This document shows positions 1-64,000 of a stretch of DNA of 64,000 nucleotides, piece by piece; positions within the stretch are counted from its first letter, which is position 1; each line of letters begins with the position of its first letter. Both the position numbers and the translations under genes were made by a program. Below the pieces are notes generated by a model that saw only the letters and a program-made list of their open reading frames with translations, ran no database searches and was not told the origin of the DNA. Origin of the DNA: Lepidodermella squamata (taxonomy: Eukaryota; Animalia; Gastrotricha). The DNA lies in contig JBLDXI010000042.1 of NCBI GenBank assembly GCA_047495785.1, positions 930,001 through 994,000 of the forward strand, written 5' to 3'.

Positions 1-90
1 ATCTTGAAATAATTCCCACCACCTTAGATCACATTTATTGGAAGCAACACTCATATATATGGAGGTAAATAACAGGATGTCACATCGTTC

Positions 91-511
91 CTAAATAATC
101 AGGAGCAGTTCCCATTGTTCATTTTCGACCATTTTTCGACTTTCTGCTCGGCTCTTTAAATTTGATGAAAACAACGTTGTTTTTCGGCACCTTGGTGCCC
201 GTTCCGTCCAGGTTTTAAATCTACGGCAAATTTGGGTGGTATTGTATTGGAAGGCTGAGCAGCCTCCATCGCCTGAACAGGTTTGCATGCAGACTTGCAG
301 CTTTGCGGCTCTTGTTTCTTTCACCGGCGATTCCTTGCACAAGTAGTGGACTTGCCTGTAACCAGGGTAGTAAGAATCACCAACTAGAGGAACAATCAAA
401 ATAACAAATGTCGATAGGAATGCATTAAGTTGAGACTTACACTGAGCATTTACAGCAGCGAAGCAGGATAGAACTGCGATCAGAGCAACAGCTATCAGCT
501 ATGGTCTGCAT
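91..511 (-). pseudogene. Small secreted PAN/apple-like Cys-rich protein, copy 1 (2 exons), frameshifted in the signal-peptide exon
   Basis: Exon 1 (511-441) is homologous to the signal exon at 6482-6422 but has a 7-bp tandem duplication (ATAGCTG x2) that breaks the frame. After a GTAAGT...CTAG intron, exon 2 reads GDSYYPGYRQVHYLCKE...CMQTCSGDGGCSAFQYNTTQIC, which fits the C-x3-C-x5-C-x-x-F-x-Y...C PAN pattern. Confidence 0.6.
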
Positions 512-1289
512 AGTCGGTAAGATATTCAAAGTGTAAGGGGGAATATGATATAGACCTCTTGAAGTTGCCGATATTTCGAACGACGCAATTTCAACGAATA
601 GAATGATGAACTAGCGGAAGCATTGTTCAACACTTGCGTTACTGCATTTTTCATTTTTCGATCAGCCCAGACAAATTTGAAGAAATGAAAGCTTTCAAGC
701 TGAAGTCGAACCTGAGAAGATGGCAGAAAAACACAATCGAAAGCATGGTGAGATTATGGATTCTGGAGCTCCCGAGGATAAACGAATTTCTTCGATTAAG
801 AAAAAGAGCCCAAAATGGCGAGAAAACTTTGGCGATAAGTATATGTGCTGGGAACAAAATGCATTTGCTGATTGTTACCAGGCTCGGAATAATTCACCCG
901 AATTTGCTGAGCAGACGATTTCTTGGTAGTTACCTCGTTTCATATGGACGCCGCCATTTACAAAGTCAGTCAAAGATCAAAGAACTTCTCAATTTTGACG
1001 CCGAGGTGATAGGAATCATGGGTTCATCTAGCCTTTTGAAATGGGGTAAAATGGACCTCTGAAGCTAAAAAATAGCCAACACGCTCGAAATTTGGGGATG
1101 GGTAGCAAAATCTTTAGGATTTTCCACAAAAAGGGTCTAAAGTCTTGCCTTGCCTTGCCAAAAAGACGGCTTTTCCAGACGTTACTCGTTACTCCGATGT
1201 TGGTTGTTGCATTCGGTCCGAATGGTTGTTACATTGTGTAACATGCTGTACCTAATTGATTTTCTGGAAACGCTTGTTAATAGTTGCTT

Positions 1290-1595
1290 TCATTCGTTTT
1301 CCATCATTGTTGTGAGGCTGTTAAAAATTCGCTGACTGGCAAAGGCTTCATCCATTGCTACAACCCCCTCTCCGTCCTCTCACCGTTTTGCTCTCAGTTG
1401 ATGCTTATTTACCCATTGGCTAGACGTGTTTTGAAAATTTTCTCTAAGGATGTACTGCACCGCCGTAGTCAGTCTGGGTTCACGACAGCTGATATCATTC
1501 GTGAACCCGTTTTCAGGGCTCGCAGCGCTACCAGCTCATTTCATCTTTTTTCATTTCGACATTAACTTACCGAATTCGCAGGTCATAGCCACTTT
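1290..1595 (+). promoter_or_regulatory. Conserved upstream module, probably a relic PAN-gene promoter/5'UTR, upstream of peptide gene 1
   Basis: Homologous to 9240-9545 (+) and to 6490-6790 (-, directly 5' of the PAN-2 ATG). Contains ACAGCTGAT(A)TCATTCG(C/T)GAACC. Bases 1566-1595 resemble the PAN-1 start region with the ATG destroyed. Confidence 0.55.
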
Positions 1596-1853
1596 AACTT
1601 CACGCCTCCTATTAACATTTTCTATGTCGATTACACTTCCGAGGAATACTGAGGAAAGAAAATGCCCCAGTCTGATCGAAGTCGGTGTGTGAAGCTTACG
1701 GTAATGCTATGGATCTTTCACATTTTCTTGACTGGACCTCTCTAGTATAGTTTATTGTGTGTGTACAGCAGTGCGAATACAGGAACTGGCTAACTATTCT
1801 TTCATTTTCAACTAGATATTAAACGTTGATAATTTTGGTTGAATTTCAAAATC

Positions 1854-2475
1854 ATGATTAAGCTAGCTCTACTCATCGTTGTAATGGTAACATTGATAAA
1901 GATTCACTTTTATCTTTGTTCATCTCATTGCTTTTCAGGCTATCGTTGCTAAGGATGCCCTGGCAGAGACTAGAACCGTTGGTCAGCCATGCAAAACTAG
2001 ACGTGGCTCCGGAACCTACCAGCAAATTGGGGCAGGGTTAATAGCCTGCAAGCTACCTGATACAGGGCGTGAAGATGCCGGTTTGGAGGAAGCTTCACGC
2101 GAAAAGATCGTTGGTCAGCCGTGCAAAAGTAAACGTGGCTCCGGAATCTACCACAAAATCGGGAAAGGTCCAATTTTCTGCCATGTATCTGAAAGGGGGC
2201 GCGAAGATGCTGGTTTGGAGGAAGCTTCACGCGAAAAGATCGTTGGTCAGCCGTGCAAAAGTAAACGTGGCTCCGGAATCTACCACAAAATCGGGAAAGG
2301 TCCAATTTTCTGCCATGTATCTGAAAGGGGGCGCGAAGATGCTGTTTTGGAGGAAGCTTCACGCGAAAAGATCGTTGGTCAGCCGTGCAAAAGTAAACGT
2401 GGCTCCGGAATCTACCACAAAATCGGGAAAGGTCCAATTTTCTGCCATGTATCTGAAAGGGGGCGGAGGGCGTGA
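1854..2475 (+). CDS. Secreted multi-peptide precursor 1: signal + 4 C-x18-C cationic peptides with acidic EDAGLEEASR spacers
   Basis: Exon 1 1854-1886 (MIKLALLIVVM), 52-bp GTAAC..TTTCAG intron, exon 2 1939-2475: AIVAKDALAETR-TVGQPCKTRRGSGTYQQIGAGLIACKLPDTGR-[EDA(G/V)LEEASR-EKIVGQPCKSKRGSGIYHKIGKGPIFCHVSERGR]x3. AATAAA at ~2589. Two paralogs have the same exon structure. Confidence 0.85.
2068..2465 (+). repeat. Three near-identical 132-bp (44-codon) coding tandem repeats
   Basis: Units in register at 2083, 2215 and 2347 differ by only a few bases. Confidence 0.95.
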
Positions 2476-2773
2476 AGTAACCGTCCTCAAGGCGTGAAAA
2501 AGTGAGATGATGAGAAGATGTTCCTTTGTAAACTGCAAGCAGTCTACACACGTAGCAAAGCTATGATACGTACATTTCGTGATTGATGAATAAAAAGCTA
2601 CGTTATTGAAGATTCGTTCCATCGGTGAAAAAAAAATTGTTGATAGGTCACCACGATAACATGAATTAATAAATTTATCGTTACTAAATCATGTTAAGGC
2701 GGCTGACTGATTCGCAAAATCGATTCTTGGAATTGATATCGGCTCGGTAATATTAACTTAATAATATTAAGTA

Positions 2774-4739
2774 CCGTATTTCTCGAAAATTTACCGCGGG
2801 CTATATTTATGAACAAATGATTTTTGATTCGGGTTGTATTAGGGAGTGGGGATATATACGGGTGTGCTGTTTAATTGCGAATCATCACAAAAAGCCGCGA
2901 GCAATTCGTATTAAGACGACGTTTTTAGATTGTTTTATTTGTCGATTCAGTGAAAAAGTGAAAAAGTTAACAATTTTTTGATCAACCAACAAAATCAATT
3001 ATCAATAAAAAAAAAGTCAGGTTCACTTTCGTCATCGTTGAAATCATCCAGGCTGATGACTTGATCGAACGTGTCGTTTGATGCCATCTTCGAAGCCAGT
3101 AGCTCTCGGCCAGCAGCGCACGGCTTTCCATCCTTGAAGCACGAGATCTGATCATCCTCGGAACCATCGAGTGCGTTGGCGATTCCGCAGAAGTAAAACG
3201 ACCGACGGACAAGACTGGTGGGCAGAGCATCCCAAGAAGCCAGAATCCACTCGCAGATGAGCGGGAGAGGAGGCGCTTTCGGGTTGCCGCCTTTGGTCAC
3301 GTCCTGTGCAGCTGGACTTGAAAGCCAGTCCGTGTAGAGTTGTCGCATGTGAGCTTTGAAAGGCTGGTTCCAGCAGAGGTCAGCTGGTTGGACAAATTTC
3401 GTACAGCCGCCTGGAACGATGGCGAGGTCGAGCTTCATGCCAGCGCACTTCTTCTTGGTAGCCTCGCTGATGTGACTTCTGAACGAATCCCAAACCATGA
3501 GACGCCGATTTCCGAAGACATCTCGCCCGACAAAAGTGAGGCTGTCATTCATCCAAACAGTCCCTGATGAAATTCAAAAGATTAAAATTTTCATTGATCT
3601 CCAGAACTTACCCTTGCAAGCGATGACCATCTTTGAATTGAAACGTTCCAGCTCTTTTACCGGTCGCTTCCGGTTAAGAAGAACAAACGGTTTCAGCTTT
3701 GTGCCGTCAGAACGAGCAGTGAGCATTACCGTAATGCGTGACTTGTCGTGCCCAGTAGTGATCACAGAGACCTCCTTGCTACCAGTTCGCTCGATCGTAG
3801 TACCAGATGGCCAGTCCATCCATACAGCTGTTTCGTCTGCTGCCACGATGTTTTGCGGCAAGTAACGATGGTTGATTCGGATTTGCCGAATGTAGAGAAC
3901 AAACTTGACCAGCTTATCGATGTACGATTCCGGGACTTTCTGGCATTGAGTAGTTCGCCTTCTTAAACAGAAATCGTACCGTTTGAGGAAACGATCGAGC
4001 CATCCGTTGCTGCCTTTGAATGATGGATCGAGCTGTTTTGCTTTCAGCAAAATGCTGCGCCTTGAGACGGGACGGCGGGCGAGGCGTTGCTCGGTTATCC
4101 ATTCTTCCATAACCTGATCGAGGTTAGGGTAGGCCAGCGGTCGACCGGCGCCAAGGAGACGATGACGCTTTTCCATGCCAGCGAACTGTAGAATCAGCAG
4201 CTGTTGGTGATGTTGTAGCCATTCCTTGACGCATCGACGATCGACCTTGAAGACTCTCGAGGCATCGTTTGCTGAGATTGCTTTTGCATGATCAGCCACG
4301 CGAATTTTGTATGCGAGGGAATACTTGCGGTGCCGCTTTCGCTTGTCTTCTTCGGACACCTGGACGGAATCTTGAAGACGATCAGGAGAGCCAGCCATCA
4401 TCGATTCCAGAAGGTTAAAACGATTAAGAAGGATATGAAAATGTTAAAATAAAACTCTGTGTCTCAGCTAGTGAATGCTGAATGGGCATTTTCTGCTGGC
4501 TTATGAATGGTGCCAAGATCAGACGTTGCGAAGCTGCTTACGCGATAGCTAATCACTGATTACGATAATGCGTCATTAATAAGGCTTTTCTTTTGTTCCA
4601 ACGCATGCTTCGCCCAAATTAAAATAGCTGTGGTACAATTTCGAGGCCTGGGTTAAATATGAACAAACGATTTTTTCGTCGGGTTGTATTAGGGAGCGGG
4701 GATATATACAGGTGTGTCGTATATTTTCGAGAAATACGG
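2774..4739 (-). mobile_element. Complete pogo-family (Tc1/mariner superfamily) DNA transposon
   Basis: Terminal inverted repeats (TIRs) CCGTATTTCTCGAAAAT at 2774 and 4739, each flanked by TA. A ~60-bp subterminal direct repeat lies at ~2808 and ~4658. The element encloses a transposase gene. Confidence 0.92.
2995..4401 (-). CDS. Pogo transposase (Brinker-like DBD, CENP-B HTH, DDE_1), 2 exons, apparently intact, ~450 aa
   Basis: ORFs 4401-3612 and 3563-2995 are joined in frame by a 48-bp GTAAG..CAG intron (ACKG|TVWMND). Motifs: KYSLAYK, FKGSNGWLDRFLKR, ADET, VWDSFRSH, VQPADLCWNQPFK. Confidence 0.9.
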
Positions 4740-4742
4740 TAT

Positions 4743-5225
4743 CCGTAAAATCCAAAATTAGAGCGCAGGGCCTTATATTTTCAAATCAACTGAAAACTGA
4801 GGGCTTAATTCAGAAGAGGCCCAATCGTAGGCTGGGGTTTTATTTATTCAAATGCTCAAAGACTCCAATGCTAAAATGAAAATTAGCAAAAATGTAACAA
4901 ATTGAAAATGTGAGGTAGACAAAAAAGGTAAAACTGAACATTGTTAGCTGTTTCGTTCTCGGATAATCATGAAAAATGATTTCATTAGGGGGTTCTTTAT
5001 ACACGATTCGATCATCTTTCACCAGCGATTATTATAATATTTTCAATCACACAGTTGGAACGCAATTTAAAATTATTGGTCAAGCGAGGCAAACTAAAGC
5101 TTTATTTGCACCCTGCGGTACTAAAATACGCCTGGGGACTTATTCGCTCAATCATCGTGAAGACTGAGGGCTTAAACCGGGAGAGGTTTTATTACAGACC
5201 TGTGGTCTTATTTCGGATTTTACGG
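4743..5225. mobile_element. Non-autonomous pogo-like MITE abutting the pogo element
   Basis: TIRs CCGTAAAATCC(A/G)AAAT; the internal motif ACTGAGGGCTTAA occurs near both ends. Confidence 0.6.
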
Positions 5226-6097
5226 AAATTCGTAAACTCATGGCAACTCATTATTGCGCGAAATATGCGTAATATGGAAGTCTATCTGTTAGGCATGATA
5301 ACAACAAATTTGACATTCCAGTGAAGACTAGAAACTCAAAATCATATATAGAGGGATTTTAGAGCTGGAGTCTCAAATTTAGCGCTGGAACTCGCTGAAT
5401 ATTAGGAAGAACATGCTTTGTATGTGGTCGGCTTCTCTATCAGAATGGCTGTTTACTCAGTTGCTACATCTTTTGTCGATGTTGCTTCGCCATGAATGCA
5501 AAATACTATGGAGTAAGAAGCCTGGTAAAGATAAGGTCGACTATGGAACCGAATTGAATCGCCTCAAAATCGGCTTCTTAGCAGCCCCAGGATTCATGAT
5601 CGCACAGCGATGCCCATCGTTAGTTTGCGATCTTGAATCAATGAGCTGCTAGGGGTGGTAACAATGTTTTCGCTGTATTTGCAAAGTTACTAAATTTCAG
5701 CTAAAAACAACCGAAGCGAGGAAATATTGAGGATTTTCCACCAAAAGACGCTCCCATTCGCGAAATAGCTGGATAAATTTTCATCTTTTTGTCCGAGCTA
5801 GGGAGGGATGATATCCATCCCCTTCTAAAAGTCGCACATATTATAGTCGGTGCAAGATGCTTCATTTCCTCTCATCTCCCGATCTCACATCACAAATAAA
5901 TACGTTCTTTCTTTCCTAATTGATCCCTTGAGTGGGCCCAGGTAAAAATGTTGGGAACGCAAATCCTGGAATCAGTAAACGAAACGAAAAGAACTTCCCA
6001 CCACCTTGAAACACTTTTATTTGACAGAAATATAGATCGATATATTGTAATTAACGTAATAGGATATAGCTATCAGTATGCTTAATGCTTAATGTTA

Positions 6098-6482
6098 TTA
6101 ACAGTTATGCTTCCCCGACTTTGTAACTGCCTTAGGGTAAATGAAGGTATTTTTCGGCAGTGCGGTCTTCGTGCGGGTGCATTTTGCATAATGGTAGCAC
6201 TCGCCTTTAATCATTTGAATCCCGCCACAACCCCTTGCAGTGCACAGTTGAAGGCATTGTTGGTTTGTTCCCCTGTTATTTTTACCCTCTTTCACCAAAT
6301 ATGGCTTTTCCTGGCATGCGACGCTGATGCGATCGTATCCAATAAAGCCAGAGTCTCCGGATACGCCTGAGTGCGAGAAATAATTAAAATGTTGTAGTGG
6401 GAATTAAGAATTAAGACTTACATGCATCTACAGCAGCGAAGCAGGATAGGACTGCGATCATAGAAACAGCTAAGATCTGCAT
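6098..6482 (-). CDS. Small secreted PAN/apple-like Cys-rich protein, copy 2 (2 exons, intact, ~110 aa)
   Basis: Exon 1 MQILAVSMIAVLSCFAAVDA, phase-1 GTAAGT..CTCAG intron, exon 2 CVSGDSGFIGYDRISVACQEKPYLVKEGKNNRGTNQQCLQLCTARGCGGIQMIKGECYHYAKCTR...HNC*. Paralog of 91-511. The PAN fold is inferred from Cys spacing only. Confidence 0.7.
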
Positions 6483-7076
6483 AGTCAGTTATAAGATACT
6501 CGAAGTGAAAGTTGAAATTAAAAGTGATGAAATGAGCTGGTAGCTCTACGGGCCCTGAAAACGGGTTCGCGAATGATTTCAGCTGTCGCGAACCCAGACA
6601 GACGCGATGTTTCACGCACCGTCATCTTAGCTTGCCAAAATACAAAAAACCAGCTAACCTCTATGCTAAATGAGCAGCAGCGGCAGCGGCGGTTCTCATC
6701 ATTTTAGAAAAATAGAAGAAAGCCTAGCCGCTTGGCAAACAAGCACCCTTAACTGAGGGGGAGAAGGAGGGGAGCGATTAGCACCGGGGAAGAATTAATG
6801 AATATTACAAAAACTAAAATAAATGTGAGTCTTAGATAACTTCTTGCATCAGCAAGATAATCAGGTAATTTAAAATTTTAAGAAACTCATTACCATTTCA
6901 CAGCCGAATTTTCTACCTTTGGAAAAATAGTTGGCAGCATTTGAAGATTTTTTTGTCGACAGAAAGTGACAGAAATTGATACGCAAGTCAATGAGACCAC
7001 ACTAGTAATTTTTGCTTGACTGGATTATCATTAATTTCAAGAATTCAATTTCACAACTCGGTTACCAATACTAGAT

Positions 7077-7772
7077 CAGCGGTTCCCAAACTTTTAGTCT
7101 CGTATGACACAGCAGTGTCCTATGAGAATGGCTCGTAGGACACCTTGGTGTAATAACAGATATTTGGATGGGATTTGATGCAATTTTTTGAGCTAAAATT
7201 GACTGCTTCTTCCAATTGCTTTTTGATGGCAACCGAGCTCAAAATTCATAAAATCCTGGGTGAAATTCAAACTTAACGCGAGCGAAGCGAGGAATTTTTT
7301 CGAATTCGACACTGAGAAACGACGTATACATCTTAAAAATAATGAGGCAATGCCTCGGGTTTTATCCCAGAAATTCACTCATTAATGATGAAATTTCAAT
7401 TAATAATGTCGGAAAGAGCAATCTGTAACGCGCTTAACAAGGGACATAGATAGGTTAGTTTCAAAAATTGATTCGATCTTTTATCGTCTCAGAGATTTGG
7501 CCATTCCAAGCGGAAAGCATCGGTTCCCGTTCTATCGGAGGTTTCCACAAAATATTTCATTAATAGGGAACTCGCGAGCGAAGCGAGCTTTCGCTGACGG
7601 TTTTTCGTCGATTTTGAGTCTGAAAATGGTACAAAAATGCCTTGTTTCTTAGTGTGGATCTAGTTTCGTCCTTTTGTCATTTTGAGGCCCATAGGACACC
7701 AGTGTCCTACAGGACACTTGAAAGTTGGCTTGGTACACGAGTGTCCTATAGGACACGGTTTGGGAAACGCTG
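7077..7772. mobile_element. hAT (Charlie/MER-type) non-autonomous element
   Basis: TIR CAGCG(G/T)TTCCCAAAC, perfect 8-bp TSD TACTAGAT, and internal GTGTCCTA/TAGGACAC repeats. Confidence 0.88.
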
Positions 7773-8701
7773 TACTAGATTGACTATAGTTTCAAAGCGG
7801 TGAGATAGTGGTATGATTGTTCAACAATCTTGTGACCAGCTTTGGAAAGTATACTGCTCGAAAGGGCGAACTACAATTGTTCAAACTGAAATTACATTGC
7901 ACATCCAATGTCAAAATTCCCAAATCGTCCCCATGGCCGCGAAAAAATTAATCGCTGCTCTTAAGGAAGTCTTGAGCAGGAGACCTCGGAAAGACGGAAG
8001 CAATATAATCGAAATTTCCGAAAAAACTGTTAATTGGGCATTGACTACTTTAACTTTAGAGCGAGATGAATGGCGTAAAATAGATAATTCGAATTTGAAT
8101 TTGATTTTGCATTTATAACACCAGCAATATATTTTTCGCTGTGAGCTGTGGGAGTGGGTTGAATAAATTTTGGTTTGCTTTGCTTTTTTCTTCCTCAAAA
8201 TCTGAATGGGTCAGACGATCGCTCGGAAGAGAATACACCTTTAAATTTCAATGACTCTAGTTGACTTTATCCTACCAGACTGCATTCTATAGTATTTTTC
8301 ATTCTTAGCTGACGAAAATCGACAAAAGACGTAGCAGCTGAGTAAGCAACTACTTCGTAATATAAAGGCTATCTTCATGGCGCCGCGCCAAAACAACTGC
8401 CTTGCTACACATATACTTTGTAATAAAAGTTTGTTCGAACCTTGATCCTGCAAAAATTGCTCGAAAATAATATTTTTTACTCCATGTATGATTTCCAAAA
8501 TTAGGATCGCATCAATAATTGGAGAGATGTATACAGAAACCTCGATTTCAGTAATTTGGCTGCCCCAGGCTGGCCCCAGGATTTCACTGAAACGCTGGTT
8601 CATCTCATTCTTTTCCTCATTCTATTGAGTCTCTTTAAACCTTTCCGGCTGACAAATCGATGAGCTCTCGGAATTCGAAAACCTCGCCCATTCGACACAT
8701 A

Positions 8702-9126
8702 CTGTATATCTACTAATTTTCGGTGGTCACTAATTTTCGGTTTGATCTTTGAATTCGGTGTTTTTGAGGAAACACCGAATTCAAAATCACCGAAAATAAA
8801 TTCGGCCAATTTATAGTTCTTTTCTACAATAAAGCTTTATCATGGTAAAGTAGGGGAAAATGTGCCAAAATTGTGTTACCTGCAATTTTAGGTAGCAAGG
8901 ATATTGGAAGCAGCAGATATTGACGCTGCTAAAGCAGTGATTATCTCCGCATGGCGTGTAAAAACACGAAATTGAAGCACTGAAATCAATTTTTAAGTGA
9001 CTAATTTCGAATTTTTTTCTCAGGATCTACTCTCAAACCGAATTCAAATCCACCGAAATTAAAAGTACAGGTCCGAAATCTCCAAAACCGAAAATTAGTG
9101 ACCACCGAAAATTAGTAGATATACAG
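8702..9126. mobile_element. Tc1/mariner-type MITE
   Basis: ~42-bp TIR CTGTATATCTACTAATTTTCGGTGGTCACTAATTTTCGGTTT with TA flanks on both sides. Confidence 0.85.
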
Positions 9127-10008
9127 TAATACAAGAAGATTGCCCAATCTGCTGTTTATTCCGGGTTTTCTTGCCTCTCCTTACTAAAATGTAACCCGCA
9201 ATTTGCCGGCAATTTTCACAGGGATTAATGCATGTTTTTCAAAGGTAGTTAGTTGTTTTCAGTCGTTTTCCATCAAATTTAGCGAGTCTGTTGAAACTTC
9301 GCTGACTGGCAGAGGCTTCATCCGTTGCTACTCCCCTTTCCCTCGCCTTCTTGCTCTCAGTTGACGGTGCTTAAGCTTATTTACCAAGTGGCTAGACGTG
9401 TTTTGTAAATTTTCTATAAGGCTGTACTGCAGCGCCGTTTTCAGTCAAGTTTCTCGACAGCTGATATCATTCGCGAACCTGTTCTCCGGGCCCGTAGCGC
9501 TACCTTCAGCTCACTTTATCAGTTTGCATTTCACTTCGAGTATGTTGCCATAGAAATTGCCCGTCCAACAGTGCAGCAGAGAACGTTACGCCATCCAACA
9601 TGATTCGCATGATTCACATGAACATCCACTCTCGAAACCCACGCCATCTTAAACACCAGCAGACACCTCAAGCTTAGGGTTAGTAAGAAAGCCTCGCCCT
9701 ACTTTGCTAATTGTCGGACGCTCAAATCCACGGCTTCATCAATGGAAACGACGAACGACGAGCTACCGATATTCGAATACCCCGCTAAATTGCTGAATCT
9801 AAACATTGAATATTTTCCCAGTCTGATCGAACTCAGGTTACGTTAATGCTGTGGATCTTTCCGATTCTCTTGACTGGACTCTCGTCAATTATCTCATTAT
9901 GTACAGCAGTTTGATTACGGCCTTCGAGTCTTCAACTCACCATAATTATTTCGTTTCCAACTAGATTTAATTTTACGTTGTCGATAATTTTTGTGGAATT
10001 TCAACATC

Positions 10009-10425
10009 ATGAAGCTGGCTCTAATTATCCTTATAGTGGTAAGATACATAACGATTCCCGTTTATATCGGTCATCAAATAATCATTGCTCTTAAGGTTAA
10101 GGCTGTCGTTGCTGAAGCAGATGATGAAGCTGATGATGACATAGGTGTATTTCTAGACAGTAGAACCGCTGGCCAGCCATGCAAAACTAAACATGGCCCC
10201 GGCGTTTACGTGAATTTGAAGGATCCTGCAACATACTGCAGGATTACTAAATTCTCGTGGAAAGCGCGAGAAGAAACCGTCTTGCAGGAAGCTTCACGCG
10301 GACCAATCGTTGGCCAGCCATGCGCAGTAGGTAAACGTGGCACCGGCATTTACGTGCAGACGCGCCCTCCAATGATCTGCAGATTACTTCAAAAAGGCCA
10401 AAAAGGGCGTGAAGAAACCGCCTGA
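10009..10425 (+). CDS. Secreted multi-peptide precursor 2 (2 C-x18-C peptides)
   Basis: Exon 1 10009-10038 (MKLALIILIV), intron to ~10101, exon 2 AVVAEADDEADDDIGVFLDSR-TAGQPCKTKHGPGVYVNLKDPATYCRITKFSWKAR-EETVLQEASR-GPIVGQPCAVGKRGTGIYVQTRPPMICRLLQKGQKGR-EETA*. The 3'UTR and AATAAA are homologous to gene 1. Confidence 0.85.
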   Translation: MKLALIILIVVRYITIPVYIGHQIIIALKVKAVVAEADDEADDDIGVFLDSRTAGQPCKTKHGPGVYVNLKDPATYCRITKFSWKAREETVLQEASRGPIVGQPCAVGKRGTGIYVQTRPPMICRLLQKGQKGREETA

Positions 10426-10536
10426 AAAAAAGACGAAATAGTGAGATGATGAGAAGAGTGGTGCAGTCTAAACTCGTAGCATCAAAGTTGTGAGACTTAT
10501 TTTTCGTGATTGATGAATAAAATTATCAATTTCAAT

Positions 10537-10759
10537 CAGGGTGCGATCTTGGATCTTGGATCCCCGAGCTGCCAGGGATGTTTTTTTTGTATTTGCCAAA
10601 ATGACTAGTTATTATGGCGAATAACCGAGCGAAGCGAGAAAATATTGGAGATTTTCAACTAAAACACGCTCTAGAACCTTTGAAAATTAACAAAACAGTG
10701 GGAAAAATTCTCGTTTTGCCGTCTGGTCCGTCCGAGCTGGTCCTGAAAGTCGCACACTG
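10537..10759. mobile_element. hAT-type MITE of the CAG(T/G)GTGCGA-terminus family
   Basis: Termini CAGGGTGCGA...TCGCACACTG with a perfect 8-bp TSD ATTTCAAT. Related copies or ends lie at ~14701-15024, 25228, 26898-27016, 42547, 54488-54515, 55121-55781 and 62507-62537. Confidence 0.8.
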
Positions 10760-11207
10760 ATTTCAATAACTTTCTGACGGTTCTTTTCGTCTTGCCGCGA
10801 AAAACATATCTTCATAAGTCGCCAAGATATTGATTCCAATTCTTTCGCGCTTAATTCGGCACCTAATTTGGCACAAAATTAGGCACTCGTTCGCACCTAG
10901 TTTGGAGTTTTGGAGTTGACATGCTTCTTTTGGCTATTCCGGATATTTCTAACAGCCTTTGAATTTTGCCCACAGAACAACCCATGCATCATCTAAGTAT
11001 ATTCAAACAATTCTTCACACGATTTTGAAGGTTTTACCTGTGTATTGTAGGATTAAAAAAACGTGAATGAACACGGGAGAGTAGATTACGAGTTTTTTAA
11101 GCATACTGTACACGAAATTCACTACAAATGGCAAGTAACATGTATTATGTAATTTTTGTGGAAACAGTAGCTCGGGCAAATTTTACAATGCGCCTTTTTA
11201 TATCCAG

Positions 11208-11780
11208 TTTTCCTTTGGCTCGTGTCCGGAGTGGACGCTGAGGATTTCGAGTGTGGCGCTTATCCGCTTCCTTTTACTCCTGAAAGCAAAGTTAACATTC
11301 ATGGAGTACAACCATGGAGGTCCCCTGGATGGTTCGTCTGTTAAGATTGGTCTCATATAATCAGAACAGGATACTTGTTAAAGGTCTTGCTGGAGATATA
11401 TTTTAAAAACGAATTATCTCTCTTTTATTGCGATGCTTCTCTCATCTCGAAGCAATGGCTGATTACGGCAGCTCATTGTGTTCGGAATTACAGAGGAACG
11501 CCAATTTTGTAAGTTTTCGTTATTTCTTCTGGGTCCTGGAATGTTCTGAACTTTCAATATTCAGGATCAAAGCTATGCTGGGACGCCACAACATCAGTCT
11601 CTGAACCTGATACTAAAATAGCGAAACATGTAAAGCCTGTTTTATATCTTAGCTAGATTACCTGAGATACCGAGGAAGCTAGATCTTGATGTTCTGCCAA
11701 TACAGCGAACGACAGCGAAACGTGCTCGGGGGACATTCCGGGCATCTACAGCAGAGTCAAGGTTCTTGATTAGATTACTG
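11208..11780 (+). pseudogene. Decayed N-terminal trypsin-like domain of a tandem protease gene
   Basis: Signal-like FLWLVSGVDA, then ECG, a frameshifted EVPWMVRL, FYCDASLISKQWLITAAHC and LGRHNISL*. TCSGD is fused directly to IPGIYSRV, so the catalytic Ser region is deleted. In-frame stops are present. Confidence 0.7.
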
Positions 11781-11819
11781 AAAGCACCGATGTTCCAAGC
11801 CTGAGAAGTACTCCTGATC

Positions 11820-14599
11820 AGTCCTGTTACGTACCGGTCGTTGAAGCAGGTTTCGTGAGCCGAGTGGACGCGGGTACATCAGCTGATACAGGCGAAGTTA
11901 TAAGGCCAAGAACTACCGTGGCGAAAGGAGAGGTCGTAATCGTTAAATGCAACCCAGGTCATAACTACTCCGCTTCTATCAATTTCGCAACCTGCTTACC
12001 TCCTTTTCGCCCGGCGATTAATGGAAGATGTAGCCCTAGTTAGTAAGGTCAAAATGAGGGAAATCTTCCTGATGACCCAACTTGTGCAAGTTCCGAATCC
12101 TATTCGATTTGTCCACCTGGGAAAAGCTAACCTCATGACCTAGCCCAAGCCCAAACACTATCCCTATCAACATCCCTGAGCCTAGCCCTAACCCTACACC
12201 CTAAACCTAACCCTAACCAAAAACCAAAATCCAACCCCAACCCCAAACCCTAACCCAAACTGAAACCCTAATGAAACCCGAACCTTAACCCTTACCCTAA
12301 CCTTACGCTGACTTCTAACCCTTGACCTTAACCCTTATCTTTCAACCCTTTTCTAACCCTTACCACTAATCGTTGATGAATGGCCTGTTAATACTATCCT
12401 TATTCTTAGACTGTGGCGAGATTCCTGTCGTAAGTAATGGGTACTTGACGAGCTCGAATATGTCCACATCGTACTTGTCCACGATGACTTTGGTCTGCAA
12501 TCAAGGCTATCGAGTCGTCGGTCAGGCTACCAGCCGATGCCAATCAAACGGCAGTTGGTCTCCGCCAGGCAGCTGTGAAGCTTTAGGTTACATTTTTCAT
12601 TACGCAGTGATTGCTCAAGCACTAACAATGTTCTCAAGTTTGCAGACGACCACCGGCGATACGAAACGGTGCCGTATCTTCCGGGCTCTCGAGCGTAGGA
12701 GCAACGCGAAGTGTGTCCTGCGATCGAAATTACGAGCTACAAGGCAATGCGGCGATATCATGCCTCTCAAACTTGACATGGTCTCAGCCTGGTTCTTGCA
12801 CCTTACGGCAACAAGGACCTGTAAGTTCAAACATAAATATTTATCTGCCCCATATCGTTATTTTCATTTTGCCACTTTTGCCAAGAATTTAATCCATTTT
12901 CTTTAAATTCAACCATCAGGGAGAATTTTGACTGCTTACTTGCTTGCTGACGTATTTTTAACCTAATGAACCGAAATTACTGAATTTAACGGAGAGACCC
13001 TGATCAGTAATTTTCGGTATTTTAAGAGGTTTGACTTTATTTCTCCGGATTTGTTTTAGTTTCAAGTTTCAAGAAGTTTCGGAGTGTCTACTATCGCAAC
13101 AATACTTATTTTGGAATAGGGCCAGGGTTAGGGTTAGGGTTGGGCTCAACAAAAAATATCAGATACTGTCATTTGGGGCAAATTCTCGATCTGCCCTCTC
13201 TTGGATGTTGTAGTTTCTCTTAAATAGTAAATAGAAAATAAATAAATACTACTTGTTAGATAGGGGTGGCGAATTCGCTCTTTGCTCAATTGATTTCCCT
13301 GGCCTCGGTATGTAAGTACTGTTAACAATTTCGATAGCTAGCAAAATTCTCAACATTTTCGTCCTTTGGCCCTATTTTCAAGCATTTCCACATTTATTGG
13401 TTGTAAGTAAATTTATAACAGCAATTCAAAACGATGAAGTACCATATTGATGCGAATTTGAAATTATCTGATTATATATCTTTCCACTAATGTTTCATTT
13501 TTCATGGCGATCAGCCGTCCGGCGAGCCGTGCATAGTCCCAAGTAGACCGAATTCCTTACTCAAGCTGAAATCAAATGGAAGAACTGTCCAGGCAAATTC
13601 TCTCCCGACTGGAAGCGTTATTGTCATTGAGTGCTTGGCAGGATTTGCTTTCACGATGAGACAGTCTCGCTCAGAAAGCACTTGTCAGGCGGATGGCGAA
13701 TGGAGCTACGAGCTGCCGAGATGCGGAAGAGCAGAAGGTGAGGGCAAATCTTAGCATTTCAGCTTCTACTAATCTTGTGAATTCAAGCCAACTACAGCGC
13801 TTGCGGAATTGGACTGGCAGCAAGAGTTATGGGCGGAGCTTACGCTGAACCAGGCGAACTTCCATGGATGGCTAGACTTGAAATCACGTATACCGGTCAA
13901 AACCAGCCGGTATACTGCGGCGCTTCTCTCATCTCCCCATCATGGCTTCTATCCGCAGCTCACTGCTTGCCCGTTAACAGCAATGGCTTAGTTGCGATAA
14001 TAGCGGAAATTGGCCGGACTAATTTTTCTAGCGAAAGTGAAGCAAGCCAATATGTTCGACGCGTATCGAGAAACTTCACCATCCATCCTAATTACAGCAA
14101 ACTGGATAACTACAACTTCGACTTTGCCCTGATTAAGTTGGAGCCGCCTGTTATCTTGAAACCAAGCGCTCGCTTAATATGCCTGTCCGACTCGTCAATG
14201 TGCGACGAAACGTATTCGAGGGATAACCAACGCGTCGACAGTTGTGTTCAAGTATCAGCGGCTGGCTGGGGTACGACAGAACGGGGCGAGCGATTGTCGA
14301 CTACTTTGAAAAAAGTCAACTTGACCATGGCATCGGCTGAGTCTTGCGAAATTTTGGGAGGCTACGACAGCATAACAGATGCTCAATTGTGTGCTGGGGC
14401 GGAAGTCAGCAAAGTCGATACATGCACCGGCGACTCTGGCGGGCCTTTGATGTGCAGGCGAGACGGCTATGGGCCTTATCATCAAATAGGAATTGTTTCT
14501 TTTGGCCACTCGTGCGGCGTGGCCAATTCGCCTGGAATATATTCCAGGGTTTGCCGAGTCGTAGATTGGATCAGAGGATACATTTTAACCCCGAACTGA
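11820..14599 (+). CDS. CCP/Sushi(x4)-trypsin serine protease (multi-exon); C-terminal protease domain intact
   Basis: Sushi exons at ~11820-12040, 12410-12587, 12646-12820 and 13515-13737 (e.g. CNQGYRVVGQATSRCQSNGSWSPPGSC). Activation site CGIGLAAR|VMGG, triad AAHC/DFAL/GDSGG, and S1 Asp (DTC), i.e. trypsin specificity. The 5' start is uncertain because the upstream domain is broken. Confidence 0.75.
12140..12365. repeat. Degenerate (CCCTAA)n telomere-like tract in a protease intron
   Basis: Many CCCTAA/ACCCTAAC variants; a short GGGTTAGGGTTAGGGTT also occurs at ~13125. Confidence 0.7.
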
Positions 14600-16365
14600 A
14601 CCTATCGTAGCTCGTAACAACAAATCCGATTAAATTATTGATTATTGTCAACTGATGAGTTCTTTTTATAGGTTCTTTGTGACGTTAATTTCCCTGAATA
14701 AGAGTGTGCGAAGTAGAATTCGGAATTCGGGAGCTGAGGTGTTTTTTACTTGTTTTCTAGGACCCAGCCAAAAAGAAACCAAAGGGACCCCCATGTGGTT
14801 ATTTCAGCCTTCCTCTGGTTGTAGTCCTTGAGCTGGGATGTCGCGACATAATTACTAGGAGAAGCCCTCTGTTCAAGGATACCAGGTTGACTCTCTTTTT
14901 TTAAATACTCTGAAACCGCCTTTAATTGTCGATTTTTTGGCGAAATTGCCGTCACACGAAATAGCTGGCTAAATTTTCATCTTTTTCCGAGCTGTACCCA
15001 TCCCCCTATAAATGTCGCACACTGCCCATCATTTTTGGTCTTGACGGTCTTAAATTCTGTTAACCTGTTAGGGTATTTGGCTCAGAGCCGCGCCGGTCGG
15101 GCAATTAAAGCGCCCCTACTGCGTCACTGTGTTGGAAGACCACAGAGGGACCAGGCAACGGATTCATCATGCAGCCAAAGTGGGACCAACTTAACCACCC
15201 ACCGTCACCACCCAGGCCCACCAGAACCCGTCCCTTGGGACCCAAACTAACCCGTTCCTTGAATTTTTTTTCCCAATTTTGAGTGGTACCACTCGACCCG
15301 TGTTGAAGTCGTAGTCAGATAATTCGAACATCAGCTGTTTTCCTCTCAGTTCCACTGTCTTCGTCAATTTCTCGCCAAAAGCCGCCTCGATGTGGGATGT
15401 CGTAACGGCGTTCGCTTCAAAATCGAACGCACTGTTAAATTTTTTTATCGCTTACATTTATTGATAAATGCTTATTTAAAACAATTGTATTGTATTGTAT
15501 TGTATTGTATTTTCCAAATTCATTCAAAAATAATTACAGAATTTAAGGTTAACAATCATTGAGGAAAATGGATTAGAATACAAAGGGCAAGTTCTGCCAC
15601 TTACATGTACCTACATTATAACATATATTTCATAGCGCGCAAAGTGGATAATGTTCAGAGAACTGACAATGTGAGCCCCAGAGATTTTTCTTGTTCTCTT
15701 ACACTTTATTATTGTTTTACTGCTTCACTTCTACACTTCTTCAAGGTCAGAAACAACCATAGTTGAGTTATTGAACATTCCGCTGTTAGCTGCCACTGGC
15801 CGCCTCTTCCGGCTCATCAACATCCGTGGTTGCAGTCGCAGCGGCACTGGCATCTGGCGTTTTGTCGGCGGCGGTTTTTCCTCGGTTGGCGCGGGTTGTG
15901 CGATCTGCGGTCGCGGCACCGGCTAAAGCCTGCGCTGCTTGCCAGGCTGAGATGGCTTCAGCTGCCTTCTGTTCCCTAGTGCGCTTATGCTAAAGATTGA
16001 CAGCTTTTTGCAACACAGCTGATTCACTCCTGCCCAATCGGACGAGAAGTGCCCTATCAAATTTGTCGATAAACTCATTTAAACTGCGTTTGTTTGGAGC
16101 CACTTTTCTCCTAACTCCCGGATTCAATATTGGATTCAAAAGAGCTTCATCAGCAGGCGACCAATCCGTGCCGTCTTTTCTGACTAGTTTGAAAATTAAA
16201 GAAAATGAAAATGTAGCAAAATAGTCGAAAGACCGCACATAACATATTCTCCTCGTCATTCGTCATCGGGTAAGCTTAGTTTCGGCGGGGGTAGTTGTTG
16301 AAGTGACATCTCAGCAAATTTGGGTTTCTCGCGGCAGGTTACAAGGGTTTGATAAATTACTAATT

Positions 16366-16504
16366 CCCGTATCAACAATTTTCAGTATTACGTAGGATGA
16401 AATATGCTAATGAGCACTTTTCATTGTGATTTCACGCACTGAACAATGAAAAGTGCTCATTAACATATTTCATCTTACGGAATACTGAAAATTGTTGGTA
16501 CGGG
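16366..16504. repeat. Imperfect palindrome with ~62-bp arms upstream of pogo copy 2
   Basis: CCCGTATCAACAATTTTCAGTATT...CACTTTTCATTGT is mirrored by ACAATGAAAAGTG...AATACTGAAAATTGTTGGTACGGG. Confidence 0.8.
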
Positions 16505-16593
16505 TTGCATTTCCGAGTTCGTTTTAACAAAAGTTCGATTAAATTGATGCGAAACCGAAATCTGATTTGGTGAGAATAAATGCCTCTTAGTTG

Positions 16594-19448
16594 AGATGAT
16601 TTGTCATCATTTCCCGTCAAGAACAACCTAAAACATGTTGTCATTATTTTCATCCTGAACTTCTTCATCACACCCTCCTCTTCTATGGAAAGCATTCCTG
16701 AAAGCGACGAAGCTGAAACCTCGTCAAGGAATGAGGCTGGAAGAAAAGCCAGGCGATATCGTGCGTTTACTGTTGCCTTCAAGCTTCGAGCGGTTGACTT
16801 CGCGAAGGAAAACACCATCGCGGCTTCAGCAAGAAGATAGAAAATCGATCGAAGATGCATCGGTCAATGGATTGGAAAACATCTCGAACTAAATGCCATG
16901 GCATTCGCTGGTTTCGCCAAGCGGGCTCGTCTTCCGGGTGCAGGTCGCAAACTTGGCTTCGAAGGGCTGGAGCACGAACTCCTGGAATGGATTTTGGCTG
17001 AACGCGCCGCGAAGAGGCCAGTTTCACGTCGCCGTATCTTGTTGAAAGGTCAACGGCTGCTTGCCAATTTCAAAGGTCATCATTCATGGTTGAGTCGATT
17101 TCTTCAGCGGAACAACTTTAGTCTTCGTCGAAAAAGAACGCAATGTCAAAAACTCCTGGCTTTCTTCCTGGATAAGCTGGTGTCATGGTGTCATTCGTCC
17201 TCTTCATTCGACAGCTGCGAAGAAGGAACGACTACTCAATGAAGAACATGATTTGCTGCTGATGAAACTGCAGTATGGCTCGATTCAAGCCCTTCAACTA
17301 CAGTCGAAAACACTGGGGCCAAGGAGTTGCCAATTTTGACAACTGGTCACGACAAGGCAAGAATAACCGTCATGCTGAGTGCACGTGCTGACGGCACGAA
17401 ACTGAAGCCTATGGTTTTGCTGAACAGAAAAGGGCCAATGAAATCTTTGGAGAAATTCAGCTCGAAACTGCACATCTTATACAAAGGTAGCTAATATTTT
17501 ATACTTTCTAAAGAATTTTTTTCATTTCACTCAAAATTTCAGGAACAATCTGGATGAATGACCTTACGACCGAGTTGTACCTCAAGGAAGTCAGTGGCCA
17601 AAAAGTTTTCGGTAGGTGTCGGTTGCTGGTCTGGGACGCGTTCCGATCGCATATCTCTGCCGCGACTCGAAAGGTGCTTGCTTCTCTGAAAATCGATCCA
17701 GCAGCAGTGCCGGGCGGGAGCACCAAATTTATTCAGGCACCGGAACGCGCCCTTCAAGGCGAAGATTTGTCATCATTTCCCGTCAAGAACAACCTAAAAC
17801 ATGTTGTCATTATTTTCATCCTGAACTTCTTCATCACACCCTCCTCTTCTATGGAAAGCATTCCTGAAAGCGACGAAGCTGAAACCTCGTCAAGGAATGA
17901 GGCTGGAAGAAAAGCCAGGCGATATCGTGCGTTTACTGTTGCCTTCAAGCTTCGAGCGGTTGACTTCGCGAAGGAAAACACCATCGCGGCTTCAGCAAGA
18001 AGATAGAAAATCGATCGAAGATGCATCGGTCAATGGATTGGAAAACATCTCGAACTAAATGCCATGGCATTCGCTGGTTTCGCCAAGCGGGCTCGTCTTC
18101 CGGGTGCAGGTCGCAAACTTGGCTTCGAAGGGCTGGAGCACGAACTCCTGGAATGGATTTTGGCTGAACGCGCCGCGAAGAGGCCAGTTTCACGTCGCCG
18201 TATCTTGTTGAAAGGTCAACGGCTGCTTGCCAATTTCAAAGGTCATCATTCATGGTTGAGTCGATTTCTTCAGCGGAACAACTTGAGTCTTCGTCGAAAA
18301 AGAACGCAATGTCAAAAACTCCTGGCTTTCTTCCTGGATAAGCTGGTGTCATGGTGTCATTCGTCCTCTTCATTCGACAGCTGCGAAGAAGGAACGACTA
18401 CTCAATGAAGAACATGATTTGCTGCTGATGAAACTGCAGTATGGCTCGATTCAAGCCCTTCAACTACAGTCGAAAACACTGGGGCCAAGGAGTTGCCAAT
18501 TTTGACAACTGGTCACGACAAGGCAAGAATAACCGTCATGCTGAGTGCACGTGCTGACGGCACGAAACTGAAGCCTATGGTTTTGCTGAACAGAAAAGGG
18601 CCAATGAAATCTTTGGAGAAATTCAGCTCGAAACTGCACATCTTATACAAAGGTAGCTAATATTTTATACTTTCTAAAGAATTTTTTTCATTTCACTCAA
18701 AATTTCAGGAACAATCTGGATGAATGACCTTACGACCGAGTTGTACCTCAAGGAAGTCAGTGGCCAAAAAGTTTTCGGTAGGTGTCGGTTGCTGGTCTGG
18801 GACGCGTTCCGATCGCATATCTCTGCCGCGACTCGAAAGGTGCTTGCTTCTCTGAAAATCGATCCAGCAGCAGTGCCGGGCGGGAGCACCAAATTTATTC
18901 AGGCACCGGAACGCGCCCTTCAAGGCGAAGATTCGCGAGCTCTATGCCGAATGGTTCAGCAGTGGCAAGCAGGAACTGACCAAGGGCGGCAATCCGAAAG
19001 CGCCACCTCTGGAAGTGGTCTGCGACTGGATCATTCAGGCCTGGGAATCTCTAAGCGCCGAACTCAACGTCAAGTCTTTCAAGCGATGTGCGATAACCGT
19101 TGCGACTGATGGCTCGGAGGATGATGAAATTCACTGCTTTCGTCCTGGTAAGACCTGTGAAGCTGGTCGCGAATTGTTGGCTCAAAAAGCAGCGAAAAAT
19201 GACCCGGTGTTGTTGATAATCGAGGAAGATGCCGAGGAGAATAAAAAAAAATGAAAACAATCACTACGAAGAGGACATTTGACAGTTGTTTCATTTTTAA
19301 ACTCTTTTTTCAATTCATTTTAATCTGACGACGATAGATTCAAATAAATAATACCACAGCCTGCAATTGTACCTCGCCTGTAATAAACCCTCACTTTTTT
19401 CTTGGTTAGAAACTATAAAACAACGGCACCCAATTTCGGTTTTTACGG
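16594..19448 (+). pseudogene. Defective pogo transposase with a 1166-bp internal tandem duplication
   Basis: Homologous to the 2995-4401 transposase (same intron position KG|TIWMND, ADET, WDAFRSH). It has a premature TAG after ASARR and frameshifts. 16594-17759 is repeated at 17760-18925. The right end is ...TTTTACGG+TA at 19448; the left TIR was not found. Confidence 0.88.
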
Positions 19449-19968
19449 TATCTGTCTTTCGCGTTACGATGTCTGGGGTTCATGAGAAAGTATAGATTAG
19501 ATAGCACATTTCCACGGAATTGTGAATGCAATTGACGTCAGAGGTCATGCTGACGTTCACTCGCTACCGTGTGGTATCTTTTATTTAAAAGTGCTCGTAT
19601 CCATTATATAAGTATCATAGGATCATAGTGCCAAATATGTCGTACGGTCACGTTCAGAGCGCGAAGTCCACACAAAAAATGAATGCATCGCAAAAATGTT
19701 TGGCGACCATTTTTTGCAATAAAATGAAAACATGGAAATTAGAGTTTCCGCAATGTTGGAGCCACAAAGAATAGAACCGAGACGCCCTCAAAACTCGATT
19801 TTGGTATAAAAAGGCAATGTCCATTTTTACCTGCTGCGCAAAACGTATGAACCCTTCGCTGAAACCGATTCCGCCTAGGTCGATTTCCCCTCCCCAGGTT
19901 GGGTGACAATTGTTACTCAAACGTTTGATTTTGAGAGAATTGCAGCGGTGTTAAAATTACATTTATTC

Positions 19969-20328
19969 GGGTCCCCCACAGAGCAGCAGTCTTCAAAGCA
20001 GGGTAAACGCACTAAACAGTCCTCCCAGCAGGCGCTCAGGCTTAGCCTCAGATTTTCAACGAATGGACTAGCATGATGGTCAGCCATTCTAGCTTTTCAC
20101 ACCAAAAATTGAGGAGCCTAAGTCATGAAAACTCCGTAATGTAGCTCAGACCTCAATTTGGTCGAAAAAGTCATTTTTCGAAAATTTTCCAAAATTCATA
20201 AGCCGGGCTCTTAAAGTTATAATGCGCCTATAATCAGATAAATAATAAATACGATTTATTGTTGCGTGGCGTTTGCACCGCTTTTTGAGTTTATCCTGCT
20301 TTGAAGCCTGCTGCTCTGTGGGGGACCC
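19969..20328. mobile_element. Mutator-like MITE
   Basis: TIR GGGTCCCCCACAGAGCAGCAG.CTTCAAAGCAGG.TAAAC with a 9-bp TSD CATTTATTC. Confidence 0.82.
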
Positions 20329-20519
20329 CATTTATTCGATTCATATAAAAGTTGTTTTTTGGACATAGCATCGACGACGAAATATTATGGTCACTCTGTG
20401 CTTCGCGATTACAAGAAGGATTTCGTCAAGAAAACACAATATCGCTGGTTCAGGGCCGTTTTAACTCATTTAATCCGGGGCACGTGCCCACGAGCCCTCA
20501 GTTTTGCGTAGCAGTTAAG

Positions 20520-21011
20520 CAGACACTTTGATTTGATTTGATTTGATTGTGATTTGATTTGATTTAGGCCATTTTTTGATGATTTCATTTACTGATGATT
20601 TGATTTACAACATTTCAAGATGATTTGATTTGCAAATGATTTAGCCCCCTTGATTTGCTAATTATTTAGAGTATTCAACACTCTCGGAACTCCCCTTGTT
20701 GCTAAACATGAGAACTCACATTTGCCTCGAAAACACCTGTTTTCCAATGTCTGGAGCAATTTAACTACTTTTAGACTCATTCTGCCATAACCAACCTTAA
20801 AATGTGAAAGAACCTCTAATACTCCTATACCCTAATACTCATACCCTAATCCCCTAATACTCATATTTCGCCGAGCGAAAGATTTGATTTGATTTTAGAC
20901 TGTCTGATGATTTGATTTGATTGATTTTTGGGTGATTTGATTTAGAATGATTGATTTAACAAGACCTGTGATTTACTGAAGAAATCAAATCAAATCAAAT
21001 CAAAGTCACTG
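20520..21011. mobile_element. hAT-like MITE with (TTTGA)n subterminal repeats
   Basis: Termini CAGACACTTTGATTTG / CAAATCAAAGTCACTG with an 8-bp TSD CAGTTAAG. A related fragment lies at ~39985-40190. Confidence 0.78.
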
Positions 21012-21165
21012 CAGTTAAGACATTTACATTAGTCTTAGTAAGACTGTCTTACTCAAAACACCAGACCGAACCTTTGCTTCGCAGAAAACACCCTGCAAAA
21101 TCATTGCACCCTGATGTATCACAGCATTTGCGATTCTCAAGAGTTATCGAGCAATCTTCTTGAGC

Positions 21166-21581
21166 CATGAGACGTACCAGGACGTAGCGCTTCGATATAA
21201 ACACCTGATTTTTGTGTTATTTTTAATAAGGTCCAAAGGTCGTTGTGGCTAAAAATAACCTCATTAGCAGCGATCGTTATTTTTCTGGTGCGGCCAGCAA
21301 AAAATCTCATTCATGATAATCACTTATTTACGCAAAGATAAGTTTTCTTGCTGCGATCTGAAGATCTCGATCTTAAAGAAAACGGCGGGTCGCGAAAAGA
21401 CCAGTTATTTTGTTTTCAATTTAAATTTTTATTATCGATGGCAAATTGATTTTATATTCTAAAAAAAAGTTGCCATCGAAAGTAATTATTATGCACACTT
21501 AAGCTAAACACATCACGTGATTTTTTACGCAAACCCGGATAATGAGAGCTTCGAAGCCGCTGCGTCCTGGTACGTCTCATG
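21166..21581. mobile_element. P-element-like MITE, copy 1
   Basis: TIR CATGAGACGTACCAGGACG with an 8-bp TSD TCTTGAGC; closely similar to 31391-31807. Confidence 0.85.
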
Positions 21582-23529
21582 TCTTGAGCAGGTAGCCTAC
21601 CTGACCACGAGAAGAGAAACTATGAGAGCTACACCAAACGCTTTACCGATTAGAGATTAGCCATTAACCACAACAGCCTGAAAAATAACAATAAATCGAT
21701 TCAGCATTTTTACAATTTATCAAGAAATTTGAAAAGGAGAGAAAAAGGCCTTTTACCCACCACCTTAAAAAGGATATAAACAAGCCCAAATGCGAGTTAT
21801 TTAACAACGATATGGTGGCCATTCATGAGGTAAATACTTCCACACATTCATTTTCATGTTCTAATTTTCTCTTTTTCAGATTTTGGGCCTGAACATTGGC
21901 ATTCTGTGGAATTCGATGCAAGTTAGCCGCCCAGGAATAATTTTTAGATTGCACTTTTAAATTGAATTTTTCTATTCTTTCCATCGCCGCATCGTCATTG
22001 AATGCTTTGAAAGCTAAGAGCTACGTCAACGTTTTTTCAACCGTATAAACTTAGCGATTAGAGCGGTCTAATCTTGTTAAACAATGCGAAAATTCGCCAA
22101 AATGAGTCAACAGCCAGCAATTCATAATATTGCAAAAAAATTTGGGCACGCTGTAGAATTCATAAACAGTCCAGCATTTCGCGTCACTTTGAAAATGAAA
22201 AATATCTTTCCTTCTTTTCAAGCCGTTTGGCCTCACTCTTTAATTTCCGAATGGCAGCGATGGCTCGGTAGCGGTGAGGAATTAGCACTTGAGATTCCGT
22301 GAGTTTACTTATACGGTTTCAAAGTGTGGGTAGTCAAAAGATGAGGCCGAGAAAGCTTACGGTCGCGGAATTGCCAATGTTTGGTAACCTTACCCTAACA
22401 TGTGAAATTAGTTTTACCTTATTTGCGTTGCAGCAAGCTTTCAACAGTCAGCCCCGGCTATTTACCAACCATTTGTAATTGTCCCTTATCCGACACAGGA
22501 ATTCTCTTGGAATCGCATGCTGTACTCCCACAATCGAGCTGCCGACTCATTATTCCAGAATTTGCCTCGTCCACAATGACAATGATGCAGATTTGATATA
22601 TTTATTACTATATTATACTAGTTGCTATGAGTTGGCATCCGAATGGCACGCGAGTAATAAGCTGTAAATTCTAGACACACAAAGATGAAATCGAAAAGAT
22701 ACATTTAGGTAAGAGAAATTTGCGCCAATGGCGCTCGTCATATTTATTAGCTGTTGGCACCGGAGCTTTGGATTTGATTTCATTTTATTTAAAGCATTAA
22801 TCACGGACCTATTTCAATCAATCAAAATCAATCAATGCCCAACTTCTACGGAACTACATCAATCAAATCAAATAATTTATATCGATAAATCACAATAAAT
22901 CACGAAACATCAGGATTTTCACCAATCCCAGGGGCTTTGGAAATTCGAAAATTCAAGATAAAATACTAACTTCCCTCTCCGAAGCGAATTTTCTTCAAAA
23001 AAGGCGGAAAAATCTTACTTTATTAGCGACATCAAAGATTTTAATTTTTTCGATTGCATCTCTCACGGTAAATTAAAATAAATCAATTCAAAATACAGCC
23101 TCGCGTAAATCAATCATTATTTAATTGCGCATTAAAGCCGCGAAAATAGTGTCTAAATCGAATCGAATCAAATTCAAAGCAGTTCATTGGCAAAAAAAAT
23201 AGATAAATTCCGTTGATAAGACTTTAAACAATCATAGAAATCTCAAGTTAGATAATAAATGTTTCAAAGTTATAAATGGCATATATCTTCGTATTGAAGC
23301 GACTGGAATAAATAATGCGATGCGTAAATTCATGGAAAAAGAATAGACAATATTTCGACAATTTTTCTCACACAAGGGTCCCAACCACTGTGGGTTTTCG
23401 AGGGTATTTTACCTTGGCCTTCATACAAATGAGGGATGCGATATCCCCATTTTTCTCGATCCTTCGCGCACTGATTTAACAAATGAGTATCGTGACAAAA
23501 CAAATACATGGCTTATAGCTTATACTTCA

Positions 23530-23716
23530 TATCGCAGGGTGGTTGACAGATCGACCTGACTAAAATAGAAACAAATGGCGTAATGCATTTGATGCACACA
23601 AAAAACTGGCGCTCAGTTTTTCCGGCACGCGACTGACTTGGCGGAGATGCAAAAAATAGTTTTACGCTATTTTGTTTCTATTCTAGGCAGGTCGTTCTGT
23701 CGCCCACCCTGCGATA
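23530..23716. mobile_element. Small inverted-repeat element (MITE-like)
   Basis: ~47-bp imperfect arms ATATCGCAGGGTGG..GACCTG.CTA.AATAGAAACAAA. Confidence 0.6.
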
Positions 23717-23867
23717 TATCAGAGGTTTGGATTTGATTTCATTTGATTTACATTTACAGCTTACTGCTTACAGTAAATCAAATTAAATCATTGTCTCACT
23801 TTAGTTCCAAATGATCAATTATCCATTTTTCATTGGAAACCCAAGAAGTAAATACCAACGATCGATC

Positions 23868-24367
23868 CTACTGCTGCCAATACTGCGCCAAAAATACTAG
23901 CGATAGCAGCGTCAGGTAACCCCAAGGTCCTGCCGTAGTGGCTGAATTCAAATTCCGAGGTTCCCGCGTACTAGTAGCCTCCAGCATCACATTTGCAATC
24001 GTAACATTTTGGTTATTGCACAAATCTGTTGTGCAGCAATGTACAAAATTTCCTGATATGCAGCCTTTTTCATCTATACATCCGCGTATTCCTGTTTCCC
24101 TAAAATCGATGAAAATCGAAATATTGAAGACCATTGAATTCATTGAAAACCACCGACTACTCACAATTCACTGTCGAAGAAAATGCATCCGTAGTTGTAA
24201 TTCGAAGGGCAGTTGTATTCCATGTAGTTCTTTGGATCTCCGCAGTAAGTAGTCTCGTTTGGAATGCATAGGTAACATTGCGTAACTTCTGCAGCAGAAG
24301 GCTGCAATTGGCTTAACACTAACAGTGCTCCTAGAGAAACATTGACTAGGTTCGAAGTCCATTTCAT
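23868..24367 (-). CDS. Ly6/uPAR (three-finger) GPI-anchored protein, quiver/sleepless-like, 2 exons
   Basis: Signal MKWTSNLVNVSLGALLVLSQLQPSAA, then QCYLC, a 65-bp GTGAGT..TTTAG intron (24164-24100), IRGC, the diagnostic CCTTDLCN and a hydrophobic C-terminal GPI-type signal. Confidence 0.85.
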
Positions 24368-24431
24368 AGAAATCGAGTGTTTCTTTTGATAGTAAGTGTC
24401 AAATTGTATCGTAATTTCTCTCGACCCATAA

Positions 24432-24800
24432 AATAGTGACTTGTGCAGAAATGAATCGGCCTCAGATAAATCAGGTTCGTCATTCAATTGTCTTCGCTCG
24501 GTGTCCGGACAAGACACTGTCGGATAGGGTTCTGGGAAATCGGTTGCGTCATGCCAATGTTCAATATCGGGAATCAAAGGAAGAAAAGCATCGTTGCAAT
24601 CTTCGCAATTCAAATTTCCCTGATCAGTGAAACAGCAGTCGGTTTTTGCATCATAAAAGGCTGTTATTTCTATCGAAGAAATTAGTGACTTGTGCAGAAA
24701 TGAATCGGCCTCGGATAAATCGGGTTCGTCATTCGATTTTCTTCGTTTCGTCGGACACGATAATGTTGTACAGTGTCCTGAGAAATCGGTTGCGTCACGT
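24432..24800. repeat. Diverged direct duplication (~125 bp, period ~252 bp) upstream of the Ly6 gene
   Basis: TAGTGACTTGTGCAGAAATGAATCGGCCTC...AATCGGTTGCGTCA occurs at ~24434 and ~24683. Confidence 0.75.
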
Positions 24801-26230
24801 GAATGTTGAAAAAAAGGTATCCAAGAAGAAGAAATCCAAGTGGACCAGGATCCTCCCCAAAAGAATGACATCCTGGTATCTCAACAACAAAAAATAAAAG
24901 CCTATTGTAAATAGAGAGATTTAGAAAAATATATCCATCATGCGGGTATATTCTGAGGAATCTACCAAGGCTAACACTGGCTAACGTCGAACCAGAGACA
25001 CTGAATAGCGCTGAATTCAACGCTGACACTTCAATTTAAGCAGACAGCGTCAATTCAAGGTTCAAGGCGATTGATCAATGCCAGCCTTGATTTTCCGTCG
25101 TTAGGGGTGAAATGGGCAATTTGGCCGAAAATTGAGGTAATTACATTACTTTTGATAGCTCAAAGACGTTCGATTTCTAAACATTTGTGCCGCACAGTCA
25201 TGCAGTCAGACACATAGTCTTTGAGCTCAGGGTGCGAAGTATGGGGGTGCTGGGAGGTCGCGACACCCCAGCTCCGGGACTCAACAACAAGACAACAACA
25301 AGAAGACTGGAAAACCACAGGGGAGACCCTTTGGTTACTTTGGCTGGGTCCTGGGTCCTAGAAAATTGACTTAGTAGAACCAGTGAATCCACTATTTTCT
25401 GATTGGTCGGGTGGTTTGAAGTCTGAGATTGGTTGGTTTTCGAAGCACGTCACACGCACCACCTTTTTAATTTTTTTTCTGTGATTGCACTTCCCAGGAT
25501 GAGATCATAAATTATGATGGTGTGATTGCCATGGTTAACACTATGTCCAATCGTTGTCGCCCAAAGAGCAAAGCGTCTTGATCAGACGATTCCAGATTTG
25601 ACTCTTGGCAGCTTCGAAATCTTGTCGATCCATAATAACAGTAAGGGAACGCGAAATACGAAATTTAACGAAGACATCATCCTGTTGAAAGGCTTTATCG
25701 GAATTTTTTTTAGCAGGGAATTAGGTCAATAACGCGCTGTCAACAAGGAAATTCGACTTAGCGGCCACAAAGAAGGTCTTATCCACCAACCGCGATCCGA
25801 AATGAATTTTCGGAATTTTGTGAATGATTTGTGCCAATTTTATGAAGCCTTCAGTTTTGGATGGTTGTACAATGTTTTTTCAGGAATCGGTGACGTAGAT
25901 CCATTACGGACCATCCTCTCAAAAAAACTTGAAGCCTCTGGCAAGAGAGACAATCAATTCAGACCAAATAAGATGCAAAAATAGCATTTTTCAAAAATGA
26001 GAATTTTTAATAAAAATTGCGGACAGAATTTTTGTCACCAATATTTTCTCTCGCACCCAATTCAAATGAAAATTTGAGGAAAGTTTACCGCAGACTAGAT
26101 CTATCGACTGGTGAAAACCACTTTAAAACATTCCTCATGGTTGAAATGTTATTGAAAAAATGCGATGCAAAAAAAAATATTACGCATACTTTATAATCGA
26201 AGTATGTATTTAACTATTTAACCTCACATC

Positions 26231-26302
26231 TCTCTGATGGTCTGGTGGTTAGGATTCCGCGCTTTCACCCCGGGGGCCCGGGTTCGTTTCCCGGGCAGGG
26301 AA
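26231..26302 (+). tRNA. tRNA-Glu(TTC), probably a pseudogene
   Basis: Matches the metazoan tRNA-Glu pattern (GGTTAGGATTCCGCGCTTTCAC), but the T-loop GTTCGTTTC and the anticodon and acceptor stems are imperfect. Confidence 0.7.
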
Positions 26303-26486
26303 AGTGTTGCTCTAAAATTAGCGTTTTGCTATAATCTGCAAAGTGGGTCTCGAAAAATTTCGGTTAATCGAACTGTCAATATTCTGCTTCTACTTAACCT
26401 GGCTAAGATGACAATTTAGTCTCACAAAATGTAAGCTGCGCAAGCTGGAGATTCGGGCAGTCCGTCGTCTAAGGCAAAAAATATTC

Positions 26487-26546
26487 TGGAGGATACGGGC
26501 GTCGATCCCGTTACCTCTTGCATGCTAAGCGAGCGCTCTTGAGCCC
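26487..26546 (-). tRNA. tRNA-Ala(AGC) 5'-truncated pseudogene
   Basis: Reverse complement AGAGCGCTCGCTTAGCATGCAAGAGGTAACGGGATCGACGCCCGTATCCTCCA; the D-arm and 5' acceptor strand are lost. Confidence 0.65.
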
Positions 26547-26775
26547 CTTTTGAGCCCCTTTATGCCTGAATCATTATGTAACAAAGGTATTCTAAATTCT
26601 AAACAATAACGTAACACTAGCAGTAAATTTATAAAAACCTAGCGGCAACTGTGAGACTCGAACCCCCGACATTGCGATTAATTGGCTGGAAGCCAGAGTT
26701 TGATTCCCCGCCTGGAAGCCAGTTTTTTACACGATATTGAAGCTGAAATCTGTGATTTTGCCAGAAATGTACAGC

Positions 26776-26848
26776 CGCCAGATGCGGGGCTCGAAACCAC
26801 GACCCTGGGATTAAGAGTCCCATGCTCTACCGACTGAGCTAACCGGGA
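26776..26848 (-). tRNA. tRNA-Lys(CTT), with acceptor/T-stem mismatches
   Basis: Reverse complement TCCCGGTTAGCTCAGTCGGTAGAGCATGGGACTCTTAATCCCAGGGTCGTGGTTTCGAGCCCCGCATCTGGCG. Confidence 0.8.
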
Positions 26849-29800
26849 TGAGACTGAATACAGCGTCTGGCAGAAGTTTCGGATAATGTTTTCTCGAGAG
26901 TGCGCGAAGTAGCGGGGAGACTGGGAGTACGATACTCCCAGTTCGAGAATTCTCGGCATGAAAAACCGATGAATGGTTGAAAGTACCCCCAACTCGAGCA
27001 TCCTACTTCGAACACTGCTGGAGAACTGATGAATTAAAAATTAAAGCAGCAGCTACTCTGATATAGCAATAAACGGCTTGTCCATCTCATGGCGATTCTT
27101 CCGTGGAAAACAGCACCCTTCTGGGCTTCACCAATCCTAAGTTACGCCGTTTCAAAAAATTTCAATTTCCCTGGACAGCAAGTCGATAGGGGATGGGGGA
27201 TGGGTGGGATATGATCGCTCCCTTGAAAATAGGGCGCGGGAATTGTGTAACCCTTCGGAAATCCCATCCTGATTTCGCCAGCAATATGGCCCAATCGGGT
27301 CTAAAAAGTATATGTCAAATTTAAAATCTATAACTGGATTGTGAAAGCTCATCTCCAAAGCATTTCGCTAATTCCAGGATTGCCTTTAAAATTATTCTAA
27401 AGCTTTTGAGGTCCATATTTACCCGCTTTTACGACTACCCACTCCCAATTAGAAAAGGCTAGATGATAAACCCTTGAATTGGTGTATTTAATTATGAAAA
27501 CCTTTTGAACGTCCTCCGACCACTTGAGACAGTCAGCAGAAGAGCCAGAAATAATAAGAAAATATTAAAAAAATGTATTATAAAAAAATCAATAAAAAAC
27601 TGAGAAGCAACAACAAAAAAGCAACAACAAAAATTGCTATCCACTACTGCATTACCCACCACAGCCATACGACGCATCATAACCACTCGACCACTCAACA
27701 ATGGAGAATCATCATCCATTTATAAAGATAAAGCTGCTCAATGCGCCCCAAACCTGGGCGAATTGAGATCCATAAGGTTTCGTAATCAGGACCATTGGAA
27801 ACGTGTAAATATGCAATAAAATCAGGGGGTAATTTCTTTCACTGCCCAACTCGCCCGAAACGACGGTATATTTATAAATTAGAATTTCGAATATTGAACA
27901 TGTCAGTGCGGCTCTTAGCATTGTAACGCTTTCGTAAAGAAGTATTCTACTCAGGATTTTGTGATGATTACTGGAGAAGGCTTTTGATGAGAAAATGGAA
28001 TAGAAATGTTTTTACCATTACCTAGATGTTCGAGAAGAAGGCGTTCGATGCTTGATGCAAATTCGTTGAGCAAATGGCCAATATGACCAATGCACCAGCC
28101 AAGTGAAGAGCCTACTCTTCTCGCAACAATTCATTGATTGTTATGATTGTTATGCAAAGTTGATTTCGCGAAGAAACAACGAAATTGTAACTCTTTCTAG
28201 GTAGATACCTCTGGCGACTAAATATTTACTTCGCACCTGGTTGTATTGGTCGATTGTGACGGCTATGAAGCTGAGACGCCATTGTGCGCATCTATTTCTG
28301 TGGCAGCCTTTCTGCATCCATGAAATTGACTACAGATCGTTCAGTTGTCAGCGAGCCGCCAGCTTTGCTGCCAGTGATCAGGCTTTCTCTTATCATATCC
28401 TTTTGTAAATTCGTGTTTGGTTGAAATTACTAACAATCTTGGCCAATACAGCAAGAAAATCGTTCATCGCAAGCGCCTCCGGAATCCGTGATGGCATACT
28501 GGAAAAAGGTGAGCCTCCAATGCTTGGATTTGCCGAGTTGCTAGCTTATTAGCTTCGATAATTGTTGCTAATATATAATTTTGCCGAGAAATGAAATTCC
28601 GGCATCCGACCAGGGAGACTCTGCCGGTCCCTTGCATTACGTGAAATGTGAGAAGCTGTTACAGTGTTGCCTACGCCCTGCCAGGTCTATACAATGACAA
28701 CATTCCATTCTTTCCAGCTGAGTAATTTACAGGGTGGCATTTGCAGTAAAATAATGTAAAATATGCAGATTCCCAGAAAGATGCAAAATTATCATTGTGC
28801 CGGGCCGCTTCGAAAACAGCGCTGATGGAAGATGGGACCTTGAAGTCTATAAACGTCCTATAACCGCTACGTCTTCTCACAGTAGAACAAAATCCATAAA
28901 CTGTGAAAGGTAGTTATCATAAATAATATATAATAGTACGAAAATGTATCCGCTCTATTCGCGATAAAATGTGGCTATGTGAGCTATAATAACGCAAAGT
29001 GCAGACTCTGATAACGATGAAATTTACAGCTAGAAGTGGTTTTCCGGATCATTTTTGAAAAGCTGCCGTAAAACAGCCTTAAATGTGTCTGCTATCACCG
29101 GCAGTTTGAAGGTCATGTCTCGAAATTTTGGCAGCATACACACCTATTTTCGGTTTATTTGAGTGCAATAAAAGTCACGAAAACCCCCGCGACCCCTACA
29201 TTTTATTATTCTGCGATTGCGAGAAAATCAAAAGGTTAAAAATTTGCCGCAAAAGAGCCGGGATCAAGCGGGCCAAGCCATTATAGCCGTTGGATCCGGT
29301 TACATTCAGCGGAAAATCCGCCGGAGCCGAGAAACATCCCCGATTGCTTAGAGACTTGAGCCAGCCGCAACTCGCGCCCCCTCTTTCTCCGGAGCGGGCT
29401 CGGATAGCCAAATGCGCGATTGAATTTGAAAGACTAAACGGCTGGATTCGCGGTTCAAGAGATAGACTGTACGTTTGACAAATAGTGATGAGATCCATGG
29501 TGATGCGGACGGGCGTGATAAAAGCACTTCTAAATTGCAGCAATAAAGCAAACGAGTGATAAGCCTTCAGGCCGCTATACTGATAGCGCATGCTTGTGAT
29601 AGGCATGATAACATGCGAACTGAAAAGCTGCATATTTTTTACTGCTCATTTTTATAGGGTGAGTAAAAATCTGTCGCCCGAAATTAAACAAGTGCGTAGG
29701 CAGCGTTCACGCAGCGCCGCCCTGGAAAAACGCTAAGCCGCGCGCATGTTAAAATGCGCCGCCTTAAAATAAGTAATTTCGCCCACCTTAATGCGTCAGA

Positions 29801-30759
29801 TGATGATCCTTATCCCATCCTGAAACAATTTAGGATGGGATAAGGATATGTTGACCATATTTTAACTGCTTTACTTTAACTTTAGTACTTATATGTCGCG
29901 TAAGTTCCTACGTTGATCAATTGTTGATCAAATATTCAATTATAGTAGCAGGGCCGTTCATCGGTGCAACAACCAACCATCAACCATCAACCAATAACCA
30001 ATACCCTCAAACATTCCTCAAATTATAATTTAGCAATGTAGTATTGATTTAGCTAGCAGGGGGAACTTAATGGATAAAGCCTGTTGATGGATGAGAGGAA
30101 TTTGCTTTAAAATCAGGTTTTGGATAGGTTCTACATTAGTTAATGATTACCGGGCAGATTACTGCAAAATAGCAATCGGGCACCGCGTTGGCATTGATGT
30201 TATGATATGGCAAATGATGACGAGACTGGATTGCGCTGAAAGTTAAACCATAGCTACTAGCTACATCGCAGAATACGATGAGCCCGAGCAGTATCTGAAA
30301 TAACCTGCATAATGGTAGCATACAAACTCGCAGATATCAGTAGAAGTTCGGAAATAATCGCAATCGGGCATAAATGCCATCCCATTGCCCTTTTCATAAT
30401 ATCAAGCGAGGTTTATATACGGAGGAAAATACGGAGGCAACTTCGTAGTGAAGGCGTGTCTTGAAACACTACACCTACAATTCATGAAGCAACTGCCGAT
30501 ATTAAAATGAAGGTTGGTTAGTTCATGAGATTCAGTTTAGTTTCCGGGTATTTACGTAAATAATCGTTAATCACTTCATCAAAGTCGATTTTTTCGCTTC
30601 CGTGCGCGATTGAAATACAGGGTCAATAAAAAGTCTTGTCAAATGCGAAAAAGGATTCACCAAAAAATGAGCACGAGTTTTCTTCCTCGTTTTATTCACA
30701 AAATAAAGTAAAAAATTACACGAGAAAAAAAAATCCAGTTGTTTATTGTTTATTGTGCT

Positions 30760-30831
30760 CAGACGAACCGGGAATCGAACCCGGGCCGCCGCGGTGAAAG
30801 CGCGGAATCCTAACCACTAGACTATCAGGGA
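30760..30831 (-). tRNA. tRNA-Glu(TTC) with a non-pairing 3' acceptor strand (likely pseudogene)
   Basis: Reverse complement TCCCTGATAGTCTAGTGGTTAGGATTCCGCGCTTTCACCGCGGCGGCCCGGGTTCGATTCCCGGTTCGTCT. Confidence 0.75.
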
Positions 30832-30907
30832 GATATGAAATTAAATGCTTGGATTATGTGATAAATTTTTAATAGCTTGTTGAAATTCAAATGAAGAAAA
30901 AACGAGT

Positions 30908-30982
30908 GGGCCCGTTCGGGAATTGAACCCGTGACCTCTCGCACCCGAAGCGAGAATCATACCCCTAATAGACCAACGGGCC
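30908..30982 (-). tRNA. tRNA-Pro(CGG) with a 3-nt D-arm insertion
   Basis: Reverse complement GGCCCGTTGGTCTATTAGGGGTATGATTCTCGCTTCGGGTGCGAGAGGTCACGGGTTCAATTCCCGAACGGGCCC. Confidence 0.75.
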
Positions 30983-31051
30983 TGCTATAGAAAACCCTCG
31001 TGGGCTTCTAACATGGCAATTGGGATACACCAAAGACAGCGCAAAAAGGTA

Positions 31052-31124
31052 CGCCGAGACCCGGGATCGAACCAGGGACCTTTAGATCTTCAGTCTAACG
31101 CTCTCCCAACTGAGCTATCTCGGC
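31052..31124 (-). tRNA. tRNA-Phe(GAA), intact
   Basis: Reverse complement GCCGAGATAGCTCAGTTGGGAGAGCGTTAGACTGAAGATCTAAAGGTCCCTGGTTCGATCCCGGGTCTCGGCG. All stems pair and a T5 Pol III terminator follows. Confidence 0.93.
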
Positions 31125-31390
31125 TAGATGGCAGAAGGGTATTCACTTTCCGCTACATTACATATTTCAAAATCGCAGAAAAAATTAAATGGTGCGTGTC
31201 GCGTGCTCTTTGCGTGCTCAATCAACTCTCCCAAAACCCAAAACGCCCTCCCTTCATAAGGAAGGGCCTGCACCCCACCTTCCATATAACGGCCGACCGC
31301 AACATCGGCTCACAGCAGGTTCAGCCACTGGCGTATGTCGAAGAGACAGGAGTCGCTTCTGCGATTTTATAGCTTATAGCTGAATTTTGT

Positions 31391-31807
31391 CATGAGACGT
31401 ACCAGGACGCGGCGCCTCGATTTAGATGCCTGATTTTTGTGTTATTTTTTAATAAGGTCCAAAGGTCGTTGTGGCTAAAAATAACCTCATTAGCAGCGGT
31501 CGTTATTTTTCTTCTGCGACCAGCAAAAAATCTCATTCATGAAAATCACGTATTTACGCAAAGATCAGTTTTTTTCAGTGGCCTGAAGATCTAGATCTTA
31601 AAGAAAACGGCGGGGTCTCGAAAAGATCGGTTATTTTGTTTTCAATTATAATTTTTATTTTCGATGGCAAATTAATTTTATATTAAATAAAAAATTTGCC
31701 ATCGAAAGTAATTATTATGCACACTTGTGCTAAACACGTCACGTGATTTTTTACGCAAACCCGGATAACGGAAGCTTCGAAGCCGCTGCGTCCTGGTACG
31801 TCTCATG
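31391..31807. mobile_element. P-element-like MITE, copy 2
   Basis: Same CATGAGACGTACCAGGACG TIR with a different 8-bp TSD, AATTTTGT. Confidence 0.85.
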
Positions 31808-33490
31808 AATTTTGTAAGTCTAATGTCCATCTATACCTTACAAATTAGGACTTCGATCTAAATTTGTATACAGCGATATCTATACCGAAGTATTATCGGA
31901 GTCGTCCAATTGAATGTCTATTGATTTTGATGTCTACGAAAGGGACCCATAGAGCTTCTCTGGTATCTGGTATCTTGGACATCATTGGTGCACAAACAGA
32001 AAACGACACCTTTGCTTGATTGATTGTACAATAGTCAGCAGGTGTAAGCTATCGAAACTTGTTCGAAATTTCCTATTCCGTTGTGTATCGGGACAATCGT
32101 TTGATGCGCACCGTCCAATCTTGTACTTATACTTTTGATGGCTTTACCAGTCGTTTGCCTCGCTTTTGCAATATTAACTATGATTGAATAGAGTATAGCA
32201 AAGAGCATTAAGTGTGTTAATAGAGCAATAGAGTCTATTGCTCTATTAACACACATCGATTCCTGCAAAAGCGAACGTCGTAAACATGGATCTAAATCTG
32301 ATAAGAATGGTGCTTAATTCGCCGTTTTTTCACTGAAAAGCAGCTGTAATCTAAAAGCGGATCTCGCGTCCACCTAACGGAGCAATTGAAATGCTCAATG
32401 TATAACCGCAGAGCTAATGGCTTTCGATGATTTCGATGGCTAATGCTCGGGGCAAGCCTTTGGTACTAGCATATATAACGCGATCAAGGGTTCTCAAACG
32501 CGGGAGAGGAATAAAGGTGCCTCTATGCTCTATGACTTGTATAAGGCTTGAATAAGCGGAACAACGTTATCACTAGTAGCAATTATGTCGATCGAATGAC
32601 GAATAATTAATTACCCGATCCTATCAATTATGATCTATCGTGTGCTTTTTTTTTCTTTTAATGTTGTCCTAGTGACGTGACTGATAATAAGCCATTGCTA
32701 CGCGAGGTTAAATCTTCAAGGATATTAGCAATGATCTTTTGTAAGCCTCCTTCTCCGAGGAGGGAGGCCAAATTTTGCCCGTATTGACGGAAGCATGTTT
32801 TGGCCGGCACGTGTGCAGTGAAGCGTTATTATTTCGCCGAAAATCAATGCTAACCGTAGGCTTACGGGCAGGCCAGAGCGCGTATGGGTAGAATTTGGAC
32901 TCAGACCCTAACGGAACGACATCAAAAAGAGGTTGATAGTCATCATGGTTGTAGAGAAAATGGATTTCAAAGTTTACGTGCGAAAAATGCTTTTCTGAGT
33001 GTTTTACTGCATGAGCGATAAATCACCCACTCCATTGATTCTGATGTTTTTCTCAGGGCAATCTAAGGTGGGGAGTCTTGCTAGATAGTCAAACATTTTA
33101 ATGGAATCATGCGCGATTGTCTCTACGACAACCTGAATCTTGAATCTTGAATCGATAACACTTTGGAGGCAAATCTGAGGCTTTCCATGTTCTAAGAGGA
33201 CGGGAGCATGCTAGAGGTCCAAAATTCGGAAATTTAAAATCATCGAGAAGAACATCTTTAAATCCACGAATCTTCCTACAGGTGTGCACGCTTTTTGCGA
33301 TTTGCTAGAAAATACCGAAGATTCGCCAAACCCCCTTTTTCACTTGTTAACAGCCACTTGTTTTGATAAACTAACGGTGGCTAAAGAGGCGACAAAGATG
33401 GCACCTAACGGCAGTGTTAATTCTATCATAAAACACTTCTGTCACATACGAAATACGAATAAAAAAGCTTTCATCATTTTCTATGAAAAC

Positions 33491-36400
33491 ATGTTTTGCC
33501 TAACTCTCAACAATCCAGCTTGCAGCGAAAGGTTTGATTGAAAAACATCGAGTCGAAAATTAAATTGCTTGCAATTTTCAGCCCTGAAGTCGGCGGCAAA
33601 GCGAGAAATCTTGCAATAATCAAACCGATAACTGATTCATTGGGTTCTAGCATTACAGTTCCAGATGGATTCGTCGTCAAATCATCAGCATTTGAGTGTT
33701 TCTTGCAAGAAAATACAGAGATCAATCATAGAATCTCACAACTGGCCAATCGAAAGAATCACGAAACTCTTGAAAAATTGAGCAATGAAATAGAAAGTAT
33801 CATTTTGAAAGCTGAATTGAGCCCAGCGCTGGTCGAGGAAATTTTCACAAATTTGCATAATTTATTCGGCGAAAAATGGCGCGAATCTCCTACGGCAGTT
33901 CGGTCATCTGGAATCGGCGAGGATGGTTCCGATATATCAAGCGCTGGGCAATTGGAAACATTCCTAGGTGTCGAAGGAGTTGAAGTCCTTCAAGCAATTA
34001 AGAAATGCTGGGCTTCGAATTACTTCATTCGAGCTATACAATACCGTCGAAATTTCGGAGCAGCAATCATCAGTCCGATGGCTGTTGTTGTTCAAAAGCT
34101 GGTCAAGGCTGATATTGCTGGAGTTTTGTTCACGAGAGACCCAGAAAATGGCTCGACGGCTCGAATGGTTATCAACGCAGCTTGGGGAATGGGCGAAAAT
34201 ATTGTTTCAGGCTACGTCCAGCCTGATACGATAACTATCCAGAAGCTTAACCTCGAAGGTTCCAAATACAAAGTCATGTGTGAAAAACAAGTTGCTGGGG
34301 ATCTTGAAGCCAGCAACAAGCGGAAGGAATCGGATTGCTGTTTATCATCCGATATTATTGATCGTTTGTACAAACTTGGTACAAGAATCGAAAAGGTAAT
34401 TCAGGATTTTCAGGATAATTTGATTGATTTCTGTGATTGATTTCAAGATTCTTGGTGGCGGATGTGATGTCGAGTTTGCAATCGAATTAAGCCAACCAAC
34501 GCCTGTTATTTCGATTCTCCAAGCTCGGCCGATAACAACTGGAGATATGGAATCTGAGTGGGAGCTACAATATGAATTTGATAGCCCTCTTGCCAGCGAG
34601 AATGAGATCATTTCAACGGCGAATGTTCAAGAAATGTGCCCTGGGACTCTGCCACCGCTCAGTGCTGCTTGCCTCATGGAATTCGGGCTGGATGCTCTCG
34701 AAAGTTTCCAAAGCAAAATCTTTGTGAAACCAAGACGTCGGTTTGCGATACCAAGAGTAGCCTCCATTTTCCACCAACATCTTTTCATAAATTGGACGGT
34801 AAAATTGCAAAATTTAATTTTCAAAAATTCAGAATTTTTTCAGCTTTTTGGTAGCGGCCTTACCACTGATTACCAAAAAAGTGTAGCTGAAATGGCGGTA
34901 TTTGGCCGAAAGCGAGATGACATTAAACTGGAGGAATTTATCGAAACAAACGATATGACCAGCTTTTTCTGGCGATTTTGGGAATCGATTTGCTCCTGGA
35001 AGCTTCGGCTATTCCCTCCGAACAACGCCGAAGTCTTTGCTGAGGAGGTCGATAGCTTCGAATTTGGGACCACAAATGACCCTAAAAGACTCATTGAAAA
35101 CGCCAAGGAAGCTATGGCCCTTACGAAAAAGATGTGGGTGGAGCATATCAACCTGTCAGTCGCCGCTACTACATACCCTGTTATTATAATGACGATTTTA
35201 AACGACAAATTAGGTAACCATTTTTTACTAGAAGAATTGAGCGTAGATTTTGTGAATTTTAAGACTGGACGCCTCAGATTTATGAAGACCTCGCAACTTT
35301 GTTGAGCGATTGTGGAGACGTTTTTTCAGCCCAAGTTCCGACTATGCTGGCCCAGATTGCGGATTCTATCAATTCTGATAGCTTGGGTAAGCAAATCTTC
35401 GAGAAATCGAACACTGAATCCGCAAAATGGCTCATGTCGCCTGATTCTGGAGATTCGGGTACTTTGTTCAGAACGTTTCTCTCAAAACACGGCCATCGTT
35501 GCATTTCTGAGGTTAGGAAGTTATACACTTGAAAGATTTTTCTAGAAATTTTCTTTGAAGGTCGATATCCGCGAAAAATCTTGGAACGAAATGCCGGAGA
35601 AAGTTGTCGAAGCTCTAAAAATGATGACGGCTCAATCACGCGGGAAAGGTCATAAGAGATCCCCGGCATCTGATCCTAACCAAGCTATCGACCTGCTGAA
35701 AACTCCCGTTAATTTCGTCCAAAGGATGATATTGAGGTTTTTAGTCCCAATCGCTCGTAAAGCTGTCGGAAGGCGGGAATGGTCGAAAAGCTACGCCATC
35801 AAGGCGACAGATAAGCTGAGGCAAATCTACCGCCGTTTGTCTCAGGTTCTAACAGAAAGAGGCCACCTGCCCGATGAGGATCTGCTTTACTTCTTGGATC
35901 CTCGAGAAATAGAACAGCTTTTACTGGAACCTAGCCCTAAACTGGTGGCTAAAGCTATTCGAAGGCGTAAACTGAACTCAGCTTTCATCGAAATGAAGTT
36001 TTCGGAAATATACCGTGGGCATCCCTATCCGGTGAGTATAAGGCTATTGAAATATTGTGTAGTTTTGTAATTTTATTTTTAATACCTTTCGATAAATTCG
36101 AATGTTTAATGCTTAGGTGGATGAAAATTCGAAAAAATCGACCACTTATGGTGAAAGAATAGTCTTGAGCGGGATGAGCGTTGGAAAGGGCTACGTCACT
36201 GCAAAAGCCAGGGTTGTATCAAAATTGGAAGATGCATCTAAAATTGAAAATGGCGACATTCTGGTTGTTCATTGCACCGATGTTGGTTGGACGCCGTATT
36301 TTCCGTTAATTTCTGGACTGGTCACTGAAATCGGAGGAATGATATCTCACGGTTGGCTGAAACACCTATTTAATCCGCATCTAAGAGATATTTTTCAGGC

Positions 36401-36538
36401 GCTGTCGTTGCCCGAGAATTCGGTCTGCCGTGCATAGTGGGCTGTTCAAACGCTACTAACGCAATCTCGACTGGAGATTCAGTCACTATCGATGGAAAAT
36501 TGGGGCAAGTTGAGGTTGAGAAGGCCAATCTTGACTAG
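33491..36538 (+). CDS. PEP-utilising enzyme of the rifampicin phosphotransferase / PigC-like family (ATP-grasp, central domain, C-terminal phospho-His swivel), 8 exons, intact
   Basis: Exons ~33491-33531, 33582-34395, 34448-34798, 34844-35213, 35264-35511, 35561-36031, 36117-36351 and 36399-36538 splice in frame with GT-AG introns. Motifs: VGGKA, VPDGFVV, AVRSSGIGED..SSAGQLETFL, MAVVVQ, DVEFAI, LQARPIT, FLSKHGHRC, TDVGWTPYF, GGMISHGAVVAREFGLP (catalytic His). Further upstream exons cannot be excluded. Confidence 0.9.
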
Positions 36539-36655
36539 CAGTGGCATAAATCCTAAAGAAAAGGAACATTTCTTCGTAATTTTATTCGACTAAAAACTTG
36601 AGTAGATGCATTGTTTAAGCTGGATGTCATGCTTCAGATCAATTCGCTTAAGCTT

Positions 36656-37645
36656 TTAAGAAAATGAAAGGAGTATCAGGAAATAAAGCAACGTCCTTGC
36701 TGAATTGAATAGCTTTATACTCGTTGCTGAACTGTATATCAACATTGTAGTCGTATAAGCAATGTATGGTGGAGGAAGGACTGTAAAACAAAACGGCAAG
36801 TACCAGCAAACTTGAGAATTCTCTCAGAAATGTCTCCGGATCGACTTACCCCCGCACTTCCACACATCAGAAAAACAATTGAGACAGACGAACGGCATCG
36901 CACAAAATCGTCCAGCGTCGCATTACAAGGCGCTCCCTCGCCTACCAGCGGTTCTGAAATGGTAAGAGCTCATAGGATGAATGATCTTAGTTTTCCAGCT
37001 AACGTTTCACACATATTTTCGTTGTGGAGTAAAAGTCCGTCCTGTAGGTGACTTCCTTCGCATCCGAGCCACAAGCGCATCTCTGGTTGATGCACCTCAT
37101 ATTGAGCGCCTGTGGACAATCGCTTTCGTCTTTGCACGACTCGCCAACTTCACGAATTCGGCAATTTACGGCAAATTGGCTACGGACGACGTTGGTGTAA
37201 CCCGCGTTACAGGCGCATCTCCCGTCGACACATTCCAAATTGTAATCCTTTCGACACAGTGTTTCGCTGTCGCATGTCTCGTTGAAGAATCGAGAGCGGC
37301 ATTCGAAATTGCCATTCGCCTTATATCCCCTGGCGCATGAACAACGGTTCTGATGGCAGATCATGTTGTAGTAGCACTCGCTCGAGTTGAAGCACGCGCC
37401 GCCGTACTCAACGTGTTGACTTTCTGGCACGCAGTCCTTATTAGGACCAGGTTTTAAGCCTTTTAAGCCATTCTTGCATTGGCATTGCCATTGAATACAT
37501 GATGTATATTTGCTGACGCATCTTTCACTACGACCGCAAAAATAACCCGCGAGGACTGGCCTTACCGGCTCAAAGGCATCACGTTTATCCCTCACCAAGT
37601 AAGTGGAATAAAGTTTGTTCGCTTCGTAATTGAGCGAATCCAACT
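36656..37645 (-). pseudogene. EB-module Cys-rich gene A (exon 1 not found, exon 3 frameshifted)
   Basis: Exon 2 = ORF 36999-37643 (4 six-Cys modules, RDKR site). Exon 3 has a frameshifting deletion relative to its paralogs, and no signal exon was found upstream. Confidence 0.7.
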
Positions 37646-38883
37646 CTGTCGGAGTGGAAAATATTTTCTAGTTAACGAAGAGATACAAGATCGCCCTCGA
37701 TTATCCTCCAACCTAGCCCAATTTTAAGAGTCATTTGAGCCAAAAAATTCAATTGACCGGAATACAGGGCAAAAAGCAGTGGGTATAAATTGATTCGCTC
37801 TGGAAGCAAACCTGGAAATCCACGCTTGTGTAAAGTGAAATTCGGAAGTTGCACACGGTTGGGAGCTCACTGGGTTGGAGCTAAAAATATCTCGCATGCG
37901 CTTGAACTAATGTTAGCTTTAAGTTGTGGTTCTAAAAAGACAAAACTAAGAGGGGGTTTTCTTTGTATGGAGGCTGCATTTATGCACTGTAATTTCAAGA
38001 CATTCCAGGAACATTTCTTAAACTATCCTATTTTTATCCCAAATCCCTGCTATCCCGTGGAAATTGCATCATTCTGGTTTTGAAAACGAAAATGAAGCAT
38101 CCTATCGCAGGAGCTCACTCCCAAGCCAATTCCACCATGCAGTTCATTTGATTGTCGGCGTGACGAAAATAGCGACTTTGTTACCTAAATCTGGCCGCCC
38201 TTTCAAGGTCCTAAAAGTGTGTACCGATTAATAATCTTCCTAACGCTTTCCTCAACGACTTTGATAAGGGATGTTTTTTGTTGCCTGCCTCTGAGCGTGG
38301 TCCACTGGCGGAAGAGCCTGTAGAATAATATAGAACAAAGTTGAACAATAGAGTAAGAAACGGGATGTATGAGAGCGGATGTTATTTGAGGCAGCTAATC
38401 TAGCTGCTACGTAGGCTCGGCAACCTGCATGGGTGGCGATTGCGGCAAAAAAAACTATTTCTATACGTGTTGCCCAAAGCTTAACAATAGCACACAAAGC
38501 AGCAGCATACCAAAGAGTTCTTGTGTATAAAACTCCCAATGTTATATTATCGAGCGTTTCCATTGAGATAGGTTATTCAGAGTAACTTCATTGAAAAATC
38601 TAGGATTGTACCAAGACTTCCAGATTTTGTTCTGTCATTGATAGTTTGGTGTTGGCTGCTAAAACGCCAATAGACTGGGGATGAGATTTTTATCGATGGA
38701 AGATTCGGACCAGCTGAGGTTGAGAAAGCCAGCCAGCATTCCAACTTTGAGCATCATCGACATGATTTCCCGAAAAAAACAACACTTACGCCATAATTTT
38801 TGTTTACTACAGTGTAAATGCTGAAAACTCTCAACTTCTAGAAGGATTAAAATGTCCTGCCTCATCTCCATTTACTTAAGATC

Positions 38884-40530
38884 TTAATATGACAATGAAA
38901 CGAGTATCAAGACAGATAACAGCTCGGCTGCTAGCATTCCTGTTGTTGCTGAATTCCCGAATTTCGGCGGAACGACTGAAAAATAAACGGTTAATAACAT
39001 CTGAGATCCCCGATATATCAACTTACGTCCGCACTTCCACACATCAGAGTAGCAATTGACACATGAGTATGAAATGGCGCAAAGAGATCCTCAGCCTAAA
39101 TCGTCCAGCGTCGTATTGCAAGGTGCTCCTTCACCCACTAGCGGTTCTGAAACAGTAAAAGCTCAATGTGAATCTGATCAATTCTTTCTAACTAACGTTT
39201 TACACAGATTTTCAATCTGGTGTCGTATTCTGACCTGTAAGTTACTTCCTTCGCGTCCGATTTGCAAGCGCATTCCCGACCAAGGCATCTCATATTCAGC
39301 GCCTCTAAGCAGTCGCTATCGTCTTGGCAGAATTCGCCGAGCTGACGAACGCGGCAACTTTGTGCCCAGCCAAAATAAGAATTCCAAGGTCCCCATCTGT
39401 AATAGTTGGTGTAACCCGCCTTACAGGCACATTTCCCGTTGCTGCATGTCAGATTATATTCATTAGGACACGTTTCGGCGCTGTCGCATGTTTCGTTCCA
39501 TACTCGAAGGCGGCATTCGTAAACGTTGTCAAACACATAGTCGCTGGCGCATCCGCATTTGTTCTGATCGCAGATCATGTTGAAGTAGCAATCGCTCGAG
39601 TCGGAGCACTCACCCCCGTATAAGACGTGTTGGCTTTCCGGAACACATGTCGTATTCATGGGTTTCAAGCCCTTGTCGCATTGACATCGCCCTTGAATGC
39701 AGGATGTATATTCGCTAGCGCATCCTATGTGTTCAATGCATTTTTCACCCGGACGGGCAGGCGGCAATAGGGTCATTCTTTTCTGCCGTGTCAAGAGAGT
39801 ACCGGAATCGTTTCCGGAGTTCTGCAATTTTGTTGGTTTGTAGGGCAGCGGGTCTAAACATTTACGGGGTTGAAAAAATTATCAAATGGTCTGGGAATTA
39901 CAAAGTAAAAGTTGACTCTCGCATTTATTATCCCAGCTCGTTAGGCCCAATGAAAAAACCGCCTCATCAAACCAGCAACAATCATTTGATTTGATTACGA
40001 CGATTTAGCCCCCTTAATTTGCTGCTGATTTAGAGTATTCCAAACTCTAGGAATTCCTCCTGTCACTGAACATGAGAACTAAAACTTGAAGCATGGAAAA
40101 GACTGCCATAACTCCGGAGCAATTCTGGGGATTCGATTGGAAATGATTGATTTAAAAAAATTATATGTCAAATCAAATCAAAGTCACAGCATCAAACTCT
40201 CCTATGGAATCCAAACCTTGCACCTAAAACGAGGTTTCTCGAACTGGGGGTCGCGCAGTAAAATAGTAATATAAGTAATATAGTAAATAGCAAAATAAAC
40301 TATAAAATAAACCAACTTCGCTTGCCTAGCTGGCATGTCTGGCTGATTTTGTCGTAAGAGTGGTTTGGGAAGCAAGTGCAGGCACCGGCTCCACAGGATG
40401 GTGAAACGATTTTGCAGAAGGAATTCCTATCCGGACACTGCGAGTTTGACGTGCACATCTCGCCTATTGTAGCACATTCCGCAAATGTTGCTGCAACAAA
40501 AGTCAGGAAGATGCAAAACCAAGTGGTCAT
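38884..40530 (-). pseudogene. EB-module Cys-rich gene B (4 exons; in-frame TGA in exon 3 removes the anchor)
   Basis: Exon 1 MTTWFCIFLTFVAATFA + module, exon 2 = ORF 39192-39827, exon 3 PLVGEGAPCNTTLDDLG*GSLC. It could yield a truncated secreted product. Confidence 0.7.
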
Positions 40531-40700
40531 TCTAATGTTAACAGTTAGAGTTAAGGCAGTGAGACGAAATCTCGGGAAAATGTCACCTGAGGTCGGAGCA
40601 ACACGAAGTGAAAAGTCTTATTCCAGAAATCAGATGGTTCTTTACGATATAATATTAAAGAAATATCGCGGATCCAATGATGAAACTTAAAAAACCGGTA

Positions 40701-40780
40701 GAGGATGCATCGAGAGCGGATGTTTTTCAAGGTATCATATCCAGCTGATACGTCCGTTTGGCAACCGGGATGACATTATA
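40701..40780 (-). promoter_or_regulatory. Conserved upstream block of the EB genes
   Basis: GAGGATGCATCGAGAGCGGATGTT..CAAGGTATC..CCAGCTG..GGCAACC.GG recurs at ~38360, 40701, 43105, 49775, 51495 (inverted), 52945, 53247 and 54955. In genes B, C and F it lies ~170-260 bp 5' of the ATG. Confidence 0.6.
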
Positions 40781-41306
40781 GCAGCGAACAAACTATTTCT
40801 ACGTGTTGCTCAAGGCTAATCCGAGCTTAACAATAGCATACAAAGAAGCAACAGCATTTAAACAAAAGAGTAACTAATAGAAAAACTCACACTTTCAAGC
40901 GTTTTCTCTGTATTTAGTGCTCTGCAGTCCATTTCTCTCCATCTATCTATTTTGCGCTTGATTAGAAATCATATGGACTTCCTGCAACCGAGCAGCATTT
41001 CGGCCATATGAACTGTCAAAGACCAAAGAGCGGACCCTCATGTCGTTTTACCTAATCATAACCAGTTCTCCTGTCCTACTTCGCTATCTGATACGACCTC
41101 AGAGCTTGACTGATTTGTAAGCAGAACTGGCGCTGTTGTCGGTGGTATGAATCGAACGTTTTAATTGCTAAGGTTCAATCACAAAATAAAGACAAAATAT
41201 ATAATAAAGAATCGCAATCCTCGCAATTCATAATTCATCATAATTTAATCGTCTGATAACTTGAGTAATTGCCAGTACCTCCAACCTCCAACCTTATTAA
41301 AGCATT

Positions 41307-42931
41307 TCATGAAAATGAAAAGAGTGTCATTGCCGAAATAAGCATCGTTGCTGCTATCATTCGAGTCGATGCTGAACTGACTATCCAATCTGAAACATTG
41401 AAAGCTCAGTGCATAAGTGTGTTTGATTATAGTTTCATTAAAACTAACCTGTAACATACACATCGGTCATAGTGGGGTAATGGTAATCGTACATCATTCC
41501 CATGAAACCCGATTTGTATGTGCATTTCTTGTTGAAGCACCTCGAATTCCGCACCCCTGAACAGTCGCTGTCGTCTTTGCAAAAATCGCCGATCGAACGA
41601 ACGCGGCAACTTCTTCCGAAACCCCAACTGTATGAGTTGATGTAACCCGCCTTACAGGCGCATCTCCCGTCGACACACTCCAAATTATAGTTGCTTGCGC
41701 ATGGATCCGCGCTGTGGCATGTGTCGTTCCAAACTCGAAGGCGGCATGAGTAAAAGTTGTCCACCGTATAGCCACTGCCGCATGAGCATCTGTCCCGATC
41801 GCAGACCATGTTGTAGTAGCACTCGCTCGAGTTGGAGCACGCACCGCCGTATTCAACGTGTTCACAATCTGGCACGCATTCGTTATTGGGACCGGGTTTT
41901 AAGCCCTTCTCGCATTGGCATAGCCCTTGAATGCAGGATGCATATTCGATGGCGCATCCTGATTGATAGCATTGTTCACCCAGGCCAGCAGGTATGCTCA
42001 GTCTTTTATCCCTTGTCAAGAGAGTACCAGAACCGTTTCCGGAATTGTTGTTGGGCAGCGGATCTAATTACCGTAGTTACCGAAATAGAAGCCTAGGCGG
42101 CAAGCCTTTGTCGGCACTTTGATGTTCTTTGTAGTGCCGCCCAGGCTTGTATTTCGGTAACTACGGTATGTCAGGAGTTGAAATTTCCAATATAATTTTA
42201 TATCAATCAAATAAATAAATATTAATTATATTATTAAATTATATTTTATTAAATTTATATCAAAATATCAATATTAATATAAATTTATTGAATATTATCA
42301 AATGAACAGAGAAATGCAAAGTAAAAGTTAAGCCTCAACTAGTATCGTTTGTTAGTTTTTTGAGAGATAGCTTGTAATCAACCCCTCGTATAGAAACCTC
42401 CAACCAAGCTAACTATAATTACTTCGGCGTAAATCCTTAATAACCTCGAAAAAATATGCCCACCATAGGTAAGTCAATATAAGTAGCCCCATGGTCAATA
42501 TTATCAAAACCGAATGAAATCGACTTTTAATGTGAAAGCTTCTGATCAGTGTGCGAAGTAGGATAGTTGGCTAGGGGTTACTCCGTAGAATTTGGCGCTG
42601 AAATTTCAAACCAAACGAATCCACCTCAGACCTTCGGTTTTTAGGGTTTTCACGACTTTACCTCGCAAGCTGAGATGAGGGACTTCACACTTTTGGGGGA
42701 AAATACATTACTATATTCCAGCTTACTTCGCTTTTTCCGGCATGCCTGGCTGTTTTCGTTGTAAACGTGGCCTGGTAAGCAGGAGCAGACACCGGCTCCA
42801 CAATATAGTGATACAATTTTGCAGAAGGAATTCCTATCCGAACATTCCGAGCTTGACATGCACGTCTCACCTATATGTTGGGCATATGTTGCTGCAACAA
42901 GGGTAAGGAAGATGCAAAACCAAGCGTTCAT
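41307..42931 (-). CDS. EB-module Cys-rich gene C (3 exons; signal peptide and GPI-like tail)
   Basis: Exon 1 MNAWFCIFLTLVAATYAQHIGETC..., exon 2 = ORF 41444-42019, exon 3 WIVSSASTRMIAATMLISAMTLFSFS*. Confidence 0.78.
42071..42166. mobile_element. Tiny palindromic pogo-like MITE in intron 1 of EB gene C
   Basis: TIR CCGTAGTTACCGAAATA.AAGCCT.GGCGGCA with a TA TSD. The paralogous site in gene F (CTAATTATGT) is empty. Confidence 0.82.
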
Positions 42932-44077
42932 TCTAATATAAAAATTCAATAAGTTGACAATGATTTTTTCTAGATTTCAATTTGAGGAGAGACAAATTTC
43001 GAGGAAAAATGTTGTCGAAGCAACACGAAGAAGTAATCTTTTTCAGCAAAGCAGAAGGATTTGAGGTTTTATCATAGATGAATATTGAAAAGCTGAAACC
43101 GAGAGAGGATGCATGTAGATCGGATGTTTTTTTAACAGTATCTCATCCAGCTGATGCGTCCACCCGGCAAAAAAGTCTTTCTACGTGTTAATCATACGTT
43201 ACTCATTCATTAGCATACAAAGCAGCATTAAACAAAATAGTACTTCAAAATAAAAAACTCACAATTTCAAATTGTTAAGGCGTTTCCACATACGTTTCTA
43301 TGTATTTAGAGCTCTTCTCATAGAGCGAAGTAGGACCGCGGAACTGGTAGGGATAAGGAAAATCGACATAAGGGTCTTTGGTTTTTGGTCTTTGACTGAG
43401 TTCACCGTACGGACCGATGGAACTTTAAGGGATGATCCCTACCATCCCTAGCGGTAACCTCGCTCTCTGGCTCATCTATTTTGCGCTTGACTTAAATCTG
43501 ACCTGCAACCGACAACACAGGCAGGACTTGGGAGCTGGTCAGTTTGGGCTGCGTCAAACCTGGTAGGAGTCAGGACAAAATTGTGAGAAATTTTGGCTAT
43601 GATTATTCAAGATTTAATTTAACTGCTTGCTTTGGCTGCTGCTGATTCAATCGAGGATTTGACGAAGTTGAAAAGTCTTGAAAAATTGTTAATTACCATA
43701 TGGAAAATGATCAATCTACGACGACGATTCCATAGTATATGTTTGACCCCAGTTCAACAACAGCTGACCTCATCGTCCCTTTGTTCTTTGTTGCGATCGA
43801 ATCTGTGCGTGTTTACGCGAACTCCATAGATCGCTCGACCGGAGACAGTAATTATCGATGAAAGATTGGGACAAGTCGATGTTGAGAAGGCACGTGTTGC
43901 CCAGCATTCCAACCTTGATCAACATTGGCAAAGAAAACAACCATTTCAGGGATATAAATGACCTTCCTTCATACATTTATTCAACTGATAACTCGAGTAA
44001 TTGCTAGAAAATCTCAACTTATGGAAGCAGTAACTGGCGTAGCATGTTTTCTACTTCTGTTCGATTTGCTTCAGCTT

Positions 44078-45571
44078 TTATGAAAATGAAATGAGCATCA
44101 AGGCAGAGGCCAACTTGGCTGTTAGTATTCCAGTCGTTGCTGAGTTGTACCAGCTAACAGGTGGAGGAACGACTGAAAAAGAAACCGCCAATGTTAGCAA
44201 ATTTGAATTCTTGAGAACTTACTTCCACACTTCCACAAATTAGAGTAGCAGTTGAGACAGACGAAAGGCATCGCACAAAGAGAGCCCCTACCAAGATCGT
44301 CCAGCGTCGTATTACAAGGTGCTCCTTCGCCCACCAGCGGTTCTAAAGCAGTGAAATCTCATTGGATAAATGCATGTGATCGTGAAGTTTCTATCTTACG
44401 TTTAACACAAATTTTCTTTCTAGCATTAAACGCAGTCATGTAGGTGACTTCCTTTGCATCCGAGCTGCAAGCGCATTTCCGACTGAGGCACCTCAAATTA
44501 AACGCCTGTGGGCAATCCTTCTGCTGTGTGTCCGCTCGGCAGAAATCACCAGCCTGACGAGCGCGGCAACTTGTGGAGAATATGTAGTTTTTGACGTAGC
44601 CCGGCTTGCAGGCGCATCCCTCGTCGACACATACCAAGTTATAATCGTTTCGACATGGGTGCTCGCTGTTGCATGTTTCATCCAAAAATCGAAGCCGGCA
44701 TAGCCTACTGTATCGATCCGGTGTGTAACCGCTAGCACATTCGCAACGGTTGTGATCGCAGACCATGTTGTCATTGCAATCTTCCGAGTCAGAGCACACG
44801 CCGCCGAATTCAACTTTTTCTGGCACGCAGTCGTCATTGCTGCCAAGTTTATATCCTTTCTTGCATTGACATCGGCCATCAATGCATGATGCATACTCGC
44901 TCCTGCATAATCGAGAGCTATCGCAATATTCGGCTCCTCGAGGCGGGCTTGATCGTTTTATCCTGAACACGACATCAGTATCAAGGTCGTCGGCGGAGCT
45001 GTCGTATGTCCCATAGCTCATCTTACTTATTAAGGGCAAACGTTATTGTCGAAAGGCGAAAATGCTTACAAAAATTAGGGAGCTTGGAAATAAACAATAA
45101 ATGGTTTATTTTAGAGGGTGGATGGCAGACCGTCATAACAGCAAATACCCAAAACAGCAAACGCGACAAAGCAGCAACTTTTTCAACTTGCGACATGACA
45201 GCAGAAACAAGATGCATCTTTGACTTTGGTAAGTTTTTGCTGTTTTGTCGCTAAATAAAAAAGTTTCTGTTTTGTCAGATTTGCTGTTTTGTGAAGTTGC
45301 TGTTTTGTCGCTGTACCGGGTGGACGGCTTATAGGTATTAGAAAAATGTGTTTCAACTTACTTTGTTTGCATGTTCGCTTGATTCGTCGTAAAAATGGCT
45401 CGGGAAGCAGGAGCAGGCACCGGCTCCACACGTTGGCGAAACAATTTTGCAGAATGAATTCCGATCCGGGCACTGCGAATTTGCTGTGCACATCTTGCCT
45501 ATTGCGGCACGTTGCGCAAGTGATGTAGTTATAATAACAACGTAAGTGAAAACGTGACGCCAATCTTTCAT
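44078..45571 (-). CDS. EB-module Cys-rich gene D (4 exons; 1-bp deletion at the end of exon 1)
   Basis: Exon 1 MKDWRHVFTYVVIITTSLAQ..., exon 2 = ORF 44359-45039 (RIKR), intact exon 3 PLVGEGAPC..CLNCYSNLWKCG, hydrophobic tail. Exon 1 ends EHANK instead of RTCKQ, so it may be a pseudogene. Confidence 0.65.
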
Positions 45572-46534
45572 TATAATGTTAAGCCTTAAACTAGTTAACA
45601 GTGATTTGTATTTGATTTCGATTTTAAATTCAGAGCAACTCGGTTAATTTGATATTCAAACCACATCATTGAAAACCTATGCAGGATCACGTATGCAGAA
45701 TTCCGTGAATGGACCGTTCTAAAACTGGTAGGCTCCAGCCTGAAGAAAATTTGATCGAAAATAAGTGAAAAGTGGGGTTTGGCGAAATTTTTGACATTGT
45801 GAGATTTTGGTGCCACTTTAAAGGTCTATTAACGAGGAGTCGAATGGTATAAAAAAGGCGTTGATATTCATCAGGGTTACAGAGAAAATGGGCTACAAAG
45901 TTTAGGAGTGACAATTTCTAATTTCGAAAAATGCTCGCTTAAAATAGTTGAGTTTCCAAGAATCGTCCCTCTCAAAGTCAACATGCGTTTTGCGATTTGC
46001 TGGAAAATACAGAAAATAAGCCAAACGGGGTGGTGATCGTACGGACCTTAACTTAAGTGGTAACTTTTCGGATAAGTTCACTTTGTTAAGTTGACCTTTA
46101 ATTGGGGTGTGATCGAAACTCACCTTATCAAAGGTGCCCTTAGTTAAGGTCCACTTAAAGGGGTGTGATCGAACCTTAACTGGTTTTTGGACTGTTTCGA
46201 TCACTCAACTTAAATTTTCTTGGAATTAAAAAAAAAAGATAAGGAATGTGATCGAATTTAAGTTGATCTTAAATGATTGCGTAACAATGACTGCGTAATT
46301 ATTTCAAAGACAAAAAAGTGCGATTTAATTTTCAAGTTTTCAATTCAATGTTTTAATTTTGATGATTGGATTGTGGCAACTGTTTTCGCTATATTATACA
46401 GCTTGACTCACGGATTTTTATGAAATTTTTCAATCTTCCCAATTGAATGAATGGTTGATTGACTGATTGAATGATTGGTGTTTATGATTTCTTGATAATA
46501 GGGTCGATCCTTGGTTTTTTAGCTGTTCCTAAAC

Positions 46535-47593
46535 ATGCCGAAGTATTCTTTTTCCGAATTTTTCAATGATGTCAAGGAATCGCCTGATGATTCGCTTGGC
46601 CCAAGTGATAAAGATAAGGTTGATGTATCGTCTTCATCCAGCAAAAAGCCACGAAAAGCGCGCGATCCTAACTATTCAGCGGCTGATCATGGTGTTTTCA
46701 CCAACCTTCTAGAAGAAAAATTGGACGAATCAAACGAAAAAATGAGCTTCACTTTTGCGGATATTTTCTACGGTCGCTGCGCAAACGACCTGAAAGTGCG
46801 AGCATCTTTGCCCCAATTAAAGGCAAAAGGATGGAGCAAATTTGCCATTCGCTACAATCCGGTAGCCGACGTCAATCGTGACGAGACAAGTCTCAAAAAG
46901 CATTTCGAAAATAGGTTTTTGGAGAAACCGAAAGCTGAGATACGGGGGAAAAAAGCGGATTCCAAGAAGACCGGTGGAGGAGTTGGCTTGGCTCTCAAAC
47001 CCATGTCCAAAGAAGCGGAAATGTTGGAAAAGCACGCGCCTCATAAAGTTCACGCCGTTTCGAATATTACTGACAGTTCAGCTTTGACTGTCGTCAATAA
47101 GGCAGGCGCTCCAGCAACAATTGGAAGATCAGACGTTTCTCCTCTACCATCAACGAGTCAACAGGAAGATAGGTCAGAAGAGTCAAGTACAGCAACTGAC
47201 TCGGATGAGAGTGGTGCCGAGGAAGATCGCGATACAGCGGAAGCTAATACCCAACCAGAATTGGCAAAATCAAATAACGATAATGACCAGGAAATCGAAC
47301 AGCTGATGAAGTTCGCTAACAACCGCGAGAAAAGTGCTCCTAGCTCTAGCAAAGCCGATGAAATTAAAGCTCTTCAAGTTGAAAAGAGCCGCGGTTTACA
47401 CAAGAAAGACCGCGAGAAATCTTCATTCGATTTGTTTTTGGAGGAACAAAGCGCCATGCTGAAGGAAGAGCATAAAAGTACGTTGTATACGTCTGCTTCT
47501 TTGCAAAAATCAGCCGAGGCAAGTACGAGACTAGCCGATTTGAAGGCAAAACTTGTCGAAAAGCAGTTGGAAAAAATGAACAAGGGTGGCTAA
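46535..47593 (+). CDS. Harbinger ORF1 Myb/SANT-like DNA-binding protein
   Basis: 352-aa ORF with RDPNYS..F..LL, KGWSKFAIRYN...RDETSLKKHFEN, KKTGGG, an acidic linker and a C-terminal coiled coil. Confidence 0.85.
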   Translation: MPKYSFSEFFNDVKESPDDSLGPSDKDKVDVSSSSSKKPRKARDPNYSAADHGVFTNLLEEKLDESNEKMSFTFADIFYGRCANDLKVRASLPQLKAKGWSKFAIRYNPVADVNRDETSLKKHFENRFLEKPKAEIRGKKADSKKTGGGVGLALKPMSKEAEMLEKHAPHKVHAVSNITDSSALTVVNKAGAPATIGRSDVSPLPSTSQQEDRSEESSTATDSDESGAEEDRDTAEANTQPELAKSNNDNDQEIEQLMKFANNREKSAPSSSKADEIKALQVEKSRGLHKKDREKSSFDLFLEEQSAMLKEEHKSTLYTSASLQKSAEASTRLADLKAKLVEKQLEKMNKGG

Positions 47594-47789
47594 AACTCGC
47601 TTAAAATGGCTCGATGATTTCAAAATTCTGATAATTAATTCCTGTACATAATAATTGCTCAGCCTGAATAATAACGAGTCTTCATTACGATATGACTATT
47701 CTGTTAAAAATTATAAATAAAAGTGTAAAATTGCAGAATTTTCCCACCAGCTATTAGGTTTATAAAACTTAGTTTTTTGGTTACCGTTA

Positions 47790-49016
47790 ATGGCTGCGTT
47801 TTTTGAATTTCAAAACGTACGCCGAGGACGCTTTCGCGGTCAGGTACGAATGCTGCGGTTGTTGGAAGCCATTGGTGAAGCTCGACAACCTATGCGATTC
47901 GAAAGATTTTTTCACGACAGAAGAGACGAGATGAACCGGTGGAATGATACCGAGTTTTTCGACCGGTACAAGTTGACCAAAGAGGTGGTTATTCGATTGG
48001 AGCAGTTCTTGGAGCCTGATCTGCTTCAACGTACTACACAACGAAATCACGCGTTGTCGCTGAATCAGGTCATCATATCAGCCTTGCACTATTACGGAAG
48101 TGGCTCAAAACAGAGGATTGTAGGTGAGTTCGAAGTTTTATGGGGTTTGATCTTGAAAATGTCTTATAATCTAAAGGTTCGGACCTGGGTTTACACCGTA
48201 CAACTGTTACAAAGAATGTCAAGGCAGTAACTCGTGCCCTTGTCGCTCACTTCCATGACTACATCAAACTACCTGCAAACCAACAAGAAGCCAACCGAGT
48301 AATGACGGACTTTCATCAATATTCCGGCCTGCCTGGTTGTGTAGGTGTCGTGGATGGCGCTTTACTCAAAATTAGGCGCCCCGGAGAACTACCAGACCCA
48401 GAATCATTCATGTGCCGAAAAGGTTTGTGAATCATTTATTGACTGTTAATGCGAAAAAATGAAACAAAATTTAGGTTTCTACGCAATTAACAGCATGCTT
48501 GTATGCGACCGGTACTTCCGATTAATTTTCGCTGTAGCGCAACACTCTGGCTCAACTCATGACGTCGTTGTTCTAAATTCGACGAACTTGGGCGAAATTG
48601 TGACGCAAATGTACCCGGGTGGCCATCTTCTTGGCGACAGTGGATATACACCTTGCCGTGAATGGCTAATTACTCCTTTGGCCCAAGGCGATGCGAATAC
48701 GCCCGCTCAGCTTGCATTTCAGCGCGCTTTCTTGCGAGCTCGTTTTCTAATCGAGCGGCTGATTGGTATACTCAGGGCCCGTTTCGCCGTCCTTCGTGTC
48801 GACGATAACGAAATTCGACTGAATATCCACAACGCACCGAACATGTTTCTCGCATGTTGTGTACTTCACAATATTTGCGTTGAACACAATTGTCCTGTAA
48901 AAGAAGCATGGATGCCGTCTGATGATGATATCCTACGAGAGATGGGTCCATTCATTGGTGGCGCTGACGCCCGCGGTCGAGCAAAGCGCGATGCGTTGAT
49001 TGCCCGCTTTGCATGA
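47790..49016 (+). CDS. Harbinger (HARBI1-like, DDE_Tnp_4) transposase, 3 exons, intact
   Basis: Exons 47790-48123, 48177-48422 and 48475-49016 splice in frame. Motifs: LHYYGSG, GCVGVVDG, CRKGFYAIN, GSTHD, LLGDSGY, RFLIERLIGILRARF, CCVLHN. Confidence 0.9.
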
Positions 49017-49651
49017 AGTTACAGCTCTCCTGCACACTGAACCTTCGAACTATTGCTAATTAAGTTGCAACTTATCATATTTGTATCATCACTTCACTTA
49101 TTTTCGAATAAAATCGAACGTTGTTTTTTACGAAAGTAACGTTTGGGTACTGTTCGTAGAGGTCTATAGAGAGCCAGTGTACTTCTGTTAGAAATTTAAA
49201 CCGATTTTTTCCCGTCGAAAATAGCGTAAACACCCGGCTGAGGGACCTCTCGAGGTCACTTAAACTTAGGGGTGTGACAGCCCTTAACTTATTTCCTTAA
49301 GTCCATTTTATGGCGTCTTTTTCTTTCGATCACTTACTTAATGTTAAAAAGTTGAAAATGTTTACTTATTTCCTTAACTTGAGCGTTCGATCACACCTCG
49401 ACTTAAGTTGACCCTTAAGTTGAAAAACAGTTAAAGATAAGGGCGACCTTAACTTTCGATCACCAACCTTAGCACTTGAGGAATTAAGGTGGGGTTAAGG
49501 AGCTTACGATCACCACCCCGAAACCCCCTTTTCACTTCTTTTCGGTCATTTATAAAAAAAAAATGGTGATTCTTCCGTTCGAAATTCTGCATAATAAGTA
49601 AAAGGGGTTAAGGAGGGCCAGTTATAAGGGAAAAGTCACATAAAGACGAGG

Positions 49652-49653
<2 letters not shown>

Positions 49654-49682
<29 letters not shown>
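49654..49682. repeat. (TA)n microsatellite
   Basis: Uninterrupted TA run. Confidence 0.9.
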
Positions 49683-49683
<1 letters not shown>

Positions 49684-50103
49684 CCGAGTTCGAAGAGATA
49701 AAACTTTTTTAATAGCAGATGGTTTTTTATTATGTACGTACGTAAATTGTATAATACATAATTCATACGACGCAACGAGAGCGGATGTTACATATTTAAG
49801 TCGTGTAACCTGGATGATATCTCAGCAACCGGAGTGACAATTGCGGCAAAAACGTATTGCTACACCGAGCTTAACAGCTTAGTTAAGCTTAAGCCATAAG
49901 TACTTGAAACTTGAATACAATGATTAGCGTTAGTTTGCTAGAACTCAAACGTGTAAATGTTACTAAAAATCTCTATCTCAATATCTCAATCTTTCTCCGC
50001 TTAAACTGAAAAGCTATCCTTTTTTATCTTGGATACGAAAATCCAAGCCTTAAAAATCATTGCTTTATTGAAAACTTCAATTCGATCAAAAAACTGGCGC
50101 ATA

Positions 50104-50865
50104 CCGTAACGAGTGGTAACTTTGGACAAAACGTGTTTTTCGAACATTAAAAATCAGCCTTTGCTCCTAAATTTCTGAAATTTTTACCAAAGGTGGGGAC
50201 GGTGATTCTTGAATTTACTGCAAATTCTAGAAATTTTTAGAATTTTACCTGACCTTTGGTTAATTAATATGTGTTCCGGTAACTTTGGACAATTAGAGGG
50301 TAGTTTTGGACACTCATTTGCATATGCAATTTCATTGCAATTTCATTGTGAATTATCTGCTTATCATGGTTTTTCATTTAATCTTGGGTCAGATTTCGAA
50401 AAAAATTATGAACAGATGGCGCATCATCTGTTTCTTGGAAGTTCAAAAAAATACGTTTCTGCGCAGCAGCATACTTAACCCGTCCAAAAGTGTCCAAAAT
50501 TACCCCAATTTTCACCTGTTTTTCAGGTAAATGTCCTGCTAAAACGCGTCGACGGATTGTCATTTTTTCTTCGACTATCGGGAGAGTAAATATAGGAGAA
50601 TGCTCATGTCAATTTTTATTGAAAAATGTTCGATTTTTAGAAAGATAGAAGGGGGGTCCCAAAACGGCACCCAAAGTCTAACTGCTTGCAACTTTTTCGG
50701 ATTTCAGCTCCAATCGTCTTGATTTTTATTTCAAACGAAAGCTGAGGAGACGGAGAATTTTATGCAAAAAACCCCATGATTTAAACGTTCAAGCCTGAAA
50801 AGCTAAACACCTGCAAACCCGAAAGTGTTCAAAGTTACCGTGTCCACAATCACCACACGTTACGG
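50104..50865. mobile_element. Pogo/Tc-type MITE
   Basis: Termini CCGTAACG.GTGGT / ACCAC.CGTTACGG with TA flanks; internal GGTAACTTTGGACA repeats. Confidence 0.72.
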
Positions 50866-50968
50866 TAATATAAATGACATCTAAAGCTTGTTGTTGTAGT
50901 TTTTCGTGAAAATTAAGAGCCCAATTTTCTAATGAACAAGACCTAATTTTCGAGGTTAAATTGTCCAA

Positions 50969-51480
50969 ACTTACTGCCGCATTTTAATACATTAACATCG
51001 CAGTTTTGGCAGACGTAAGGCATGAAGCATAGAGTTCCTTGTCCCAGGGCATTCAAAGTCGCATTGCAAGCCGTCGCCAGCCGTCGATTCTAAACCATCG
51101 ATAATCAAGTTTCTTGAATCATATGACAATAATGGCTAAATTACATGTAATGCATGCTTTCTGTTCAGTCGAAGCCGAGGTCATGTGAGCAACTTCACGG
51201 TTGTTCGTGGTGCATGAGCACTTGCCGCTGATGCAAGCCTAATGCGGCGTCTTGGAGCAATCGTCGTTGTTCGTACAGGTGTCGCCAACAGTTCGAAGGC
51301 GGCACTCATAGCCGTTGCTGCTCGTGTAGCCGCTAATGCATTCGCCCTGGTTCTCCATGCACTTGAGGTTGTAGTAGCATTGAATCCAATTGTAGCATTT
51401 GCTTCCGGATTGGACACTGGCGGTGGCTGGTACGCAGTCGTCGCCTTTCGGGCCGGATTTGTAGCCTTTCAGGCATTGAA
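50969..51480 (-). pseudogene. 5'-truncated, frameshifted copy of EB gene I (gene E)
   Basis: QCLKGYKSGPKGDDCVP...CRLRTVGDTCTNNDDCSKTP is nearly identical to 58767-59219. It has deletions and is joined to an inverted promoter. Confidence 0.8.
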
Positions 51481-51486
51481 ATACTT

Positions 51487-51747
51487 GTTTGCCGCTATTG
51501 CTGTTGTCATCCCGGTTGCCAAACGGACGTATCAGCTTGATATGATACCTTGAAAAATATCCACTCTCGATGCATCCTCTCTCGGTCTTTAACATTGATC
51601 CGCGATATGTCTAGAATTATATATATCATAGAACCTTCCGATTACTAGAAAAGGCTTCCCTCTCTTTTCTCGGAATTAGCCTCACTACCTTAACATGTCG
51701 AACTTTTACCATTAGAATGAACTCTTGGTTTTGCATCTTCCTTACCC
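51487..51747 (+). pseudogene. Inverted EB-gene promoter plus the first 10 codons (MNSWFCIFLT)
   Basis: Reverse complement of the 40500-40790 promoter/start region; truncated after codon 10. Confidence 0.7.
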
Positions 51748-52417
51748 TAAAAAAGTTTTCGAAAAAGTTGTTGAGGACCCATGGCCAAGGTGAATTCACC
51801 TCGGAGGATTATAGGCTTATTTTCATGAAAACATCCAGCTATTTGAGCTATAGTAATATGCTAGCTAATAGCTATCTAATTTGCAAAGCTTTGAGGTAGT
51901 TTTAAGTTGGTAGATGAGTAATTGCCATATCATGCTTCAAGTGTTCAGTACATCACGCTATAGAGTGATCATCCACGAGCTTTTCTGTGTGCACAGCAGT
52001 TCAATAAAATGTCATCTACAGAAAATATAGAAAAAAAACACGCATCAAAACATTGTTTCCACGTGATCTACCCCTTGTGGAAATGACAAAGAACGCCAAG
52101 CCGCTTTATCAACGAGCAGCCTCGACAAGGCGGCGGCGAATAACGGCACATAGCGAAGAAGGAAATGGATCATGTGATATCGTGATGTGTGCCCATCAGT
52201 TCAATGGCTGGTATTGTTTTGATGTTATGATGTACTGGCCTCGTGACGCTCGAAGATGATTAGCTAAGATCACCCTCAAGCTATTATATGTTTTTGTGTG
52301 TACAGCAGTTCAATGACTGGAAGCGAGCTTTTCGAGTCGTCGATTCCCCTCAAGTTTATTCCTTAATTTTTCAACTTAAATTAAACGTTCAATTCTCACT
52401 ACTTTTCTACTCGAATT

Positions 52418-52734
52418 ATGGCGAAGCTAGCTCTAATTATTGCTGTTATGGTGAAATTATATTGTATAGAAGCTATATGCATCAATTAATTGCTTCTTTT
52501 CAGGCTATCGTTGCCGATGTTGCTCTGTCAGTAGCTGTCGGTACACCATGCACATCCCATGGTGTACCCGGCATATACGTGAGGTTCCAGAACAGTCCTG
52601 TGTACTGCAGAACTTCGGCCAAGCGTGAGGAAGCCGTCTTGGAAGAAGCTGCTCGTGGACTCTGTCATACCGCTGGCGGCAGGTTGGGTCACTGGGTGCA
52701 ACATGGCAACCGAAGTCCGACCTGCGAAATCTAA
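52418..52734 (+). CDS. Secreted multi-peptide precursor 3 (2 disulfide-loop peptides)
   Basis: Exon 1 52418-52450 (MAKLALIIAVM), 53-bp intron, exon 2 AIVADVALSVAVGTPCTSHGVPGIYVRFQNSPVYCRTSAKR-EEAVLEEAAR-GLCHTAGGRLGHWVQHGNRSPTCEI*. Same intron position and phase as genes 1 and 2. Confidence 0.85.
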
Positions 52735-53641
52735 ATCTCAACCAAGTAAGTGAACGTGGAAGGGAGAGGAGAAGAAGGTGTTTTAAACTTCTGCTGGCAT
52801 TCTACATGCGATGCCGATAAACTGGAAGAGATAACGGTCGATACTGATATATAATAAAACATACGCTAGTGAAGGTGTATCTTATTAGTTACCGTATAGG
52901 GGCACCGTGGAAAAGACAGGCAATGTTGAAACTTGAGACCGGTAGAGGATGCATCGAGAGCGGATGTTTTTCAAGGTATCATTGCTGCCTATTGAACTGT
53001 CAAAGACCAAAGAGCGGACCCTTATGTCGATTTCCCTCATCCTAACCAGTTCTCCTGTCCTTCCTCGCTATTTGATACGGCCTCGGAGCTTGCGTCTGAT
53101 TGGTAAGCACAACTGGCGCTGTGGTATGAACAAAAGGTTTTGCTAGGGTTTAAGGTTCTAACTTTTCAGTAGAATAATATGACCTTCGTCTCGATGCTAT
53201 GACGGCTTTACTTTATAGATATTATATCAGAAAAGTAGAGGCCGGAAGAGGATGCATCCATAGCGGTTATTCAAGGTATCCAATCCAGCAGCTACGTCAG
53301 CTCGGCAACCCGGTTGACAATTAAAGCGAAAATAAATTCCTACGCGTTGTTCAATAGCTAATTCGATCTTAGCTAATTCGAGTCCTATTGATCGGTTTAG
53401 ATTTGGAGATTTATAAAACCTCAATTTTTTGACAGTGAACCAAAGATTTAACAGAAAACGACAATTTCACATCTTAGCGCAGTTATTGATGATTCAATAA
53501 CGGAAATAGAGACAAAATATAAGAAGAAGAATCGTTATCCTCGCAAATTTATCATAGTTTTATTCTTCTGATAACTTGAGTAATTTCCAGTACCTCCAAA
53601 CTTATTAAAGCATGCATTGCTCAGTTCGTTTCGCTCAGCTT

Positions 53642-54772
53642 TTATGAAAACCAAAAGAGTGTCATGGCAAAAAGCATCGTTGCTGTTATCATTCGAGTCG
53701 ATGCTGAACTGACTATCCATTCTGAAACATTGAAAGCTCAGTGAATAAGTGTGTTTGATCATAGTTTAATTATAACTAACGTCTAACACACATTTCGGTA
53801 ATGGTCATAGTGGTGTAATCGTAATCGTACGACATTGCCGTTGAACCCGAGTTGCATGTGCATTTCTGGTTGATGCACCTCGAATTCCGCGCGCCTGAAC
53901 AGTCGCTGTCGTCTTTGCAAAAATCGCCGAGCGAGCTAAGGCGGCAACTTCTTCCGAAACCCCAATTGTATGAGTTGATGTAACCCGCCTTACAGGTGCA
54001 TCTCCCGTCGACACACTCCAAATTATACTTGTTAGCGCATGGATCAGCGCTGTGGCATGTGTCGTTCCAAGCTCGAAGGCGGCATGAGTAAAAGTTGTTC
54101 GCGGTGTAGCCGCTGGCGCATGAGCATCTGTCCTGATCGCAGACCATGTTGAAGTAGCACTCGCTCGAGTTCGAGCACGCACCGCCGTATTCAACGTGTT
54201 CACAGTCTGGCACGCATTCATTATTGGGACCACGTTTTAAGCCCTCACCGCATTGACACCGCTCTTGAATGCATGATGTATATTTGCTGGAGCATCCTCG
54301 GGGTTCATAGCATTGTTCACCCAGGCGGGCAGGCGGGAGTACACTAAGTCTTTTATCCCTTGTCAAGAGAGTACCAGAACCGTTTCCGGAGTTATTGTTG
54401 GGCAGCGGATCTAATTATGTATTATATCAATCACATAAATAAATGTTAATAATATTATTAAATTATAGAAGACAAGTGGAAAACACCTCAGCTCCCGGAT
54501 CCTACTTCGCACACTGCTCGGCATATATCGCGGTATTTGAAAGTGTAACTATATTCCAACTTACTTCTCATTTTCCGACATGCCTGGCTGGTTTCGTTGT
54601 AAAAGTAGTTTGTTAAGCAGGAGCAGACGCCGGCTCCACAAGATGGTGATATAATTTTGCAGAAAGAATTCCTATACGGACACTGCCGGTTTGATGTGCA
54701 TGTCTCACCTATTTTGTGTTGCGCAAATGTTGCTGCAACAAAGGTAAGGAAGATGCAAAACCAATTAATCAT
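53642..54772 (-). CDS. EB-module Cys-rich gene F (3 exons, intact; close paralog of C)
   Basis: Exon 1 MINWFCIFLTFVAATFAQHKIGETC..., exon 2 = ORF 53776-54366 (RDKR), exon 3 QWIVSSASTRMITATMLFAMTLFWFS*. Confidence 0.8.
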
Positions 54773-55120
54773 TCTAATATCAAAAGTTCAACAAGTTAAG
54801 AGTGATTCTTACTCGATTCGAATTGGATAGGTGGCAAATTTCGAGGAAAAATGTCGTCGAAGCAACACGAAGAAGTAATCTTTTTCAAACAAAGCAGATG
54901 GATTTGAGATTTTATTGACATACCTCGGATGAATGATGAAAAGTTGAAAACGGTTGAGGATGCATGGAGAGCGGAAGTTTTTTAAAGTATATTATCCAGC
55001 TGATGCGTCCACCCGGCAAACGGGATGACAACGGCAGCAAAAAAGTCTTTCTACGTGTTAATCATACGTTACTCATTCATTAGCATACAAAGCAGCATTA
55101 AACAAAATAGTACTTTCATA

Positions 55121-55781
55121 CAGTGAGAGAAGTAGCGGGGAGACTGGGAGTACGGTACTCCCAGTTCGACCGGCCAAAAGAATGGCAATATTCTCAGAGT
55201 ACTAGGACAAGTTTCTCGAGATTGTGCGGCAAGGCTCATACTTGTATTGGAGATCATTTTTCTGACCATTCTTAACAAATGTAGGGGCTTGAAACCCAAT
55301 TTTTTTGGCTAGCTTCGCTCGCCTACAACCCTCTTTCTCCATGTTCAGTTTCGTCAATTAGTTGGGCTGGCCGAATTTGTTTAAATGTTTCGTTTCAGCA
55401 TACGCCTTCTAAAACTGTTAGAATGAGGATGTGCAGAAGTACGCGAGAATAGAGAATACTGAGTAATTATTAGTTGTTAGCCTCTTCCAGGTCGAAAATT
55501 CAAAAAAATATCGCCAGGTTATGCTCGCTTCGCTGGCAGGTGACTAAACGCCCTATAGATACAGCTCAGCTGTTATTTCTTAGCGGTTTCGAACTTAAAA
55601 ATGCGCTAATTCTCTCAAATAAGCGAGCTTACGCGCGATCCAAGGGGAATAACACCCAATGAAGTAAAGGCATACAGTAAAGGTAAAATAAGACCTCTGC
55701 GAGCGAGCGATATTTTTTTGGACCATATGCTGAGGGAATGGCCGAGGTATCCCCAGCTCGAAAGTTCTACTTCGCACACTG
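55121..55781. mobile_element. hAT-type MITE (CAGTGTGCGAAGTAG family)
   Basis: TIRs CAGTGAGAGAAGTAG / CTACTTCGCACACTG; near-perfect 8-bp TSD CTTTCATA/CTTCCATA. Confidence 0.75.
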
Positions 55782-56070
55782 CTTCCATATATAAAAACAC
55801 TCATTTTTAGGTGTTTCGTCTCTCTGTACAGTGCTACCGATTTCTGCGACATCGCTATCTGCCCACCCCTGTTAGCATTCATCGATTTGTGGACCCTACA
55901 GTGGGTCTCGTTCAAAGAAAAATACGACTTAGAAGACAGGGAATTTTATTTTGTCACTTCATCTGTTCTCCATATTTTTAGCCAACTGATAACTTGAATA
56001 AACCCTCAAACTATTGAAGTATGCAATTATTTAGCAGCAATTCCAACTTCAGTTCGATTCGCTTCAGCTC

Positions 56071-56759
56071 TTATGAACCTGAGAGGAATATCAAGGCAGA
56101 AAGCAACTTGGCTGTTAGCATTCCATTCGTTGATGAATTGATCAGCGGACCTGAATCATTGAAAGCTAAGTTTGCTCCATCGAGTTTCCGTCATGACTAA
56201 CGTTTAACACAGACTTGCAATCCAGTGGCTGTGGTGCCTAACATCAAATCCAAACTTCACGTGCATTTCTGGTTGGAGCACCTCAAACCCCGCGCCTCTG
56301 AACAGTCTCTGGCGTCTTCGCAGATATCGCCGAGCACACGAATGAGGCAACTGCCTTCTGAGTTGTTGTAACCCGCCTTACATGCGCATCTCCTGTTGAC
56401 GCATTCCAAGTTGTGAAAATCTGGACACGGTTGTTCGCTGTCGCATGCCTCGTCAATATGCTGAGGGCGGCAGTTGTAATAGCTTTCGAGCGTATACCCG
56501 CCGCGGCATCCGCATTTGTTCTGATCGCAGACCATGCTGTAGTAGCACTCGTTCGAGTCAGAGCACGCGCCGCCGTAGTCAACGTGTTGACTTTCTGGCA
56601 CACAGTCCTTACGGGGACCGAGTTTTAAGCCTCTATCGCATTCACATCGCCATTGGTTGCAAAATGTATCTCTGTCGGAGCACTCCCTGACGTGCAGTTC
56701 TCGCCTATTTTAAGTGATGTTGCGATAACAGCCGGGAAGATGTAAAACAGTTTTTCCAT
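56071..56759 (-). pseudogene. EB-module gene G, internally deleted
   Basis: MEKLFYIFPAVIATSLKIGENC runs into exon-2-like sequence out of frame; premature TGA at NQKCT*. Confidence 0.7.
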
Positions 56760-56953
56760 TTTTATGTTAAACATTCAACTAGTTAACAGTGATTATAAAT
56801 TTTATATGGAGGCCAGCTTCGAGGAATATTTCAGCTGAATATGAGATGCCAAGTGTTTTTTGTAACGTAGTGAAAGGGTCGCCACGTGCCCTATGCCCTA
56901 TGCTCCACCTTAACCTTTAGACCTGTTAGCGCTCGTGCCAGCAATAGCACATG

Positions 56954-57278
56954 CAAAATAGGTGAGACATGCACATCAAACCGGCAGTGTCCGTATAGGA
57001 ATTCTTTCTGCAAAATTATATCACCATCTTGTGGAGCCGGCGTCTGCTCCTGCTTAACAAACTACTTTTACAACGAAACCAGCCAGGCATGTCGGAAAAT
57101 GAGAAGTAAGTTGGAATATAGTTACACTTTCAAATACCGCGATATATGCCGAGCAGTGTGCGAAGTAGGATCCGGGAGCTGAGGTGTTTTCCACTTGTCT
57201 TCTATAATTTAATAATATTATTAACATTTATTTATGTGATTGATATAATACATAATTAGATCCGCTGCCCAACAATAA
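56954..57278 (+). repeat. 325-bp apparently exact inverted copy of 54392-54716 (exon 1/intron of EB gene F)
   Basis: Identical translation KIGETCTSNRQCPYRNSFC... and identical intron sequence in the opposite orientation. Confidence 0.9.
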
Positions 57279-57317
57279 GGCAAATGCAGAGTTTAAAAAA
57301 GTTCAGACACTTCAGGG

Positions 57318-58021
57318 TCAAGTTTTCTCTAATGAAGCGCACACCTTTCGTTTCTTCGAGCCAGAAATTTCCTCTGTGACTTCCCACGTGTAAGAATTAC
57401 AGCGGCATTTCCCGTTGCGGCACTCCAAACCATTCGTGCTCAGGCAATCAGCATTTGTGGAGCAGGGGTCTCCGATGAACCTAGCTCGGCAGTTGTACTC
57501 GTTGTCACTCACATAGCCGCCAGGGCAAGCGCATCGGTTTTGGTGACACTCAAGTCTGTTGTAGCACTCGTTCGAGTGGGAACACGGATCGCCGAATTTC
57601 GCCGTCTCGGTGACTGCGATGCAATCGTCGCCTATCGGCCCGGGTTTGAAGCCATCGAAACATTGGCAAACGCCGCTGATGCAGTCCGAATTGCGCGCGT
57701 TACAGTCCATGAAATCAACACACGTTCCACCGAGATTCACGTGAAGATAATTGTTCTCGTGTTCGACTGAGCTCTCAAAATCATCATGGTTAATTATTGG
57801 TAAAATATGAATTGGGCTGCTGTTTGTGGGTAAATCATCAAAAAAGAGTATCTTGTTTCAACTTTTAATTTTAATTAAATCTTGAAAAAAATCGGGCCGA
57901 AGATAAGATTTGGTAACAACTTACTTTTAACCGAACACTGATCGTTCGGCGAGCATTGTTCAGGACTTTCTGCCGTAACAATTGCTGCCGCGAGAAAGAT
58001 AGATAGCAAGAGCTTCTTCAT
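57318..58021 (-). CDS. Divergent EB-module gene H (2 exons seen)
   Basis: Exon 1 MKKLLLSIFLAAAIVTAESPEQCSPNDQCSVK; exon 2 has three six-Cys modules (ORF 57318-57740). No GPI-type tail was seen. Confidence 0.72.
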
Positions 58022-58287
58022 TTTATACTGTTCTCTTCAAGGAGAATTACCGTATTTTTCTGTAAGGCAAGAAACGTGTTTACTTGTGCGTATACAAATA
58101 AAACTCACTATTTTCAAACAGTTTTTTGCTTTATTCCACTTATCATTCAAGTTCTTATAAAAAAAACTGACGTTCAAAATCATGGCTTTATTAAAAATCT
58201 CGATTCGATCAAAAAATTATCATAATACTTAAAGCTGGTAGTTTTGGTGAAAATACTTGGCTCAGACGTTATTAACGCTGGAAATGG

Positions 58288-60796
58288 TTATAGTGAAAAG
58301 AAGAAAGCAGCAAGTAACAAGCTGGATGCTACTGCAGTCCAGGGAGTCGCGATATTAGCCGAGCCGTATAGTTGGACGACTGAAAAAATGAAGAAATTAA
58401 TATTATTTACTAAGAATGGACCTGATAACAATTGGATGTACTTTGCTGAGGTTGAAAAAAATCCGGTTGAAAAAAATAAATTTAGGGTCGAAAAATACCC
58501 CAGGCTCCGACTTCGCACTCTAATTTTTCCCTCGATTTTTAAAACCTAAAATGTTCACCACTTCGTACCTAGAAGTTCAACTAGGCAGCACTAGCCAAAA
58601 TACGAAATTACTTACTTCCGCATTTTGATACATTAGCATCACAGCTTTGACAGACGTAAGGCATGGAACACAGAGTGCCTTGTCCAAGGGCATTCAAAGT
58701 CGCATTGCAAGACGCTCCCTCGCCAGCCGTCGATTCTAAAAAAAGAGAATTCAAGTTAATCCAATCTCAATGATACGTAATAGCGAAATTACGTGTAACA
58801 CAAGCTTTTTGTTTGGTCGAAGCCGAGGTCATGTAAGTAATCTCCCGGGTGTTCGAGGCGCAAGAGCACTTGCCGCTGAGGCAAACTAAATTCGGCGTCC
58901 GGGAGCAATCGTCGTTGTTCGTGCAGCTGTCGCCAACACTTCGAACGCGGCACTCGTAACCGTTGCTGCTCGTGTAGCCGCTGATGCATGAGCATTGGTT
59001 ATCCATGCACTTGAGGTTGTAGTAGCACTGGATCGAATCGTAGCACTTGCCGCCGGATTGAACGCTGGCGGTGCTTGGTACGCAGTCGTCGCCTTTCGGG
59101 CCGGATTTGTAGCCTTTCAAGCATTGGCAACGCCCGCCGGAGCACTCCGCGTTGTCAGCAACGCACATGTCACCGGCATTGCAGGTTCCACCCAAAATGG
59201 ATGCTAAGGAATAAAACAAAAATAATTAACGGCTGGTTAGCTTTCAAGAGGCTTGGTGCTTTGGCTTTCAGTTTAACCTATTTTTGGTTTAAAAAATGGC
59301 AATACACAATATGGCCTAATTCGCGAGCCTTCCACCAAGCACCGAGCAATGATTGCTGCAATGGGAGAGGGGCTAAATCCAGAATCAAATCAAATCGAAA
59401 ATGGGACAAAGCAATTGCTGGTACAATACACAATAGCTCGACGGTCATCAATAGCCCGAAATTTATGTCAATCCTTAAAAACGTGGTGACTTTCAAAGTG
59501 ATTACTGTAAATTCCCAAATACGAGCACCTCTTTGTCGGCAATTTGATCTTCTTTGGACTGCCGCCTGGGCTTGTATTTGAGAATTTACGGTACGCTATT
59601 TTCATCGAAGAAGATAGCTTCGGGGAATTAAATTCAATGTTTTCTCACGCCGTAATTTAGCTAAATCAGTTGAATTCAAATTTGGTTGGAATAACCGTTG
59701 ATCTAAATAAAAAGCTCAATTCTAAACCAGCAAAGGGGTTCGACATCGAATAGAAATTAAAATTCATTCATCGTCGATTTCAAATGTGGAAAAATGTTGA
59801 CTATCAGAAAACAGATTCTCACACAATATGTATGGGGCTCGAAATCGGAAATGTCGATGCTTAAAAGGAGTTCAGATTTTCACGATCTTTGATTTTCTGA
59901 GGCTTTGAAGTCGAATCGATCAAGTCAATACCTAACTAAAAAACAAGGCTAGGACTGCTTAAACGGATTGCGGAATGGCTCCTTAGCTTATAAAGTCTAA
60001 TCTCTGTTTCTAGCCCAATGTGGAAGCAACTGCAATAGTTGAAATATTGACATCAAAAGCTTATAATATGGCCACATAGGATTTTACACTAGAAATTATT
60101 TTAGTTCATCCAAAAATTGGCTTGATGATTTGAAGAATAAACAATTATTTGACAGAATATCTTTTAGCGGAACAAAATCAGCATACCTCATTTTAGATAA
60201 GCAAAATGTCGCTTTTCGAATATTTTTACGAAATTATGGCAATGAATTGATTCCATATGAAGAATGCGCCTCACACAGAATTTTACGCTGAATTTATTGA
60301 TGATTTATTTCAAATTATGCTGCCAAATCATGGTAAGAGCTTGAAAGCTTCAAAAGTTGCTTTAGGCCCATTAAAATTCCAATATTTTGTCCCGCTAAAA
60401 GTAAGACCCAGTTTTGAGCTCCCTGTCATTCAGCAACTGGATATTCGTATTCGCTCTCGAGTGCCCGTGCATAACCTTAACCCTAACTCTAACTCTAAAA
60501 GCATCAAACCTAATAAATTGTTACCATCATGAAGGTATTTTTGATCAAATTTTATTAGGAAAGATTTCAGATTAGGAAAATGACTTACATCGCTTGCATT
60601 TCCCACTGACTTGATCGTACTTGAAGCCAGGGAAGCAGGAACAGACGCCCGCTCCACACGATGGCGAGATGATTTTGCAAAAGCCGTTAGAATCAGGACA
60701 CTGCGAGTTCGCCGTACATTTATCGCCAATATTTTTCTGCGCAAAGGCAACCGCAAAAATTGCAGGTAAAACATAAACAAAATGTCTCATTTTCAT
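58288..60796 (-). CDS. EB-module Cys-rich gene I (4 exons; signal peptide and GPI-like tail)
   Basis: Exon 1 = ORF 60572-60796, exon 2 ~59205-58791, exon 3 STAGEGASCNATL..CQSCDANVSKCG, last exon VQLYGSANIATPWTAVASSLLLAAFFFSL*. Confidence 0.78.
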
Positions 60797-61399
60797 AACT
60801 AAATTTCACTAAAAAATCAAAAATAAATAATTTCACACAATGCTCAAATCGGAAAAATTGGTTTTGAGTGTGAGATGGCCGAATTTTGATAATTTTCAAT
60901 AAATAATAAAAAAATAGAAAAATTATGGCCCTTGTTGAAATAATTAGCCTGTAAATTAAGGATTAAGTCTCGGTAATTTCCCCACACACTTGAGGTGTTA
61001 CAGGAATTTGAAATGTTAATTTGTAGAGCCGGTCAGTTTGTAGCGAACGCGTCAAGGTATTATCTCGAAAAACAGAGGGATTTTTACGTGTTGCAAATGG
61101 ATGTGTGTATACTAACCATCACCGCGGCGCTTCATCTCGCTTTCTGCCTGGTGACCATCGTCTTATAATGTTGTGGAAAAGCAACAACACACACATACAA
61201 CCACACACAAACAGATGATGATCAAGATGATATTACCATTTTTATTATTGTATAATTGCACGATGTTAAGCAGAGAAAAATGAAAAAAAAGCTTTGTTAT
61301 TTTATCTTATATAAGAAAAAACGCGTGGCGCTACGAACCCACGCATTCTTAAACACGGTGTAATAATAAAAAAAATAATTATAAATCTCGTCTTTGTAA

Positions 61400-62054
61400 T
61401 TAACGACTCTTCACTGTTGTAGTAGTAGTAGTCGTAGCTGTAGTCGTGGAATTTGTCGAATTAAGAGACATTCGCCATCGCTGTCCTTTCGCCGGCATGT
61501 AGAAACCAGTGAAATTCGATGATATTTTGTTGTACATTGATTGAATCGCAACAACCTGGCCTTCGTTGTTGTTATTCCTTTCGGATTTCATCGGGGCAAA
61601 AGCTGGAGCACTGGAGTTTGAGTTTCCATCTCTGGGCGGTGGCACCCCTCCGAAGCCACGAATTCCCTCCCCCGGGCGACTCTGCGACGGCCGGGTCATA
61701 TTGCCACGGGTGATGTTCATCGAAGAGTTGTACGAGGGTAGGTACATTTCGAGGTCTTTACTCGGTGGTGGGGCTCTGTCGGCCTTAGCAGACCGGTTCC
61801 CTGCGATAGAATCAAAGGCCTTGATGCGCTGGGATGAGTTCGAAGAGAGAGCTAGTTCGTCCGAGGTGAGGTTGAAGTCGCTTGAATTAGCTCCTTTTAC
61901 AAAGCCAGGAATCATATAGAGAGGTGGCCCGGGAGGCGGATTTCTCCTCTGGGCAGCGACTCCTCCCGCGATAACGGTCAAAACCAGGAAAACTGAAAAT
62001 ACAAAAATTCACCCTAAATTCAGAAAATTGTGAACAGACTTTACCTGCTATCAT
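61400..62054 (-). CDS. Secreted Pro/Ser/Thr/Asn-rich low-complexity protein (2 exons), function unknown
   Basis: Micro-exon MIA, GTAAAG..TTTCAG intron, then VFLVLTVIAGGVAA completes a signal peptide. Many N-x-S/T sequons and a poly-Thr tail. Confidence 0.65.
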
Positions 62055-62873
62055 TGTGTCGATTTGGATGTTTTTTCGTAAAATGGCTCTAATTCTGCGG
62101 GCAGTTCATTTTTCCATTTTAGCGAGAAGCCAATCCCTTAAAGAGTAAGGACTTGTTGTTTTTTCCTCATGCTGTATATTGTTGTAAGTTGATGCCAATT
62201 GTTGGCACCAATCCTTCCTATACATCAGCTAGCAAACAGGATGGCAAGGCGCGAAAACTTTCCATTGTGGGCGGTTGTCTAAGAACCCTGCTGAAATTAA
62301 CTTCGGCGGAAAGCTGTCGTTGTCGTTGAGGCAGAAAAAACTCGGCGGAACTTCAAGCGTAAACATCGTTTACATCGTCCTTCTTCCTGGACAGCAGGGT
62401 TTGAAGAACAGGGGTACTCCGGGACTCCAATCATAGGAAGGCTAAAAAAATCCACTTGGGGACCGTTTGGTTTCTTTGACTGGGTGCTAGAAAACAAGTA
62501 GAAAACACCTCAGCTCAGGGATCCTACTTCGCCCACTGCTGGACAGGAGGGGGAAGTTTTAAATGAATGATACGTATTTAAGATGAAAATATTCACGTAA
62601 ACATCTCATTCTTGAATTTAAATTTCTTCTCAATTTTGAGCCTGCTATACACTTTGCGGTAAAGAGTGTGTACTTTGAAACCAACGTGTTCTTCGGAATC
62701 GTTATCATTTTCATAATCTTGTTACAAATAAATAATGCTGAAATACGCCAGAAATGTGTTAGTAATCAAAATTTTATTCAAAATTCAAATAAAATAATTA
62801 TAAAACAATCACCGGAAATACAGTATGAAAGTTCAAGGGGGGCAAATTGCTTGTCATTTCTTTCTTTTCGAGA

Positions 62874-64000
62874 TTAGCCAGAGCTCGGACCTTTACGTCT
62901 AGGTTCCGAAGCTATACGGCCGTCAGAACCAGCACTTGCAGCTATGCCAGCGAAGAAAGCTGCTGCAGCAGCTGTTCGATTATCCGCTCTTGCAACTAGA
63001 GACGGCGCAATCTTGCCAACTGCCAATGCTGCGGCGTCCTTAGTTGCGACACTCGCCGAAATTAACGTCACATTTCCAACCGTAATATTCATCGGTTGCG
63101 CAGCCAGGGCACTTGCTCGCAGAAACGCCGAAGCCACCGGCGAGTTGACAACCTCTTTCGCCACTTGTTTGCCCAGATTTTCCATGGCTAACGTAACATT
63201 TGTGGACTCGCCAGTTTTCGACCCAGCAAAGGACGCAACCATGGACATGATTCCTTGAATGCCGTTCTTCGTGCTATTCCCAGCATCAGCTGCTTTCGCA
63301 CTCGCCTGGCTAGCAAGTTTTTGAAAGGCCTGAACTGCGGCTGCCTGCAGGTTCTCCTTACCCTTAAAGTCCTGAATCGCCTGCCCGAAAAATCCATAAC
63401 CAGCCGGGACGCAAGCACTGCCGTTCGATGTAACATAGGGCGAGGTAATATTACCACCCTGAGCGTAGATTTTCAGCATATCAGTCTCGTTCAGCGCGAC
63501 ACAAGGCATGCCGTTCGCAGCCATTGGCACAAACTTGCCGACTTGGTCCTTGAAAACGCCGTCAAAGGCCTGTAATAGTCCTTGAACAGTTCCGTTCCTC
63601 GAAATATTCATCGGAATCGCAGCTTGGATCGCATCTAAATTAACATTTGAAGTTATCAAACTTGGCACGGCACTCGCAGCCGCCTGGCCGATATTCGCCG
63701 CAACCCCAGGTACGCCTTGTGCCAATCCGGACAAAGCAGATCCGTTGATTGCAATAGGAACGCGGTTGACTATGTCTTTGACCGCTTCTGGGTTTGATAG
63801 ATTCACAGGAATGAAAAACCCGGCCGTAGCATTCTTGAGAAGATTCCCGACCAAAGCGGTGAAGTTGACCTGGGGGGTGTTCCCCGCTGACTGTTGGACG
63901 TTGACTTGTACTCCTGATGATCCAACGCTAATACTGGACTGCAAACCAGCCAAATAGTTTTGTAACACTGAGCTCGGCTTTTGACCGTTTGCATTCGCCG
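62874..64000 (-). CDS. Ala/Gly/Asn-rich protein, 5' end outside the window, function unknown
   Basis: The frame is open from the window edge for more than 370 codons, with several N-glycosylation sequons and 2 Cys. No domain was recognised. Confidence 0.65.
   Translation of the reverse strand, partial: ANANGQKPSSVLQNYLAGLQSSISVGSSGVQVNVQQSAGNTPQVNFTALVGNLLKNATAGFFIPVNLSNPEAVKDIVNRVPIAINGSALSGLAQGVPGVAANIGQAAASAVPSLITSNVNLDAIQAAIPMNISRNGTVQGLLQAFDGVFKDQVGKFVPMAANGMPCVALNETDMLKIYAQGGNITSPYVTSNGSACVPAGYGFFGQAIQDFKGKENLQAAAVQAFQKLASQASAKAADAGNSTKNGIQGIMSMVASFAGSKTGESTNVTLAMENLGKQVAKEVVNSPVASAFLRASALAAQPMNITVGNVTLISASVATKDAAALAVGKIAPSLVARADNRTAAAAAFFAGIAASAGSDGRIASEPRRKGPSSG

Follow-up and report, generated by a model that had tools for sequence, protein, structure and literature searches.

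Three paralogous genes for predicted secreted multi-peptide precursors in Lepidodermella squamata, with one-disulfide units as candidate host-defence peptides

A stretch of 64,000 nucleotides from the gastrotrich Lepidodermella squamata (the window) contains three similar genes with repeated, Cys-containing peptide units, and the question arises what kind of product these genes make and for which purpose it could be used. The preferred answer, with a probability of roughly 45%, is that the three paralogs encode secreted precursors which are cut at Arg residues and yield eight lineage-specific peptides of 25–35 residues with one disulfide, likely serving in host defence (antimicrobial).

The start codons are located on the (+) strand at 1854, 10009 and 52418, as originally predicted, and the proposed models with a shared signal exon and phase-0 intron were confirmed (Table 1). 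By reading of the sequence, each of the three genes has a signal exon followed by a short intron in phase 0, and AATAAA as poly(A) signal; the signal peptides are predicted and were read by eye, and the signal-exon pattern occurs in the window at these three genes only. Exactly three copies of TGTACAGCAGT are present in the window (1762, 9900 and 52299), each about 90–120 nt 5' of an ATG. Introns are 47–57 nt long, a size which would fit a nematode-like animal and speaks against a spider origin; the intron of gene 1 is 78% and 70% alike to those of genes 2 and 3, and the 3' UTRs of genes 1 and 2 are 85% alike (aligned columns in each case). A separate signal exon holds for the gene models, but gene 2 can also be read as one ORF (10009–10422), since its intron is in frame and free of stops. 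Exon 2 of gene 1 contains a 132-nt tandem array of 3.7 copies, and the cores of its units 2–4 are identical at the DNA level. Elsewhere in the window a predicted secreted EB-module cluster, a Sushi-trypsin and a PAN protein were noticed; a trypsin-like gene lies 2–4 kb from gene 2, and a PEP-synthase-like gene is another neighbour, for which the best named match, in a search whose length range did not extend to full-length proteins, was at 41% to Priapulus.

Table 1. Positions of the features of the three genes in the window
Feature	Position	Strand	Remarks
Upstream motif TGTACAGCAGT	1762..1772	+	common to all 3 genes; candidate promoter/start or 5' splice element
Gene 1 exon 1	1854..1886	+	N- and H-region of predicted signal peptide, 11 codons
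Gene 1 phase-0 intron, predicted	1887..1938	+	52 nt, GT..AG
Gene 1 exon 2 (P0001)	1939..2475	+	signal end, pro-piece to E-T-R, 4 units, 3 linkers, G-R-R-A-stop
Gene 1 unit 1	1975..2064	+	predicted mature 30-mer amide, net +4
Gene 1 linker 1	2068..2100	+	11 aa, iPQM R-E-D-A to PQM E-A-S-R
Gene 1 units 2–4	2101-2196, 2233-2328, 2365-2460	+	identical predicted 32-mer amides, net +6
Gene 1 linkers 2 and 3	2200-2232, 2332-2364	+	
Gene 1 poly(A) signal AATAAA	2589..2594	+	
Gene 2 exon 1	10009..10038	+	predicted signal peptide, 10 codons
Gene 2 phase-0 intron, predicted	10039..10101	+	tandem acceptors: AG ending 10095 (57 nt) or 10101 (63 nt)
Gene 2 exon 2 (P0003)	10096..10425	+	acidic propeptide to D-S-R, 2 units, linker, remnant, stop
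Gene 2 unit 1	10165-10266	+	net +5
Gene 2 linker	10267-10299	+	iPQM R-E-E-T
Gene 2 unit 2	10300-10404	+	predicted amide, net +7
Gene 2 poly(A) signal AATAAA	10516..10521	+	
Gene 3 exon 1	52418..52450	+	predicted signal peptide, 11 codons
Gene 3 phase-0 intron, predicted	52451..52503	+	53 nt, GT..AG
Gene 3 exon 2 (P0002)	52504..52734	+	2 units, 1 linker
Gene 3 unit 1	core 52540-52608	+	ends K-R
Gene 3 linker	52624-52656	+	R-E-E-A to E-A-A-R
Gene 3 unit 2	52657-52731	+	Cys-Cys spacing 19
Gene 3 poly(A) signal AATAAA	52853..52858	+	

The whole of exon 2 of gene 3 (52504..52734) is covered by one identical contig of the public DNA run X1, and a fourth related copy is present in the same run. No RNA run was among the sequencing runs listed. 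Another run, X2, was treated as DNA, since its coverage extends to 23 of 30 bins, with intergenic and transposon sequence among them, and no splice joint is listed for it; it yielded nothing on gene 3.

Recounting gave 4 + 2 + 2 = 8 units for genes 1, 2 and 3, six of them distinct, with a Cys-Cys spacing of 18 residues in seven units and 19 in one, in full agreement with the original prediction. The pattern G-[QT]-P-C-x18-C had 7 matches in the six-frame translation of the window, compared with 0 in each of 100 local shuffles. The full consensus given earlier fits five units and does not fit the remaining three; the looser C-x(6-7)-G-x-[YW]-x(8-9)-C fits 8/8. Invariant columns among the six distinct units are G, Cys1, G and Cys2. 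P-C-K is present in 5/8 units, and G-R ends, which had been mentioned for several units as possible amidation signals, were found in five of the eight. The designation "cationic" is appropriate for the six units of genes 1 and 2, with predicted net charges of +4 to +7, but only weakly so for gene 3, where one unit has a predicted +2 and the other +1 with 3 His. Predicted mature lengths are 25–35 residues; large hydrophobic residues make up 20–30%, which is low for a membrane-active peptide.

All five internal linkers consist of 11 residues and are acidic (net −2 to −3). When the spider definitions of PMC8290080 are applied, an iPQM (Arg with one or more Glu among the three residues that follow) stands at the start of 5/5 linkers (R-E-D-A three times, R-E-E-T, R-E-E-A) and a PQM (Arg at −1, Glu at −2 to −4) at the end of 5/5 (four times E-A-S-R, once E-A-A-R), as the description of the spacers as PQM-like had implied. 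The piece before the first unit ends in E-T-R in gene 1; in gene 2 it is acidic and ends in D-S-R (Asp, not Glu), and gene 3 has none. A secreted multi-peptide precursor, as suggested earlier, is supported by the sequence. Near-identical tandem repeats are common among structural proteins, and the products could be uncut secreted repeat proteins (structural, adhesive or binding) with the acidic spacers as plain linkers; this appears improbable, since both linker Arg are invariant and the length is fixed in 5/5 linkers, G-R ends occur in 5/8 units, and the linker remnant R-E-E-T-A preceding the stop of gene 2, together with the G-R-R end of gene 1, is sensible only as trimming sites. Neuropeptides are typically marked by precursors with many copies, by acidic spacers and by amidation. 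The genes described here have the first two, amidation is predicted for some units, and one K-R and one R-R site are present; a role as endogenous signals (neuropeptide- or hormone-like), released by proprotein convertases, was therefore considered. But most sites are a lone Arg in a Glu context, the usual seat of neuropeptide family motifs at the C-termini shows no conservation, and a loop divergence above neutral with no homolog found is unlike neuropeptides, so that a signalling role has little probability.

When linkers were compared with those of gene 3, synonymous differences were 0.61–0.88 and nonsynonymous ones 0.08–0.12; this purifying selection (Fisher p 6e-5 and 0.01, two pairs) indicates that the reading frame is in use. 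The strong divergence of the loop noted earlier was found as an excess of amino-acid change: in the loop before Cys2, nonsynonymous differences amounted to 0.55–0.80 in five pairs from genes 1 and 2, and aligned noncoding DNA of these genes differs by about 0.15–0.22. The loop region was picked after the alignment was seen; for this region a neutral simulation gave P <= 0.01 at a divergence of 0.30 in 5/5 pairs, and at a neutral divergence of 0.37 significance was lost in one of the five (P 0.052). In these pairs the loop thus diverges faster than neutral. Synonymous sites in the loop number about 6 and are noisy (0.17–0.69), and segment replacement or misalignment could be the source of the near-random loop values. 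In the remaining 10 of 15 pairs (9 with gene 3, and the first two units of gene 1 against each other) dN in the loop is mostly not greater than dS.

AlphaFold predicted a three-stranded sheet for the units, with pLDDT 83–86 in 5/5 models; a single-sequence model of P0003 was poor (pLDDT 45). The variable region corresponds to the distal loop, and the P-C-K region is conserved. Fold searches gave nothing at E<=0.001 with Foldseek against PDB and viral models, and 0/48161 at Z>=5 with VIA, where the best match (Z 3.4, rmsd 2.4, 33 aligned) was an unrelated domain; such blanks do not establish a new fold. P-C-K on an edge strand may resemble the reactive loops of Kunitz type. Small canonical serine-protease inhibitors, with the residue following P-C as P1, could be imagined from this feature in 5/8 units and from the trypsin-like gene near gene 2, but they are an improbable explanation, as no Pfam inhibitor match was obtained and the variability resides in the distal loop instead of the conserved P-C-K region.

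Maturation of host-defence peptides may be proposed on the basis of the gene models, linker motifs, G-R ends and selection pattern, with the single steps drawn from the spider scheme of PMC6832493. Secretion would be directed by the signal peptide, and the acidic linkers would mask the cationic units. An Arg-specific protease could cut after the Arg at both ends of each linker, a carboxypeptidase would then trim the Arg, and the exposed Gly may become amidated in 5/8 units. In units 2–4 of gene 1 an internal S-E-R could serve as another cutting site, and its use would abolish the amide. The predicted average masses of the oxidised peptides are about 3117.6, 3537.1, 3765.3, 3748.5 and 2685.0 Da. 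According to the model, each unit should form a three-stranded antiparallel sheet, in which the disulfide ties strands 1 and 3 over the invariant strand-2 Gly. The first half, which is conserved, could act as scaffold and the fast-evolving loop between strands 2 and 3 could make contact with the target; because of the low hydrophobicity, a specific target on the microbial surface or envelope would be likelier than simple lysis of membranes. The three exact copies of one unit would perhaps raise its dose.

No relative was detected in protein sets of 5.8 billion and 1.84 billion. P0001 gave 5643 candidates (lengths 97–312 only) with 0 at E<=1, and alignment A2 gave 631 (lengths 41–191 only) with 0 at E<=10. 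When all 1.84 billion representatives were scanned by HMMER with P0003 as query, there was a single match, P0037, which was ruled out as a homolog, being a translated 61-residue tandem repeat lacking the motif Cys, with a best pairwise score of 22 bits. Pfam yielded two sub-cutoff matches on P0001 and none on P0002, gene 2 or any of the six units; among PDB sequences there were chance matches only, and the ESM Atlas gave no usable match in either of two attempts, which proves neither absence nor novelty. Metagenome contigs contained 382 pattern matches, none of which was confirmed, and the DNA pattern had 0; exact look-up in a protein collection found 0/3 of the window proteins. In the literature, peptide words gave matches for one linker word alone, unrelated by title, and the unit motif is absent from the supplements of PMC10414684 and PMC8290080 in their accessible parts. 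Sequence, profile and fold searches thus led to no described family, in keeping with the original statement that the family was not recognised; it appears to be without a relative in Pfam, PDB, the protein sets, ESM Atlas, metagenomes or fold libraries searched.

Precursors of arenicins carry a BRICHOS prodomain; no Pfam match to BRICHOS was obtained here, and precursors of <200 aa leave no room for it. Like the units described here, arenicin-1/-2 of Arenicola (PMC10672452) are cationic beta peptides of an invertebrate with one disulfide, but they form a 21-residue two-stranded amphipathic hairpin, in contrast to 25–35 residues, a predicted three-stranded sheet, lower hydrophobicity and multi-copy precursors. 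The analogy to arenicin-type hairpins drawn earlier is not supported by the predicted sheet and the low hydrophobic content. The opening G-x-x-C ... G-x-aromatic of the units presumably resembles that of the sea anemone APETx/BDS/crassicorin group, and on account of this likeness a unit could be a stripped-down analogue of that group. Beta-defensin-fold peptides, to which the C-domain of big defensin and these anemone peptides belong (PMC10672452, PMC6835510), possess a twisted antiparallel sheet, which the sheet predicted for the units may resemble; they have six Cys and three disulfides, compared with two Cys; no Pfam, sequence or fold match to them was found, and they are not among the fold-search matches listed. 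Sea anemone class 9a peptides (Ms 9a-1, Ugr 9a-1; PMC9320628) likewise come from precursors that each contain a number of small, homologous disulfide peptides, whose central loop is variable; they differ in having four Cys, two disulfides and DP/EP dipeptidyl-peptidase sites in place of PQM linkers. The nematode groups cecropin, diapausin, CSab, nemapore and GRSP are also secreted, small and partly cationic; in the accessible part of PMC10506718 none of the five combines two Cys with a PQM-linked precursor of several units, and CSab, diapausin and nemapore show a fixed array of six or more Cys. Basal nematodes have few recognisable antimicrobial peptides and may use divergent ones, according to the same portion of that source; in a host of that kind the present family would be a direct candidate.

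Spider binary and complex precursors (cupiennins, latarcins, oxyopinins, lycosins) share the iPQM/PQM linker architecture, as described in the accessible sections of PMC8290080 and PMC6832493. Their units are mostly linear, amphipathic and helix-forming, whereas two invariant Cys in 8/8 units and an all-beta model were found here, and no sequence similarity was found. Outside spiders unambiguous PQMs are rare, and honey bee and plants provide examples of immune precursors with several peptides, as far as the accessible text of the review PMC6832493 goes. The main rival explanation, possible but with the odds against it, is that the peptides are venom or gland-secreted effectors acting on prey or host (e.g., on ion channels or receptors) and matured by a PQM protease as in spiders. 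It is favoured because PQM/iPQM processing is documented for venom glands, and the full iPQM-PQM linkers correspond to the spider venom scheme in those same sections; moreover, the precursors of anemone class 9a toxins are also multi-copy and vary in the middle loop (PMC9320628), a specific protein target would suit both the fast evolution of the loop and the low hydrophobicity, and further proteins with predicted secretion are numerous in the window, although neighbourhood weighs little in an animal genome. The single disulfide, and the lack of a toxin family alike by sequence or fold in the searches made, argue against venom. Host defence is backed by gene structures that are intact and include a poly(A) signal in 3/3 genes, by the iPQM and PQM in 5/5 linkers, by the selection pattern of linkers and loop, by the predicted charge of +4 to +7 in 6/8 units, by the AlphaFold models, by the further related copy in X1 and by the immune precursors of honey bee and plants; against it stand the charge of only +1 to +2 in gene 3 units, the hydrophobic content low for a membrane-active peptide, and no NF-kB-like site <=600 nt upstream of any of the 3 genes. 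Tentatively, and still rather doubtfully, it may be suggested that a non-spider animal independently evolved iPQM/PQM polyproteins which release a new family of minimal venom or defence peptides with a single disulfide, three strands and a hypervariable loop for the target; the Sushi-trypsin nearby might be the protease that matures them.

The precursor architecture is already known; the peptide family is without a relative in the collections searched. With 25–35 residues and one disulfide, the peptides can be synthesised at low cost, which makes the question open to direct testing. They are also of structural interest, since in this natural scaffold a fixed frame carries a single free loop of 9 residues. 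In a non-spider, complete iPQM-PQM linkers that are kept by purifying selection would constitute a clear case of convergent precursor processing.

Three predicted peptide-precursor genes were confirmed on the forward strand at the originally predicted positions, with ATG codons at 1854 (gene 1), 10009 (gene 2) and 52418 (gene 3). Their first exons (30–33 nt) read M-(x)-K-L-A-L followed by hydrophobic residues; phase-0 GT..AG introns follow (52 nt in gene 1, 57/63 nt in gene 2, 53 nt in gene 3), the second exons start with A-[IV]-V-A, and AATAAA occurs about 90–120 nt past each stop codon. Six of the seven introns located in neighbouring genes measured 47–116 nt, four of these 47–52 nt. Upstream DNA, intron and 3' UTR of genes 1 and 2 are 78–85% alike over aligned columns. 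Candidate 5' UTR introns at 1771–1815 (gene 1) and 9909–9964 (gene 2) have a GT right behind the motif TGTACAGCA and, some 40 nt ahead of the start codon, an AG; gene 3 shares the motif, but lacks the corresponding AG.

The second exons, translated separately (P0001, P0003 and P0002 for genes 1, 2 and 3), contain four, two and two two-cysteine units, respectively. The cysteines are 18 residues apart in seven of the eight units and 19 in the other, as had been claimed; the strict consensus proposed with that spacing fits five units and fails in three, and a looser version matches all eight. G-[QT]-P-C-x18-C was found seven times in the window versus 0 times in 100 shuffles, and a profile built on the six distinct sequences retrieved from the six-frame window only the eight known units. 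Pairwise identity among distinct units is 21–50%; the core of units 2–4 of gene 1 is exactly triplicated, inside a 132-nt array. Predicted mature peptides have net charges of +4 and +6 (three times) in gene 1, +5 and +7 in gene 2, and +2 and +1 in gene 3, with 20–30% large hydrophobic residues; five of eight units end in G-R.

All five linkers between units are 11 residues long. PMC8290080 describes spider linkers as anionic peptides, beginning with an inverted processing quadruplet motif, or iPQM (Arg with Glu inside the next three residues), and ending with a PQM (Arg with Glu at -2 to -4); both definitions apply to 5/5 linkers, in agreement with the original prediction. According to PMC6832493, cleavage after each Arg is followed by carboxypeptidase trimming and amidation of the exposed Gly, spacers mask charge, and other animals seldom have unambiguous PQMs; of 20 papers found to use the term, 19 are, judged by title, on spiders and one on a sea anemone. 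A linker remnant directly behind G-R in gene 2, and a linker-like one in a different frame after G-R-R-A in gene 1, suggest that these C-terminal ends serve as trimming sites. Sites before the first unit vary more: gene 1 has E-T-R, gene 2 has an acidic propeptide that ends in D-S-R, and gene 3 has no site there. Release of the units as free peptides is likely (the readings of function that include it add up to about 0.85); a repeat protein left uncut would be a very improbable product.

Compared with gene 3, linkers differ at 61–88% of synonymous and 8–12% of nonsynonymous sites (p = 6e-5 in one pair and 0.01 in another), a codon-level contrast which shows that the frame is translated and that the linker sequence matters. 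The first half of the units (G-x-P-C to the aromatic residue) is mostly under purifying selection. Over the 8–9 residues ahead of the second cysteine, five unit pairs drawn from genes 1 and 2 differ at 55–80% of nonsynonymous sites. This change exceeded neutral simulation in 5/5 pairs at divergences of 0.22 and 0.30 (P <= 0.01) and in 4/5 at 0.37, for a region picked after inspection, with non-independent pairs and few synonymous sites; the excess was absent in most of the other 10 unit pairs.

AlphaFold, given the six units as an alignment, predicted three strands (residues 2–11, 14–21 and 25–29) with pLDDT 86 (83–86 over five models) and pTM 0.49. Strand 1 carries Cys9, and strand 3 carries Cys28; judged by the strand register in the secondary-structure string, the two would stand on either side of Gly16, the invariant glycine in strand 2, which a disulfide could then cross. 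Fold searches gave no clear match; with a chain of this length that is unsurprising, and it is not proof of a new fold.

One X1 contig (X1 is a public DNA sequencing run, perhaps related to the source of the window) contains the whole of gene 3 without differences. A second aligns to 52663–52738, differing at 12 of 76 letters, and has E-E-A-A-R just upstream, in frame with the Cys, so X1 contains a fourth related copy, whether an intact gene or a fragment; its three listed changed codons all alter the amino acid. The contig over gene 2, with six listed differing positions in 64 nt, is an allele or another paralog. Summed read depth is 263 in the bin of the gene-1 repeat versus 78–93 in the two preceding bins, which fits a real repeat, the figure not being a copy number.

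Features surrounding the precursor genes in the window
Feature	Position	Strand	Remarks
Sushi + trypsin-like protease gene	11400–14599	+	1–4 kb downstream of gene 2
Sushi matches (3) in protease gene	12370–12903 region, 13491–13751	+	domain hits
Trypsin domain, complete	13826–14596	+	Asp at specificity position, D-T-C-T-G-D-S-G-G
PEP-synthase-like gene with introns	33200–36450	+	PPDK_N plus PEP-utilizers
EB-module (PF01683) cysteine-rich ORF cluster, ~12	37000–59300	-	65–85% DNA likeness
Pogo/Tc5-type DDE + Harbinger-type transposons	2998–4443 (-), 16595–19251 (+), 47766–49013 (+), 46523–47590 (+)		
Secreted-looking/low-complexity ORFs without Pfam match, Cys-rich ORF, PAN-domain gene	61403–62008, 62877–63998, 23871–24880, 94–498	-	
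tRNA genes or tRNA-like sequences (5)	26231–31124		Glu x2, Lys, Pro, Phe

From the Asp at its specificity position, the Sushi-trypsin protease is predicted to cut after Arg or Lys; by proximity only, it is a candidate precursor-processing enzyme. A degraded trypsin-like piece lies at ~11420–11770, and degenerate CCCTAA/TTAGGG telomere-like repeats occur in the protease-gene introns (12140–12370 and 13120–13145). Gene 3 is within the EB-module cluster, on the strand opposite to its ORFs. The PEP-synthase-like gene has its nearest matches in Priapulus and prokaryotic proteins (31–42%; best named, Priapulus, 41%). One Pogo/Tc5-type transposon lies between genes 1 and 2, one has a 1173-nt near-perfect tandem duplication, and the Harbinger-type transposase has a possible partner ORF. 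A Cys-rich small-protein-like ORF is at 23871–24300. GC content is ~42%, without CpG depletion. Taken with the short introns of neighbouring genes, the EB-module cluster and the PAN-domain gene, this would suit a compact, nematode-like genome rather than that of a spider.

A role in host defence is our tentative choice for the peptides, with one as venom or effector peptides as the main, somewhat less likely rival; cationic charge, amidation, dose amplification and the fast loop fit both alike. Signalling peptides or protease inhibitors would each be a very improbable use. The spider complex precursor has the same working scheme, although its linear peptides differ from the units. The units are not arenicin-type hairpins, a likeness once proposed (PMC10672452), nor anemone class 9a or beta-defensin-fold toxins (PMC9320628, PMC6835510), and they match none of five nematode antimicrobial groups (PMC10506718); PMC12334782, by its abstract, had no relevance to this family. 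In keeping with the prediction of an unrecognised family, no relative was found by sequence, in collections thin in animal proteins, or in the literature covered, PMC10414684 included. Since the collections are thin and the literature covered lacked most subscription papers, the family is probably, though not provably, undescribed. The peptide family is real, under selection and apparently undescribed, with a precursor architecture that is already known.
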